DNA of 64,000 nucleotides from an uncultured delta proteobacterium (GTDB taxonomy: Bacteria; Desulfobacterota; Binatia; Binatales; Binataceae): assembly GCA_963711565.1 (NCBI GenBank), contig CAVQEQ010000003.1, positions 928,001-992,000 on the forward strand, read 5' to 3'. This document shows positions 1 to 64,000 of the stretch, piece after piece (position 1 is the first letter of the stretch; every line of letters starts with the position of its first letter). The translations under genes and the position numbers were made by a program. The notes below the pieces were generated by a model that saw only the letters and a program-made list of their open reading frames with translations, ran no database searches and was not told where the DNA came from.

Positions 1-705
1 GCCAATGCTCACGGGCGCACGTTCCGGGTCGGCACCGGTGAGCTGGCCGATTCGCTCGCGTTCGATTCGATTACGTCGATCAGCCGCGACCTGATCGACT
101 TTTTTTCCGCGCGCGAAAATCTGACGCTCGAGCTCAAGACCAAGACCGACGAGATTGAGAATCTTCTCGCGATGGATCCTCGCGGCCGCGTGCTCGTCTC
201 ATGGACGTTGTCGCCGGACGTGGTCTATCGAAGCTCGGAGCATCTGACTGCTTCGCCGGCGGCGCGAATCGCGGCCGCACGCGCCGTGCTCGACGCCGGC
301 TACCGCGTCGCGTTCCATTTCGATCCGCTGATCGCGTATCCCGATGCCGAGCGCGACTACCTGCTACTAATCGACGAGCTGCTCGACGTTGTTCCGCCGA
401 ATCAAATCTCGTTCATCAGCATGGGCGGCCTGCGGATGACGCCGCGACTGCGCGGCGCTGCGCGCGGCCGTTTTCCCAACGACCCGAAGCTGTGCGGCGA
501 GGACGTGCTCTCGGCCGACGGCCGCTTCCGCACCTTCACACCGCTGCGGTTGAGTCTTTACCGCACGCTGGCAGAACGTTTCAAAAAAGCCAGCGCAACA
601 ATCCCTGCCTACCTGTGCATGGAGCCCGCGAGCGTCCATGAGCACGTGTTTGGCGCGACGCCCGCGCGACCGGCTACAATCGGCGAGCGCCTCGCGCGCA
701 GTTAG
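1..705 (+). CDS. Spore photoproduct lyase (SplB)-like radical SAM protein, 5'-truncated by window edge
   Basis: Frame 1 is open from base 1: FRVGTGELADSLAFD...LELKTKT...VSWTLSP...FHFDPLI...YLCME. These motifs are typical of the C-terminal half of SplB-like proteins; the CxxxCxxC motif would lie upstream of the window. Confidence 0.75.
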   Translation, partial: ANAHGRTFRVGTGELADSLAFDSITSISRDLIDFFSARENLTLELKTKTDEIENLLAMDPRGRVLVSWTLSPDVVYRSSEHLTASPAARIAAARAVLDAGYRVAFHFDPLIAYPDAERDYLLLIDELLDVVPPNQISFISMGGLRMTPRLRGAARGRFPNDPKLCGEDVLSADGRFRTFTPLRLSLYRTLAERFKKASATIPAYLCMEPASVHEHVFGATPARPATIGERLARS

Positions 706-1578
706 ATGGCGACACGAAAAAAATTCGCCGCACGCCCGAACTCGATCGCCGCATCGAACGGAAATCTTCGCGGCGCGCGCGCGGCGATCGACCGGCCGAT
801 CGGCGTCTTCGATTCCGGCATCGGCGGACTCACCGTGCTGAAAGCGCTGACCGCCGCGCTGCCCGGCGAAGACTTTATCTACCTTGGCGATACCGCGCGG
901 CTGCCTTACGGCACGAAATCCAACGAGGTCATCGTCCGTTACTCGAAGGAGAACACCGGCTTCCTGCTAGCCAAGGGAATCAAGATGCTGGTGGTCGCAT
1001 GCAATACGTCCAGCGCGGTGGCGCTCGACGCGATCGCATCGGACACGATGGTGCCCGTGATCGGCGTGATCGAGCCGGGCGCACGCGCAGCGGCGAAGGC
1101 GTCGCGCAACGGCAAAATCGGCGTGATCGGCACCGAGGCGACGATCGCGTCGGGCGCGTACACGCGCGCGATCCAGCGGCTCAGCCCGCGCGCGGAAATC
1201 TACACGCGCGCATGCCCGCTGCTGGTGCCGCTGGCCGAGGAAGGATGGACCGACAACGCGGTCGCGGAACTGACCGTCGCGCACTATCTCGAGAGCCTCA
1301 AGCAGAGCGGCATCGATACCTTGCTGCTCGGATGCACGCATTACCCGCTGTTGCGCGAAATGTTCGTGCGAATTCTCGGACCGCGCGTGAAGATCGTGGA
1401 CTCCGCGACTGCTACTGCCACTGACGTGCGCGATCGGTTGCGAACGCTCAAACTCGCCCGGCGCACTGGCGACGGCAGTCAAAGTTTCTTCGTCACTGAG
1501 ACGCCAGACCGCTTCGTCCGCGTCGGCCGAAGATTCCTGGGTCCGCAGGTCGAGTCCGCAGTGAGGATCGAGCGGTAG
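706..1578 (+). CDS. murI: Glutamate racemase
   Basis: PIGVFDSGIGGLTV, VVACNTSS and LLGCTHYP catalytic motifs. Confidence 0.97.
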   Translation: MATRKKFAARPNSIAASNGNLRGARAAIDRPIGVFDSGIGGLTVLKALTAALPGEDFIYLGDTARLPYGTKSNEVIVRYSKENTGFLLAKGIKMLVVACNTSSAVALDAIASDTMVPVIGVIEPGARAAAKASRNGKIGVIGTEATIASGAYTRAIQRLSPRAEIYTRACPLLVPLAEEGWTDNAVAELTVAHYLESLKQSGIDTLLLGCTHYPLLREMFVRILGPRVKIVDSATATATDVRDRLRTLKLARRTGDGSQSFFVTETPDRFVRVGRRFLGPQVESAVRIER

Positions 1579-1583
1579 CCCTA

Positions 1584-1740
1584 GCCTCTCTCTATCAGGG
1601 AGAGGCCGCCGTGCGTCCGCGCGCGGCGGGTGAGGGTCCCGTTTAGAGAGATGTCCTTCCGCGCCTTTCCGGAACCAGGAATTTGGACCCTCACCCGACA
1701 CTAAAGGTCTCGCGTCGGCCTCTCCCTGATAGAGAGAGGC
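1584..1740. repeat. Nested inverted repeat, REP/MITE-like intergenic element
   Basis: GCCTCTCTCTATCAGGGAGAGGCCG (1584-1608) is the exact reverse complement of 1716-1740; inner IR CGGGTGAGGGTCC (1627-1639) pairs with GGACCCTCACCCG (1685-1697). Confidence 0.85.
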
Positions 1741-1880
1741 AAGATCGGTCCCATCATGCGCCCCGCTTCACCTCTCTCCTGTCCGGCGATTTCACGATAA
1801 GATGATTTCCAGCTAAACTTGCGGATCAGATCGCGCCCGGAACCTAACTTCAAACTTGCTGCAAAAATCGCTCATATAAG

Positions 1881-4559
<2,679 letters not shown>

Positions 4560-4578
4560 CGCGGCGATTCGCAATCAG

Positions 4579-5775
4579 ATGAAAGTCGCACTCGAACCCG
4601 CCAGCGTGCGCGGATTTCGATTCGCCGGCGTCAGCGCGGGATTGAAGACCAAGGCGGGCGCGCTCGATCTGGGAATCATCGCGGCAGATCGTCCGGCCTC
4701 CGCAGCCGCGGTGTTCAGCGCGAATCGCGTGAAGGCCGCGCCGGTTTACGTGACGGCGGACCGCGTCAAGTCGGGACGTCTCCAGGCGGTCGTCGCGAAC
4801 TCGGGATGCGCCAACAGCTTCACTGGCGAAGCGGGGATGCGGCTCGCGCGCGATTCATGCGCGCACGTCGCGCAGTTGCTGGAATGCGCGCCGGAGCTGG
4901 TCGTGCCATCATCGACCGGCGTGATCGGCCATCTTTACGATTTCGCGAAATTCAAAAGCGGCGCCGCCGATGCGGTCCGGTCGCTGCGTGAGGACGGGCT
5001 CTCTGATTTCGCGCACGCAATCATGACGACCGACACGCGCGCCAAGATCGCTTCGACTACCTTCAAGGCGGGCGGCGCGACGATCACGCTCGCAGGCGCG
5101 GTGAAAGGCGTCGGCATGATTTCGCCGAAGATGGCGACGATGCTCGGCTATCTGGTTACGGACGCGCTGATCGCTCCCACTCCCCTGAAAAAGTCGCTCA
5201 AAGCCGCGCTGCCGACGAGCTTCAACGCGATTACCGTCGATGGCGATATGTCGACCAACGACACGGTGATCATCATGGCGAGCGGCGCCGCGGGAAATCG
5301 CGCGTTCGGCGCGCGCGATCAGGTCGTGTTCGATCGCGCGGTCGAGGAAATTTCGGCGGCACTCGCGCGCGAACTCGTCCGCGACGGCGAAGGGGCGACC
5401 AAGCTCGTCACCGTCGAGGTGCGCGGCGCTCGAACAGTTGCCGACGCCGGGCGCGCGGCTCGGCAGATCGCGAACTCGCCGCTGGTAAAGACTGCGTTCT
5501 TCGGATGCGATCCCAACGTCGGTCGAATCCTGATGGCGGCCGGATCGTCTGGCGCGCTCGTCGAATCCGACAAGCTGGTACTGTGGATCGGCGGGGTGAA
5601 GGTCGCCGCGCACGGCCGCCTGCTGACTGAGGCGCTCGCGGATGCGGGGACTGCGATGAGGTCGCGCGAATTCCAAGTGCGGCTCGATCTACGATTGGGA
5701 AAATCGACCGCCACGATTCTGACTTGCGACCTGAGTTACGATTACGTGCGAATCAACGCGGAGTACACGACCTGA
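4579..5775 (+). CDS. argJ: Bifunctional ornithine acetyltransferase/N-acetylglutamate synthase
   Basis: NSGCAN, IMTTDT, KGVGMISPKMATML autocleavage site, DGEGATK, and C-terminal YVRINAEYTT. Confidence 0.97.
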   Translation: MKVALEPASVRGFRFAGVSAGLKTKAGALDLGIIAADRPASAAAVFSANRVKAAPVYVTADRVKSGRLQAVVANSGCANSFTGEAGMRLARDSCAHVAQLLECAPELVVPSSTGVIGHLYDFAKFKSGAADAVRSLREDGLSDFAHAIMTTDTRAKIASTTFKAGGATITLAGAVKGVGMISPKMATMLGYLVTDALIAPTPLKKSLKAALPTSFNAITVDGDMSTNDTVIIMASGAAGNRAFGARDQVVFDRAVEEISAALARELVRDGEGATKLVTVEVRGARTVADAGRAARQIANSPLVKTAFFGCDPNVGRILMAAGSSGALVESDKLVLWIGGVKVAAHGRLLTEALADAGTAMRSREFQVRLDLRLGKSTATILTCDLSYDYVRINAEYTT

Positions 5776-5791
5776 GCGGAGGGGATTCTCC

Positions 5792-6097
5792 ATGGCGAGC
5801 TTCATCAAAGTTGCGAAGGTGGCGGACGTGCCCGAGGGCAGCGGCAAGCTCGTCGAAGCCGGCGGCAAACAGATCGCGCTGTTCAATGCGGGCGGGAAAT
5901 TCTTCGCGATCGACAACACCTGCAAGCATCGCGGCGGCCCGCTGGCCGAGGGCGACCTCGACGGCACCACCATCACGTGCCCGTGGCACGGATGGGAGTA
6001 CGACATCACGACGGGCGCGAACCTCGACGACGCCAGCATCAAGCTGGGATGTTACCCGGTGAAGGCCGACGGCGACGACATTTTGATTGAAGCGTGA
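5792..6097 (+). CDS. Rieske [2Fe-2S] ferredoxin
   Basis: CKH...CPWHG Rieske ligands; 101 aa. Confidence 0.93.
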   Translation: MASFIKVAKVADVPEGSGKLVEAGGKQIALFNAGGKFFAIDNTCKHRGGPLAEGDLDGTTITCPWHGWEYDITTGANLDDASIKLGCYPVKADGDDILIEA

Positions 6098-6115
6098 CGC
6101 GCGCGCAGCAAGGAT

Positions 6116-6838
6116 TCAGCGCGCGGCAAACATGCGGCCCGCGACGTAAGTCGCGCCGGCGGCTGCTACTCCAACCAACATGCTTTCGAGTCCGCTGCGC
6201 CACCACGAGCGGCTGGTGATGATCGTCTTCAGCGCGCCGACTGCGAACAGCACCACGATGGTCGAGACGGCGGACACGCTCAGCGCGCGGCCCGGCTCAA
6301 AAAAGATGTACGCCCACACCGGCACCGCCGCGCCCGACAGATACGACAGCCCGACCGCAAACCCCGAGCGCACGGGACTTTCGAAGGACTCTTCGTTGAA
6401 GCCCAGCTCCTCGCGCATCATCACGTTGCTCCATCGGTCGGGGTCCGCCGTGATATGCGCAACGATCTGATCGAGCAACGGCCCCGCGAATCCCTTGTTT
6501 CGATAGATGCTGCTGATCTCTTCGCGCTCGCGCTCGGGCCATCGGCGGATTTCGTCGCGCTCGCGTTCCACTTCGCTTTGATAAAATTCGATCTGCGAGC
6601 GCGCCGAGATAAACGCCGCGAGTCCCATCGCGACCGCGCCTCCCAGCATCTCCGACAGTCCCGCCATCATCGCCGCGTTGCCGGTGACAAACGCGCCCGC
6701 GACGCCCGACGTGACTGCGAACGACGCGACCAGTCCGTCGTTCAGTCCGAGCATCACGTCGCGCACCCAGCTTCCGCCGGCGGCATGGACCTGCTCCGTG
6801 TGATGGTCGTAGTCGCGGCTGAAAATCGAAAAAGCCAC
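6116..6838 (-). CDS. VIT1/CCC1 family iron/manganese transporter
   Basis: VRDVMLGLNDGLV, GAVAMGL, EREREEI and MMREELG motifs. Confidence 0.92.
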   Translation of the reverse strand: MAFSIFSRDYDHHTEQVHAAGGSWVRDVMLGLNDGLVASFAVTSGVAGAFVTGNAAMMAGLSEMLGGAVAMGLAAFISARSQIEFYQSEVERERDEIRRWPEREREEISSIYRNKGFAGPLLDQIVAHITADPDRWSNVMMREELGFNEESFESPVRSGFAVGLSYLSGAAVPVWAYIFFEPGRALSVSAVSTIVVLFAVGALKTIITSRSWWRSGLESMLVGVAAAGATYVAGRMFAAR

Positions 6839-7662
6839 TACCGGGTTCCTCCGGCGAGCGGCGCGACGACCTGATCCGTGGCCGGCGCCGCGCGGCGCTT
6901 GCGGCGATCGATCGAATCGCGCGCCGCTTTGACCTCGGCAATCATCTTGCGCGCGGCCGCGCGGTCCGGCCGATGGCCGAGGTAGGAATAAAGAAAATCA
7001 AGCCGCGCCGCGCGGCAGAGAAATCGCCCGATGCTGCGATCGAGATGCACGAGGTTCAGAATTCTGCGATCCCACGAGACGTTCGCGACGCGGCGAAAAT
7101 CCTCGAGATCGATAAAGTACACTTTGAAGCCGCCGGCTTCGTTTTCCTCGACCATGATGTTGGTCTCTTGCAGGTCGCGCGTGTAGAGACCGGACTCGTG
7201 CAGGCGCCGAACTTGCGCGGCCACCGTGTCGGAAATCTGTTTGCGGCGATGCACGTTGCGTCCCTTGATTTCCCCCGGGCCCAGCATGAAGCGGCTCAGC
7301 GAGTCGGCATTGAGGAGCGCGCGGCTGACGAGATACGAGGCTCGAATCGCCCCCGCCTGGTACATATCCATCGCCGCTAGCGGCTCCGGATGCGCGAGGC
7401 CGTGCGCTTCGAGCATCGCGGCGCCGGCGAGCGATCGTGCGGCGCGCGATCCGCGGATTCGTGCGTAAACGCCGCGGAGCCATGACGCAACCTCGACGCG
7501 CTTGATGAACGCGGGCCCTGCGCCGGGCGCCTCGAGGAATCCCGCGCGCGTTCGCGCTTCAGACTTGAGCACGCGAAATTCCGGCGACGCCATCAACTCG
7601 TCGGCGCGCTCGACGACTGCGCGCCATTCCGCCGAGCGCGCATAGAGGACTACCGTGCGCAT
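6838..7662 (-). CDS. Lipopolysaccharide kinase (InaA/Kdo/WaaP family)
   Basis: RDLQETNIMV catalytic-loop-like segment and FIDLED motif. Confidence 0.75.
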   Translation of the reverse strand: MRTVVLYARSAEWRAVVERADELMASPEFRVLKSEARTRAGFLEAPGAGPAFIKRVEVASWLRGVYARIRGSRAARSLAGAAMLEAHGLAHPEPLAAMDMYQAGAIRASYLVSRALLNADSLSRFMLGPGEIKGRNVHRRKQISDTVAAQVRRLHESGLYTRDLQETNIMVEENEAGGFKVYFIDLEDFRRVANVSWDRRILNLVHLDRSIGRFLCRAARLDFLYSYLGHRPDRAAARKMIAEVKAARDSIDRRKRRAAPATDQVVAPLAGGTR

Positions 7663-7713
7663 GCGCGATCAAGCCTAGCTCTTTCGCGCGCCGAGGGCAT
7701 CGGGGGATATCGC

Positions 7714-7742
7714 GGGCGCGAGCCTCGCAGTCGCTCGCGCCC
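7714..7742 (-). terminator. Hairpin downstream of the cupredoxin gene (possible terminator)
   Basis: 10-bp stem GGGCGCGAGC/GCTCGCGCCC; no clear U-tract. Confidence 0.4.
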
Positions 7743-7754
7743 TTGACGATGCGG

Positions 7755-8189
7755 CTACTTCTTGGGTTCGACGATTAGCGAACCGCCGACATGTCCGGCG
7801 TGCAACTGACAAAAGAACGGGAACACTCCCGCCTTGTCGGCGACAAACGTGATCGTCTTGGGTTCGCCGCGCGTCACGACTTCGGTGATGTTGTATGCGG
7901 GAATCGTAAAGCCGTGCTGATTCTCGGCGCCCGGCACCAGATTTTTGAGCGTCAGTTTCACCTTGTCGCCCTGATCGACCGCGATCACGCTCGGCAGCCA
8001 GATCTTCGCACCATCCGCTTCGATCGAAACCATCGTGAAGCTCCGGGTGCCGGCCTCATCCGGCGCTGCCGCGGGAGCCGGCGCTGCGGGCGCTGCGCCT
8101 TGCGCCATCGCGATTCGGTTCGCGCCCGAAAACATGAACGCAGCCACGACCGCAATCGCGGCCATCGTTTTCAACATTGCCTTGGTCAT
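7755..8189 (-). CDS. Exported cupredoxin-domain protein, nitrosocyanin-like
   Basis: Signal peptide, Ala/Pro linker, then GDKVKLTLKN...HGFTI...FVADKAGVFPFFCQLHAGH. Confidence 0.85.
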   Translation of the reverse strand: MTKAMLKTMAAIAVVAAFMFSGANRIAMAQGAAPAAPAPAAAPDEAGTRSFTMVSIEADGAKIWLPSVIAVDQGDKVKLTLKNLVPGAENQHGFTIPAYNITEVVTRGEPKTITFVADKAGVFPFFCQLHAGHVGGSLIVEPKK

Positions 8190-8240
8190 CGGAAGTTTTC
8201 TCCTTGTTAGCAGACCAATGTATCACGACAACGGCGAAAC

Positions 8241-9260
8241 TCAGCCGTTGAATCGCTTCGCGAGTTTAGCCCATTCGGCATCGTCTGTCCCGGCGCGATA
8301 CGGAATATAGAAGGCGACGCGGTCGAGCAGTCCGTCGTAGCGCTCCTTCACCTTGTCCGCGATGTCGTCGAATGTGCCGGAGACCGTGTACACGTCGAGC
8401 ATCTCGTCGGTGATCTCTTTCGCCATCGCGACCCATTCGCCCCTGGCGGCCTTCTCGTTCAGCCGCTGCGCAACGTCGCCCCAACCGTGCATGTCGAGCA
8501 CGATTTTGTAGGTTCGCGTCGACGCGTAGAACGAGATCTGCTGCCGCACAGCTTCGCGCGTCTTTTTGATTTCGTCCTGGTTGCGGCCGACGATCACGAA
8601 CGCCGTCGATTGAATCTCGAAATCCTTGCGCGAGCGTCCCGCTTTCTTCAAACCCTTCTCGACGTTCGGCAGCACGTACTCGCGCAGGTACTTGGGCGAG
8701 TTGAAGGGATGCGCATGCAAGCCCTCGCACAGTTCGCCCGCCAACCGGATGATAAGTTCGTTCACGCCCGCGATGTGAATCGGCACGTTCGGGAAGTTGT
8801 GCCGCGCGGGCGTGAAGAACGGCGTCATCAGCGAGAAGTTGTAGTACTTGCCCTGGAACGAAAGCTTCGCGCCGCCCTCCGACCAGCATTTGAAGATCGC
8901 GCGCAGCGACTGAAGATACTCGCGCAGGCGCGGCACCGGCGCTTCCCATTTCGTGCTGTAGCGGCGCTCGATATGGCCCTTCACCTGAGTGCCGAGTCCG
9001 AGGACGAAGCGGCCCTCGGAAAGTCCCGCCAGATCCCACGCGGTCGCGGCGGTAATCATGGGGCTGCGCGGAAACGCAATCGCAACCGAGGTACCCATCT
9101 TGATTCGCTTCGTATGCTCCGCGATCAGTGCGGCCGGGAGGAAGCCGTCGTTGCCGGCCTCGGGAATCCAGATCGCATCGAATCCCGCGGCTTCGGCGGC
9201 GCGGGCGGCGGCAGGAACATCGCGCAGGTTGCGCGTCGAGAGACCGGTGTCGAGCTTCAT
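8241..9260 (-). CDS. LLM-class (probably F420-dependent, TIGR03617-like) oxidoreductase
   Basis: AIAFPRSPM, GRFVLGLGTQVKGHIERRY, SLMTPFF and QISFYASTRTY motifs. Confidence 0.85.
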   Translation of the reverse strand: MKLDTGLSTRNLRDVPAAARAAEAAGFDAIWIPEAGNDGFLPAALIAEHTKRIKMGTSVAIAFPRSPMITAATAWDLAGLSEGRFVLGLGTQVKGHIERRYSTKWEAPVPRLREYLQSLRAIFKCWSEGGAKLSFQGKYYNFSLMTPFFTPARHNFPNVPIHIAGVNELIIRLAGELCEGLHAHPFNSPKYLREYVLPNVEKGLKKAGRSRKDFEIQSTAFVIVGRNQDEIKKTREAVRQQISFYASTRTYKIVLDMHGWGDVAQRLNEKAARGEWVAMAKEITDEMLDVYTVSGTFDDIADKVKERYDGLLDRVAFYIPYRAGTDDAEWAKLAKRFNG

Positions 9261-9358
9261 GGTTTTCGCTCCCGTGTAAATTTTTCAACGAGCGTTGCAG
9301 AATCGTAACAAAGCCCGCGGCAAACTGGCAAAGCCGGCAACCGACGGAAAAGAACGCG

Positions 9359-10174
9359 TCAGCGCCGCGAGGCCGCGCGTTTGCGGATCACCTCGAGCAC
9401 GCGAGCGGGGTAGTCGCTGATCAATCCGTTGACGCCCATGTCGAGCAGTTCCGACATCTCGGCTTCCTCGTTCACCGTCCAGACGTGCACTTCGACTCCG
9501 ACGCGATGGGCGAACTCGATACTCTCGGGCGTGACGAGTTGCCACGATTCATAGCTGCGCGGGATTTGAACCGCGGCGGCGGGCGGACGATAGCCGGCAT
9601 CGCGGGTTCCCATCGCATTGATGAACATTCCGGATTCCAGGTACGAAAAGTTGGTCGGAATCTCCGGCGCCAGCCTTCGCACTTCATCGAGCGGTTGCTG
9701 ATGCTCACTGGCAATGAGGACACTGCGGCGCATCCCGGCGCGATCGATCACGTCGAGCATCGGCGCTACCACGCTCGGCTCTACTTGCTTGATCTCCATC
9801 TCGATCCGCATGTTTGGAAAAGCCGCGAGCACTTCCGCCAAACGCGGCACCCGAATGCCTTTGCCCCTGAATGGACATGTCGCGCCGTCGAGCGTGAACG
9901 TCCGGCCCGCATCGGCGGCCGCGACCTCCGCATATGTCATCTCGCGGATGACACCGGCGCGACCGCAAGTGCGCTCCAGATGGTCGTCGTGACTAACGAC
10001 GATTTCGCCGTCGCGCGTCATATGAACGTCGCAATCTAGGTACTGAATGCCAAGCGCGGCGGCGGCGCGAAATCCTTCGAGGGTATTCTCGGGGTGCGTA
10101 CCTGCGGAGCCGCGATGCCCGAAGGCGCGCGGAATTGCGGGCGTGAAAAAGCCGATATTGGGATGCTCGCGCAT
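9359..10174 (-). CDS. Glycerophosphodiester phosphodiesterase family protein
   Basis: FGHRG...PENT, TRDGEIVVSHD, VHVWTVN, GLISDYP. Confidence 0.92.
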   Translation of the reverse strand: MREHPNIGFFTPAIPRAFGHRGSAGTHPENTLEGFRAAAALGIQYLDCDVHMTRDGEIVVSHDDHLERTCGRAGVIREMTYAEVAAADAGRTFTLDGATCPFRGKGIRVPRLAEVLAAFPNMRIEMEIKQVEPSVVAPMLDVIDRAGMRRSVLIASEHQQPLDEVRRLAPEIPTNFSYLESGMFINAMGTRDAGYRPPAAAVQIPRSYESWQLVTPESIEFAHRVGVEVHVWTVNEEAEMSELLDMGVNGLISDYPARVLEVIRKRAASRR

Positions 10175-10268
10175 TTCAGATGCGACGCGTCGCGATCTCA
10201 GCACTAACCGGGAAGCTGCGAACTAGCAATGGCGGAAAGGCTTGGCGCGGAACGGCGAGACGTTCAAA

Positions 10269-11730
10269 TCAAAGAGCGCTGTCGGATGCGGAGGTCTCGA
10301 GGCGGCTGCTGGTGATTCCGCGCAGATGCCTGACTGTCCCCAGGGTATGACCCAGCGTCACGTGGTACATGTCGCCGAACTTGGAGATCGCCGGCTTGCG
10401 CTCACCGCTGGCGATGAAGTGGCTGCCGAGATCGGGCAGCTCAGCCAGCGCGGACTGGTACTGATCTTTAATCTCGTCGAATATCGCCCTCATCCGCGGC
10501 GACACCTGGTGATTCTCGCCGAGGTGCTCGGTCAGAGGATTCACCCAGGCGCCGTCTTTCTCCATCGCAAAGTGCAGATGCGGCCCGGTCGAGAGGCCGG
10601 TCGAACCGACATTTCCAATCAGCTGCCCCATGTGAACGTAGCTGCCCGGTTTCACGTCGGGACTAATCTTCGACAGATGACCATAGATGCTGACCATCTC
10701 ATGCTGATGCTGGATGCGTATACAGTTGCCCAGCTCGCCCTGCCATCCCGCGCTGATGACGGTGCCGTCGGCGACCGATTTGACCGGCTCGCCGTACTTG
10801 GCGACCAGATCGACACCCACATGCGGACGGTACTCGTGCAAAATCGGATGATAGCGATGGAAGGTGAAGCCGGACGATATGTACTCGAAATTTAGCGGGA
10901 ACTTGAGCGACTGCGGACCAAGCGCGTGGCCTTGTTCATCATATAGATGAGGTTGGCCGTGCTCGTCCGCGAACGAGATTGCGGTCAGCGTTCGGCTGCC
11001 AAAGCGGATTTGCGCCGCCTGCACGTCGCCAACCAGCGTATACGAGCCGTCGCGGCTGACCTTCTCCTGGTAAATTAGCTTGACTGCGGATCCTGGCTTG
11101 AGCCGGTTAAGATCGTGGCGGTCCGAGAACGCATCCTGCAGCGAGTTGAACAATCGGCTTGGGGATGCCGTGCTCGGCGGCTGCGTGCTGGAAGTTGTCC
11201 TTGACCGCAAACGTCATCTTTATCGGGCGAATGTAATACTCGATTGGCCTAATAGCGGCCTTGAGCACGCCGGCGCCGAGGCTCGCCCCGATAACCGTGG
11301 AGTTTTCGTCGAGATCGTACTTGATGCCGCGCATCTCGCCGGTCTCGGGATCCTTATATAGCGTCAGCGGATGCCCGCTTTCAAAATAGCGGTTCGCGAT
11401 GATGCGCTGGATGTACGAGGCCCACTGACGCGCTTCGCTCGGTCCCATCCCTGCTTCGCGAAGATAGCTTTCGATTGGCGCGGTGCGTTCGAGCGTCGTG
11501 CTGATTGTGATTGAGGGAGCAGCGGGTTGGGCCGACTCGGGCTGTTCGACTACCTCAGGACCGTCCGTGCCAGCGTCAATCTCGGAGCTGAGGGTATCGA
11601 GCGGCGATGAAATAGTCTTCGGATTTGCTTGGAAAAAAAGAAACAGCGCGGTGGAAGTCGCGATCAAAGCCACGACCATCCCGATCAACGCGCGTGGATA
11701 TCCCACGAAGCTTCTCCCCCGAGCCGCCAT
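10269..11730 (-). pseudogene. M23 family peptidoglycan endopeptidase (MepM-like), split by a 1-nt frameshift near 11150
   Basis: N-terminal membrane-anchored ORF 11107-11730 continues (…IPKPIV|NSLQDAF…) into ORF 10269-11210, which carries HVGVD, YGHL and STGPHLHF M23 motifs. Removing one T restores a single frame; may be a sequencing error. Confidence 0.8.
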
Positions 11731-11745
11731 CGCTAGAAACGCTAG

Positions 11746-11833
11746 GCGATTCGGTTACCCAACGCAACCCCAATGTGTCCCAGGTTTGCAATCCGGTTAC
11801 GTCGGGGACACGAATCCACGCAACTCCGGTTAC
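11746..11833 (-). promoter_or_regulatory. Three imperfect direct repeats plus a hairpin in the M23 gene leader
   Basis: GCGATTCGGTTAC (11746), GCAATCCGGTTAC (11788), GCAACTCCGGTTAC (11820); the middle copy is enclosed by the stem GTGTCCC/GGGACAC (11775-11811). Confidence 0.45.
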
Positions 11834-11906
11834 AGAAGGCACAGTTGAACCTACGCGCAGATAACATGTGGATCATTATTGTGAAGGAGAGCGTTCGTGA
11901 AATTCG

Positions 11907-13040
11907 TCAAGGGCAGTTTCGAGCCGCCCGATACCCCGCCTGCTCCGCAGCTTCGCGGCTAGGAAACTCGACGCGATTCTCGGGCGCCATCTTGTCGTAA
12001 GTCCCGCATCCGGGCCACGCGTAAATTTTGCTTCGCCGATTGCCGACGATCTGATCGGCGACCGCTGATGAAACAACCGGCGCCGCGGCGGGGCTCGCCG
12101 CATGCATCGTATCGTTCATTGCAACCGGCTGAGTCCAGATCTCATTCAACAGGCTCGCGAGCCTGAATCCCGCCTTCGCAAGCTGGTGACCAGCGATCGT
12201 GTCAGCGTGGCCCAGATAAGAGGAGTTAAGTTCGACTTTGGGTTTGTTGCCGCACACGGCGGCGGGGGGAACGCATGGCTCGACCGGAAGTTTAAGCGCT
12301 TCGTATATTTCGGAATGAGCGATTTGATTCGATTCCCATGCGATATCGTCGGTATGTCCCGGAACCCACGCGTCGAGTTCTTTTTCGGCCGCGTATGTCC
12401 GTTCCAGCTTGTGAGCGGTCGTCTCGGGCTTTCCGGAATCGATTTCGTATTCGAGATCGCGCACGACGGTAGTGTCCCAGACCGCGTGAAGATTCGTTTC
12501 CAGCGAACGCAAATCGACAATCACGCAATTGCCCCCAAGATCCCCGTTGTTCGCGGCGTGAAGAGGTTGATGGATGTCGCCGACAAAATGAATCAAGAAC
12601 GCCAGATCGCCGGCAGCGCCCCAGCGGTCGTAGTTCGCGTCTTTCAGGCGCTTCGAGTACTCGTCGATTTTAGCAGTAACGCAGTTGCCCTCATGGCATT
12701 CTCCAGGAACATCTATGCGCCGGTCTTTCAGGCAAATGTCGATGAAGTGCCATGGCTTCGTGAGAGGATATTCTTCGCGGAACTCGGGTCGATCGGGAAG
12801 GATCGCAGCCGCCTCCATCGCTGTTGCAGTTGCACTTTTGTTGGGTTGCGCGCCAAGGATGCTCGCAACATGAATCTGAGCGGTAGGGGTGAGGTTATCC
12901 GCCGCAATAACCGCGACGATTTTGTGGCCTTGGTCTCCCCAACCCCACGCCGCCACGGGGCAGAGCAGAACTGCCAGCATGACGTTCGTAATTCGAAGTG
13001 CGGTTGAACGCGTTTTCTTTGTTAGCATGGCGCCACTCAT
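11907..13040 (-). CDS. Secreted S1/P1 nuclease with C-terminal Ada-metal-binding-like domain
   Basis: Signal peptide, then WGDQGH, HFVGDIHQPLH and NLHAVWD zinc-ligand motifs; tail IVGNRRSKIYAWPGC...EAAEQAGYRAARNCP. Confidence 0.88.
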   Translation of the reverse strand: MSGAMLTKKTRSTALRITNVMLAVLLCPVAAWGWGDQGHKIVAVIAADNLTPTAQIHVASILGAQPNKSATATAMEAAAILPDRPEFREEYPLTKPWHFIDICLKDRRIDVPGECHEGNCVTAKIDEYSKRLKDANYDRWGAAGDLAFLIHFVGDIHQPLHAANNGDLGGNCVIVDLRSLETNLHAVWDTTVVRDLEYEIDSGKPETTAHKLERTYAAEKELDAWVPGHTDDIAWESNQIAHSEIYEALKLPVEPCVPPAAVCGNKPKVELNSSYLGHADTIAGHQLAKAGFRLASLLNEIWTQPVAMNDTMHAASPAAAPVVSSAVADQIVGNRRSKIYAWPGCGTYDKMAPENRVEFPSREAAEQAGYRAARNCP

Positions 13041-13088
13041 CCTGAACCGCACCTTTCCTTCCCAGGGTAAGACGTGTAAGACAACATT

Positions 13089-13340
13089 ATGAGCTCATCG
13101 ACTCTCTCGACCAAGGGGCAACTCGTCATCCCGACTCAATACCGCAGAGCGCTGAACCTGCGGCCGGGGGATAAAGTCGAGGTGACGCTTAAAGGACAAC
13201 AATTGATATTGGAGCGCAAATCCGCCCGCGCAGCAAAACTGACGCGCGGAAGGTTCGGGCGCCCCGTCCTGGTTTCGGCTCCGGGAGCTCCGGCGATAAC
13301 GACCGAGACCGTGAACGCGCTGCTCGACGAGCTCCCATGA
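13089..13340 (+). CDS. vapB: AbrB/MazE/SpoVT-family antitoxin
   Basis: STLSTKGQLVIP swapped-hairpin motif; overlaps the downstream PIN gene (ATGA); GTAAGAC direct repeat just upstream (13067-13082). Confidence 0.85.
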   Translation: MSSSTLSTKGQLVIPTQYRRALNLRPGDKVEVTLKGQQLILERKSARAAKLTRGRFGRPVLVSAPGAPAITTETVNALLDELP

Positions 13341-13735
13341 GTCATCTGCTCGACGTGAACTTCCTGATTGCGTGTGGATGGCAGTCGCATGCCAGCCATG
13401 TACGAGCAAGCCGATGGCTCGGCCGCGCAAAGTCGTTTGCGACCAGCCCCCTCAGCGAGATGGGCTTTCTCAGGGTCAGTCTTAGTCCCGCCTTTGGCGC
13501 GCGCTTCGAAGACGCGATCGCGGCACTCGAAGCGATCGTTCGGATGCGCGGGCATCGATTCGTACGAGACGATACTCGCGCGCGATCGTTGCCCTTGGTC
13601 GCCAGTACCAAGGATGTTACGGACGCCCACCTGGTCTATCTGGCGCGGCGGTATCGCTTGAAGCTGGCGACCTTCGACGCAGCCCTGTGTGACAAACCAT
13701 GGGCCCAAGGAGTGGCCGAGGATCCCACGATCTGA
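13337..13735 (+). CDS. vapC: PIN-domain toxin
   Basis: LLDVNFLIA, SEMGFLR, VTDAHL and LATFD PIN acidic motifs. Confidence 0.88.
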   Translation: MSHLLDVNFLIACGWQSHASHVRASRWLGRAKSFATSPLSEMGFLRVSLSPAFGARFEDAIAALEAIVRMRGHRFVRDDTRARSLPLVASTKDVTDAHLVYLARRYRLKLATFDAALCDKPWAQGVAEDPTI

Positions 13736-13809
13736 TCCAAAGTACAAAAATTTCTCGCAACGAGACGGGTAAACCTGATTCTGAGGATTTTTGAAAACCT
13801 GGGCTACCG

Positions 13810-14250
13810 ATGCCAATTGCTGCACTTGACCTCGGACGCCGCCGCATCGGAATCGCTGTCACCGACGCGGCCGCGATGGGCGCGCATCCGCTTGGAATCG
13901 TCGAGCGGCGAGCGCTCAAGCACGACCTCGACGCGATTGCCACGATGCTGCGCGACCGTCACGTCAGCACTATCGTCGTCGGTCTGCCGCTCAACATGGA
14001 TGGCACCGAGGGTCCCGCCGCCCGCTCAGCGCGGACGTTCGCTGAGCGTCTCGCAGAGGCGCTGCACGTCGCCGTCGAGATGTTCGACGAGCGGCTGACG
14101 AGCTTCGAGGCACGTGAGCGTCTCGCGGGCATGCCGGCCCCCAAGGGTGCGCGCAAGACCGGCCTCGACGCGCTCGCCGCGGTCGTCATCCTCGAAGGCT
14201 GGATGCGAGCGCACCCGGATAAAGTTAGTGCGGACAAGAGCGGAACTTGA
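13810..14250 (+). CDS. ruvX: Holliday junction resolvase-like / pre-16S rRNA nuclease YqgF
   Basis: ALDLGRRRIGIAVTD, VVGLPLNMDG, FDERLTS, DALAAVVILE. Confidence 0.95.
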   Translation: MPIAALDLGRRRIGIAVTDAAAMGAHPLGIVERRALKHDLDAIATMLRDRHVSTIVVGLPLNMDGTEGPAARSARTFAERLAEALHVAVEMFDERLTSFEARERLAGMPAPKGARKTGLDALAAVVILEGWMRAHPDKVSADKSGT

Positions 14251-14255
14251 TTGAA

Positions 14256-14311
14256 ATGAAACCCGCCGTGGGTTTCATGCTTCCTTGGGCAGGGGGTGAC
14301 CCCTGCACCCA
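14256..14311. repeat. Two adjacent hairpins between ruvX and mltG
   Basis: ATGAAACCC-N5-GGGTTTCAT (14256-14278) and GCAGGGG-GTGA-CCCCTGC (14289-14306). Confidence 0.55.
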
Positions 14312-14370
14312 GTGTTAAGAGCGATCGCGGTTGATGAAAAATCGGCGCGCTAAAGATAGTCTCAGCTTGG

Positions 14371-15387
14371 ATGAAGCTTGCGGTATCACTTCTGGTAATC
14401 GCGATCCTCATAGGCGCGACGTACGCCGCGTTTTCGTATTACTGGCTTAGTCCCACCGAAAAATTCGCGCCGCCGCGCGAGGTCACGATTGACAAGGGCG
14501 AGTCCTTTCGCCAAATCGCGCGAGCGCTTGCCGACGCCGGCGTCGTGCGCAGCACGCTCGCACTTCGCTTGTACGGCCGCATCAGCGGGACTGCGAGCCA
14601 GATCAAGCCCGGTGACTATGCGTTCAAGGGCGACGAGCGCATCACCGACGTGATGCGCCATCTGGTCAATGGCGATTTCATCGTCGTGACGATCACGATT
14701 CCCGAGGGCCTTACCGTTCATGAGATTGCGGAGCGGGTGGCGCAAACCGGCCTCGTCTGCGAAGACGAATTCGAGGATGCCGCGCGGGACGGCGCGATTG
14801 TGAGGGCGCTCGGCCTGATGCCGCTCGGCGCGGAAGGCTACCTGTTCCCCGCGACCTACAAATTTTCGCCGCACGCCAAAACCGACGACGTGCTCGCCGC
14901 GATGCTCGCGCGGTTCTTCCAGGTCCTCACGCCCGAGGTTGAGGAGCGCATGTTCGCGGACGGCCTCGACGCGCGGCGGCTGGTCACGATGGCTTCGATC
15001 GTCGAGAAGGAAGCGAAGGCGCCGGCCGAGCGCCCCCTGATCGCGGGTGTCTTCTACAATCGGCTGCGGCTTGGGATGCCGCTGCAATCCGATCCCACTG
15101 CCGAATACGAGCTCGACGGCGTCAAGGAGTCGGCCGCCAGCGCCGTTCATACAACCTCCGCCTTCAACACTTACGACTTCACCGGCTTGCCGCCGGGGCC
15201 GATTGCAAATCCGGGATTGAAATCAATCGAGGCCGCGCTGTATCCGACGCAGACCGATTATCTCTATTTCGTCGCGCGCGAAGGCGGTACTCACGTCTTT
15301 TCGAAATCGTACGACGAGCATCGCCGCGTGATAGCCTCCGAACGGAAACCGGCGCCGGGGAAACCAACTACAACGCCGGTAAAATAG
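14371..15387 (+). CDS. mltG: Endolytic murein transglycosylase
   Basis: TIPEG, EGYLFPATY, ASIVEKE, FYNRL, LQSDPT, GLPPGPIANPG, YLYFV. Confidence 0.96.
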   Translation: MKLAVSLLVIAILIGATYAAFSYYWLSPTEKFAPPREVTIDKGESFRQIARALADAGVVRSTLALRLYGRISGTASQIKPGDYAFKGDERITDVMRHLVNGDFIVVTITIPEGLTVHEIAERVAQTGLVCEDEFEDAARDGAIVRALGLMPLGAEGYLFPATYKFSPHAKTDDVLAAMLARFFQVLTPEVEERMFADGLDARRLVTMASIVEKEAKAPAERPLIAGVFYNRLRLGMPLQSDPTAEYELDGVKESAASAVHTTSAFNTYDFTGLPPGPIANPGLKSIEAALYPTQTDYLYFVAREGGTHVFSKSYDEHRRVIASERKPAPGKPTTTPVK

Positions 15388-15443
15388 GGTCCTTCGGGCC
15401 GACGATTGAACGGTCGCATCTGCGTCGAGTACGCTATAGTTTC

Positions 15444-17024
15444 ATGCCTGTGGACAATCCGGTCGAGACTATAGGTGCTGCGCGCGCGCGACTCGCGCGG
15501 CTGGCCGCAATCCGCGCGATGCTGTGCGCGGTTGCGCCTGCCCTCACCGCGATAGCGTTGGGATTGTTGCTCGAACCTATCGGCAGCTTGACCTGGGCGC
15601 GCTACGGCTACTCGCTCGCGCCCGATCGCGCCAACGTGCTGAGCCTCGCGTTGGTCGGCGCGGGCATTGTGGTGCTTGCGGCCGGATTGGTCATGGCGTT
15701 TCGCGCGTATCGACGCGCCGACGATTTCGTCTCGGCCGCCGCCGAGCTCGACGACCGCCTCGAATGCAATCAGGAGATCGTCACCTTCGCCACTCTCGCC
15801 GATCCTTCCGCGCCGGAGAGCGGCCGGGCGCGGCGCACGCCGTTGTTCCCGATTCTGTGGCGGCGCGCAATCGCGTTGTTCGGCGGACTCAACGTCCGCC
15901 GCGAATTCAGACTCGAAGTCGGCGAGCCGCTCAAGCGTTCCTCGATTTTTGCCGGCGTGGTCGCGCTCGCGATGGTGCTCGCGACGTTGGGCTTGGTGCG
16001 CGCGCCGACGCCCGCGAATCGGGAAGCCGCCAAGCTGCGCGCGATCGCCGAGGAGATCGCCAAAACCGCGACCGGTCCCGGCGATACCGCGCTCGCCGAC
16101 AAGATTCGCGCGGCAGCCGACGCGCTGGAAAGTCCCGAGCTGCCGCCCGAAGAGAAGAAGAAGCGCATCGAGGATGCGATGCGTGAGGCCAACCACGCCG
16201 CCGAGAAGCGCAACATCAGCGAGGCTGGAAAAAATCAGGCGGCCGGCAAATCCACCGCGCAGAGCGGGAAGGGCAACGGCAAGAGCCAGGGCCAGGGCAA
16301 CTCTTCCGGCACCGGCAGCGGTCAGGCCAAGGCGGGCACGGGATCCGGACAGACTGCGGGCGGCAACAACCCCGGTTCGGGCAATGGCGGCGCCGGCAAC
16401 AACTCCGGCAAGAACGACGGCGGCAACGGCTCTGCGAAAAACGACAAGAACGATCGGAACAAGGGCGCCAATTCGAACATCGAGCTCAACAACGAACTCG
16501 CCAAAGCCGAAGCGCAGGTCGAGACCCCTAACGCGAAGAATCCCGGGCCCGACAGCAAGCCTGGCAACGACAAGAACCAGAGCGGCGCCAACAAGCCCGG
16601 CGACAAGCCCGATCTGAACGGCGGCAGCCAGCCCGATCCCAACCGTCCCGGCGAGATCCCGAAGCCAGGCGCCAACGGCGATCGCAATGTTCCGTCCGCC
16701 GGCGGCAATCCCAAAAACAACCGCGACATGGGCTCAAACATGGGCGATACGCATCTCGGCGAGATGCCGACGTCCACCAATGCGCAGCGCTTCCTGAAGC
16801 CCGGCGAGAAAGGCTCGACGGTCGATATCAAGGACGCGCGCTACGTCATGTTCCGGCTGCCGGGCGCACCCACTTCCGGTAACGGCGGGAGAACTGTCCT
16901 CGACGCCGATCAGCCCAAGGCGACTACTGCTTACGTCAATGCTCCGCTGGCGCCGAGCGCCGACGACGCGCCGCCAGACGAACGACAACTCGTGCCGCCG
17001 CGTTATCGCGACATGATTCACTAG
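15444..17024 (+). CDS. Membrane protein with long Gly/Asn/Lys/Pro-rich disordered region (MoxR-operon accessory)
   Basis: N-terminal hydrophobic helices, coiled segment, low-complexity tail ending VPPRYRDMIH; first gene of the MoxR cluster. Confidence 0.7.
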   Translation: MPVDNPVETIGAARARLARLAAIRAMLCAVAPALTAIALGLLLEPIGSLTWARYGYSLAPDRANVLSLALVGAGIVVLAAGLVMAFRAYRRADDFVSAAAELDDRLECNQEIVTFATLADPSAPESGRARRTPLFPILWRRAIALFGGLNVRREFRLEVGEPLKRSSIFAGVVALAMVLATLGLVRAPTPANREAAKLRAIAEEIAKTATGPGDTALADKIRAAADALESPELPPEEKKKRIEDAMREANHAAEKRNISEAGKNQAAGKSTAQSGKGNGKSQGQGNSSGTGSGQAKAGTGSGQTAGGNNPGSGNGGAGNNSGKNDGGNGSAKNDKNDRNKGANSNIELNNELAKAEAQVETPNAKNPGPDSKPGNDKNQSGANKPGDKPDLNGGSQPDPNRPGEIPKPGANGDRNVPSAGGNPKNNRDMGSNMGDTHLGEMPTSTNAQRFLKPGEKGSTVDIKDARYVMFRLPGAPTSGNGGRTVLDADQPKATTAYVNAPLAPSADDAPPDERQLVPPRYRDMIH

Positions 17025-17048
17025 ATTCAGTACAAGGAAGGACAACGG

Positions 17049-18068
17049 ATGGGAGCGGCTCCTCAACAGGTTTCACCCGACCAGCGGGTGGCGGATTTTC
17101 GCAAGACCTTCTCGCGCGCCGAGAGCGAAGTCGCGCGCGTAATCGTCGGCCATCGCGAAGTGGTGAGAAAAATGCTGACCGCGCTCTTTTGCGGCGGCCA
17201 TATTTTGATCGAAGGCGTTCCCGGACTCGGCAAGACCCTGATGGTTAAGGCGGCCAGCGAAACCCTCGGCCTCAGCTTCAAGCGAATCCAGTTCACACCC
17301 GACCTGATGCCCTCGGACATTATCGGCACGCAGGTGCTGACCGAATCCGACGGCCATCGCGAATTCCAGTTCAAACCGGGCCCGATCTTCGCCCACATGG
17401 TCTTGGGCGACGAGATCAATCGCGCCACGCCGAAGACGCAGTCGGCCGTGCTCGAGGCGATGGAAGAGCATCAGGTCACTGTTTTCGGCACCACCTACGT
17501 CCTCGATCCGCCGTATATCGTGCTCGCCACGCAAAATCCGATCGAGCTCGAAGGTACCTATCCACTGCCCGAGGCGCAGATGGATCGCTTCATCTTCAAA
17601 GTCGTGATGGGATCGCCAAAGCCCGACGAACTGCGCGAAATTCTCAATCGCACCACCGGCACGGCGCAGAACAAAATTCAGCCGCTGTTCGAGCCCGCCC
17701 GCGCGCCGGCTGCGATCGAGAATCTCAAGGCCCTGGTGCGCGAGGTGATGGTTGCCGAGCCGCTCGAGCGTTACATCATAAGCGTGATCGGCGGATGCAC
17801 TCCCGGCGGCCCCGGCGCGATCCCCGAGGTCTCGCAGTATCTGCGTTTCGGGCCGAGTCCGCGCGGTGCACAGGCACTGATACTGTGCGCCAAGGTTAAT
17901 GCGCTGCTGGCGGGCCGAGTGAGCGTTAGTTATGACGATATCGACGACGCCATCATCCCGTGCCTGCGTCATCGCTTGCTGCTGAACTTCCAGGCCGAGG
18001 CTGAAAGTGTTTCTTCGGAATCGATCCTCGAGCAGGTGATAAAGCGGCTCAAGAAGCCGCGCACGTAG
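17049..18068 (+). CDS. moxR: MoxR family AAA+ ATPase
   Basis: HILIEGVPGLGKT, RIQFTPDLMPSDIIG, DEINRATPKTQSA, ATQNPIELEGTYPLPEAQMDRF. Confidence 0.96.
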   Translation: MGAAPQQVSPDQRVADFRKTFSRAESEVARVIVGHREVVRKMLTALFCGGHILIEGVPGLGKTLMVKAASETLGLSFKRIQFTPDLMPSDIIGTQVLTESDGHREFQFKPGPIFAHMVLGDEINRATPKTQSAVLEAMEEHQVTVFGTTYVLDPPYIVLATQNPIELEGTYPLPEAQMDRFIFKVVMGSPKPDELREILNRTTGTAQNKIQPLFEPARAPAAIENLKALVREVMVAEPLERYIISVIGGCTPGGPGAIPEVSQYLRFGPSPRGAQALILCAKVNALLAGRVSVSYDDIDDAIIPCLRHRLLLNFQAEAESVSSESILEQVIKRLKKPRT

Positions 18069-18071
18069 CCG

Positions 18072-18971
18072 ATGTTCGGATTGCCGGATGAGTTTACGCC
18101 GGGATTTCTCGCCCGGCTCGAAAAGCTCAGGATCAGAACCCGCCAGCGCTATGCGGGGCTTGGCCGGGGGATGCACCTGTCGCCCAAGCGCGGTTCGTCG
18201 CTCGAGTTCAACGACTATCGCCACTACTCGCCCGGCGACGACTTCCGCTACATCGACTGGGGCCTCTATGGCCGCAGCGACAAGCTCTACATCAAGCTCT
18301 TCCAGGAAGAGGAAGACCTGCTGACGTACATCTTCGTCGATGCGAGCGCGTCGATGGGATTCCCGGCCGGCGACCGCAAGTTCGAATCCGCGATGCTGAC
18401 CGCGCTCGCGCTTGCGTACGTCGCGCTGGCCAGCGGCGATCGCGTGATGCTGCGTGTGCTCGGCGGCAAGGGCGCGAAAGTCGATCCTTCGTTCGTCAAC
18501 GGACGCCATCGGATCGTCGAGCTCGCGCGCCGTCTCGCCGATCTGAAGCCCGGCGGCCAGTTCGACTTCGCGACTTCGCTGGCGACCGAGCTGCTCTCGA
18601 TTCGGCGCGCCGGCAAGGTGTTTATCGTTTCCGACTTCCTGATGCTCCTCAACTCGGTCACGAAAGGCCTTGGGATGTTCACCGCGGCCTCGATGGATCT
18701 CACCGCCGTGCAGATTCTTGGCGGGCGCGAGCTTAACGGACAGGGGCTCGACGGCGACGTCGAGGTGATCGATTCGGAATCGGGCGAGCGGTTGCGCGTG
18801 TCGATCGGCGAGCGCGAGCGCACGCAGTATCGCGAGACGATGACGCGTCTGACGCGCGAAATAAAATCTTTCTGCCTCAAGCGCGGGCTGCACTACTCGC
18901 TTTACACGACCGACAACGACTTCCAGCAGTTTTTCGTCCGCGCGACGCGCGACCTCGGCCTGGCGCACTGA
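18072..18971 (+). CDS. DUF58 domain protein
   Basis: GSSLEFNDYRHYSPGDDFRYIDW, DASASM, VSDF. Confidence 0.93.
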   Translation: MFGLPDEFTPGFLARLEKLRIRTRQRYAGLGRGMHLSPKRGSSLEFNDYRHYSPGDDFRYIDWGLYGRSDKLYIKLFQEEEDLLTYIFVDASASMGFPAGDRKFESAMLTALALAYVALASGDRVMLRVLGGKGAKVDPSFVNGRHRIVELARRLADLKPGGQFDFATSLATELLSIRRAGKVFIVSDFLMLLNSVTKGLGMFTAASMDLTAVQILGGRELNGQGLDGDVEVIDSESGERLRVSIGERERTQYRETMTRLTREIKSFCLKRGLHYSLYTTDNDFQQFFVRATRDLGLAH

Positions 18972-18982
18972 AGAGTTATACG

Positions 18983-20790
18983 ATGGGATTCCTCTACCCC
19001 GGCGCGCTCGTATTTTTCGCCGTCATTCCGGCGCTGGTGTTGGCGTATCTCGCCAAGGAGCGGCCGTCGCGCGTGACAGTCTCGAGCGTGATGGCGTTCC
19101 GCGCGCTGCGCGGGTTCCGACGCGAGCGTTTCGGTGGGTGGCCGCGGCTCGACTGGATGTTCTTCGCCGAGGTTTTCATCCTGAGCCTCGTCGTGCTCGC
19201 GATGGCGGGTCCGTTCATCTGGAAACGCACGGCGCCGCTCGCGGTCGTGCTCGATAATTCGGCGGCGATGCAGGCGTTGACGCCCTCGGGCAAGAGCCGT
19301 TTCGACCTCGCGCGTGAAAAGCTCGACGCCGAGTTGGCGGCCGAAAATGGCGCCGGCGAAATTTCCGTTTATGTCACGGCGCCGCAACCGCGCCGCGTCG
19401 CGCCGCCGTTCATCACGTTGACCGGGGCGCGACTCGCGCTGTTGCGCATCAAACCGAGCGACGCACCCAACGATCAGACGACGCTCGAGAACTTTCTCAG
19501 CAACCTCGCCTCGGAGGCGCGCGTCGCCAAGGTGATTTTCGCCGGCGCCAACGCGCTCGCGTCGCCCGTTCCCGCGCGGATTCATCCGATTGCGGTCGGC
19601 GACGCGGTCGCCAACGTGGCGATCGGCTCGTTCACACTGCGGCGCGAAGTCCTTGGCGCGGAGGCGCTTCACGCGAGTCTCACCATCGCCAACTTCAGCC
19701 CTGAAACGCGCACGCTCGATCTCACCGTGACCGGCGACGGCAAGGAAGTTGCGCATGCCAGGGAGGCGCTCGGCGCGCGCGAGACCGCGACGCTCGAATT
19801 TCCCGCGATCCCGCCCGCGCGGATTTACGAGGCGAAACTCGCCCCCGACGACGCGCTCGCGCTCGACAACGTTGCCTACGCGACCGCGGGCTCCGTCAAG
19901 AACGTGTCGATTCTCTTCGTCAGCCCGACTCCCGCCGACGCCGAGGGACTGAATTCGATTCCCGGCGTCGCCGTCACGGCGAAATATCCCGATTCATATT
20001 CGCCCGCCGAACTCGACAACTACGATCTCGCGATCTTTGAATACGCCACGCCCACGCAACTGCCCGCCGTGAACACGATGCTGGTGATGCCGCCGCCGGG
20101 CGATCCCGTCTTTGGCTTGTCGGTGACGCCGACTACAAGAGTCGAGATTGCCGGATGGCGCACGACCGACACGCTCACCGACTCGGTGAATTTCCGCTTG
20201 CTCAGCCTGCGCGGCGGCGAGTATTTCGGGACACATCCGTGGATGAGCCAGGTCGTCGGCGGCGACGGCGGCTCTTTGCTGTTGAAGGGCGAGCGCGGCG
20301 CGCATCGATTCGTGGCGACCGGCTTCAATCCGTTCCCGTATCTCGGGCGGCGCAACCTGCCGATGTCCGTGCTCACACTCAACGCGATCAGCTATCTCGC
20401 GGGACTCGGCGGCAGCAGCGGCAGCTACCGCACCGGACAGCCGTGGCTGGCGCCGGCGGCGTCGAGCAGGTGATCCTCCCGTCGGGAAGAAAGAAAGCCG
20501 CTCACCCCGGCACGCTCTTCACCGACGTGTCGGAGCAGGGAGTCTATGAACTGGTCGGTCCCGGCGGCGTCGAGACGCCGCGCGCGGTCAACCTGGCCGA
20601 CTTGACCGAATCCGATCTCTCCAGCTCGCCGCTGCTCAAGGTCGAAGGCGCGAACTCGGGTTCCGCCGCTGAGCCGGTAATGCAAAAGTCGTCGCTCAGC
20701 GACTACCTGCTCCTCGCGATAATCGCGCTGACGGCTCTGGAAGCCATCATCGTCTATCGGCGCCGGCGTATGATCGAGGCCGCGCAATGA
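18983..20790 (+). pseudogene. BatA/VWA-domain membrane protein with a 1-nt frameshift near 20458
   Basis: N-terminal BatA-like MGFLYP...LVLAMAGP, then LDNSAAM. The reading continues in the 20155-20790 frame (…GVEQVILP…TESDL…LEAIIVYRRRR); one missing G in GCG(G)GC would restore it. Confidence 0.75.
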
Positions 20791-23363
20791 TTCCCGCGGG
20801 CATCCCGCACGATCTGACGTTCGCGCATTGCGAGGTGCTGTACCTGCTCGCGCTCCCCGCGCTCGTTCTGCTCTGGGGTCTTTTCAACGCACGCGAACTT
20901 CGCCGCGCGTTTGCGCCGCTGATACGGGCGATAGTGCTCGCGCTATTCGTCGTCGCGCTGGCAAATCCGCAGCAGGTGATGCATTCCGAGGGCGCGGCGC
21001 GGCCCGCGATCGTCGATGCCAGCGCGAGTATCACACCCGCCATGCGCGCGTGGACGCTGAAGCTGCTGCGCGACGACCTCGGTCTGCGCGCGGGAGATCC
21101 CGCTTACGTGTTCGCCGGCGACGTGGCGCCACAATCGATCGGCGGCGTCGAATCGGCGTTCGCCAACGGCGCCGGATGCGCCGAATGCAAGCCCGACGCG
21201 ACCAACCTTGAAGCCGCGCTCTACCGGATCGCCGCCGATCCCGACGCACACGGCGGCCCGGCCGTGATGGTGACCGACGGCTGGCAGAATCGCGGCGACG
21301 CCGAGCGCGCCACCAGCGCAATCGTTAACGCGGAGATTCGCCTAGACATCTTTACGCCCCCCGGCGCCCGCTCGATTCCCAATGTTGCGATGACGGCGCT
21401 CTCGCTGCCGCCCGCGCTCGAGAAAGCCGCGCCGTTCCAGCTCGGCGTCACGATGGAAAATCTCAACGACGCGCCCGTGACCGGCTCGATCGCAATCGAG
21501 CGCGACGGCGCCCTGATCGACGAGCGCAAGGTCACGCTGGCGCGCGGCTCGCAGCGCTTCGACTTCCCGGTCCGCACTGAAACCGCCGGCCTCGCTTCGT
21601 ACTCCGCAACCTACAAGCCCGACAATCCCGCCTTCGACGCGTACCGCGAAGACGACTCGCTCAAGGGATGGGTTGGAGTGGGCGCGCGCCGCAAAGTTCT
21701 GATTCTCACCGACAGCGCGAAGGACGCGGATTACCTCGGCACGGTCGTCAATCGGATGGGACTCGAACCGACCGTCGTGCCCGTCACCGGCGGGAGTTGG
21801 GACGGCCCCGTCGCCGGCTACGACGCGGTGCTGATCAACAATGTGCCGAGCGAACGTATCGCGCCGGCCGCGCAGGCTGCGATGGCGGCGTACGTGGCCC
21901 GCGGCGGCTCGCTCGCGATGATCGGCGGCGATACGAGTTTCGGTCTTGGCGGTTATATCGACAGTCCGCTCGAGCAAGTAATGCCGGTGACGATGAAACC
22001 GCCCCAGCACAAGGAAAAGAAGCGCGCGCTAATTCTGATTATCGACAAATCGGGGTCGATGGGCCGCGACGAGAAACTCACTTACGCCAAGGCCGCCGCC
22101 GAGACGGTCACCCAAAATCTCAAGGACAACGACCTGATCGGCGTTATCGGATTCGACTCGCAGCCGTTCGTCGTCATCCCGTTGCAATCGGTCGGACAGA
22201 GCCGCGCGTATTTCAATCAGATGATCGACCGGCTCTCGGCGCACGGCCAGACGTTCCTGATTCCCGCGCTGCGCGAGGCCGAACGCACACTCGGCAACAA
22301 CGGCGCACAGGTCAAGCACGTCGTAATCCTCACCGACGGCGAAACCGGCGGCACCGCCGAGATGTACTACGACCTCGTGTCGCGGATGCATCATGATGGC
22401 GACACGACGATCTCGGCGATCGCGGTCGGCACCGAAGCTAACGTCGATTTGCTGCAGGCGATCGCGAAGTACGGCGGCGGTTCCTACTATCAGACCGACA
22501 GTGCGAGCAATCTGCCGCAGCTCTTCGTCGAGGATTTTAAGGCGCATGGCGGCGAACTCACGATGGTGGAAAAAGAATTCACCCCGCGCACAGCAGATCC
22601 TGACCCGATTCTGAAGGACCTCGCATCGCGCCAGATGCCGCCGCTCAAGGGCTACGTCTCGACCGAGATCAAACCGCGCGCCACGATGGACATGTACGTC
22701 GATCGCAGCGACACGCGCGAGCCCGTAATCGCGAGTTGGAAATACGGCGCTGGCAAGGTGATGGCGGTGACGACGGACGCGAGCGGGCGCTGGTCCGGCC
22801 CGTGGGTCACTACAAATATTTTCGCGCCGTTGTGGGATCGGCTGCTTACCTGGATGACGCCGGAAATACCGACCGAACCGAAGATCAACGTCGCACTCGG
22901 CTACAACGCGGGCCGCATCAATATCAAGCTAACCGACTACAGCGCCGAGCCCGGCGCCGCGGCGCGGCTCGTCACGGTGCTCGTAACGCGGCCCGACGGA
23001 ACTCGCACTGAGACCGCGCTCACCGAGGAAGTTGTGGGCGAACTGTCGGGATCGGTTAACGCGCCCGCGCCGGGCAATTACTACTTCGAGGTGCGCTCGC
23101 CCGCCGGCAAGGACAAGAAATTCCCGCCGCTCGCCTTCACCGTCAGCCCGAGTGTCAACGCTGAATTGCCGCGCCCCGAGCCGAACTACGCCCTGCTCGA
23201 AACGCTGGCATCCGCAACCGGCGGGCGTCTCAATCCGTCGCCGGCTGAAGTCTCAACCGAGCGCGCGACGCTCGAGCGCCGGGTCTCGATGAATCCGTAC
23301 CTACTCGTCGCCGCGATGATTCTGCTGATCGGAGAAGCACTCGTCCGCCGCCTGACGGCATGA
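20787..23363 (+). CDS. VWA domain-containing membrane protein with glutamine-amidotransferase-like middle domain
   Basis: VDASAS, VTDG, GGDTSFGLGGY, IIDKSGSM MIDAS motif, ILTDGE, KYGAGKVMAVTTD, C-terminal TM helix. Confidence 0.88.
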   Translation: MIPAGIPHDLTFAHCEVLYLLALPALVLLWGLFNARELRRAFAPLIRAIVLALFVVALANPQQVMHSEGAARPAIVDASASITPAMRAWTLKLLRDDLGLRAGDPAYVFAGDVAPQSIGGVESAFANGAGCAECKPDATNLEAALYRIAADPDAHGGPAVMVTDGWQNRGDAERATSAIVNAEIRLDIFTPPGARSIPNVAMTALSLPPALEKAAPFQLGVTMENLNDAPVTGSIAIERDGALIDERKVTLARGSQRFDFPVRTETAGLASYSATYKPDNPAFDAYREDDSLKGWVGVGARRKVLILTDSAKDADYLGTVVNRMGLEPTVVPVTGGSWDGPVAGYDAVLINNVPSERIAPAAQAAMAAYVARGGSLAMIGGDTSFGLGGYIDSPLEQVMPVTMKPPQHKEKKRALILIIDKSGSMGRDEKLTYAKAAAETVTQNLKDNDLIGVIGFDSQPFVVIPLQSVGQSRAYFNQMIDRLSAHGQTFLIPALREAERTLGNNGAQVKHVVILTDGETGGTAEMYYDLVSRMHHDGDTTISAIAVGTEANVDLLQAIAKYGGGSYYQTDSASNLPQLFVEDFKAHGGELTMVEKEFTPRTADPDPILKDLASRQMPPLKGYVSTEIKPRATMDMYVDRSDTREPVIASWKYGAGKVMAVTTDASGRWSGPWVTTNIFAPLWDRLLTWMTPEIPTEPKINVALGYNAGRINIKLTDYSAEPGAAARLVTVLVTRPDGTRTETALTEEVVGELSGSVNAPAPGNYYFEVRSPAGKDKKFPPLAFTVSPSVNAELPRPEPNYALLETLASATGGRLNPSPAEVSTERATLERRVSMNPYLLVAAMILLIGEALVRRLTA

Positions 23364-23923
23364 AGAAACACGACCCCATCCACGCGAACCATCGCGTGCA
23401 GCGCGACTATCCCGCCAAGGCGAAACTCTGTCCGCTGTGCGGCGCCGCAATGGAGTCGCGCCTGCTGATGCCCGAAAACGCCGCGCGCAAAGTCTGCACG
23501 CGATGCGGCTTCGTGCTGTTCCCGGGACCCAAGCTGGTCGCCGGATGCTTCGTGATCGACACGGAGCGCGTGCTGTTGATCCGCCGCGGCATCGAGCCCG
23601 CCGTCGGCAAATGGACGTTTCCCGGCGGCTACGTCGATTTCGGCGAGAACGCCGCCGATGCCGCGCTTCGCGAAACGCACGAGGAAGTGGGGATGCGCGT
23701 CGCACTCGGCCCTTTGCTCGGAGTGTTCAACGACGCCGCGATCACCGTCGTCGTCTATCTCGCCACGCCCGGCAAAGAACCGCCATCTCTCACCGTCGAA
23801 GCGACCGAAGTCCGCTACTTCGGGCCCTCCGATATCCCATGGCACGACCTAGCCTTCCCCACCACCACCGACGCAGTGACCGCCTGGGTCGCCCTCGTGC
23901 GAGGAAGTAATACAAGTAGCTGA
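23360..23923 (+). CDS. NUDIX hydrolase with N-terminal zinc ribbon
   Basis: CPLCG...CTRCG; Nudix box GGYVDFGENAADAALRETHEEVG. Confidence 0.92.
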   Translation: MKKHDPIHANHRVQRDYPAKAKLCPLCGAAMESRLLMPENAARKVCTRCGFVLFPGPKLVAGCFVIDTERVLLIRRGIEPAVGKWTFPGGYVDFGENAADAALRETHEEVGMRVALGPLLGVFNDAAITVVVYLATPGKEPPSLTVEATEVRYFGPSDIPWHDLAFPTTTDAVTAWVALVRGSNTSS

Positions 23924-24017
23924 ACGGGTCGGCGAAAAATCCAACGATTTCGCTGTTGCCGCCGGTGGCATGGTCAAAAATCATGCTTAGGTTTATGTTC
24001 GGTTCGGTTTGGCGAAA

Positions 24018-24635
24018 ATGAACAAGCGACACAAGCATCCTCAGGACGGAAATCCCGGCATGGATGGTGAGTTCGATCCGGCAAACGCCGGTTCCGAATC
24101 TGAGCAGGGCGGCGATTTAGAGGCACAGCTCGCCGAGAAAGACAAAGAAATCGCTGAGCTGAAGGACAAGTATCTTCGCACGCTCGCCGACTCTGAGAAT
24201 GCGCGCAAGCGAATCCGCCAGCAGAGCGACGAATCCGTGCGCATCCAGCGCGAGGCGATTCTCCGCGACCTGCTGCCGATCATCGACAACCTCGAGCGTG
24301 CGCTCGCGGCCGCTCGCAGCGGCACAGACGCCAGGACGATCGTCGATGGCGTCGAGATGACGGTGCGGGCGCTGATCGATTTCCTGCGGGCGCAGGGCGT
24401 CACGCCGCTGCAGTCGGTGGGGCAAGCCTTCGACCCCAATCGGCATGAGGCGGTCGATCACGTGGCGTCCGAGGTGCATCCACCGAACACGGTCATCGAT
24501 GAATTCCATCGCGGCTATCTGATTGGTGATCGCACGTTGCGGCAGGCGCGAGTCTCGGTCGCGAAGGGAAACGGGACCGATTCCGGAAAGCGAAACGGAG
24601 GCGAAACCGATGCTTCCGACGTTGAAAATAACTGA
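24018..24635 (+). CDS. grpE: Nucleotide exchange factor GrpE
   Basis: YLRTLADSENARKR, LLPIIDNLERAL, FDPNRHEAV, GYLIGDRTLR; lies upstream of dnaK. Confidence 0.95.
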   Translation: MNKRHKHPQDGNPGMDGEFDPANAGSESEQGGDLEAQLAEKDKEIAELKDKYLRTLADSENARKRIRQQSDESVRIQREAILRDLLPIIDNLERALAAARSGTDARTIVDGVEMTVRALIDFLRAQGVTPLQSVGQAFDPNRHEAVDHVASEVHPPNTVIDEFHRGYLIGDRTLRQARVSVAKGNGTDSGKRNGGETDASDVENN

Positions 24636-24684
24636 AGCGTGATTATCTCTATCTTAAGTTCTATATCAGGGGACCTTTAGGAAA

Positions 24685-26616
24685 ATGGCAAAAGTTATCG
24701 GTATCGACTTGGGCACGACGAACAGTTGCGTCGCGATCATGGAGGGTGGCGACCCCGTAGTTATCGCCAACTCCGAGGGCAGCCGCACGACGCCATCGGT
24801 CGTCGCATTCACGGAAGCGGGCGAGCGGCTCACTGGTCAGATAGCCAAGCGCCAGTCGATCACCAATCCAACCAACACAGTTTTTGCGATCAAGCGCCTG
24901 ATGGGCCGGCGTTTCGATGACGCCGAGGTTCAGAAGGCGATAAAGGTGCTGCCGTACAAGGTCGTGAAGAACGACGACGGCGCGGCATGGGTCGAAATCC
25001 GCGGCAAGAAATACAGCCCGCCGGAGATTTCGGCGTTCATCCTGCAGAAGATGAAGCAGACGGCCGAAGACTATCTCGGCGAGAAGGTCACCGAGGCCGT
25101 TATCACCGTGCCCGCGTACTTCAACGACAGCCAGCGCCAGGCCACCAAGGACGCCGGCCGTATCGCTGGACTCAACGTGCTGCGAATCATCAATGAGCCG
25201 ACGGCGGCGTCGCTGGCGTACGGTCTCGACAAGAAGAAGGACGAAAAGATCGCCGTGTTCGATCTCGGCGGCGGCACGTTCGACATTTCGATTCTCGAAC
25301 TGGGCGAAGGCGTCTTCGAGGTCAAGGCGACCAACGGCGACACCTTCCTGGGCGGCGAGGATTTCGATCAGCGCGTCATCGACTACCTGGCCGACGAGTT
25401 CCGCAAGGACCAGGGGATCGATCTGCGCAAGGATCGCATGGCGCTGCAGCGGCTGAAGGAGGCCGCCGAGAAAGCCAAGACGGAACTGTCCACCGTGACA
25501 GAGACCGACATCAACCTGCCCTTCATCACTGCGGATCAGTCCGGACCCAAGCATCTCAATATCAAGCTGACCCGTGCGAAGCTCGAGGCGCTGTGTGCCG
25601 ACCTGCTCGACCGGCTCGATGCGCCGTGCGTGACTGCGCTGCGCGATGCCGGCCTCAAGGCCAGCGACATCAACGAGATCGTGCTGGTCGGCGGCATGAC
25701 GCGCATGCCTGCGGTGCAGGAGCGCGTGAAGCGCCTGTTCGGCAAGGAAGGACACAAGGGCGTCAACCCGGATGAAGTCGTCGCGATCGGCGCCGCAATC
25801 CAGGCGGGCGTGCTCAAGGGCGAAGTCAAAGACGTGCTGCTGCTGGACGTGACTCCGCTGTCGCTCGGAATCGAAACGCTGGGCGGCGTGTTCACCAAGC
25901 TAATCGACAAGAACACGACGATTCCCACACGCAAGAGCCAGACCTTCTCGACCGCGCAGGACAATCAGACGGCGGTCACGATTCGCGTGTTTCAGGGCGA
26001 GCGCGAGATGGCGTCGGACAACAAGCTGCTCGGCCAGTTCGACTTGATCGGAATTCCACCGGCTCCGCGCGGGATGCCGCAGGTCGAGGTCACGTTCGAC
26101 ATCGACGCGAACGGAATCGTGAACGTGCATGCCAAGGACCTCGGCACCAACAAGGAGCAGTCGATCAAGATCACCGCGTCGTCGGGGCTCAACGAGGAAG
26201 AGATCAAGAAGATGGTGCGCGAGGCCGAGGCGCATGCCGCGGACGACCATGCTCGCCGTCAGCAAGCCGAGGCGCGCAACAAACTCGACAACCTGATCTA
26301 TACGACCGAGAAGACGCTCAAGGATCACGGCGCCGAAGTTGACGACGCGGGACGCAAAGCGGTCGAGGACGCGCTCGCCGACGCGAGGACCAAGCTCGAG
26401 TCCAAGGACGCCGACGAGATCAATCGCGCGGCCGAGGCGCTACAGAACGCGTCGCACAAGCTGGCCGAGGCGATGTACAGCAAGACCAAGGCTGGCGCGG
26501 GACCGCAAGCGGCCGCTGGTCCACAGGATGGCGCCGGCGGCCAGAGCGGCAATGGCGAAAGCGGCGCGAAAGAAGACGTCGTCGATGCGGACTACAAGGA
26601 AGTCAAAGATCAATAG
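24685..26616 (+). CDS. dnaK: Chaperone DnaK (Hsp70)
   Basis: [35 protein letters not shown]. Confidence 0.99.
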
Positions 26617-26624
26617 TCACCGAT

Positions 26625-26647
26625 GGGGCCGCGCAAGCGGCCCCTTT
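26625..26647 (+). terminator. Intrinsic terminator-like hairpin between dnaK and dnaJ
   Basis: GGGGCCGC-GCAA-GCGGCCCC followed by TTT. Confidence 0.65.
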
Positions 26648-26701
26648 CACTTGGCACCTGCAATGGCGTCGCCACCGATGTTCGCATAGAATCTTTGCGC
26701 G

Positions 26702-27838
26702 ATGCCGACAGCCCAAAAACGCGATTACTACGAAGTCCTCGGCGTCAATCGTGGCGCCGGTGAAGTCGAGCTGAAGAAAGCCTACCGCAGTCTCGCCATC
26801 CAGTTTCATCCCGATCGTAATCCCGGCAACAAAGACGCCGAGGAACGTTTCAAGGAACTCAACGAGGCCTACCAGGTCCTCTCCGATCCCGAACGGCGCA
26901 CGCAGTATGACCGCTTCGGTCACGCCGCCTTCCAGGGACCGCAAGGCGGTCCGGGTGGATTCGGCGGCTTCGACTTCAGCCAGGGCTTCGAGGAAGTTTT
27001 CTCAGACATTTTTGGCGATTTCTTCGGCACGGGCCGCGGACGCTCGCGCTCGCGCACCCGGCGCGGCGACGACCTGCGCTACGATCTCGAAATCGAATTC
27101 GAGGAAGCGGCGCGCGGGATTGAAAAAGTCGTAAAGTTCCAGCGCCTCACGCAATGCGAAGCCTGCAACGGTACCCGCGCACGCGGCGGCTCCAGCGGCG
27201 CACGCCAATGCCCCAATTGTCGCGGCAGCGGCCAGGTGCGCACGCAGCAGGGATTCTTCTCGATATCGACGACCTGCGGACAATGTCGCGGCGAAGGCAT
27301 GATCATTTCCGACCCGTGTCCCAAGTGCCAGGGACAGGGACGAATCCGCAAAGCCGAATCACTCTCAGTCAAAATCCCGCCCGGCGTGGACAACGGCTCG
27401 CGGCTTAAGCTGCGCGGCGAGGGCGAGGCCGGCTACGGCGGCGGACCGCAAGGCGATCTCTACGTCGTCATCCACGTCAAGGAGCACGAGATGTTCGTGC
27501 GCCAGGACAACGACGTGATTATCGAGGCGCCGATCAGCTTCCCGCAGGCGGCGGTCGGCACCGAGATCGAAGTGCCGACGCTCGAAGGCAAAGTTAAACT
27601 CAAGATTCCATCGGGCACGCAATCGGGAAAAATCCTGCGGCTGAAGGGCAAGGGCATCGTCGATCTTCACGGCTACGGACGCGGCGATCAGCTGATCAAG
27701 GTGATCGTCGAGACGCCGCGCAGCCTGACCGCGCGCCAGCGCGAGCTGCTCGAGGAATTCGCCAAGCTCGACGGCAAGGCCGTCAACCATCCGCTCTCCA
27801 AGGGCTTCGTGGACAAGCTCAAGGAGATGTTCGGCTAG
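26702..27838 (+). CDS. dnaJ: Chaperone DnaJ
   Basis: J domain with HPD, G/F-rich region, four CxxCxGxG-type repeats. Confidence 0.99.
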
Positions 27839-27878
27839 CCTGCGTGCCAAGCGCCACCAGGCGAAGGAGCGTAACGCT

Positions 27879-28088
27879 ATGGCCTGCAACTCGTGCGAAA
27901 GCAGCGGAAGATTCCGGGCTAGCTATTGTGATGACTGCGAGCGCTGGACCTTCCACGTCGATAAGCGCGACCTCCTTATCGCGGCGGGCTTAATGGTGGT
28001 TGGCGCGGTGGTGCTCCTTCAGCCAGAGCTTATCGTTGCGCCCGCCGGCATCATGTTCGCGAAGCGCGTAGTCGGCGCGCTCGTGTAG
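27879..28088 (+). CDS. Small hypothetical protein with two CxxC motifs and a TM helix
   Basis: AAGGAG RBS; CNSC-x10-CDDC followed by a hydrophobic helix. Confidence 0.6.
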   Translation: MACNSCESSGRFRASYCDDCERWTFHVDKRDLLIAAGLMVVGAVVLLQPELIVAPAGIMFAKRVVGALV

Positions 28089-28102
28089 TCAATTCCGCGC
28101 GC

Positions 28103-28513
28103 TCAGCGCGGGACGTGCACCAGTTCCAGCTTCAGGCCGTCGGGGTCGGTGAAAAACACCGAGTAGTATCCCGGCAGGTAGTCGTACTCCCTCGGCGGGT
28201 CGGTGACCTTGCCGCCGTTGGACGAGATTTTTGCAGCCAGCTCGTCGATCTGCTGGCGGCTCTCTGCCGCAAACGCAATCTCGCACAGGCCGACTCGATG
28301 GCGATGGAACTTGTCGGCGCGAAATTCCGGATCGGACGGCCGAACCCAGAGCGAGCCATGGTCGCCGAAATAGCCCGTCGTGACGTCGGTATCCGCCTGA
28401 TCGTAGGACATCGCCTTCGGATAGCCGATCTGCGGCATCAGCCACGAGTAGAACTTTTTCGCCGCCGCGTAGTCGTTGACGTTGACGATTATATGATCGA
28501 CTCCAGCGCGCAT
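28103..28513 (-). CDS. VOC/glyoxalase family protein
   Basis: VDHIIVNV...FY, YYSVFFTDPDGLKLELV. Confidence 0.9.
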   Translation of the reverse strand: MRAGVDHIIVNVNDYAAAKKFYSWLMPQIGYPKAMSYDQADTDVTTGYFGDHGSLWVRPSDPEFRADKFHRHRVGLCEIAFAAESRQQIDELAAKISSNGGKVTDPPREYDYLPGYYSVFFTDPDGLKLELVHVPR

Positions 28514-28548
28514 CAGGACACCTCCCACCAACTAACTCGGTGTGTGTA

Positions 28549-29415
28549 CTAGACTTGTAACCGGCCGAGCGCGTTGAGCAAAGCCGCGCGCATCACTCCG
28601 GCCGGTGGCGCTACACGATTGAACAGCTTGAATGCGAGCTCGCCCTGGTTGACCAGCATCCCGGCACCGTCCGTCGCACGCCGGCCGGCGGCGAGTGCGG
28701 GCTTGATGAACTCGGTCGGTTCACGCGAATAAATCAGATCGTAGAACAAGCAATCGGTAGGAGTTGAATTGTAATCGAGACGCGCGAAGCGCCCCGTCGT
28801 CAGGCCCATCGAGGTCGCGTTGACGATCAATCGCGCGTCTGCCAGCAACTCCATATCTACCAGCGCGTCCAATCCGCGAGGCTCGCCTGCCGCGCGCGCC
28901 CCCCTGGCTGAGAAACGCCGCGCGAGCGCCACCGCGCGAGCAGGCGTGCGATTCGCGATCACGACCCGACTCGCGCCCAGCCGGATGCATGCGAGCACCG
29001 ACGACGCCGCGCCGCCGCCCGCGCCGATTACAATCGCGAGTCGCCCGCGCAACTCGCATCCAAGATCGCGCAGGTCGCGCTCGAGCCCACGCGCATCAGT
29101 GTTGTCGCCGCGCAGCACGCCGCGCCGATTTACGACGCAGTTGACCGCGCCGAGCATGCGTGCCTCTCCGCTAAGGTCCTTGATGATCCGCGCCGCGGCT
29201 TGCTTGTGCGGTACGGTCAGGTTTACGCCGACGATTCCGAGCGCGTGCATCGCGCGAAGTGCGGGCCCGAGATTGCCGGCGGTCACACGAAACGCCGCAT
29301 ACGTTCGGCTCATGCCGAGCGCTGCGTAGGCGGCGTTGTGCATCGCGGGCGATTTGGAATGTTCTATCGGATCGCCGAAGATCGCCGCGACCGCGGTGTC
29401 GCTGGTGATAGGCAA
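28549..29415 (-). CDS. aroE: Shikimate dehydrogenase
   Basis: GDPIEHSKSPAMHN, NLTVPHK, GAVN, NTD, GAGGGA, NATSMG, DGAGMLVNQG. Confidence 0.95.
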   Translation of the reverse strand: MPITSDTAVAAIFGDPIEHSKSPAMHNAAYAALGMSRTYAAFRVTAGNLGPALRAMHALGIVGVNLTVPHKQAAARIIKDLSGEARMLGAVNCVVNRRGVLRGDNTDARGLERDLRDLGCELRGRLAIVIGAGGGAASSVLACIRLGASRVVIANRTPARAVALARRFSARGARAAGEPRGLDALVDMELLADARLIVNATSMGLTTGRFARLDYNSTPTDCLFYDLIYSREPTEFIKPALAAGRRATDGAGMLVNQGELAFKLFNRVAPPAGVMRAALLNALGRLQV

Positions 29416-29421
29416 GTGAAA

Positions 29422-29994
29422 TCAGCCGGCGACGGGATGAGCGGCGCGCTCGGCGCGCACCTCTTCGGCGGTGAACACCCAGCTATACTTCAGCCCCTCG
29501 CGCGCGAACGCGTCGGCCGCGCCCTCGCCGCGTTCCACCAATGTGATTGCGGCTATTACGTTCGCGCCGGCTTCACGCATCGCAGCCACAGCTTGCAGGC
29601 TCGATCCGCCGGTCGTGTTGGTGTCGTCGATCACTGCGGTCTTCAGCCCCGGCCTGAACGCGCCTTCGACCATTTGCTGCAGGCCGTGCTGCTTGGTTTC
29701 CTTGCGCACGAAAAACCCGCGAACATCGACGCCATTGCGATACGCCGCCGCCATCACCGCGTCGGTCACCGGCAACGCGCCGACCGCCATGCCGCCGAGT
29801 TGCTCGACGCCCGCCGCCTTCACCAGCTCGAGCACCAGTTCTCCGGCAAGATACGCGCCACGTGGCAGGTACAGCGTGCGTTTGCAATCGAGGTAGTAAT
29901 TGGACGTGCGCCCCGATGAGAGCGTGAGCTGACGCTCGAAGTACGACTCCCGGGCGAGCATCGCCAGCAGTTCGTGGCGTTCTTCGGATTTCAT
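29422..29994 (-). CDS. pyrE: Orotate phosphoribosyltransferase
   Basis: LSSGRTSNYYLD, FVRKETKQHG, VIDDTNTTGGS PRPP loop. Confidence 0.92.
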   Translation of the reverse strand: MKSEERHELLAMLARESYFERQLTLSSGRTSNYYLDCKRTLYLPRGAYLAGELVLELVKAAGVEQLGGMAVGALPVTDAVMAAAYRNGVDVRGFFVRKETKQHGLQQMVEGAFRPGLKTAVIDDTNTTGGSSLQAVAAMREAGANVIAAITLVERGEGAADAFAREGLKYSWVFTAEEVRAERAAHPVAG

Positions 29995-30177
29995 AGTTGG
30001 GTGATCTTAACGGATGCAGCGCGGGGCACAAGAGCGATATAATATTGGTCGCGGTGGTGATAGCGTCAAAGATGCCCGAAGGGAACAATGGACCGCGCGT
30101 TACGGTCCGCAGGGTACCAAAAGGAGAGGCAGCGATGTCGCCACGAGTTTCGCGACTCGGGCGCCACGCGATAATAA

Positions 30178-31245
30178 GTGATTAGCAACGATTCACCCCG
30201 TGTTATCGGAACCGGCACTGCGTTACCCGCCAACTACGTCGATCAGGAACAACTGACCTCGCGCCTGCGTGAGCTGTGGGAGCGGCGCTGGTCGGATCTA
30301 CGCCGTTTCGACAAGATCCAGGGCGCGCTCGGAATCACCGGGCGCCATCTCGCCCTGCCGATCGAGCAGTACATTCCGCTCGACACTTTCGCCAAAACCA
30401 ACGACGCGTGGATGCGCGTCGCACCCGAGGTCGGCACCGCGGCCGCTGAAATCGCGCTCGAACGCGCCGGCCTTAAGCCTCGCGACGTCGATCATCTGTT
30501 CTTCGTCACCGTCACCGGCATCGCCGTTCCGAGCATCGACACTCGCGTAATCAGCGCGCTCGGGATGCGCAAGGAGATCAAGCGCACGCCAATCTTCGGG
30601 CTGGGATGCGTCGCGGGAGCGGCCGGCACCGCTCGCGCCGCCGACTATATCCGCGCGTTCCCGTCGGAAGTCGCGATGCTGCTGTCGATCGAGTTGTGCT
30701 CGCTCACGCTGCAGCGCGAGGATCTTTCCATCGCCAACATCATCGCCTCGGGCCTTTTCGGCGATGGCGCTGCCGCGATGCTGATCGGCGGCAATGCCAA
30801 CGCGGAGTCCGGTCCGCAGGTAGTCGCGACACGCTCGCTGGTTTTTCCAAACACCGAAGAAATTCTCGGCTGGGAAATCGTCGACAGCGGCTTCAAAATC
30901 GTCCTGTCCTCGAAGCTCACCGAACTGGTCCGCGCCAACATCCTGGACGAGGTTGATTCGTTCCTCGCGACGCAAAAAATCGACCGCTCGGATATCCGCC
31001 ACTGGATCGCGCACGCCGGCGGCCCCAAGGTGCTCGAGACTCTCGAAGGCGCACTCGCTCTGCCTGAGGCCGCGCTGGCGCGCTCGTGGCGCTCGCTGCA
31101 ATCGGTCGGAAACCTGTCGTCGGCGTCCGTGATGTTCATCCTCGACGAATTACTCGAGGACAACGAAGCCGCTCCCGGCGACTACGGCCTCATCATCGGG
31201 ATGGGTCCCGGGTTCTCGGTCGAGCTGGTTCTGCTGAAGTGGTGA
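30178..31245 (+). CDS. Type III polyketide synthase (SrsA/BpsA-like)
   Basis: Cys-His-Asn triad in GLGCVAG, WIAHAGGPK and GNLSSAS; also LFGDGA and MGPGF. Confidence 0.93.
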   Translation: MISNDSPRVIGTGTALPANYVDQEQLTSRLRELWERRWSDLRRFDKIQGALGITGRHLALPIEQYIPLDTFAKTNDAWMRVAPEVGTAAAEIALERAGLKPRDVDHLFFVTVTGIAVPSIDTRVISALGMRKEIKRTPIFGLGCVAGAAGTARAADYIRAFPSEVAMLLSIELCSLTLQREDLSIANIIASGLFGDGAAAMLIGGNANAESGPQVVATRSLVFPNTEEILGWEIVDSGFKIVLSSKLTELVRANILDEVDSFLATQKIDRSDIRHWIAHAGGPKVLETLEGALALPEAALARSWRSLQSVGNLSSASVMFILDELLEDNEAAPGDYGLIIGMGPGFSVELVLLKW

Positions 31246-31255
31246 CCTCGGCGAA

Positions 31256-31828
31256 GTGGTAATCTCGCTCCGCACCTATCTGATCATCCTCGCGCTCCTC
31301 GTCGTCGAGCGCATCTTCGAGCTGGATCGCGCGCGCCGCAATGCGCGCCGGGCGTTCCAGCATGGCGCGGTCGAAGTCGGCCAGGTTCACTATCGCGTGA
31401 TGGTCGCACTTCACACGCTCTTCATCATTTCATGCGCCCTCGAGGCAGTATTCATCCCGCGCGCGTTTCCGCCGGTCGTGGCGTGGATCGCGCTGTCGGC
31501 TGAAGCGATCGCGCAAGCGCTTCGCTACTGGGCGGTCGCGACGCTCGGCGATCGATGGAATACGCGCATCATAGTGAGTCCTGACCGCACGCCCGCAACC
31601 AACGGCCCCTACCGCTTCATGCGTCATCCCAACTATCTGGCGGTGGTCATCGAGATCGCGGCGGTGCCGATGATCGGCGGCGCGATCTTCACCGCGATCA
31701 CATTCTCGATCGGCAACGCGCTGATTCTCGCCGTGCGAATACCGGCGGAGGAACGCGCGATGGGCGGGCGCTACGCCGACGCACTCGGCTCGCGCCGCCG
31801 TTTTCTCCCTGGCCTGCGACACGGCTAG
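31256..31828 (+). CDS. Isoprenylcysteine carboxyl methyltransferase family protein (SrsB/BpsB-like)
   Basis: LGDRWNTRI, GPYRFMRHPNY, RIPAEE; directly follows the type III PKS. Confidence 0.9.
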   Translation: MVISLRTYLIILALLVVERIFELDRARRNARRAFQHGAVEVGQVHYRVMVALHTLFIISCALEAVFIPRAFPPVVAWIALSAEAIAQALRYWAVATLGDRWNTRIIVSPDRTPATNGPYRFMRHPNYLAVVIEIAAVPMIGGAIFTAITFSIGNALILAVRIPAEERAMGGRYADALGSRRRFLPGLRHG

Positions 31829-31837
31829 GATGGTTCG

Positions 31838-32515
31838 GTGTTCTTCGCACCGTTCCTCGCCTTCTACGCGATAATCTTTTTCCTCGTCCTCGCGTTCTTT
31901 TTCATCCTGCTCGAAATTCACGTCATCAGTTACGCTTTCGTAACGCTCGGCCTGTCGCCCGAGATGGCCTTCACGGCTCTTCTCGTGAGTCTGGTCGGCA
32001 GCTACATCAACATCCCGATCACGCGGGTGGCCGGCGGCCAGCCGCATCCCGCCGAAGTGGTTCGCAGTTTCGGCATTCGCTACAGGGTGCCGACTCGCTA
32101 CGTCACCGACTCAACCATCGTCGCGGTGAACGTCGGTGGCGCGATCGTTCCCGTGTTGATCTCGGTCTATCTGCTGATGCAAATGCCGACGATAATCTTG
32201 CCGGCGTTGATCGGAGTCGCGATCGTCACCGCTATTGTCAATCGTTTCGCGATGCCGGTGCCGGGAATGGGAATCGCGACCCCGATGCTGATTCCGCCGA
32301 TCGTCGCCGCCCTATGCGGCTACTTCCTCGGCTCCTCGCAGCATCATCGCGACGCAGTCGCATTCATCAGCGGCGTGATCGGCACGCTCGTCGGCGCCGA
32401 CCTGCTCAACTTGCGCAACTTGCGCGATTTGGGGGCGCCAGTCGCCTCGATCGGCGGCGCCGGCACCTTCGACGGAATCTTCCTGACCGGAATCGTCGCC
32501 GTATTGCTGGCGTGA
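31838..32515 (+). CDS. DUF1614 membrane protein
   Basis: GSYINIP, AVNVGGAIVP, GTLVGADLLNL, SIGGAGTFDGIFLTGI. Confidence 0.88.
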   Translation: MFFAPFLAFYAIIFFLVLAFFFILLEIHVISYAFVTLGLSPEMAFTALLVSLVGSYINIPITRVAGGQPHPAEVVRSFGIRYRVPTRYVTDSTIVAVNVGGAIVPVLISVYLLMQMPTIILPALIGVAIVTAIVNRFAMPVPGMGIATPMLIPPIVAALCGYFLGSSQHHRDAVAFISGVIGTLVGADLLNLRNLRDLGAPVASIGGAGTFDGIFLTGIVAVLLA

Positions 32516-32548
32516 TCTCGAACGATGCATTTACTGCTAAGATCCAGC

Positions 32549-32571
32549 TACAATGGTTCCAAAATGGAACC
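32549..32571 (+). promoter_or_regulatory. -10-like box and palindromic operator of the second TA pair
   Basis: TACAAT (32549-32554) immediately followed by GGTTCCA-AAA-TGGAACC (32555-32571), upstream of the antitoxin. Confidence 0.55.
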
Positions 32572-32585
32572 GCTGGAGAGATATT

Positions 32586-32819
32586 ATGACTTTGACACTT
32601 TCGATTAAGAAGGTCCCTGAGAGAGTGGTCAAACGACTCAAGCGCAGGGCTGCCATCCACAAGCGATCGCTCCAGGGCGAGTTGATGGCTGTTCTGGAGG
32701 AGGCGACGTCGCCAGGCCGTCTGACCGTTGAAGAACTTTGGCAGGAAGCGCGGCGACTCGGGCCTCCGACCCCCGGGGACAGCGCGAAAATGATTCGCGA
32801 AGATCGCGATGCCCGATAA
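32586..32819 (+). CDS. FitA-like ribbon-helix-helix antitoxin
   Basis: TLSIKKVPE...LKRRAAIHKRSLQGEL; ends IREDRDAR; overlaps the PIN gene. Confidence 0.85.
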   Translation: MTLTLSIKKVPERVVKRLKRRAAIHKRSLQGELMAVLEEATSPGRLTVEELWQEARRLGPPTPGDSAKMIREDRDAR

Positions 32820-33192
32820 GGTAGTTGATGCCTCGGTGATCGCAGCGCTCGCTTTCCTGGAATCGCGAGCGGAAGAAGCCCATGATTTGCTTCGTGACGC
32901 GACTCTCTTCGCGCCGGAAATACTCCCATACGAATTGGCGAGCGTGGCTCTGAAGAAAACCAAAATAGAGCCATCACGGCATTTCGAATTCGCGATGCGC
33001 CTGCACGGAGCGCTTTCAACCCAAGTCAAACTGGTTCCTATGGCACCGCTTGAATTGCTCGAGTTAGCGCGCGAGACCAATCTCACAATTTATGATGCTG
33101 CCTACCTACAGGCCGCGCGTCGTCTTGGATACCCACTCGTTACATTCGACGCGAAACTCGCACGTCACGCTCGGCGCATCACGCAGGCTTGA
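32809..33192 (+). CDS. vapC: PIN-domain toxin
   Basis: VVDASV, YELAS, LTIYDAAYL, LVTFD. Confidence 0.9.
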   Translation: MPDKVVDASVIAALAFLESRAEEAHDLLRDATLFAPEILPYELASVALKKTKIEPSRHFEFAMRLHGALSTQVKLVPMAPLELLELARETNLTIYDAAYLQAARRLGYPLVTFDAKLARHARRITQA

Positions 33193-33580
33193 ACTTCACC
33201 AGCGTGCATTCCGGGGTCACGTCGTCGAAGAACACCTGCACCGGCATCTCGACCCGCACACTCTCCGGCGGCGCGACGATATCGCTCGTCATGCGCGGTC
33301 CCTCGACCAGCTCTATGATCGCCAGCACGTACGGCGCGTCGGCAAACGCGCGGCTCGACGCTCGCCGCACGATGGTATAGCTGTACACTTTGCCGCGCCC
33401 GCTCACGCGCTCCCACGCGAGCTTGTCGGAGAAACATTTCGGGCATCGAGGACGCGGATAGTAGATATACTCGCGGCACGCGCCGCATCGCTGGATTGTC
33501 AACTCGTGGCGCCGCGCGGCCTCCCAGAACGGACGGCTCGTTGTCGAAGGCTTCGGAAGCGGTTTGTAGTATTCGCTCAT
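33179..33580 (-). CDS. DUF35 Zn-ribbon/OB-fold protein
   Basis: PFWEA...IQRCGAC...PRPRCPKC...GRGKVYSYT...EGPRM; translationally coupled to the thiolase. Confidence 0.92.
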   Translation of the reverse strand: MSEYYKPLPKPSTTSRPFWEAARRHELTIQRCGACREYIYYPRPRCPKCFSDKLAWERVSGRGKVYSYTIVRRASSRAFADAPYVLAIIELVEGPRMTSDIVAPPESVRVEMPVQVFFDDVTPECTLVKFKPA

Positions 33581-34734
33581 GATCGTCGCTCCAGCACGAG
33601 ACTGACCTGCTCGCTCATAATTCCGCCATTGCCGTTGACGTAGCCAAGCGCCGCATTCTTGACCTGCCGCTCGCCGCCGCGACCCATCAACTGCCTTATC
33701 GCTTCCGTCACGTGACTCATGCCGCCCGCCAGCCCCGGCTGCCCGAACGACAATTGCCCGCCATGCGTGTTGCACGGAAAGTCGCCGGCGTACGTTAGGT
33801 CGTGCTCCGCGACGAACGGGCCGCCCTGCCCTTTCTTGCAGAAGCCCGCGTCCTCGAGCGTGACGATCACCGTAATCGTGTAGCAGTCGTACGGGCACAC
33901 AAGGTCCATGTCCTTCGGCTGCAGTCCCGCCATCTTGAACGCGTTCTCGGCCGCCGGCTTGATCGGCGATGTTGTGATCGACGGCGCATAAGTAATCGTC
34001 GAATGATTGGCCGCTTCGCCCGCGCCGAGCAGCCAGATCGGCGGATGCTTCGCGCGCTTCGCCACTTCGGGCGACGCAACAATTATCGCTGCGCCGCCGC
34101 TCACCGGGCTTACGATCTCGAATAGATGTAGCGGGTCCACGATCATCCGCGAGTTCAGCACGTCGTCAATCGTGAGCGCCTTGTCGTTGAAAGTCGCCAG
34201 CGGGTTCTTGAGCGCGTTGGTCCGCTGATCGACCGCGACCTTCGCCATCTGCCGCGCCGTCGTGCCGTACTCATGCATATGGCGATGCGCGATCATCGCG
34301 TAGCCGCAGTTCGCGCCGATATTTCCGTACGGCGCTTCGAACTCGCGTTGCACCGAAACGACCGGCGGACGCTGATCTCCCACCTTGTTCAAATCCGCGA
34401 CGAGGCACAGCACCGCGCTGCACATCCCTGCGTCGATCGCGGCCGCCGCGCGCCAGATCATCCCAGCTCCGCTCGCGCCGCCGATATCGACCTGGTTCAG
34501 CATCCGCAGATTCAGCCCCAGCACCTCGGCCGCGCTCGCCGGATAAATCATCCCCGGATCGGAAAACGGCACGCCGACCAGGAAGCCGTCGATATCTTTT
34601 TTCTCCAGCCCCGCGTCTGCAATCGCCTCGGCCGAGACCCGCGCCATCTGGCCGAGCGCCGTCAAGTCGCCGGGCTCCTTGAACGGTTTGAGTTCGCCAA
34701 TTCCAATCGCCGCGGCTTTTCCTTTCAGGCTCAT
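33577..34734 (-). CDS. SCP2/Ltp2-type thiolase-fold protein
   Basis: YDCYT, LEDAGFC, NTHGGQLS; paired with DUF35. Confidence 0.88.
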   Translation of the reverse strand: MSLKGKAAAIGIGELKPFKEPGDLTALGQMARVSAEAIADAGLEKKDIDGFLVGVPFSDPGMIYPASAAEVLGLNLRMLNQVDIGGASGAGMIWRAAAAIDAGMCSAVLCLVADLNKVGDQRPPVVSVQREFEAPYGNIGANCGYAMIAHRHMHEYGTTARQMAKVAVDQRTNALKNPLATFNDKALTIDDVLNSRMIVDPLHLFEIVSPVSGGAAIIVASPEVAKRAKHPPIWLLGAGEAANHSTITYAPSITTSPIKPAAENAFKMAGLQPKDMDLVCPYDCYTITVIVTLEDAGFCKKGQGGPFVAEHDLTYAGDFPCNTHGGQLSFGQPGLAGGMSHVTEAIRQLMGRGGERQVKNAALGYVNGNGGIMSEQVSLVLERRS

Positions 34735-34855
34735 CGCATCGACTCCCGCGTTTCGTGCATCTCGATCACGACTACCACAAATTGCGGCCTGCGAGCGCGG
34801 TTCAATTCACCGAAAAAATCTTATAGCTTGGTTCGTTCGAGGTGCTTTTAACGAA

Positions 34856-35035
34856 ATGGCATTTATCATCTGTGACGACCACAATCTTGACGTCGAAGCC
34901 GACGGAATCGACAACGCCGTCGCCAAGCAGTTGATGCTGACCGACGCAAAACCGGACGCGACCGCGGTCGAAAAAGAAATCATCGAGTTCGGAAAAACGC
35001 ATCGCCATTGCAACATCCGGATTCTCGCCGGCTGA
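34856..35035 (+). CDS. Small hypothetical protein (59 aa), CxxH...HxxC
   Basis: ATG at 34856 after GAGGTG; host-like codon usage. Confidence 0.6.
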   Translation: MAFIICDDHNLDVEADGIDNAVAKQLMLTDAKPDATAVEKEIIEFGKTHRHCNIRILAG

Positions 35036-35115
35036 TTTTCAGATTCGCGACACGATCTCGGATTCGCGAGAGATCGTCGCGCACACACGCCCGCGCGCAT
35101 TTTACGCCTTCGATG

Positions 35116-35145
35116 TTGACCGGCTGACCAACCGGCAGATACACT
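35116..35145 (+). promoter_or_regulatory. Sigma-70-like promoter for the tRNA
   Basis: TTGACC (35116-35121), 18-nt spacer, TACACT (35140-35145), just 5' of the tRNA. Confidence 0.55.
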
Positions 35146-35150
35146 GCCGA

Positions 35151-35227
35151 GGCGGGGTGGAGCAGTCTGGTAGCTCGCCGGGCTCATAACCCGGAGGTCG
35201 AAGGTTCAAATCCTTCCCCCGCAACCA
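35151..35227 (+). tRNA. tRNA-Met(CAT), initiator type (fMet)
   Basis: GGCGGGGTGGAGCAGTCTGGTAGCTCGCCGGGCTCATAACCCGGAGGTCGAAGGTTCAAATCCTTCCCCCGCAACCA: CAT anticodon, three G-C pairs in the anticodon stem, unpaired 1:72, encoded CCA. Confidence 0.97.
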
Positions 35228-36392
35228 CGAAATTCGCAATTCTAGCAGGCACTTTTGAGAAGCGCGTTAGCGCAGACCGTCGCTGCCGATACCGCCGGTG
35301 CCGTTTTTGGTGCCGGTTCCGAATCAGCGAATGTTACATCTGCGAAGTATATGGCCGGTAGCAGCCATCGCATAATTGAACCTTGATGACAGTCCAGAGC
35401 CCGACTGACCGCGTGATCGATCTTGCGAATGCTGCTCGGCTTGCCGTATCGGACGCGTTTATGCGGCGCTTTTCTCGTTGGCGGCGGCCTCAAGCGATTC
35501 CTCGACTGACCGTAGCCCCCGATTCGCCACGCCAGCGGCCATAGCGGCGCACAGGCGTTAGGGGCAGGGTTTCACCGGTATTACTCAGTATTACCAGATA
35601 CGCATGTAGTCATTGTGCGCCAAAGGTTTTCCCGTATTTTGAAAGAGGACGAATGTTGCCATCCATTGATATCAAATGTGACGAGGATCCCCACAAAATC
35701 CCCCACAGTCCGATTCCGTTTTCATATCCGACTAAATCCGTAGGAGAAGTGTATCGCGAAGACGCTCTTGAACACCAAGCCGCCGCCACAAACAGAGTTG
35801 TTCGGCCGCTTACCGAGATGACCCCGGCCGTCCTCAATGAGGGTTGAATGACGATGCGCGGACAGGAGTCCCGGAACTGCGAACTCGCGACGCGGCATAG
35901 GTTTCTCGTATCATGACGGTTTCTGGCCGCGCTCGCCGTCAACCTGATGGCAGTTTTGGTGGCAGTTGCAGTCAGACGAGCGTGGTGTGTACGCTGTACG
36001 AGCGGGCCGCAGCCTCTGGTGTCGAACAGAATGCCAGAAGGAATTCATCCTGAATGATCCTGAGCAATTGAAGGCGATCGCGTTTCCAATATTCGGAACG
36101 GGATCGATCCAACTTGTTCGCCGGGAATCTTGGGCCCGGATTTCGAGCGATTCTCCGAGATGTGCGAATACTCGCGACTGCTTGGCGGATGACGCAGTCT
36201 GATGCGAACTGCTCTCCGCGTCAACCTGTCAACGGGTTGACACTTGAGCGGCGGTTGACAAAGTGGGGTTGACGCATGGAGTTGAGAAGCCAGACAGAAT
36301 GAATAAAACGGTGTTATTTGTGCGCATGACGGTGATTGGCGATCTCTTGAATGCTTGCGAGCGCGATCTTGTGCGCGCACCTATGACCGAGT

Positions 36393-36485
36393 CTACTTGG
36401 CCCCTCTGAGCGCTTCCTTCGCTTCTTGCCTCTCTGCCTCGTGGCCTCCCATGTCCTCAAAGACACTCATGGCGTCTTCAATTAG
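36393..36485 (-). pseudogene. 3' remnant of an unknown gene cut by IS21 copy 1
   Basis: Minus-strand frame LIEDAMSVFEDMGGHEAERQEAKEALRGAK* begins at the IS end. Confidence 0.45.
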
Positions 36486-36638
36486 CTGTCAACGCCGGAG
36501 CAAAAGTACATCAACAGGCCGGAGTAAAAATGCATCACTCCTGGCCGGGTTAGTTTGAGCTCTGGGCAGGAGGAGCGCGAGGGGGATTTTCCCCCTCGCC
36601 CATCTGTGGAACTAAGGGCTGAGCGACCCGGTGGTGGG

Positions 36639-37418
36639 TCAGTCGGGTTCTTGCGGTGGTTGCTCTTCTACGATCTGACCTCTGCTGTGCTTAAGCCTGA
36701 AGCTATCGCCGTTCATCTCGAGGATGTGGACATGATGGGTGAGGCGATCGAGCAGCGCGCCGGTCAGTCGCTCGGAGCCGAACACGCCGGTCCACTCATC
36801 GAAGGGCAGATTGCTGGTCACGATGATCGAGCCGCGTTCGTAGCGCTGGCTGAAGACCTCGAACAGCAACTCGGCGCCGGTCTGTGACAGCGGAACGTAG
36901 CCGAGCTCGTCGACGATCAGCAGCTTTAAGCCGGCGAGTTGCCGTTGCAGTCGCTGCAGACGCTTTTCGTCGTGTGCTTCGTGCAGTTCGTTGACCAGGG
37001 CCGCAGCGGTAGTGAAGCCAACCGCGAGACCCTTCTGGCACGCTGCCAGTCCGAGCCCCAGCGCGATGTGAGTCTTGCCGGTGCCGCTGTTACCGAGCGC
37101 GATGACGTTCTCACGGCGGCCGACGTACTCCGAGCGGGCCAGTTCCAGCACCAAGGTCTTGTTGAGCGAGGGGATGGCGGTGAAGTCGAAGCTGTCGAGG
37201 CTCTTCACTGCGGGGAACCTGGCTTCCTTGATCCGGCGCTCGATGGTCCGCCGTTCCCGGTCGATCATCTCAAGCTCGGCCAGGCGCAGCAGGTAGCGCG
37301 AGTGATCGACACCTTCGGCGGCGCACTGGCGCGCCAGCTTGTCGTACTCACGCAGGAAGGTTGGGAGCCTCAGCGCCTTAAGGTGGTGAGCGAGCAGAAC
37401 CTGCGGTGTGTCGCTCAT
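36639..37418 (-). CDS. istB: IS21 helper ATPase IstB
   Basis: LKALRLP, GNSGTGKTH Walker A, LLIVDELGY, TSNLPF, LLDRLTHH. Confidence 0.96.
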   Translation of the reverse strand: MSDTPQVLLAHHLKALRLPTFLREYDKLARQCAAEGVDHSRYLLRLAELEMIDRERRTIERRIKEARFPAVKSLDSFDFTAIPSLNKTLVLELARSEYVGRRENVIALGNSGTGKTHIALGLGLAACQKGLAVGFTTAAALVNELHEAHDEKRLQRLQRQLAGLKLLIVDELGYVPLSQTGAELLFEVFSQRYERGSIIVTSNLPFDEWTGVFGSERLTGALLDRLTHHVHILEMNGDSFRLKHSRGQIVEEQPPQEPD

Positions 37419-38917
37419 GACGATGCCCCTCCCGCCAGCAGGCTCAAGTAGGCCCGGGCCGAGGTGGTCGCGACGGTGGCGCGCGGCAAGTAGGGATAGA
37501 TCTTTAGGTCCAGCCGTGGTGGTCGCCGTTCGATGCGGCACAACACCAGATGCTTGACTGCGTCGAAGCTGATCACTCCGCGCGCGATCGCTTCTCTCAC
37601 CGCCGCTGATACGTCATCGGTGCGGAACACCTCCAGCAGGCGCAGCACCTGCACGAACTCGCGTTTGCCCGGCTTGCTCAGGCGAGCCTCGAGCAGACGG
37701 CGCAGGGTCGCGAACTCTTCAGGCAGTTCCCAACCGACCAGTGGCGCGGCCTGGTCCAGCGCGCCGATCTTCCGTTCCAGCAGCGCCAGGTAGTGCAGCG
37801 GATCGAAGATGAAGTTTTCGCGCTCGTAGGAGCGCAGATGACGCGCGATCTCTTCCGCCGCGCAGGCGATCACCACTTCGTGGACGTAACCGCGAACCAG
37901 CACCTCGCGGTGGCCGTAAGCGGTGGGCACCGAATAGTCGTTGCCCCGATAGCGCACCAGCGAGAGCGAGCTGACTCGCGCTGCTCTCTTCTCGCAGGCT
38001 TCATAGGGAGTGGCCGGCAACGGCAGGAAGGCAGCGCGGTCTCGCACCAGTCGCTCGGCGATGGTCTGATCATGGCCACGCAGCCGATCGTTCAACCTAC
38101 GGCGGCAGTCCTCCAGCAAGCGCGCGTTGAGTTCGGCGAAGCTGGCCGCATGAGGGATCGGCACCATGAAGTTGCGCCGCGCGTAGCCGACCAACCCTTC
38201 GACCTTGCCCTTGTCATTGCCCTTACCGGGTCGTCCGAAGCGATCGGCGAACAGGTAGTGGGACTGCAGCTCGCTGAAGACCCGGGTCCTTAGCCGCCGG
38301 CCGTCTCCCAGGATGCGCGCCACCGCCAGCTTGAGGTTGTCGTACAGGATCGAGCGCGGCACCCCGCCGAAGAACTCGAAGCCGACGTTGTGTCCTTCAC
38401 AGAAGGCTTCGCTGCTCTCCGATGGATAGGCCTGTACCAGGCAGCTGTCGCTGTGCGGCAGATCCATCGCGAAGAAGTGGATCTTCCGCTCCTCTCCGCC
38501 GATCACTGCCAGCGCTTCGCCGAAGTCAACCTGTGCGTGTCCCGGTTCGTGGCGCAACGGCACGAACATCTCACGCGACCGCTGCCGCCGCTCGTGCACG
38601 TAGTCCTTTACAACGGTGATCCCGCCGGCGTAGCCGTGCTCGTCTCGCAGCCGCTCGAAAATCCGCTTCGAGGTGTGCTGCTGCTTGGCTGGCTGTCCCT
38701 TATCTTCCTCCAGGATCCGATCGATGATCCCAACGAACGGATCCAGCTTCGGCCGCGCCAGCGGCAGGCCCCGCCGATATCCCGGCGGCACCGAGAACGC
38801 CAGCATCTTCGCCACCGTCCGTGGGTCGATCCCGAATCGCCGCGCTGCCTCGCGCCGGCTCAGTCCTTCAACATAGACCGCTCGTCGCACCTGCCCATAC
38901 AGTTCCACGCCTTTCAT
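37415..38917 (-). CDS. istA: IS21 transposase IstA
   Basis: N-terminal HTH, AQVDFG, ILYDN, KGKVEG (DDE). Confidence 0.96.
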   Translation of the reverse strand: MKGVELYGQVRRAVYVEGLSRREAARRFGIDPRTVAKMLAFSVPPGYRRGLPLARPKLDPFVGIIDRILEEDKGQPAKQQHTSKRIFERLRDEHGYAGGITVVKDYVHERRQRSREMFVPLRHEPGHAQVDFGEALAVIGGEERKIHFFAMDLPHSDSCLVQAYPSESSEAFCEGHNVGFEFFGGVPRSILYDNLKLAVARILGDGRRLRTRVFSELQSHYLFADRFGRPGKGNDKGKVEGLVGYARRNFMVPIPHAASFAELNARLLEDCRRRLNDRLRGHDQTIAERLVRDRAAFLPLPATPYEACEKRAARVSSLSLVRYRGNDYSVPTAYGHREVLVRGYVHEVVIACAAEEIARHLRSYERENFIFDPLHYLALLERKIGALDQAAPLVGWELPEEFATLRRLLEARLSKPGKREFVQVLRLLEVFRTDDVSAAVREAIARGVISFDAVKHLVLCRIERRPPRLDLKIYPYLPRATVATTSARAYLSLLAGGASS

Positions 38918-39496
38918 CCCTCCGCCTTCAACCCTCCAGGCTGAAGGCTATCTCGTGCTGGAGTTTTACTCCGGCGCGACCGGTCTATCCGGCCGCTTCA
39001 CTGAGGGATTTTCTCTCCGGCGCTTACAGGACCTTAAGCCAGATCGAAATTAGGACACTACCCGGCAGGGGGACGCGTGCAGGCGAGCGGTCTCGGCTTC
39101 GAGCTCACGGTTGGTTGATGAACGTGTCAGCGATTCCGGTTCCTCGTATGTTTGCGGCGAATGGTCACCTGCCACAGAAGAATCGCGTCTGCGTCACACT
39201 TCTGGTTCAGCCGCGAGACGATTCCCTCGAGTTCCCGGCGCGCCATTTTGACGGCAACTTGTTGCCCGCTGGTTGTGATCATCGGGGCGCCAACCCGTAG
39301 CATCTCGCTGTTGTGTGCATCCAGACTCGCTGCTTTAGTGACAGAAGTTACTGAGAATGGATGGCTGTATCGGATCGCTTCATCCCGCTCCATAGATGGA
39401 GGTGCCATAGGAAGTCACCAGACTGGAAAAGAATCTTTATGTGGCGCGTCCGCGATGATCGTGCTAGAAAGCGGATTGTCAAGAGGAATTTGTCTC

Positions 39497-42400
39497 ATGC
39501 GGCTTTCATGGGGTTGGACTGGGGCATGCCAGCAAACAGTCGCACGGCTGGGTTCCATCACGTTCGTTTTGTTCCTAGGATTCGTTTCTGCCGTTTCGGC
39601 CAGCGACTCCTCCAGCCGTTCAACGATTCCCGAATGCGACGCGTTTGCCGCCGCTTCGCTGCAGTCGGACAGGCGCCTGCCGACGGAACCAAACGTCACC
39701 GCGACAACCTGCCCGAATGAGAGCGGCGACACGCTTGGACCCGGCAACGCCGGTTCCGACCTGATCGTGTCCGGCGGTACCTGCAACGTCACCGGCACTC
39801 CGGAAACGTACATGTACCGCAACATCAACATTATCAAAGGCGGAATTCTCAAGTTCGCCGATGCGCCCATCGACCTGTACGCCGCCAATATTATCATCGA
39901 AAACCAGGGGACGATGATCGCGGGCAGCGTCAATTCCAGCACCGGGATAATCACTCCGATCGCCGGACCACTCACGATTCATCTGTACGGCGCAAATCAG
40001 GGGCCCGGAGGCGCCGGAGCGAGTTGCCAAACCGACGCGATCTGCGGGGTTCCCGACGATATATGGAAAACCAACGACATGATGACGTCGTATCCGGACA
40101 CTTGTAAGGTCACCAAAAACCTTCCGGGTGGCGTCAACGATTGCTTTTACGCCTACGACTACATGCCGTTCGACTACGGCAAGGTTACCGGCGAGACCGG
40201 AAAGTGCTCGATGAAAGATCGAAGCTGCGGTTACTTCGGCTACAAGGTGTTGGGCGTCGGCTATGGTGCAACGCTTCAGCTGTACGGGAAAAAAGGCGCG
40301 ACCTACGAGACGAGCGTCGTGCCGAGCGACCCGAGCAACACCGGCACCAGCTGGGTGAGGCTGAACAACTGCAACCCGAACGTCAACGATCCGACCAAGC
40401 AGTGCAATATGGGCGTGCTGCAACCGGGGGCCAACACACTGGTACTGTCGAGCCTCGTCGATTGGCAGGTGAACGATAATATCGTCGTGAGCTCGACTGA
40501 CTATTTGCCGGGGCACGCCGAGCAACTGCAGATCACGAGTGTTGTCAACTCCGACACCGTTCCACCGTTCACCACACTGACGGTCAAAAAGATTCTACCC
40601 AACGGAACTACAACCAATCTCCAGTTCCCACACAATGCATCGGTTTACAGTCTGAGTAAGGTACCGAGTGGACAGGTGCCGACCGGCTGGACCTCGGTCG
40701 ACACTCGCGCGGCAGTCGCGCTGCTGACCCGCAGCATTCGCATCGTTTCGAATGGCGATACGGTAGCGGTTCCTTTTCCTGCTGCGCCGCTGCCGCCGAT
40801 AACCCCGGCCACCCAGGGCTACTGGTTCGGGGGCCACATGGTAATTCGCCAGGGATTCCAGAAGGTCCAGATCCAGGGAGTCGAATTCTACCAGATGGGG
40901 CAAGGTGGAAAGCTCGGTCACTATCCCGTTCATTTCCACATGGCGCGCAAGGTCCCCAATACCACTTTCGTCAAAGACAGCTCGGTGTGGGATTCGATGA
41001 CTCGATGGTACGTGTTGCACGCCACGCAGGGCGTGGTGCTGGCACGCAACGTCGGCTATGCGTCGATCGGTCATGGGTACTACCTGGAAGACGGCACTGA
41101 GACCGACAACAAGCTCTACGCCAACGTAGGAATTTTCGCGCGCGCCGCGGTCACCAACGCTCAGAATCCGCGTAATGTCCCGGGCATTCTCGCCGCGCCG
41201 GACTATCCCCTGATCCCGCAAGAGGACGGCAAGCCTCCCCTGCAAGCGGGGCCCTCGGACGATGTGGTTCCCTATCACTCGGACTGGGACCATCCGACCG
41301 TGTTCTGGATCATGAACGCGTGGAACGATTTCGAGTACAACATGGCGGCCGGCGCGGGCACCTGCGGGGTCTGCTACTGGCTGCTACCGGGTATCAACAG
41401 CGGCGGATCACGGAGCATGAACTGGACTTCGTATGCGTCCGAGCAGCAGTTGCCGGATTCAAAGACCAGCGGCGGGACTACGCCCCTGCAGATTTTCGAG
41501 GGCAACACCTGCGTTTCCGCGATGTCTTCATTTCTGACAGTCGGCAACACGACGGCCTGCAATGGAGTGCAAATCGGAATCAATCCGCCCTCGGGTCCCG
41601 ACGCTGGCATCTATCCGGTTCTCAACCAGTCGGCCGCGGTGTCTTCGTCGCCCGACTACAATCTGCCACCATCGTCGAAGAGCGGCACGAAGGTGGACGG
41701 AAATGGCTTCTCTGCCGACAACTACTATCCACATATCGGCGGTGGCGGGCGTTTCCCGACAAGATGTACCGGCACGGGAGATTGCAGCAAGCAGAAAGTG
41801 TGCAGCAGCGAGGATGAGTCGAATTGCGTCATCACCAACATCGACCACTTCGTTTCGTCCTTCACCTGGCAGGCGACGAATTTCGCCGCGATCTGGCTGC
41901 GTCCTTTGTGGTATTTGTTCATCAACAGTGCGGTTACGGATGCGCAGAACGGTGGAATCACCTTTGTGACCGGCGGCGGATATACTAAGTCTGACGCGAT
42001 CAATGGACATTGGGCGCTTGCTCGCAAAGACGTCTTTATCGGAAACACACAAAATTCCCGGGCCAACCCTTTCGCCTCGAACGTGGGACCGTTCAACCCG
42101 AGCACCATGCTGAAATGCGCGCAGAACCCGATGCCGAACCCCCCCGGCGGCTTCTACGCCGCGCCGGGTAACTACTGCCTTGACGCGTCCGACGGCATTT
42201 CTTTCGCGTTGGCTACGTTCGCCAATAACCAGCGCCTCTTCAGCATCTATGACGGGCCCGCTTACGAGGATTCCAATTCTTATCTGGATATTACGGCAAC
42301 GAAGCTGGATAACGACCCGATCACGGGATGCAACCCTCAACCTCCTCCGCCCAACATGGATCCTGACCACAACTGCGCGAATAGCCAGTACTCGCAGGCC

Positions 42401-43930
42401 GGCAAAGAGTTAGGGATGCCGTTCGATCCGATTAGCAACAAGTGCTATCTGCCCAACGCCGCGATTGCCTGGAAACAGCCTAACGGATTCTACTACCCGC
42501 CCGCCTTCCACTCCAGGAATCTATTTTTCGACAACGTCGATATCCGACATTTCGTGATCGAACCATTGTTCCTGTCAACGGGTCTCTTCCTGACCGATCC
42601 AGCCGCGTCCAGGGCTAGATACTGTACCTATAACTCGACTTTTTTTACAGGCTTTACCGATATCGATCGGCAGACGGAGCTCAATGACGACGACGGGACT
42701 TTGACTGGACTGGTCGGTCCGACGGCGCAGACCGGACTGATAGGGTCGGTCTCGGTCAACCAGGATCCGTTCTTCAACGCACCGCTGCAAACTCCGGAAT
42801 GCCTATCCGATATCAACGTGACTCCTCCGAACTCCGTAACGAATCCAGCGAAGTACGCGGGGACGGCAGTTACCAGTCTCTATGACTACGTAACCACGGT
42901 AGTGTTTCCAAGCTGTGCTGCTAACGGAGGCAAGTGCGACAAAGCGCCCATAGTAACAGACTCCTGGAACAAAGATTGTACCAGTCCAAACTGCTATGGA
43001 GTCCCACTTTATAGAGAAAACCTCATTCCCGGTGAAATGACGAAGACGCCAATGGGAGTCCCTATCCGGTTGATGGGTCAAGCCAACTTCCAGAGGAGCA
43101 GTCTGACCGTCAACTACGGTAGGTATTACATCGACACAAGTCCGAGCCTGGAGGCCCAAAAGTCGGTCAATCTACCAGCAAAAAACGTCGTGTTGTGGAA
43201 CGTCTTTCAGAAAGGTCAGAAGTATTACGTCTTCCTGGTATTTGCCAAGCCCACGACCGTCCAGACTTACGACATATACGTTGGAACGGGCTTCAACCCG
43301 AAAGATAAAGACCAGTTGTGGCTGACGCGAGTGGAGCTGCCCAGCGCTTATGAATTTCAGAAACCACAGCCGTTCCCCCAAGATCAGGCGAGTTACGACC
43401 CGAGCACCGGCATCCTGACCGTGACTCTGAACATGAGCAAGTTCCCGGACTTTGCGAGCGAATTTGCCGCCGAAAAGGGAAACCAGTGCCAACCGTCAAC
43501 CTTCTGCCAATGGATCGCCGACCCGGGAATGAGCGAGGATAACTGTCAGTGCGCGGATTCGATATTTTCGCCGCCCACTTCGACTTTTCAAACGGCCGAG
43601 TGTAGCAAGACTAACGGCATCTGCAGTTGGGCGACCAAGGACACCGACTGTCCAATGGGCGGTTGTTACGGATTCGGAGTTAAGCTGTCGGACAATTTCG
43701 TCACCAGCGATAACCCTCCGAGCCCGGCGCCGCAAAGTGTTGCATGCGTGACCAGGCCGACTCCGCCGGCAGTCTCGCCTTACGACGTCAACTGGACATT
43801 GACCACTAATAGCTCAACTTGTAACTACTCCATGACAAATTCGGCGAACTTCTGCACTAATTCAGCCGATGTCGGCCCAGAAGACTCAGGCAGCGCTCCA
43901 GACGTGAGCGGCCCCGACGACCAAAATTGA
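39497..43930 (+). CDS. Large secreted Cys-rich G8-domain / CEMIP-TMEM2-like beta-helix protein (~1477 aa)
   Basis: AGAGG RBS and signal-like N-terminus; G8-like INIIKGGILKF...IIIENQGTMIAG; VVSSTDY, RAAVALLTRSIRI, FGGHM, GVEFYQMGQGGKLGHYPVHFH, IGHGYYLEDG. Confidence 0.82.
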   Translation: MRLSWGWTGACQQTVARLGSITFVLFLGFVSAVSASDSSSRSTIPECDAFAAASLQSDRRLPTEPNVTATTCPNESGDTLGPGNAGSDLIVSGGTCNVTGTPETYMYRNINIIKGGILKFADAPIDLYAANIIIENQGTMIAGSVNSSTGIITPIAGPLTIHLYGANQGPGGAGASCQTDAICGVPDDIWKTNDMMTSYPDTCKVTKNLPGGVNDCFYAYDYMPFDYGKVTGETGKCSMKDRSCGYFGYKVLGVGYGATLQLYGKKGATYETSVVPSDPSNTGTSWVRLNNCNPNVNDPTKQCNMGVLQPGANTLVLSSLVDWQVNDNIVVSSTDYLPGHAEQLQITSVVNSDTVPPFTTLTVKKILPNGTTTNLQFPHNASVYSLSKVPSGQVPTGWTSVDTRAAVALLTRSIRIVSNGDTVAVPFPAAPLPPITPATQGYWFGGHMVIRQGFQKVQIQGVEFYQMGQGGKLGHYPVHFHMARKVPNTTFVKDSSVWDSMTRWYVLHATQGVVLARNVGYASIGHGYYLEDGTETDNKLYANVGIFARAAVTNAQNPRNVPGILAAPDYPLIPQEDGKPPLQAGPSDDVVPYHSDWDHPTVFWIMNAWNDFEYNMAAGAGTCGVCYWLLPGINSGGSRSMNWTSYASEQQLPDSKTSGGTTPLQIFEGNTCVSAMSSFLTVGNTTACNGVQIGINPPSGPDAGIYPVLNQSAAVSSSPDYNLPPSSKSGTKVDGNGFSADNYYPHIGGGGRFPTRCTGTGDCSKQKVCSSEDESNCVITNIDHFVSSFTWQATNFAAIWLRPLWYLFINSAVTDAQNGGITFVTGGGYTKSDAINGHWALARKDVFIGNTQNSRANPFASNVGPFNPSTMLKCAQNPMPNPPGGFYAAPGNYCLDASDGISFALATFANNQRLFSIYDGPAYEDSNSYLDITATKLDNDPITGCNPQPPPPNMDPDHNCANSQYSQAGKELGMPFDPISNKCYLPNAAIAWKQPNGFYYPPAFHSRNLFFDNVDIRHFVIEPLFLSTGLFLTDPAASRARYCTYNSTFFTGFTDIDRQTELNDDDGTLTGLVGPTAQTGLIGSVSVNQDPFFNAPLQTPECLSDINVTPPNSVTNPAKYAGTAVTSLYDYVTTVVFPSCAANGGKCDKAPIVTDSWNKDCTSPNCYGVPLYRENLIPGEMTKTPMGVPIRLMGQANFQRSSLTVNYGRYYIDTSPSLEAQKSVNLPAKNVVLWNVFQKGQKYYVFLVFAKPTTVQTYDIYVGTGFNPKDKDQLWLTRVELPSAYEFQKPQPFPQDQASYDPSTGILTVTLNMSKFPDFASEFAAEKGNQCQPSTFCQWIADPGMSEDNCQCADSIFSPPTSTFQTAECSKTNGICSWATKDTDCPMGGCYGFGVKLSDNFVTSDNPPSPAPQSVACVTRPTPPAVSPYDVNWTLTTNSSTCNYSMTNSANFCTNSADVGPEDSGSAPDVSGPDDQN

Positions 43931-44340
43931 GTGGATCCTGCGAGTGTGATTCTTTAGAAAAGTCGCCCACCGCTGGTCGCCCCGAGGTATACCCGTCGCC
44001 GGCGGAGACTTCGGCACATACTTGCTGTCCATGGGGGAGTAGAGGGTGCTGCGGCGTCCTTGGGTTTGCTGTTCGCGGGCCAAACTAGCCGGCATCGTTA
44101 ACGGCGAAAGATCTCATGATGCCCGAACCGCTGCCACTCCCCGAATGGCATCCGCGTGCCCGGCGTTAATTCTCTTTAGAGCGAAAGATTCTGGTCCATA
44201 ATGAGGACAACAGCTTTCAGTTTTAAAATCTGGCCGCCGCCCCCAACCTCTTTTAGGAAAGGCTGTCCCTGCTAAAAATTCCATCTGACTCGGAATTCGA
44301 GCGGCAAAGATAATTGCTATCGAACGGATGCGCTCAGATG
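43931..44340 (-). pseudogene. Degenerate integrase-core (rve) transposase remnants
   Basis: SKYVPKSPP...PRGDQRWATFLKNH resembles a conserved segment of integrase-core-domain transposases; IS-end-like TGTCCCTGCTAAAAATTCC near 44264. Confidence 0.5.
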
Positions 44341-44639
44341 AGGCGGGCTGCGATCGGAACCACAAGCGGCTGACCTCCAGATCGAGTTCGAAAAAACCCT
44401 CCGAAGCATAGATCCTCAGACGACGTTGTGCGGCAGCCCGCGCAACGATTGGTGAGCAAGAGTCCGAGACGAATCAGGCGACGAGACGTTCGTAGTGATG
44501 ATGCAAGCCTGTGCTTGCTCAAAACTCCATCCACGCAGCGCGCGCGAGCGAATAGACGATCTTGCGAAGGGCGTCGTCCTTGAGTTCATTTTCAGCGAGA
44601 CTGTCGAGACGTGGGAGCAACGTGGTCGGAGGCAGGCCA

Positions 44640-45505
44640 ATGGCTGAGACAGATAAGTGGCTGCGGTGGCTAGCGGAGACGCGATTCGGCGGCGATCAAA
44701 AGGGCGCCGCTCGCGGGCTGAAGACCCTGACGCGGGTGCGCGATCATCTGCTCAAAAGGGCCGGTCTCACTGACGGCAAGATCCTTTTGGATGTCGGTAC
44801 AGGAGAAGGATTGGTGGGATTCGGCGCACTTGCGAAGGTAGAACCCAGTGGACGCGTGATTTTCTCGGACATCTCGGATTCCTGCCTCGAATTCACACGC
44901 TCTGCCGTGGAGAGACTGGGAGTAGCGGAACGTTGCTCGTTCGTGAAAGCGAGCGCGGAAGACCTTGGCGAAATCGAGAGTGAGTCCGTGGACGTTGTGG
45001 CAACCAGGTCGGTCCTGATCTACGTTGACGACAAAAGACGGGCGTTCAAGGAATTCTTTCGGGTGCTGAAGCCCGGCGGTCGCACAGCTTTGTTCGAGCC
45101 CATTGCGGACAATCGAATGAATGAAGACGCCGCGTTCTGGAACCTCGCACGAAGGCCAGGGACTCCTGATGAGATCGCACCGATCAAGGATCTCCTCGAT
45201 AAAGTGGGAGCTTGGTGGAAGGCTCATCGTCAAGTCAACGAGGCGATGACGAATTTTAACGAGCGCGACCTCGTGCGTATGTGCGTCGAGGCGGGTTTCG
45301 CGGCAGTTCACACAGAGCTGTATCTTGATGTAGGACCGATGGCTCCGCGTAGTTGGGAGTTTTTCCTGAACTCATCTCCGAATCCCCTGATCCCAAGCTT
45401 CGCGGAGGTGCAGAAAGAAATCTTCAACGACGAGGAACGCGAGCGCTACGAGCGACACTTGCGTCCGTTGATTGAGCGTGGCGGGCAGCCTTTTCGAAGT
45501 CAGGG
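44640..45505 (+). pseudogene. Class I SAM-dependent methyltransferase, 3' end replaced by IS21 copy 2
   Basis: LLDVGTGEG motif I, FSDIS, RVLKPGGR; the frame runs directly into the IS end at 45506. Confidence 0.8.
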
Positions 45506-45656
45506 TGTCAACGCCGGAGCAAAAGTACATCAACGGGCCGGAGTAAAAATGCATCAGTCTGGCCGGAGTTGGTTTGGGTTCCGGCAGGAGGAGCGCGAGG
45601 GGGATTTTCCCCCTCGCCCATCTGTGGAACTAAGGGCTGAGCGACCCGGTGGTGGG

Positions 45657-46436
45657 TCAGCCGGGTTCTTGCGGTGGTTGCTCTTCTACGATCTGACCTC
45701 TGCTGTGCTTAAGCCTGAAGCTATCGCCGTTCATCTCGAGGATGTGGACATGATGGGTGAGGCGATCGAGCAGCGCGCCGGTCAGTCGCTCGGAGCCGAA
45801 CACGCCGGTCCACTCATCGAAGGGCAGATTGCTGGTCACGATGATCGAGCCGCGTTCGTAGCGCTGGCTGAAGACCTCGAACAGCAACTCGGCGCCGGTC
45901 TGTGACAGCGGAACGTAGCCGAGCTCGTCGACGATCAGCAGCTTTAAGCCGGCGAGTTGCCGTTGCAGTCGCTGCAGACGCTTTTCGTCGTGTGCTTCGT
46001 GCAGTTCGTTGACCAGGGCCGCAGCGGTGGTGAAGCCAACCGCGAGACCCTTCTGGCACGCTGCCAGTCCGAGCCCCAGCGCGATGTGAGTCTTGCCGGT
46101 GCCGCTGTTACCGAGCGCGATGACGTTCTCACGGCGGCCGACGTACTCCGAGCGGGCCAGTTCCAGCACCAAGGTCTTGTTGAGCGAGGGGATGGCGGTG
46201 AAGTCGAAGCTGTCGAGGCTCTTCACTGCGGGGAACCTGGCTTCCTTGATCCGGCGCTCGATGGTCCGCCGTTCCCGGTCGATCATCTCAAGCTCGGCCA
46301 GGCGCAACAGGTAGCGCGAGTGATCGACACCTTCGGCGGCGCACTGGCGCGCCAGCTTGTCGTACTCACGCAGGAAGGTTGGGAGCCTCAGCGCCTTAAG
46401 GTGGTGAGCGAGCAGAACCTGCGGTGTGTCGCTCAT
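45657..46436 (-). CDS. istB: IS21 helper ATPase IstB
   Basis: Near-identical to 36639-37418. Confidence 0.96.
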   Translation of the reverse strand: MSDTPQVLLAHHLKALRLPTFLREYDKLARQCAAEGVDHSRYLLRLAELEMIDRERRTIERRIKEARFPAVKSLDSFDFTAIPSLNKTLVLELARSEYVGRRENVIALGNSGTGKTHIALGLGLAACQKGLAVGFTTAAALVNELHEAHDEKRLQRLQRQLAGLKLLIVDELGYVPLSQTGAELLFEVFSQRYERGSIIVTSNLPFDEWTGVFGSERLTGALLDRLTHHVHILEMNGDSFRLKHSRGQIVEEQPPQEPG

Positions 46437-47935
46437 GACGATGCCCCTCCCGCCAGCAGGCTCAAGTAGGCCCGGGCCGAGGTGGTCGCGACGGTGGCGC
46501 GCGGCAAGTAGGGATAGATCTTCATGTCCAGCCGCGGTGGGCGGCGTTCGATGCGGCACAACACCAGATGCTTGACTGCGTCGAAGCTGATCACTCCGCG
46601 CGCGATCGCTTCTCTCACCGCCGCTGATACGTCATCGGTGCGGAACACCTCCAGCAGGCGCAGCACCTGCACGAACTCGCGTTTGCCCGGCTTGCTCAGG
46701 CGAGCCTCGAGCAGACGGCGCAGGGTCGCGAACTCTTCAGGCAGTTCCCAACCGACCAGTGGCGCGGCCTGATCCAGCGCACCGATCTTCCGTTCCAGCA
46801 GCGCCAGGTAGTGCAGCGGATCGAAGATGAAGTTTTCGCGCTCGTAGGAGCGCAGATGACGCGCGATCTCTTCCGCCGCGCAGGCGATCACCACTTCGTG
46901 GACGTAACCGCGAACCAGCACCTCGCGGTGGCCGTAAGCGGTGGGCACCGAATAGTCGTTGCCCCGATAGCGCACCAGCGAGAGCGAGCTGACCCGGACT
47001 GCTCTCTTCTCGCAGGCATCGTAGTGAGTGGGCGGCAACGGCAGGAAGGCAGCGCGGTCTCGCACCAGTCGCTCGGCGATGGTCTGATCATGGCCACGCA
47101 GCCGATCGTTCAACCTACGGCGGCAGTCCTCCAGCAAGCGCGCGTTGAGTTCGGCGAAGCTGGCCGCATGAGGGATCGGCACCATGAAGTTGCGCCGAGC
47201 ATAGCCCACCAACCCTTCGACCTTGCCCTTGTCATTGCCTTTCCCGGGTCGTCCGAAGCGATCGGTGAACAGGTAGTGGGACTGCAGCTCGCTGAAGACC
47301 CGGATCCTTAGCCGCCGGCCGTCTCCCAGGATGCGCGCCACCGCCAGCTTGAGGTTGTCGTACAGGATCGAGCGCGGCACGCCGCCGAAGAACTCGAAGC
47401 CGACGTTGTGTCCTTCACAGAAGGCTTCGCTGCTCTCCGATGGATAGGCCTGTACCAGGCAGCTGTCGCTGTGCGGCAGATCCATCGCGAAGAAGTGGAT
47501 CTTCCGCTCCACTCCGCCGATCACTGCCAGCGCTTCGCCGAAGTCAACCTGTGCGTGTCCCGGTTCGTGGCGCAACGGCACGAACATCTCACGCGACCGC
47601 TGCCGCCGCTCGTGCACGTAGTCCTTTACAACGGTGATCCCGCCGGCGTAGCCGTGCTCGTCTCGCAGCCGCTCGAAGATCCGCTTCGAGGTGTGCTGCT
47701 GCTTGGCTGGCTGTCCCTTATCTTCCTCCAGGATCCGATCGATGATCCCAACGAACGGATCCAGCTTCGGCCGCGCCAGCGGCTGGCCCCGCCGATATCC
47801 CGGCGGCACCGAGAACGCCAGCATCTTCGCCACCGTCCGTGGGTCGATCCCGAATCGCCGCGCTGCCTCGCGCCGGCTCAGTCCTTCTACATAAACCGCT
47901 CGTCGCACCTGCCCATACAGTTCCACGCCTTTCAT
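46433..47935 (-). CDS. istA: IS21 transposase IstA
   Basis: Near-identical to 37415-38917. Confidence 0.96.
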   Translation of the reverse strand: MKGVELYGQVRRAVYVEGLSRREAARRFGIDPRTVAKMLAFSVPPGYRRGQPLARPKLDPFVGIIDRILEEDKGQPAKQQHTSKRIFERLRDEHGYAGGITVVKDYVHERRQRSREMFVPLRHEPGHAQVDFGEALAVIGGVERKIHFFAMDLPHSDSCLVQAYPSESSEAFCEGHNVGFEFFGGVPRSILYDNLKLAVARILGDGRRLRIRVFSELQSHYLFTDRFGRPGKGNDKGKVEGLVGYARRNFMVPIPHAASFAELNARLLEDCRRRLNDRLRGHDQTIAERLVRDRAAFLPLPPTHYDACEKRAVRVSSLSLVRYRGNDYSVPTAYGHREVLVRGYVHEVVIACAAEEIARHLRSYERENFIFDPLHYLALLERKIGALDQAAPLVGWELPEEFATLRRLLEARLSKPGKREFVQVLRLLEVFRTDDVSAAVREAIARGVISFDAVKHLVLCRIERRPPRLDMKIYPYLPRATVATTSARAYLSLLAGGASS

Positions 47936-48046
47936 CCCTCCGCCTTCAACCCTCCAGGCTGAAGGCTATCGCGTGCTGGAGTTTTACTCCGGCGCGACCG
48001 GTCTATCCGGCCGCTTCACTGAGGGATTTTCTCTCCGGCGCTTACA

Positions 48047-48420
48047 GTCACAGGATCCACGCCAAAAGCTTTGAGGTACTCTATGTTGTTCGACCGTGCC
48101 GTGCCCAACTCCAGTCGTCCCTTGCAGAGAATATCGAGCGTGGCCACTCGCTCCGCGATACGAATTGGGTGATTGTACCGCAACATCACGACCGATATGT
48201 GACGGATCGTGATCTTCGACGTTAGCGCGGCAACAGCGCCGTAAAGAGTTTCCGGCGCCGAGACCGAGTAGGCAGACGGAACGAAATGTTGTTCTGAAGT
48301 ACCCCAGAAATCGAAACCCATCTCTTCTGCAAATACCGCCTCCTTTATAATCTCATGATAACGTGCGCTATATGAGAGGCCCTTAGGCACCTCGCCTTCG
48401 GTAAGGAGTCCAAATTTCAT
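48047..48420 (-). pseudogene. Luciferase-like monooxygenase (LLM), truncated by IS21 copy 2
   Basis: MKFGLLTE...SEQHF...HPIRIAERVATLDILCKGRLELGTAR; stops about 125 aa in, at the IS end. Confidence 0.88.
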
Positions 48421-48490
48421 TTCGTTCTCTCCAGCCTACGCTAGCTTTGCAATGGACACGTCCGTCCCCAAATAGGGTTAAAGTCGAGAA

Positions 48491-49996
48491 TTAGAGTTTC
48501 ACATATACCGATTTGATCTGCGTATACAGATCCAGCGAATGTTTGCCCAACTCGCGGCCTATACCAGACTGCTTATAGCCTCCGAACGATGAAATCGGAT
48601 CGATGTTGTTATAGCAATTGACCCAAACGGTGCCGGCCTTGATCGCGCGCGCTACTCGAAAAGCTCGGCTCACATCGCGCGTCCATACGGCGGCGGCTAG
48701 ACCATAGGTCGTGTCATTGCCCTGGAACACCGCGTCGTTTTCGTCCTTGAATGGAATCACTGCCGCAACCGGACCGAAAATCTCTTCGCGCGCGATCTTC
48801 ATGCTATTTTTGACGTTTGTAAAAATCGTTGGATCGACGAAAAATCCCTTCCCAGTCCGTACTTCACCACCAATTGCGGTCTTGGCACCTTCGTTCTTTC
48901 CTGCACCAATGTAGCTGTTGACGCGGTTGAACTGCTCTTTCGAAACCAGCGGCCCTACCATCGTGTTAGCATCGAGCGGGTCGCCGGCTTTGACCTTCGA
49001 CGCGTAGCGGGTCAGGTGATCGACGAAGCGATCGTGGAAGTCGCTCTGCACAAATACCCGCGTGCCCGCGCAGCAGACTTGGCCGGAGAGCATGCAAAAG
49101 CCCATCAGCGAAGTAGGTACCGCGTCTTCAAGGTCAGCATCGGGGAAAACAATATTGGGTGACTTGCCACCGAGCTCGAGCGAGACCCGCTTCAGATTTC
49201 CAGCAGATGCCTGGAGGATCAATTTGCCCACTTCAGTTGAACCGGTAAATGCGACTTTGTCGATGTCTGGATGCGAGGCAATCGCGGCGCCAGCGGTTTC
49301 GCCGTATCCAGTAACAATGTTGACGACGCCCTCCGGAAGATCAGCTTCCATCATCAGCTCTCCGATTCTGAGCGCCGTTAGCGGTGTCTGCTCGGCAGGC
49401 TTTAATATCGATACGTTTCCGCACGCGAGCGCCGGCGCGATCTTCCAAGCAAGCATCGCGATTGGACCGTTCCAAGGGATTATCTGGCCACAAACGCCAA
49501 CTGGCTCGCGCAGCGTGTAATTGAACATCGAGGGATCGGACGGATTGGTCTCACCGTAGATCTTGGTCGCCCATCCTGCATAATACCTGAAAGTGTCAGC
49601 GGCCATCAGCGTAAACCCGCGGGCCAATGAGATCGCCATGCCGTTATTGAGCGTCTCGAGGATCGCCAGCTCTTCAACGTGTTTCTCGATCAAGTCCGCG
49701 ATAGTCAGCAGGTAGCGAGCACGCTGATGCGGATTGATGGTTGGCCACTTACCATTTTCGTATGCCCTTCGGGCGGACTTGACCGCTTCATCGACATCCG
49801 CTTTGTCACCTTCAGAGACCAAGGCTAGCACTTCTTCGTTTGCGGGATTTATGGTTTCGAAAGTCTTTCCTGATTTCGCCGGTACCCACTCACCTCCTAT
49901 CAAAAGGCCCTTCGGTCTGCGGAGGAAATCCAGAACCGGGATCGAAGTTACGCCTTGTGCCGCTCGTAATATTGATGGAACCGTTGATGCCGCCAC
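48491..49996 (-). CDS. Aldehyde dehydrogenase
   Basis: IIPWNGP, LKPAEQTP, FTGSTEVG, LELGGKSP, GQVCCAG, EEIFGPV. Confidence 0.96.
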   Translation of the reverse strand: MAASTVPSILRAAQGVTSIPVLDFLRRPKGLLIGGEWVPAKSGKTFETINPANEEVLALVSEGDKADVDEAVKSARRAYENGKWPTINPHQRARYLLTIADLIEKHVEELAILETLNNGMAISLARGFTLMAADTFRYYAGWATKIYGETNPSDPSMFNYTLREPVGVCGQIIPWNGPIAMLAWKIAPALACGNVSILKPAEQTPLTALRIGELMMEADLPEGVVNIVTGYGETAGAAIASHPDIDKVAFTGSTEVGKLILQASAGNLKRVSLELGGKSPNIVFPDADLEDAVPTSLMGFCMLSGQVCCAGTRVFVQSDFHDRFVDHLTRYASKVKAGDPLDANTMVGPLVSKEQFNRVNSYIGAGKNEGAKTAIGGEVRTGKGFFVDPTIFTNVKNSMKIAREEIFGPVAAVIPFKDENDAVFQGNDTTYGLAAAVWTRDVSRAFRVARAIKAGTVWVNCYNNIDPISSFGGYKQSGIGRELGKHSLDLYTQIKSVYVKL

Positions 49997-50104
49997 TTCT
50001 ATTCTCCTCTAAGACTGTTACTTTGATCTGATGTGATTTGCGTCCAGACTCCGAAACGGGTCTACCTTAGCCGGCAACGTTGGGCACAGTGGTACTGCGC
50101 ACCT

Positions 50105-50617
50105 TTAGTGAGACTTTCGACTGTCCTCTTTGGGGTTCTGATATATGATGGCGACCGCGTCCAGGTAGTAGCCTGGATGTCCGGGTTGTCCAATTCGCGG
50201 TGTCAGGCCCTCTTCGTAGCTTCGGCTCCGGTCCGAATTCCCGTCGTTGTTCTGAACCGTCGTTGCAGGAAGGTCCATTGTTTCGAGCCGACCATCGACC
50301 TGGGATTGACTTGACAACATCAGCAGTGCGTCAGCGCCAGCACCGCAAGCTTTCTGGCGCACAGCGCTTAGCATTTCCTCTTTGTGATCGAGAGTTCCCC
50401 AAGATTCTACGATCGCGATTTTTTGATAGTCAGTTTCCAAGGGTTCTGAACGTAGAATGGGCATCAAACAATCCGGCGGCTTTGGGGCGCGAGCGATGGG
50501 ATCAATTTGTACGATAGATGTCTGAGGAGGCTGGCTGGAAGAGCAACTCCAAACGGCCGAACAGCCCAATGCGCAGCAGAGCATGAAGCCTTCGAATAGA
50601 GTTCGCATTTTCACCAA
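50105..50617 (-). CDS. Hypothetical lipoprotein
   Basis: Lipobox-like AVWSC; KACGAGADAL segment. Confidence 0.65.
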   Translation of the reverse strand: MVKMRTLFEGFMLCCALGCSAVWSCSSSQPPQTSIVQIDPIARAPKPPDCLMPILRSEPLETDYQKIAIVESWGTLDHKEEMLSAVRQKACGAGADALLMLSSQSQVDGRLETMDLPATTVQNNDGNSDRSRSYEEGLTPRIGQPGHPGYYLDAVAIIYQNPKEDSRKSH

Positions 50618-50674
50618 CAGTTCGGTTGAATTGCCGTTTAAAAGGAACGAGAGAGGTAAATGACTGACTATTCT

Positions 50675-51166
50675 CTACTCGCCATTTGGACGACGCACCT
50701 CCCACACTCCATTTGAAGCAAGCGTGCCTGCTACGTAACAAGTGAAGTTCCCCTTCATGCTGTTTCCTTGAGCCGATCCTTCGAACGAGCATGCCAGGTT
50801 GTTTGGCATCGCCTGCACTTGTAGCTTTAGCTTACCTTCTTTAATGGTTCCGCCGGTGATTTTCCCCAGGGGATTGTTGCAATCGACATTCGCTTTCTTG
50901 CCTGCGTAGCATTTGTATGAACCCGAGATCTCTTCACCGCTCTGCTTCAAGTCAAATCGGATACTGTGAACTCTAAATTCGTCCGACCCGGTGCCGCCGG
51001 TCGTCGTTCGAGTACCCTTCCACACTCCTGACACCTTCACATCACCGGTATCAGGCGCCTGTGCTCCGGCTATCGGACACCAGTAAAGCATTGTCATCGA
51101 CACTAACAATGTAAGGCAGATTACTATTCGGTTCAGGTACATCGGAATCGTGTCCTTCCTAGTCAT
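50675..51166 (-). CDS. Hypothetical secreted beta-rich protein
   Basis: Signal peptide, VSGVWKG, four Cys in the mature part. Confidence 0.65.
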   Translation of the reverse strand: MTRKDTIPMYLNRIVICLTLLVSMTMLYWCPIAGAQAPDTGDVKVSGVWKGTRTTTGGTGSDEFRVHSIRFDLKQSGEEISGSYKCYAGKKANVDCNNPLGKITGGTIKEGKLKLQVQAMPNNLACSFEGSAQGNSMKGNFTCYVAGTLASNGVWEVRRPNGE

Positions 51167-51890
51167 GAGTTGTGTAGCTTTTCCGGCCTTTTAAGTTGAC
51201 ATCGAAGAGCTCAAGGGTTCGTTTCCACGCGTCCTCTGCGTCGTTGGCGCTGTAAACGTCAATTCGAGTATCATTGAAAAAGCCGTGCGAGCAGCCCGCG
51301 TACACCTTGACTTGGCCCGGCTTGCCGAACTTTTTGAGCGCCGCCCCGAGACGGTCAACGTCCTGGCGCTGAATCCATCCGTCGTTCTCGCCGTAGACGT
51401 AGAAGATAGGACATCCAAGACTTGCGAGCTGATCGTCAGACGGAATCTCGCCGTAGAACGGCGCCGCCGCCTTGATCTCCTTGCTTATACAAGGCAGTAA
51501 GACCGCATAGCTCCCACCCATGCAGAAGCCAATTACGCCGATATGCGCGGCGTCAGCCTTAGGCTGCTTTTTGATCCATCCAATGGTGCTAGCCAAATCG
51601 TCCACGCCATCGACTACCAGCAGTCCACCCATCAGGTCGGCAGCTAGACCGGGATCTTTGGTCACCTGATGCCCCTGTCGTGAGTAGAGATCGGGCGCGA
51701 CCGCAAAATAGCCTTCGGCCGCCAGGCGTCGCGCTACATCTCGAATGTGGTCGTCGAGCCCCCACCATTCATGCACGACGATTAGAGCTGGCCACGGCCC
51801 AGCCGCCGCAGGTTCTGCCACAAAGGCTCTGAGCTCGCAGCTCTTACCCGAAAAACGAACTTCTTTGCCGGTCACCTGCTTATTTGCCAT
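51159..51890 (-). CDS. Dienelactone hydrolase family protein
   Basis: VHEWWGL, APDLY, GFCMGG nucleophile, END, HGFFND. Confidence 0.93.
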   Translation of the reverse strand: MANKQVTGKEVRFSGKSCELRAFVAEPAAAGPWPALIVVHEWWGLDDHIRDVARRLAAEGYFAVAPDLYSRQGHQVTKDPGLAADLMGGLLVVDGVDDLASTIGWIKKQPKADAAHIGVIGFCMGGSYAVLLPCISKEIKAAAPFYGEIPSDDQLASLGCPIFYVYGENDGWIQRQDVDRLGAALKKFGKPGQVKVYAGCSHGFFNDTRIDVYSANDAEDAWKRTLELFDVNLKGRKSYTTHD

Positions 51891-51896
51891 CGATCG

Positions 51897-52154
51897 TCAC
51901 TCTCTAAGAATGTACTTCTCGGCACCGTGCTCAATCAGATAGTCGTAGATGATTACTTGTATTTCATCATCACCAATCCGCCGCTCGAACAGTTCGTAGT
52001 TTAATCGATGTACAATATCAGCGGCTTTCGAGAACGACATCTCGCTAGTCAGCTTGATACGGTCGGTCATATCCTTGTTGGGCGGCAAGTAGTAAAGGCA
52101 GTAACCCACTACAGACAGATCATAAAACACCATGCCATGCTTTTGATTGACCAT
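51897..52154 (-). CDS. Small hypothetical protein (85 aa)
   Basis: Co-oriented ORF filling the gap between the Rid and DLH genes; no family recognised. Confidence 0.55.
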   Translation of the reverse strand: MVNQKHGMVFYDLSVVGYCLYYLPPNKDMTDRIKLTSEMSFSKAADIVHRLNYELFERRIGDDEIQVIIYDYLIEHGAEKYILRE

Positions 52155-52263
52155 CCTGATCGCTGCATCTCTCTTGCTAAAGACTTCGATTTCCTGAAAA
52201 CTGCATTCTACCGGTCGATCTCGCCGGCCAACCCGGTGCGACCGGATGACCTGACCGAGTATC

Positions 52264-52659
52264 TCAACCGCGCAAACGGGCGACGAGTCTGATTTCGACC
52301 AGCGCCCCAGGCACGGCCAGTTCGGAGACCCCGACTCCCGTCCAGGCGGGGTAGGGCTCTGGCATGTATCGATCCTTGACCTTCGAAAACAATGGCAGTT
52401 GAGCTTGCAGGCCGACGTGAAAGGTCGTCATTTCGACTACATCGGAATACGAACAACCCGCCTCCGCCAGTACAGCCTTTAGCGTTTCGAAGGCTTGCGT
52501 GTATTGCTTCTCCGGGTCTTTCACGGCCGTCCCGTCCGGCTCAAGCCCGATCATTCCAGCCAAAAAGAGCCGGTCCTTATCCTTAACGGCCGGCGAGAAG
52601 TGAAAGTTGTTGTAGAAGCCCTCCATTCCTTTCGGAAGGACAACATCGCTTTGTTTCAT
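52264..52659 (-). CDS. Rid (YjgF/YER057c/UK114) family protein, YjgH-like, lacking the catalytic Arg
   Basis: FSPAVK...LFLAGMIG...YPAWTGVGVSEL...LVEI. Confidence 0.9.
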   Translation of the reverse strand: MKQSDVVLPKGMEGFYNNFHFSPAVKDKDRLFLAGMIGLEPDGTAVKDPEKQYTQAFETLKAVLAEAGCSYSDVVEMTTFHVGLQAQLPLFSKVKDRYMPEPYPAWTGVGVSELAVPGALVEIRLVARLRG

Positions 52660-52721
52660 ACAGACTCTCCCTGACGTTAAGGGCGTAAATGAGATCCTCG
52701 TGTTCAAGCCAAACTGCCGGA

Positions 52722-53015
52722 CTACTCCTGGAACACGTTGATTTCCAGTTGCGCGTACGCCTGTTGGCGCAGCGGTATTACCTTTTGGTAAGCCGGATCG
52801 TTGTGCCAGGCGCGCGCGGACTCGGCGTCTGGAAAGCGAAGTATGGCACCCACTGTCCACTTATGTTGTCCTACGAAGTTATCTGTCCCCGTTCCCCGAG
52901 CTACTACCTGGCCTTCGTGCTTTTGGATGACCGGCATCGCCACAGCTTGATACTGCTTCAGAATCTCGGAACGCTCCGGATGCAGGATTCCTTGGACGAC
53001 TACGAGAACACTCAT
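52722..53015 (-). CDS. DUF1330 family protein
   Basis: HEGQVVARG...ILRFPDAESARAWHNDPAYQ...PLR. Confidence 0.85.
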   Translation of the reverse strand: MSVLVVVQGILHPERSEILKQYQAVAMPVIQKHEGQVVARGTGTDNFVGQHKWTVGAILRFPDAESARAWHNDPAYQKVIPLRQQAYAQLEINVFQE

Positions 53016-53081
53016 GACTTAACTCCATTTGCCATCGTCTATCCTACGACCGAACAATTGCGACACTGCGTGAACTTCCGC

Positions 53082-55568
53082 TCATCCTTCGGTTCCGCTA
53101 TGGACAGTTATTCGTTCGGGAATGCTTGCTTCATTTGTGCTGCCCGTAACTACTTGTTCACCAAACCAAGCCCATAGAATTGGCGAAAGGACCGCGCTCA
53201 TCAGAAAGCACCAAAAAAGAACCAAACCCATTCCAAAGCCCACATATCCGATATACAAAGGCACTGGAATAAGCGCCCAACAACCCAAGATTAGAGCTCC
53301 ATTAGACACGAGGAGCGCTCTGCGGATCTTGACGTATCCTTGGATTAAAGCCTCGCGAAAGTTCCTTACCTTCGCATACTCCTCGCGGACGCGAAACAGC
53401 AGATACACCTCTGAGTCGATTCCCACTCCACTGGCTATTGCCAGGGCTGCAATAGCGTTGGAATTGATTTCGATTCCTAGCAGATACATAAACGCGACTG
53501 ATATTATGGTGCCCATGATAAGCGGCACAGTAAGTATCAACGAGAGTCTGATCGATCCTATAAATGGTATCGCCAAAATCGCAGTTCCGAGAAACCCGAG
53601 CAAAGCGCCAACCAACAACCAATAGCCGATGTTGTCATTAAAGGCTTGCGCGATGCCGACAGATCCTCCAGCAACACCTACAGTCACCGGCAGTCCTTCA
53701 AAGAGCGTGCCGGCCTTTTCCTGGGTTGCCGACAACAGTCGCTTGACCGCGCCGGGCTCGGTGGTCGCCACGTAAGCAATTATCACGGTCTGCCTCAAAT
53801 CGTTGGTGAACAGCCACAAGTAGGCGCCGGGCGCGTGATCTGCGAGATCAAGCACCTCAAGACCGAGCTCGCTTTTCGTGTCCGGAATCTTGAAATACTG
53901 TTGATCGTCTCCATGCAAAAACGAGTTGCTGAGTTTCAACGGATAGGCCACATCGGCGACGCTGCCCACTCCCGGTTGTTCGCGTATAAAACGCGCTAGC
54001 TCGTCGACGGCTCGAAGTACAGCCGGCTGCTCGAGGACTTTCCCCGCGGCCGACTTACCCTCGATATACACGGTCATAGGATAGACGCCACCGAACCGCG
54101 TCACGATTCCCCGCTCCATCTGAAAGATCGGGCTTCGCAGCCACGACCGCGTCAGATAGTTGTGGATCGCGTAAGTATTGTTCTGACCGATCGGGGCATG
54201 AAGGTCCACTTCGAACGCTGTTGCGGTGATAACCACGGAGGCCAGAACGAGGGCTACACTTACGCGCCGCGAATCCAGAACTCTATGAATGAGCGTCGCC
54301 AGCGATGAGTCCAGGCGCGGCACGCCGGCGCTCTGCTGTTGTACACGGCCGCCGACCTCTTGAAGTTCGCTCAAGGCGACGTAGCTGAGGGCAGGAATCA
54401 TCAGAAGGAATTCATCGACGGTGAGCGAGAGCAAGCCAAGACTGGTCACTATTCCCAACATTCGAACGTTATCGAATGGAATCGCTGCCATTACAAGAAA
54501 AGGAACGACGTCACAAAGCAAAGACACAAGCATCGGGCGGAGGCGCGATACAAAGGTACTTACGATTGCATCGTCAACCTTCTTCAGGCGCGGATACTCT
54601 TCGTAAAAGAAACGCGTAAGAAACTGAACCGAGTGACACGCCCCCGCCGCGACTATGATGAAGGGTGCAAGGAGCGCGGATGCGGAATAGATGGTCGCGC
54701 CGAAACACAGGCGATACAATCCAAATCCCATCAGCACGCCGAGGAAGGACACTCGGAGAGGCAAGACCACGGCACTATAGGTACGAAAGCCGTACCATAG
54801 CACCACCCCTATAATTACTACGAAAAAGCCGAACGCACCGAAAATGTATAAAAGGCCGGTGCTATTCACCCAGCCAATAATGATAGGAGTCCCCGCCGTG
54901 CGGAGTTCGAGTCCAGGGCTTTGATGTTTTTTAAGTATCTCATTTACGGCGTGATAGATCTCAACCGGATCTGTTGTATCAACTTTCACCAATGCGTGCG
55001 CCGACACCTCGGTGCGAAAATCGGCCAAGATCAATGCGGCCTTGCCATCCTTGGAAACCAGCACTCCGTTCAACATCGGATTGTCGGTCACCGCCGCTTT
55101 AATTGGAAGCACATCTTTATCATTCTGAAGGGTATCGGGCATGATAGGGGAGACGGACATCGTTTCGTCCGGAGTGCCCTTATTCAGGAACGCATATGAC
55201 TCACTGCTAAGGGTAGAAACCGAGCGAATCGCATACGGTATGACGCCGGGTACCAGAAAGAGATCGTCCGTGATCGCCTTAATAGTGTTCAGATGAGACT
55301 TAGTGTAAATGGTTCCATCTGTGGCGAGTACTTCGATACTTACGGAGTTGCCTCCGCCGAAGGAGGACATAATCTGCTCGTTGAGCCGAACGTATGGATC
55401 ATTGCGCGGAGGCCACGCATTGGGATCATCGCGTAACCGAAGACCAAACAGCGCCCAAATACATAGCGAAGCGATCACAACCTGGAGTATAACACCTATC
55501 CTGCGGCGTCGGATGAAAAAGCGCGCCATCCGCTCCAGTTTGCGATCCAATCCCGTGTACTGTTCCAT
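53082..55568 (-). CDS. RND/MMPL family inner-membrane transporter (DUF1302/DUF1329-associated type)
   Basis: Two repeats of TM + periplasmic domain + TM cluster; FGGGNSV, AGACHSVQ, GVGIDSEVYL. Confidence 0.88.
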   Translation of the reverse strand: MEQYTGLDRKLERMARFFIRRRRIGVILQVVIASLCIWALFGLRLRDDPNAWPPRNDPYVRLNEQIMSSFGGGNSVSIEVLATDGTIYTKSHLNTIKAITDDLFLVPGVIPYAIRSVSTLSSESYAFLNKGTPDETMSVSPIMPDTLQNDKDVLPIKAAVTDNPMLNGVLVSKDGKAALILADFRTEVSAHALVKVDTTDPVEIYHAVNEILKKHQSPGLELRTAGTPIIIGWVNSTGLLYIFGAFGFFVVIIGVVLWYGFRTYSAVVLPLRVSFLGVLMGFGLYRLCFGATIYSASALLAPFIIVAAGACHSVQFLTRFFYEEYPRLKKVDDAIVSTFVSRLRPMLVSLLCDVVPFLVMAAIPFDNVRMLGIVTSLGLLSLTVDEFLLMIPALSYVALSELQEVGGRVQQQSAGVPRLDSSLATLIHRVLDSRRVSVALVLASVVITATAFEVDLHAPIGQNNTYAIHNYLTRSWLRSPIFQMERGIVTRFGGVYPMTVYIEGKSAAGKVLEQPAVLRAVDELARFIREQPGVGSVADVAYPLKLSNSFLHGDDQQYFKIPDTKSELGLEVLDLADHAPGAYLWLFTNDLRQTVIIAYVATTEPGAVKRLLSATQEKAGTLFEGLPVTVGVAGGSVGIAQAFNDNIGYWLLVGALLGFLGTAILAIPFIGSIRLSLILTVPLIMGTIISVAFMYLLGIEINSNAIAALAIASGVGIDSEVYLLFRVREEYAKVRNFREALIQGYVKIRRALLVSNGALILGCWALIPVPLYIGYVGFGMGLVLFWCFLMSAVLSPILWAWFGEQVVTGSTNEASIPERITVHSGTEG

Positions 55569-55640
55569 CGGCCTTCCTTGGACACACGCCTCCCTCGAAG
55601 CCTAATCGCTCCGGTTCTACGCGGGATGCGGCTCACTAAA

Positions 55641-56693
55641 TCAATTGCGAAACTCGGGCATCACATGCTCAGCAAACAGACGTATTGAGTCCATGAGTTT
55701 TTCATGCGGCATGCCATCCATTCGGATAATAATTTCGTCTGCCCCGGCCTGCTCGTACAGCTTGAGTTTCTTAATACAAGTATCCGGATCTCCAACTACG
55801 ACCGTCGCGCTGTCGCATAAGGCGTCGAAATCGATTCCGCTTTTGGCCGGTGCAATTTGCTGCGCCATGTATTGATAGGACTTCTCTTTGGTCGCCGCCA
55901 GTTCCTCGTAGATCCGCAGCGCTTCAGTCGAGAACTCGAGTATCGGCCCCTTCGCGAGACTCTTGGCGTATTCGGTCGTCTCGGCGCAGAAACCCAGCGT
56001 TAGCATGGCGGCCTGGTCGTTGACGTATCCGCCTACCGGCTTGGCGTGTTTCACGGTTCGTTTGTAGAGCTCTACATGCTTTTGAGTTACTTCCGGAGGA
56101 GCAAAATCGAAGCAGAATGCACCGATGCCTTTCTGCCCGGCCAGCTCGTAAACTTCTGGACTGGTGGCCGCGGTCCAGATTGGCGGATGCGGCTTCTGAA
56201 CCGGTTTCGGATTAACCGACGTAGGAGGAATCTTGTAGTCCTTACTCTCCCAGGAGAACGTGTCTTGCATCCACATCTTTGGGATCATATCCAGTTGTTC
56301 TTCCCATTGATGGCGCGTCTCCTCGACCGGCACTTCAAACGCCCGGAAGGTACCCAGCTTATTCCCTCGTCCGGTGCCAAAATCGATACGGCCATTACTC
56401 ATGATATCCAACATCGCTATTCGCTCGGCAACTTTGAGCGGATGGTTTATGTTTTTGATGAGCAACACGATCCCGTGACGTAGGCGAATCCGTTTGGTAC
56501 GCATCGCGGCGGCCGCGAGAAATATCTCAGGCGCAGAGGTCGTATATTCGCGCGGCGTAAAATGCTGCTCAGACAGGCTATAGGAATCCCATCCCAGCTG
56601 GTCCGCCAGTTCCACCTCTCGCATCATCTGCCAGTAGCGATTGTAGTAATCGCGAGTCATGGTCTGGCATTCCTGGGTCAATGAAAACTTCAT
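55641..56693 (-). CDS. Luciferase-like monooxygenase (LLM)
   Basis: SEQHF, NHPLKVAERIAMLDIMSNGRIDFGTGRG, PKPVQKPHPPIW, VGDPD. Confidence 0.92.
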   Translation of the reverse strand: MKFSLTQECQTMTRDYYNRYWQMMREVELADQLGWDSYSLSEQHFTPREYTTSAPEIFLAAAAMRTKRIRLRHGIVLLIKNINHPLKVAERIAMLDIMSNGRIDFGTGRGNKLGTFRAFEVPVEETRHQWEEQLDMIPKMWMQDTFSWESKDYKIPPTSVNPKPVQKPHPPIWTAATSPEVYELAGQKGIGAFCFDFAPPEVTQKHVELYKRTVKHAKPVGGYVNDQAAMLTLGFCAETTEYAKSLAKGPILEFSTEALRIYEELAATKEKSYQYMAQQIAPAKSGIDFDALCDSATVVVGDPDTCIKKLKLYEQAGADEIIIRMDGMPHEKLMDSIRLFAEHVMPEFRN

Positions 56694-56776
56694 TTATTCT
56701 GCCTCTCTATTAGGGTCGCGATCGAGTAACTGCTTCGCGAACACCCGCCTGGTCCTCAACGGCCGACACTGGAGTG

Positions 56777-58060
56777 CTAGTGAGACAGCCAGTCTACGAG
56801 CGTCATCGGTTGCGCTGCCAGAGTTGTTTCCGAATAGATACTTGGCGAGGTGTCAGCATTAAACCCGCCCTGCTGTATCCAACCATCCATGACAAACCCA
56901 CCTTCGAGATCAACCACACAAGCAACGCCCCACATCTGCCACCATCGGGGAGCGTTATTCGGACCGTTCGGGCCACCGACGTGAACGTTCTCGTTGGCGC
57001 CAGTCATTGGAAGATGGGTGAAGTAGCGAATCATCTTTCCATTCGCGTCGTACTCCTCGGTATAGTAGGTGCACATGCCGATAAGACCCACGTATTCGAT
57101 TCGCTTGGCGTACCACCAGCTGATGCCGGGCTTCGGAGTGACTTCCATCATGGCGACAACGTCTCCCGCGCCACTAACTCTTTTTACGTTGGCTGGAATG
57201 CCTTCGTTATTGAAACCGCGCAGCTTGTCCGAAGGATCCCACAGCTTGAAGCCCGTAATCTTGTAGTCGAGCTGCGGAAGAGCTCCAGAATAACTGACGT
57301 CTTCGTAACGGTAGATCGATCCAGGAAAGTACTGTTTAGCGACCGCACCAGCCAATCGGCGCGTGCGCCGGACTGTCGGCAGGTAAAGCGTGTCCTCGGG
57401 AACCAACGCCGGATCGTTGTATACCGTGGTAACACCACCTTCTCCGCGCAGCTCTTCGGGAGCGGTGAGCTCCCACATGTACTTCCGTTGTACGTCGTGA
57501 TCGGTGGAGGCTAGATATTGTTTACCATTGCCATTTACAAATGAGGTGTAGTGCTCGAGAGTTAGACTCGAAGTCCGAATTGAGCCATCCGGAAGGTGAA
57601 CGATAATTGGAGAGATATCCCATCCATTGTTATAATATGGTCCATAATAGCTGAAGGTGAGACCACGATCAGGAATCTCTGAGACCGGAATCTTGTCTCT
57701 CTCCGCGACCGGTACCTCAAAAGGAAACGGCAGTCCTGGCGTGGCCCACTGCGCAATGAATGCGGGACCTAGCTTCTGCTGGCGATCCTCCATCCAGGGC
57801 TGAGCCTTCCACACCATCGATTGATCTCCCCACTTCACCACCCAGGTTCCCGGAGACTCTCCGGGAGTCACGCTATAGGGCTTGCCGGCTATTACCTTTG
57901 GTATGGGCGGTACGTCCGGGACTTGAGCCGAGCTGTCAGCAAGCGCACCGCCGACCGTCCATTTCATCGAGAGAAACAGCGCGACGGTCGCGGCCACGAT
58001 TGCGAGAAGGAACGCGCAGGCCGTCGTCCGGTTGGCCTGACCTTTATCATAGTGCCTCAT
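56777..58060 (-). CDS. DUF1329-like periplasmic protein (LolA-like fold predicted)
   Basis: Signal peptide; APEELRGEG, DTLYLPTVRRTRRL, YDANGKMIR motifs. Confidence 0.75.
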   Translation of the reverse strand: MRHYDKGQANRTTACAFLLAIVAATVALFLSMKWTVGGALADSSAQVPDVPPIPKVIAGKPYSVTPGESPGTWVVKWGDQSMVWKAQPWMEDRQQKLGPAFIAQWATPGLPFPFEVPVAERDKIPVSEIPDRGLTFSYYGPYYNNGWDISPIIVHLPDGSIRTSSLTLEHYTSFVNGNGKQYLASTDHDVQRKYMWELTAPEELRGEGGVTTVYNDPALVPEDTLYLPTVRRTRRLAGAVAKQYFPGSIYRYEDVSYSGALPQLDYKITGFKLWDPSDKLRGFNNEGIPANVKRVSGAGDVVAMMEVTPKPGISWWYAKRIEYVGLIGMCTYYTEEYDANGKMIRYFTHLPMTGANENVHVGGPNGPNNAPRWWQMWGVACVVDLEGGFVMDGWIQQGGFNADTSPSIYSETTLAAQPMTLVDWLSH

Positions 58061-58127
58061 AAACCTCTCTCCGATCGTATAGGGAATCTCTTAGGGTCAT
58101 TTTCGCGGCATTGAGCTCATCAACGAC

Positions 58128-59705
58128 CTACAACAAAGTCTGATGTAGCTCGAAGAATACGTTGGTTGTGTTAGTGAATTCTCCATAGGGCGTTTGCTTC
58201 CCGCCCGCATAGATGTTGAAGCCCAAACCTAAGGTGGTCCTATCGCTAATTCGATAACCGACATGCGGCTGGAGCCACCAATCATGGAACTGCCACTCGT
58301 ACACCGCAGACAACGAAGTATCCAGCACGTCTCCCGTCATCGAAGTCTTGTCCATATAGAGCGTCGACAGACTCTCATACATGCCGCGCAGACCTGAATG
58401 ACTGCCTTGGTAACCTAGACCCTGGAACATGTCCTCGTTACCGCCACACGCGCATTCGTTATTACGATGTAGGACCCAGTCTTGCCAATACTGAAAACTG
58501 AAGAACACCGGCCGCTCCAGGTAGTCGCCGAGGATCTCCCGATCAACACCACCCAAAATTCCCCAGTGCGTCACGTCGACTGGATTGCCCAGGTTGCCTT
58601 CATAGTACACATCGCCAACAGTTACCGCCGACTCGGCTCTAAGAACGGTTCCATCGATCCACGGATTTCCGGTGTTGAACTCATAATCCGCGGAACCGCC
58701 CGCGACCTGCATGCGATGAGGACGCAGACTGACCCCCGTCGCCGTCGCATAGGTCCCGGTGTTCGGGTAATAGATGTCGGTAGTGGTCCAGGTATAAAGA
58801 TAGTTCAGAGTATAGTGTATGCTGCCGCGCTGTTCGGACCATCGAGCGCCGTACACCCAATTGTTGAGTCTGCTCGAAGGGTTATTCACGTCGGTTGGAA
58901 TTTTAAAGCCGAGAGAACCGTTTAGTTCGTTGTTGATGGCCGCTACACTTCCGTAGGTGAAATCCCCATAGGACCCGTTAATCGGATAACCGCCTTTCAT
59001 TTGAAGACCAGTGTAATAAGTGGGATAGTACTGGGGAATGAAGATTGCCTGCAGCTCGCCGCCTGGATAAGGCTGCCAGACAATATTGGCGGCCCATTCT
59101 GGAATCTTGATTTGCTGCTCGTTGAAGATCTGCGGATTGATCAGATTGAAGTTGTTTATTATGTCCAGCATGTACACGCCGTCTGATTTGCCCCAGGCGA
59201 TAATCTGACGGCCGAGACGAATGAAAAAGTGCTTAGGATGAAGGTCGACGTAATACTCTCTGAACAACGGCTGGTAATTGTCCTGCATGCTACCGCTGAC
59301 GTTGGTCGCCAGCGACGAAAGATATGAATGGTAAGTCCCTTGACCGAAGCCGGTGGCATCGTAAGTCGAGTCATAGGTAGGACGCATTTCCAGATGCCAA
59401 TGTATCGGAAACCCAACCATTTCCGATAACTTCTGCGGGTTGCCGTCAACCAGAGCCAGGAGCTGATTATTCTGAAACAAAAGATTGTCCGGATGCCTCG
59501 TAAAAAAAGTCTCAGTATTCGCGTCGAATACAGTACGTCTTTGGTCCGGCAGATTCACATAGGCTGAAACAAACAACGTGAGGCACGTGGTTATTCCGTA
59601 TGTGTCAAAGGTCTCACAGGCCTCCGCTACTCTGCTGGATAGCAAAACAAGACCGACTACGAAAAATATTCCAAGGTGCAAGAACGGTCTGCATCTGATT
59701 CGCAC
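58128..59705 (-). CDS. DUF1302-like outer-membrane beta-barrel protein
   Basis: Signal peptide; FREYYVD...RLGRQIIAWGKSDG...DIIN; alternating aromatic C-terminal strand; lies upstream of DUF1329. Confidence 0.75.
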   Translation of the reverse strand: MRIRCRPFLHLGIFFVVGLVLLSSRVAEACETFDTYGITTCLTLFVSAYVNLPDQRRTVFDANTETFFTRHPDNLLFQNNQLLALVDGNPQKLSEMVGFPIHWHLEMRPTYDSTYDATGFGQGTYHSYLSSLATNVSGSMQDNYQPLFREYYVDLHPKHFFIRLGRQIIAWGKSDGVYMLDIINNFNLINPQIFNEQQIKIPEWAANIVWQPYPGGELQAIFIPQYYPTYYTGLQMKGGYPINGSYGDFTYGSVAAINNELNGSLGFKIPTDVNNPSSRLNNWVYGARWSEQRGSIHYTLNYLYTWTTTDIYYPNTGTYATATGVSLRPHRMQVAGGSADYEFNTGNPWIDGTVLRAESAVTVGDVYYEGNLGNPVDVTHWGILGGVDREILGDYLERPVFFSFQYWQDWVLHRNNECACGGNEDMFQGLGYQGSHSGLRGMYESLSTLYMDKTSMTGDVLDTSLSAVYEWQFHDWWLQPHVGYRISDRTTLGLGFNIYAGGKQTPYGEFTNTTNVFFELHQTLL

Positions 59706-59758
59706 GTTTGTCTCCCCGTTCGGCTCTACATCTATTCTATAAATGTGATGCGCGAGCT

Positions 59759-60178
59759 CTACAGAGCCACTATGGCTTGAAGCTCGACCAGCAACTCTGG
59801 AAGAGCGAGCTGCTTTACGCGCACCACTGTCCCGCATGGTCGTCCTGTCGTAAAGAACTCTTTCTGAACTTCGACCACCACGTTGAAATCCTCCATCAGC
59901 GGACGGTCGCTCCCCTTGTCGGCTAGAAAGCTCATCAACTGCACCACACCGTCGATGCTTCCGCCGGCGTGTTCTATCACCTGTTTCATGTTAGAGAAGG
60001 CCCCGCGCACTTGCTCCCGCAGGCCTCCTTCGACTATTTTGCCGGTCGCAGGATTCCATCCAACCTGGCCGGCTAGATAGAGCATGTTCCCCACCTTAAC
60101 GCCTTCCGCGTAACGAATGCTGTCGCAGAACGCTTTGCTGTCTGCTGGTACGATATATTCAATTTTTTGACTGGCCAT
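59759..60178 (-). CDS. Rid family protein lacking the catalytic Arg
   Basis: YAEGVKVGNMLYLAGQVG...RPCGTVVRVKQL...LVELQAI. Confidence 0.9.
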   Translation of the reverse strand: MASQKIEYIVPADSKAFCDSIRYAEGVKVGNMLYLAGQVGWNPATGKIVEGGLREQVRGAFSNMKQVIEHAGGSIDGVVQLMSFLADKGSDRPLMEDFNVVVEVQKEFFTTGRPCGTVVRVKQLALPELLVELQAIVAL

Positions 60179-60217
60179 TTTCCTGGTTCCCTTGAGACAG
60201 GTTTGCTTCGACCCGTG

Positions 60218-60712
60218 TCACTTGATTGTCAGATCGACAAAGAACGACCACTTCCCAGCCTTGTCCGCCGCCGCCAGGAGCTGACGCGATTCGTGGTAAT
60301 GCACTATCGCCCATCCCTGCTTACCCTTTCGAACCCCAATGGAACACCTTATTTTGCCGATTATTTTCTCAGGCATGACCGTGGTGGTAAGTTCGGTCAT
60401 CACCTCCGTCCAGATTATCGCGGCCGTAGGCGAGAGGAAGGAAACCGACTTCGCCATCTCGGTCCAGTCGGTTACCGATGCCAGTAGGTTGTGAGCATTG
60501 TGCCAGTATGCCTCGATGTCTTTGTAAGTGAGGAGCCCGCTGGGAATCTCTTCGGCCGTATATAGCATCCCGTCGAACTCTTTGTCGTACAAGCTGAGCA
60601 TCAATGTCGTATCAGGAAAACTTAACCAAGCTTTGCGCCAGCGGCTGTACAGATCGTTGACCGCCGCAAGCTCCTTCTGCTTATCGAATCCCGCATCACT
60701 TGACTCTGACAT
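60218..60712 (-). CDS. SnoaL/NTF2-like protein
   Basis: YTAEE...IEAYW...WAIVHYHES. Confidence 0.8.
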   Translation of the reverse strand: MSESSDAGFDKQKELAAVNDLYSRWRKAWLSFPDTTLMLSLYDKEFDGMLYTAEEIPSGLLTYKDIEAYWHNAHNLLASVTDWTEMAKSVSFLSPTAAIIWTEVMTELTTTVMPEKIIGKIRCSIGVRKGKQGWAIVHYHESRQLLAAADKAGKWSFFVDLTIK

Positions 60713-60783
60713 TGTCCTACTCCTTGTTTCACTCGATCGAACCGCGTCGAAAAGGTTCTAGAGAGTTAACCACCCGAACCGGG

Positions 60784-61884
60784 CTAGGGAACCGGCGTAT
60801 ATTCGCTGTTCTGTATAACGGTGCTCGGCGTCTTGAACCTGGGGATAACGTATTTCCCGATCAACTCGATCGCCCTGCTTATTTCCTCGTGGTTTCCGTC
60901 GAGCCGGAAGACTACTTCGTCCGCGCCAAGCGCCTTGTAGGTTTCACAGCGCTTGATAAAAACCTCCGGCTCGCCGGCGATGCACGACGTCTCGTTCACC
61001 ATCCAATCCAGGTCTCGGGCCTTGCTCCGGATTTTCTCCATCTGCAGGGTATATCCGTAGCTATCCGACCTTTGGCCCAATTGCGGGTAGAGATCCTCAA
61101 TCACGGGAGTAACGAATCGCGGGAACGCCTGTTTCGCAACCTTCATCGCGTCCTTCGTCGATTCGGCGCAGACAGAGTTCAGTACTACTGCGGAGAAGCA
61201 GTTGTTGATGAACCCGCCAACCGGCTTCGCGGTCTTGATGCCCTCCCGATATACGTCGTAGCACTTCTTTACGTAGTCGGGTCCGAAATATAGATCCCAG
61301 GAGAGAACCCCGATTCCTTTTGATGCGCCGACCGCGTGGGACTCGGGCGACTGGGCTACCATGCATACAGGTGGATGCGGCACCTGGACCCCTTTGGGTG
61401 ACAGCGACCGCGGCGGAATCTTGAAATACCTGCCCTCGTGAGAAAACGGATCGTTCAGGAACGCCTTCATCACGATCTCGAGGCCTTCTTCCCAGCGTGC
61501 GCGAGTTTCATCGAGCGGACAGTTGAATCCGTCGAGCGCAAGCAGCGTATTCGCGCGCCCCGTTCCGAGTTCCGCGCGGCCATTGGAAACAATGTCCAAC
61601 GTCGCAAGCCGTTCCGCGACCCTGATCGGATTATTGAAAGGAAACGGCAGTAGGACGACCATGTGCCTGAGTTTGATTTTATTCGTCTTCGCGGCGATGA
61701 ATGGATAGAAAGTTTCCGGAGCGGATACGCAAGCTACCGGACTGATGAAATGCTGTTCAGAGGTTCCAAAAAAATCCCAACCCATTTCTTCTGCCAGGAT
61801 TACCTCATCCACTACTTCCATGTAGCGACGATAGTGCGTTGTGCCTGGAGCAGTTTCTGCCTCGGAAAGAAGACCAAATTTCAT
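60784..61884 (-). CDS. Luciferase-like monooxygenase (LLM)
   Basis: SEQHF, NPIRVAERLATLDIVSNGRAELGTGR, PKGVQVPHPP. Confidence 0.92.
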   Translation of the reverse strand: MKFGLLSEAETAPGTTHYRRYMEVVDEVILAEEMGWDFFGTSEQHFISPVACVSAPETFYPFIAAKTNKIKLRHMVVLLPFPFNNPIRVAERLATLDIVSNGRAELGTGRANTLLALDGFNCPLDETRARWEEGLEIVMKAFLNDPFSHEGRYFKIPPRSLSPKGVQVPHPPVCMVAQSPESHAVGASKGIGVLSWDLYFGPDYVKKCYDVYREGIKTAKPVGGFINNCFSAVVLNSVCAESTKDAMKVAKQAFPRFVTPVIEDLYPQLGQRSDSYGYTLQMEKIRSKARDLDWMVNETSCIAGEPEVFIKRCETYKALGADEVVFRLDGNHEEISRAIELIGKYVIPRFKTPSTVIQNSEYTPVP

Positions 61885-61976
61885 GTGTTTTTCATCTCCC
61901 TCGAAATTAGACCCTGTTTGAATCCTCGTAATATCTTAGGACCGATTTCTTTGCGGCTTCTGAACTTCAACTCCGC

Positions 61977-62435
61977 TTACCCGGGGTCCGGCTCATCGAG
62001 GCGTAACTCCTCAGGTGTTGGCATGCTCTGCAACGATTCGTGGTAGTGAATTATCTTCCATGCGCCGTCGACTTTCCGGACAACGAAGGTTTGCCTGACA
62101 TTTCCGCTGTATGCGTCCGGAAGGTTGTGCACCACCATCGTGAAATCGTTAGTGCTGTAAGCGTAGCCAAAATCTCCGAAGACACTGACCCAAAGGCCGC
62201 TTCGATCCCATTTGGTGACTCGTACTATGAGTTTGGTCAGCACTTCGCGGTAGTAGTGCTTGATGTGCAACCAGCTCGTTAGCGGCTTGGGAAATTCCTC
62301 GGCTTGATACACCAAGCCGTCGTAGGTTGAGTCCCAACAGTCACGCAAAGTATTGAAGTCCTTCACCTTGAAGGCACTTATCCAACGATCCAGTAGCGAG
62401 GTAATTTCCTTCTTAGCTTGATTGATGTCGCTCAT
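61977..62435 (-). CDS. SnoaL/NTF2-like protein
   Basis: YQAEE...IKHYY...RQTFVVRKVDGAWKIIHYHES. Confidence 0.82.
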   Translation of the reverse strand: MSDINQAKKEITSLLDRWISAFKVKDFNTLRDCWDSTYDGLVYQAEEFPKPLTSWLHIKHYYREVLTKLIVRVTKWDRSGLWVSVFGDFGYAYSTNDFTMVVHNLPDAYSGNVRQTFVVRKVDGAWKIIHYHESLQSMPTPEELRLDEPDPG

Positions 62436-62782
62436 TGAATTGCCTCTACCCCGCTGAGCAGGCTTTCGGTGTATTCCTCCGCGGTGATGGTTTTACCGAC
62501 GTAGTTCACTTGGTCGAAATATACGTTCCAACCGAGCCGCTCGAGTCGCTCCGACAACTCGATCACCAGATCCATGCTGGGCATCTGCCAATAGGCGAAG
62601 ACGTCCCATCCGCCCTCGGAGAGAGCTCGACAGCGATGGATTCCCAGCAGCTTCGCGCCCTTATCGAACATGGTTTGGAGCACGGCCTGCGCTCTCAGAT
62701 GAAATTCGTGCTTATGAGCTTGAGTCAGCTCATGCCATCCGGGTCGTGGCCTCCAGATCTCGACCAAGCTGAATGTCGCCAT
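62432..62782 (-). CDS. DUF6616/darcynin-like dimeric alpha-beta barrel protein
   Basis: LVEIWRPRPGWHEL...FAYWQMP...GWNVYFDQVN; AGAGGAAAGG RBS. Confidence 0.55.
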   Translation of the reverse strand: MATFSLVEIWRPRPGWHELTQAHKHEFHLRAQAVLQTMFDKGAKLLGIHRCRALSEGGWDVFAYWQMPSMDLVIELSERLERLGWNVYFDQVNYVGKTITAEEYTESLLSGVEAIQ

Positions 62783-62838
62783 GCCTTTCCTCTTTGGGCT
62801 TTCCGCGAAGCGCCAAGTTGGTGAGTCGACATTGCCAG

Positions 62839-62854
62839 AGCAATCTGCGTGCCC
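62839..62854 (-). promoter_or_regulatory. Sigma-54 (-24/-12) promoter of the island operon
   Basis: Minus strand reads GGGCACGCAGATTGCT, i.e. GG-N10-GC matching TGGCAC-N5-TTGC; about 55 nt upstream of the first gene and next to a sigma-54 activator. Confidence 0.8.
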
Positions 62855-62989
62855 GGCGTGAGGCGGGAGTATCGTCCTTGGAGGCAAACCGGTTTCCTTG
62901 ACATAGAATCCAGAAGATTGCTATCGAGCAGGGAGGCGCACCTCAGAACCAGATCAATTTTGAATCAATTGTTACGGAGCAGTTGTAAT

Positions 62990-64000
62990 GTGTTGACATT
63001 TGATCAGCGCGTAGTATCTCGACTCTGGGAAAGATTCATGTCGGGGATCGAGAACGCAGACCTCCAACCGTTGCGACCCGAGGTGCGAGAGTCATGGTTG
63101 CGAAGTAGGGCGTACGGCTTAAGTCCGGAAAAGTGCAAAGCTCCCAGAGTTCTAGAAGATGATGTTCTCAGCCGACTCCAGTCAGAGAGCATCTTAAGTC
63201 AGGTTTGCTCTCCGATTCTCGATTTCACGTTTGATGCGCTCAGAGATCTTCCCAATGTTCTTCTGCTAGTGGCAGACGCCCAAGGTCGAATTCTTCAGTT
63301 TGTAGCTGGTCCACGTGCGCAGACCGCCGCCGAAGAGATAAACGCGATTTCGGGAGCCTGCTGGACTGAGGAACTGATGGGCACGGACTCACTCGCGTGC
63401 TGTCTTCGCCTCCAGCGTCCAATATCAATAGTGGGGTTTGAGCATTACATTCAGGTGGGACAAAACTGGGCCGGGCACGCAGCTCCCATAAGAGACTTGT
63501 TCTCCAACCGCCTTGCTGGGATCGTCTGTATTTATGGATTCCAGGAAGAAGCTCACGCCAAGGCTAAGGCACTGATCGCAAATTGCGCTCATCTGATTGA
63601 GAGAAGCCTTCACTCGAAATCGGCGAACGCCCGGCTCTTACTGTACGAGAACTACGCCTCGGCTCGCGATCGATACAAGTCTGAAGCGTGTCTTGCTATC
63701 ACCGCTGACTCTCTGCTGCTGAGAGCGTCGCCAGAGGCCTCCAAGCTCTTAGGAATCCCGCTCGGCTCACCGCGATCCTTATCCAGTCTGGTGGAGATGA
63801 ATCTGGTCGCTCCGGAAACCACGCTCTCCCGCTCGACCGATAGGATTGCCTTGCGCGGACGCGCAGGATTTACCGGTCTGGCTCAGTTGTTTCCGGTCGT
63901 CAATGAAGGAACCGTCGCCGGATATATTGCCATCATGGATAGCTTGCAACGGCCGGCTGGTGCTAACTCTCCATGGAGGCCGACCTACGCTTTTGCTGAC
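62990..64000 (+). CDS. AcoR-type GAF-domain sigma-54-dependent transcriptional activator (3' end beyond window)
   Basis: Open frame from GTG 62990 to the edge, absent from the ORF track: LWERF...LRPEVRESWLRS...ADAQGRIL...GACWTEELMGTD...GFEHY...AAPIRD...YAFAD; the AAA+ domain is expected next. Confidence 0.85.
   Translation, partial: MLTFDQRVVSRLWERFMSGIENADLQPLRPEVRESWLRSRAYGLSPEKCKAPRVLEDDVLSRLQSESILSQVCSPILDFTFDALRDLPNVLLLVADAQGRILQFVAGPRAQTAAEEINAISGACWTEELMGTDSLACCLRLQRPISIVGFEHYIQVGQNWAGHAAPIRDLFSNRLAGIVCIYGFQEEAHAKAKALIANCAHLIERSLHSKSANARLLLYENYASARDRYKSEACLAITADSLLLRASPEASKLLGIPLGSPRSLSSLVEMNLVAPETTLSRSTDRIALRGRAGFTGLAQLFPVVNEGTVAGYIAIMDSLQRPAGANSPWRPTYAFAD

What the first reader, a model, noticed from the sequence alone, without database searches (positions are those of the whole stretch)
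48047..64000. Candidate undescribed sigma-54-controlled uptake-and-oxidation system (17 co-oriented genes plus divergent GAF activator)
Seen: one minus-strand run follows a clean -24/-12 promoter (62839-62854) next to a divergent AcoR-like activator. Gene order: DUF6616-like, SnoaL, LLM, SnoaL, Rid, DUF1302, DUF1329, LLM, RND, DUF1330, Rid, 85-aa orphan, dienelactone hydrolase, secreted protein, lipoprotein, ALDH, LLM (IS-truncated). Established: LLMs are flavin-dependent oxygenases; AcoR-type GAF activators respond to small aldehydes/alcohols; DUF1302/DUF1329/RND clusters accompany catabolism of hydrophobic compounds. Inference: a complete module that imports a hydrophobic or heterocyclic substrate, oxygenates it repeatedly, processes reactive intermediates (SnoaL, Rid, DLH) and oxidises the aldehyde that may also be the inducer. 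I do not recognise this set as a named pathway. It is not rut, ssu or lux, and no flavin reductase is visible. Biosynthesis plus export is an alternative reading.
Basis: partly seen in the sequence, partly recalled or inferred. Interest (0 to 1): 0.8.

Follow-up and report, generated by a model that had tools for sequence, protein, structure and literature searches.

The report
Binatus pyridine-type ring-opening oxygenase operon
A 17-gene operon in an uncultured soil bacterium (Ca. Binatus-like) holds three oxygenases from the clade of the known pyridine- and pyrazine-ring-splitting enzymes, plus a membrane-transport trio and helper proteins, so it likely lets the cell break down small nitrogen-containing aromatic rings, although the exact substrate is untested and one oxygenase is broken by an insertion element.

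Summary
In detail: 17 co-oriented genes (gaps ≤109 bp), a conserved σ54 site and a divergent GAF–AAA+–HTH activator. The host is Ca. Binatus-like.

The reading can be sharpened. All three luciferase-like oxygenases (LLMs) fall in one clade (99.6/100) with a Rhodococcus TpdA-type tetramethylpyrazine oxygenase and the Arthrobacter 68b p2MP LLM (recalled as pyridine monooxygenase PyrA). The intact LLM3 orthologue is 49% identical to the latter. SnoaL2's only match among 72,556 plasmids is the NTF2 gene of that p2MP region. An activator–(Rid)–LLM–SnoaL cassette recurs in other Binatia families.

Best reading (0.6): a σ54-induced N-heteroarene ring-opening module, bolted onto an AmeABD-like DUF1302/DUF1329/RND trio lacking AmeC.

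Corrections:
- The 17 genes are a mosaic. The full order occurs in one other genome, a 10–11-gene core in two more.
- The trio serves many unrelated pathways, and import is unproven.
- Both Rids lack the catalytic arginine.
- There is no amidase or flavin reductase in cis.
- LLM3 and what followed it were lost at an IS21.

Verdict: new variant of a known kind, directly testable.

The parts
62990..64000 (+). AcoR/DhaR-type GAF-AAA+-HTH sigma54 activator; likely start GTG 62990 (inferred from an RBS and the conserved N-terminal helix); continues beyond the window to about 64939
62969..63006 (.). Block of high nucleotide conservation overlapping the activator start; candidate enhancer (inferred; may partly reflect the RBS and coding sequence)
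   Evidence: five-sequence alignment
62839..62854 (-). sigma54 -24/-12 promoter GGGCACGCAGATTGCT
62432..62782 (-). DUF6616 (darcynin-like by language-model features); in 9 of 165 family genomes, each time near such an activator
61977..62435 (-). SnoaL1, NTF2-fold companion; 30% identical to the p2MP NTF2 protein
60784..61884 (-). LLM1, PyrA/TpdA-clade luciferase-like monooxygenase (40% to the TpdA-type enzyme, 36% to the p2MP LLM)
60218..60712 (-). SnoaL2, NTF2-fold companion (model pLDDT 91); its only plasmid match is the p2MP NTF2 gene; in 7 of 165 family genomes, all in these clusters
59759..60178 (-). Rid1, lacks the catalytic Arg (P-C-G-T)
58128..59705 (-). DUF1302-like outer-membrane beta-barrel (AmeA-like); start uncertain
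56777..58060 (-). DUF1329/LolA-like periplasmic protein (AmeB-like), divergent subfamily
55641..56693 (-). LLM2, deep branch of the same clade, outside the TpdA-PyrA bracket
53082..55568 (-). HAE3/MMPL RND permease (AmeD-like)
52722..53015 (-). DUF1330; a DUF1330 gene also lies in the p2MP region
52264..52659 (-). Rid2, Trp at the Arg position (Rid4/Rid7-like)
   Evidence: PMC4433059
51897..52154 (-). 85-aa protein of no family; homologues in G015 (88%) and G028 (48%), so not an orphan
51159..51890 (-). Dienelactone-hydrolase-family protein (GFCMGG); found in the cluster only in G000 and G015
50675..51166 (-). Small protein with a signal-like N-terminus and four cysteines (secretion inferred); homologues recur beside the trio and activators
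50105..50617 (-). Lipoprotein-like protein of no family
48491..49996 (-). Aldehyde dehydrogenase; 96% to the G028 protein, 36% to a p2MP ALDH, 68-69% to three other ALDHs of the same genome
48047..48420 (-). LLM3 5' fragment (124 of 381 codons); the intact G028 orthologue is 49% identical to the p2MP LLM
45506..48046 (-). IS21-family element (istA/istB-like ORFs; family name recalled) with no target-site duplication; truncates LLM3 and a methyltransferase gene

Best explanation
This is a co-oriented 17-gene run behind a conserved sigma54 site, whose three luciferase-like oxygenases fall in the clade of the pyridine and tetramethylpyrazine ring-cleaving enzymes, so it likely serves as an inducible module that opens the ring of small N-heteroaromatics (pyridine, alkylpyridines, alkylpyrazines or similar). 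Predicted steps: (1) The divergent GAF activator senses the substrate or a product aldehyde and fires the sigma54 promoter (parts shown, ligand inferred). (2) The DUF1302 barrel, DUF1329 and the HAE3 RND move the compound or its products across the envelope (parts shown, direction unknown). (3) LLM1, LLM2 and, in relatives, intact LLM3 use FMNH2 from a reductase encoded elsewhere plus O2 to cleave a ring bond next to nitrogen, giving an N-acyl enamide, with an aldehyde if that carbon is unsubstituted (inferred by homology). (4) The NTF2/SnoaL proteins assist that step, as TpdB is annotated to do for TpdA (inferred from linkage). (5) The ALDH oxidises the aldehyde, and an amidase acting in trans, or the DLH-family hydrolase, frees the nitrogen (inferred). 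Three paralogues would widen the substrate range. In this strain LLM3 and the genes after it are lost.
For: Homology: full-length LLM3 (G028) has the p2MP LLM as its best plasmid hit, 49% over 383 aa. LLM1 is 40% identical to an R. opacus LLM that is followed by an annotated tpdB, an amidase, LuxR, a flavin reductase and an SDR. Tree of 54 sequences: LLM3 + p2MP LLM 99.3/100; LLM1 with that lineage 98.8/99; the node that adds the TpdA-type enzymes 91.6/98; the whole clade with LLM2 99.6/100. In a genome with 57 PF00296 matches, the three cluster LLMs are the top three tblastn hits of the p2MP LLM, and LLM1 and LLM2 are the top two of TpdA. Independent link: SnoaL2 matches 1 record of 72,556 plasmids, the NTF2 gene about 4 kb from the p2MP LLM; that region also has Rid, DUF1330 and ALDH genes. 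Linkage: SnoaL2 occurs in 7 of 165 family genomes, all in these clusters. 16 of 30 metagenome SnoaL loci carry a clade LLM (at least 40% identity) nearby, 3 carry a more distant LLM, and 11 carry none (all 3.6 kb or shorter). A Rid-SnoaL fusion lies beside an LLM3-type gene (P0169, L104). G193, G295 and G332 carry activator / (Rid)-LLM-SnoaL. Amide-cleaving genes lie beside relatives: DMFase-like in G130, FmdA in G003, an amidase in G332. FMN use: flavin reductases lie in relatives' clusters, some with ribB or riboflavin kinase.
Against: Identity to the anchors is only 34-49%, too low to transfer a substrate. LLM2 lies outside the TpdA-PyrA bracket. The LLM1-TpdA sister grouping of the first tree did not survive denser sampling. 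The anchors rest on annotation and recall: the two primary papers were not held, and the R. opacus protein is TpdA by context, not the tested enzyme. TpdB shows no BLAST similarity to SnoaL1 or SnoaL2. No amidase or flavin reductase lies in the operon, and DMFase and FmdA queries found nothing in G000 at E<=1e-8. Both Rids lack the catalytic Arg. The ALDH is closer to other ALDHs of the genome (68-69%) than to the p2MP one (36%). Many clade members have other neighbours, such as CoA ligase and enoyl-CoA hydratase, so the clade is not proven to be substrate-uniform. The genome has a CofE-like gene, so F420 use is not excluded by test.
Confidence: 0.6

Rival explanations
1. A catabolic module for another heteroatom compound (a non-aromatic amine, cyclic imine, or S- or O-heterocycle). 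The LLMs cleave a C-heteroatom bond to an aldehyde, which the ALDH oxidises and the activator senses.
For: LLM families such as SsuD, NtaA and SfnG release aldehydes this way (established knowledge, recalled). Identity to the ring-cleaving anchors is moderate. G013 and G046 pair the same kind of activator, DUF6616 and the trio with Rieske oxygenases, an alcohol dehydrogenase and an SMR pump instead of LLMs.
Against: NCBIfam scores for SsuD, SfnG and NtaA models are far below cut-off and lower than the luciferase-type models. The p2MP-type NTF2 link and the tree point specifically to the pyr/tpd clade.
Confidence: 0.2
2. A detoxification island. The oxygenases inactivate a toxic N-heterocycle or lipophilic base and the AmeABD-like trio exports substrate or products, with no growth on the compound.
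For: AmeABCD deletion lowered monoterpene tolerance and raised Nile Red accumulation (PMC6394551, passages). No amidase lies in cis, so the pathway may stop after ring opening.
Against: Relatives place DMFase-like, FmdA or amidase genes next to the module. The trio elsewhere sits with nitrogen-releasing genes such as urease-like ORFs and amidases, which fits nutrient use better.
Confidence: 0.1
3. Biosynthesis plus export of a small specialised metabolite, with the LLM, SnoaL and Rid proteins as tailoring enzymes.
For: The best solved-structure match of LLM1 and LLM2 is a luciferase-like monooxygenase entry (7bip), and SnoaL folds are common in biosynthetic clusters (established). RND pumps usually export.
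Against: No scaffold-building enzyme lies in the cluster or in the seven related Binataceae clusters examined. The nearest annotated relatives lie on catabolic plasmids with amidases or amidohydrolases and ALDHs.
Confidence: 0.05
4. The run is not one functional unit but a conserved oxygenase-transport core with a tail of unrelated genes accreted in a mobile island.
For: GC is 0.51-0.54 against 0.61 for the genome. The ALDH-LLM3 tail is 82-89% identical in DNA to G028 and G158, while the trio is only 64-73% identical to them. DLH is in the cluster in only 2 genomes.
Against: The tail comes from a sister cluster that has the same kind of activator, DUF6616, SnoaL2 and trio. Gaps are 109 bp or less, and terminator-like sites are at shuffle level (17 vs 15.1).
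Confidence: 0.05

Closest known systems
pyr cluster of Arthrobacter sp. 68b plasmid p2MP (PyrA pyridine monooxygenase, PyrE reductase, PyrB/PyrD dehydrogenases, PyrC amidohydrolase; gene names and chemistry recalled from Casaite et al. 2020, text not held; a citing passage seen in PMC10905003)
   Same: LLM3 orthologue 49% identical and in one clade (99.3/100); homologous NTF2 protein (30%); Rid without the catalytic Arg, DUF1330 and ALDH also in the region.
   Different: Here: three paralogous LLMs, two NTF2 genes, no amidohydrolase or flavin reductase in cis, sigma54/GAF control, and a Gram-negative envelope trio; the pyridine-type copy is broken in this strain.
tpd locus of Rhodococcus (TpdAB tetramethylpyrazine oxygenase, TpdC, TpdR; PMC6099782 passages; chemistry recalled from Kutanovas et al. 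2013, not held)
   Same: LLM1 is 40% identical to the LLM upstream of an annotated tpdB, with the same order of an LLM followed by a small NTF2-fold gene.
   Different: SnoaL1 and SnoaL2 are not detectably similar to TpdB in sequence; no TpdC-like amidase in cis; the regulator is a sigma54 activator, not a LuxR/LAL protein.
AmeABCD of Castellaniella defragrans and other DUF1302-DUF1329-BNR-RND cassettes (PMC6394551; bioRxiv 10.1101/072470; 10.1101/2020.07.04.188060; PMC13499233; passages read)
   Same: Outer-membrane barrel, LolA-like periplasmic protein and HAE3 RND together inside a catabolic island.
   Different: No AmeC (BNR/YCF48) gene. The only PF14870 gene of G000 lies elsewhere, beside another RND. 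DUF1329 and RND are directly adjacent in 23 of the 27 related loci that have both. The subfamily is divergent, with no plasmid match.
rut operon (RutA LLM, RutC Rid)
   Same: LLM plus Rid acting on an N-heterocycle (established, recalled).
   Different: The Rids score far below the RutC cut-off and lack the Arg; no RutA model among the best 25 NCBIfam matches shown for LLM1 and LLM2; no RutB/D/F/G set.

Membership tests
PyrA/TpdA-type azaarene ring-cleaving LLM | Falls in the clade holding both anchors | tested here: met
   whole clade 99.6/100; LLM3 with the p2MP LLM 99.3/100; LLM1 inside, and LLM2 outside, the node joining both anchors
PyrA/TpdA-type azaarene ring-cleaving LLM | Linked small NTF2-fold gene | tested here: met
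   the homologue is the p2MP NTF2 protein, not TpdB
PyrA/TpdA-type azaarene ring-cleaving LLM | Ring cleavage of an azaarene with FMNH2 and O2 | not testable with these tools
   Needs an enzyme assay
pyr / tpd pathway as a whole | Flavin reductase in the cluster | tested here: not met
   None in cis; three PF01613 genes elsewhere, one 34.5% identical to the p2MP reductase
pyr / tpd pathway as a whole | Amidase or amidohydrolase in the cluster | tested here: not met
   None in cis; 6 distant TpdC-like and 1 distant amidohydrolase-like genes elsewhere; present beside relatives G130, G003, G332
pyr / tpd pathway as a whole | Aldehyde dehydrogenase for the ring-opened product | tested here: inconclusive
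   ALDH present, 36% to a p2MP ALDH but 68-69% to other ALDHs of the genome
AmeABCD-type cassette | DUF1302 outer-membrane barrel | tested here: met
   Pfam 23.0 bits vs cut-off 23.2; a model of mean pLDDT 65 matches porins, AlgE and OccAB
AmeABCD-type cassette | DUF1329 and HAE3 RND | tested here: met
   DUF1329 above its Pfam cut-off; MMPL above cut-off; best NCBIfam model is HAE3 (TIGR00921), below its cut-off
AmeABCD-type cassette | BNR/YCF48 (AmeC) gene in the cassette | tested here: not met
AmeABCD-type cassette | Direction of transport | not testable with these tools
   The papers read disagree (export, ester use, envelope component)
Imine-hydrolysing Rid (RidA, Rid1-3) | Arg at the position of Arg105 | tested here: not met
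   Gly in Rid1, Trp in Rid2; the PAR motif is kept in control Rids in the same alignment; criterion from PMC4433059
sigma54-dependent operon with AcoR-type activator | -24/-12 site, GAFTGA AAA+ activator with GAF and HTH, rpoN in the genome | tested here: met
sigma54-dependent operon with AcoR-type activator | Transcription from that site as one unit | not testable with these tools
   No RNA data were available
F420-dependent LLM | Meets an F420 LLM model cut-off | tested here: not met
   All listed F420 models far below cut-off; an invariant Arg110 is recalled as the FMN-phosphate ligand; the cofactor was not assayed

The most novel reading that the evidence does not exclude
Binatia have built a sigma54-controlled hub for opening N-heteroaromatic rings. 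A minimal activator-(Rid)-LLM-SnoaL cassette has been expanded to three specificity-divergent ring-cleaving oxygenases. The overlooked NTF2 companion carries out the second, hydrolytic or rearranging, half of ring cleavage, the Arg-less Rids act as carriers, and a three-part AmeABD system without AmeC imports small N-heterocycles. This would give an abundant uncultured soil lineage a role in recycling pyridine- and pyrazine-type nitrogen, and would assign functions to DUF6616, an NTF2 subfamily, Arg-less Rids and the DUF1302/DUF1329 trio.
Probability: 0.25. Interest if true: 0.72.

Novelty: new variant of a known kind. Interest (0 to 1): 0.52.

Why it matters
I know of only two characterised LLMs that cleave an N-heteroaromatic ring directly (PyrA and TpdAB; recalled), both from Actinobacteria. 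This locus supplies three divergent clade members from an uncultured Gram-negative lineage, which are candidate biocatalysts with possibly new substrates.

It also exposes a conserved NTF2 companion that sits in the p2MP region too and could explain how the ring-opening chemistry is completed. It offers an inducible setting in which to test the disputed direction of DUF1302/DUF1329/RND transport and the unknown role of Arg-less Rids.

A term search of the main text of the Binatota survey PMC8262859 found no 'pyridine', 'pyrazine', 'heterocycl' or 'luciferase'.

Tried and rejected
- Complex prediction of LLM1 with SnoaL2: no verdict; not used for or against binding.
- Sequencing runs: no RNA holder listed.
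- Contigs of four DNA runs laid on the IS21-LLM3 junction: two contigs run about 29-30 bases into the IS end, under the tool's 31-base rule, so they are not counted as bridging.
- 'LLM1 is the TpdA orthologue': suggested by the quick tree (SH-aLRT 94), not kept in the 54-sequence tree.
- 'SnoaL = TpdB': no BLAST similarity. A separate DUF4440 gene with weak TpdB similarity follows LLM3-type genes in L107 and L108.
- Sequence search of solved structures with SnoaL2 found nothing. The profile gave only uncharacterised NTF2 proteins. The fold search gave generic NTF2 proteins (3b8l, BaiE, LinA, AtzH), so no reaction could be assigned.
- Plasmid searches: DUF1329 gave no match; DUF6616 gave one Shinella hit, not followed; Rid1 gave 319 records, uninformative.
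- Sigma70 promoter and terminator scans were at or below shuffle level.
- A sigma54 site above the threshold was not found upstream of the cassette in G295 or G331; the sites in G028, G158, L100 and L113 scored 18.5-19, just under the 19.5 threshold.
- The rest of LLM3 was sought in the genome and not found.
- The first automatic gene-calling pass picked antisense frames and was redone. Both are heuristic, and only 39 of 66 family representatives were scanned against Pfam.
- Earlier scan findings: none returned.
- Literature searches showed no paper describing this cluster among the listed results. The library lacks most subscription journals, and no supplements were read.

Full report
1. What is there. 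The window is C3:928001-992000 of a 4.84-Mb, 61% GC genome. The closest titled record for LLM1 (97%) is a Ca. Binatus MAG, so the host is taken to be Ca. Binatus or a close relative. The divergent activator is complete beyond the window: GAF, sigma54 AAA+ with GAFTGA, and Fis HTH. It is followed by two CoA-transferase III genes. rpoN is present.

The -24/-12 site is not beyond chance in the window alone (43 of 100 shuffles). It is the single exact NGGCACG-N4-TTGCW of the genome and keeps its boxes while the spacer changes in relatives. An IS21 at 45506-48046 with no target duplication cuts LLM3 and, on its other side, a methyltransferase gene. The missing DNA was not found in the assembly, which suggests an IS-adjacent deletion (inference). 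In G015 LLM3 is whole (381 aa) and is followed by Rieske, acyl-CoA-dehydrogenase-like and PhyH genes.

2. Is it one conserved unit? Partly. The DUF1329 subfamily occurs in 22 of 165 family genomes. I fetched 29 of the 30 non-own matches. 27 of 29 have the RND and 23 of 29 the DUF1302-like gene, but only 6 of 29 have a clade LLM within the 20 kb fetched. The rest sit beside urease-like ORFs, amidases, Rieske oxygenases, Mo-hydroxylases, an amidohydrolase with an ABC transporter, or other LLMs. The trio is therefore a plug-in module.

The full 17-gene order was found only in G015 (91% DNA identity over 16 kb). G003 has the first 11 genes and G069 has 10 of them. G028, G158 and G130 have a second layout, activator-(LLM2-type)-DUF6616-DUF1302-SnoaL2-DUF1329-RND, ending in ALDH-LLM3 (G028, G158) or a DMFase-like gene (G130). 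The window's ALDH-LLM3 tail is 82-89% identical in DNA to G028/G158 while its trio is 64-73% identical to theirs, so the window's cluster is a mosaic of the two layouts (inference). L005-L007 may duplicate handle genomes and were not counted separately.

3. What the oxygenases are. With 57 PF00296 matches in this genome, 'LLM' alone says little. The protein search returned only generic names; annotated plasmids gave the lead. The intact LLM3 orthologue's best plasmid hit is the LLM of Arthrobacter sp. 68b p2MP, 49% over its full length. That LLM occurs twice on the plasmid, among an amidohydrolase, a flavin reductase, two ALDHs, Rid, NTF2, VOC and DUF1330 genes. No other LLM is annotated in positions 25000-112851; positions 1-25000 were not read, but tblastn found only these two places at E<=1e-30. 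I recall this as the pyr cluster with PyrA. The paper was not held, and I saw only a citing passage in PMC10905003 stating that a flavin-dependent monooxygenase is key to pyridine ring cleavage.

LLM1 is 40% identical to an R. opacus LLM followed by an annotated tpdB, an amidase, LuxR, a flavin reductase and an SDR. This matches the tpdABC/tpdR description in passages of PMC6099782. In a 54-sequence ML tree (30 of the 82 rows kept, 24 added), LLM3 groups with the p2MP LLM (99.3/100), LLM1 joins that lineage (98.8/99), and the TpdA-type pair falls in the enclosing 91.6/98 node. LLM2 is the outer branch of a 99.6/100 clade that excludes the genome's other sampled LLMs. The earlier LLM1-TpdA sister grouping was not kept.

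4. An independent link. SnoaL2 matches exactly one of 72,556 plasmid records, the NTF2 gene of that same p2MP region (30%, E 2e-13); SnoaL1 matches it as well. SnoaL2 occurs in 7 of 165 family genomes, all in these clusters. Of 30 metagenome loci, 16 have a clade LLM nearby, 3 a distant LLM and 11 none, the last all 3.6 kb or shorter. About 9 of the 16 resemble the Binatus clusters and are not independent. In L105 and L107-L109 the SnoaL gene directly precedes an LLM3-type gene, and L104 has a Rid-SnoaL fusion after one.

At class level 29 of 401 genomes match. I fetched 10 of the 25 outside the family. G193, G295 and G332 have activator / (Rid)-LLM-SnoaL, with a TGGCACG-N4-TTGCC site in G193 and G332 but none found in G295. 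G331 has LLM-LLM-SnoaL. Six genomes of one genus pair a distant SnoaL with LLMs of only about 31% identity. SnoaL2 models as an NTF2 fold (pLDDT 91) with invariant Trp, Glu, Tyr and Arg residues, but its fold neighbours do not fix a reaction. It is not a sequence homologue of TpdB.

5. The other parts. Both Rids lack the Arg that passages of PMC4433059 call essential for imine hydrolysis; Rid2 has the Trp of Rid4/Rid7, and the p2MP Rid lacks the Arg too. The DUF1302-like protein is just under the Pfam cut-off, but a moderate model (pLDDT 65) matches porins, AlgE and OccAB, as passages of PMC13499233 report for the family. The trio matches AmeA, AmeB and AmeD without AmeC.

Passages read disagree on direction: export of monoterpenes (PMC6394551), need for growth on fatty esters (10.1101/2020.07.04.188060), or export of an envelope component (10.1101/072470). 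'Uptake' is therefore open. Flavin reductases lie in trans. No amidase lies in cis; the DLH-family protein is a candidate but is in the cluster in only two genomes. A CofE-like gene exists, yet F420 models score far below cut-off and relatives cluster with flavin reductases, so FMN is preferred (inference).

6. Mechanism. Shown: gene content, promoter conservation, clade membership, LLM-SnoaL linkage, loss of the Rid Arg, IS truncation. Inferred: induction through the GAF activator, FMNH2/O2-dependent ring opening of an N-heteroarene to an N-acyl enamide, help from SnoaL, oxidation of an aldehyde by the ALDH, nitrogen release by an amidase in trans, and transport by the trio. Confidence is 0.6 for N-heteroarene ring opening. 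Rivals: another heteroatom substrate 0.2, detoxification and export 0.1, biosynthesis 0.05, an incoherent accretion 0.05.

7. Novelty. It works like the pyr and tpd systems but is not a member of either as a pathway: no reductase or amidase in cis, a different regulator, three paralogues and an added envelope trio. The paper searches listed no description of this cluster. A term search of PMC8262859 found none of six terms, and the scan's own index returned nothing. Subscription journals and supplements were not seen. The two unread primary papers may already discuss the NTF2 and Rid genes. Verdict: new variant of a known kind, interest 0.52.

Noticed in passing
G000 genome: 13 DUF1329 genes, several in tandem, but only one DUF1302-like match and one YCF48 gene; most DUF1329 copies seem to lack the usual partners.
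   Followed up: no
L048, L049, L050, L053 (G045, G033, G071, G020): The same AmeC-less trio lies directly beside urease-like structural and accessory ORFs (recognised by eye from sequence, not scanned) and an amidase; an odd neighbour for a supposedly hydrophobic-substrate system.
   Followed up: partly
L040, L041 (G013, G046): Activator-ADH-HbpS-like-DUF6616-secreted protein-Rieske operon divergent from Rieske-trio-SMR pump-Mo-hydroxylase genes, with sigma54 sites on both sides; Rieske enzymes replace the LLMs.
   Followed up: partly
P0122 and P0251: A protein 95% identical to SnoaL2 is labelled Ca. Acidiferrales by its source, and an LLM1-cluster member has the same longest-contig length; possible cross-phylum transfer or mislabelled bin.
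   Followed up: no
window 39152-43930: Large low-GC gene with G8 and CEMIP beta-helix domains, cysteine-rich, directly after another IS21 copy (36487-39029).
   Followed up: no
window 44641-45505: Class I methyltransferase gene cut at its 3' end by the IS21; single copy in the genome.
   Followed up: partly
L002 11715-14023 (about 6 kb before the window): A tandem pair of related LLMs (34-42% to LLM1/LLM2) behind a TetR-like gene; they fall in the sister group of the clade.
   Followed up: partly
L001 4989-7447 (just beyond the window): Two CoA-transferase III genes follow the activator; kept in G015 and partly in G003 and G130; a partial IS21 and an IS3-like ORF follow.
   Followed up: partly
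L091-L092 (G132): A clade LLM close to the A. crystallopoietes and pYKAM101 enzymes lies in a long nitrogen-catabolic region with a Rid, an amidohydrolase, a glutamine synthetase-like gene and a soluble di-iron monooxygenase.
   Followed up: partly
L072 (G046): An LLM3-lineage gene lies next to conjugation-like genes (a T2SS/T4SS ATPase hit), hinting at carriage on an integrative element.
   Followed up: no
L080 27510-27803 (p2MP): A 97-aa 'hypothetical protein' that reads like a C-terminal fragment of the same LLM, suggesting rearrangement in that plasmid region.
   Followed up: no
window 8241-9260: Another LLM, from a distant branch of the tree, unrelated to the cluster.
   Followed up: no
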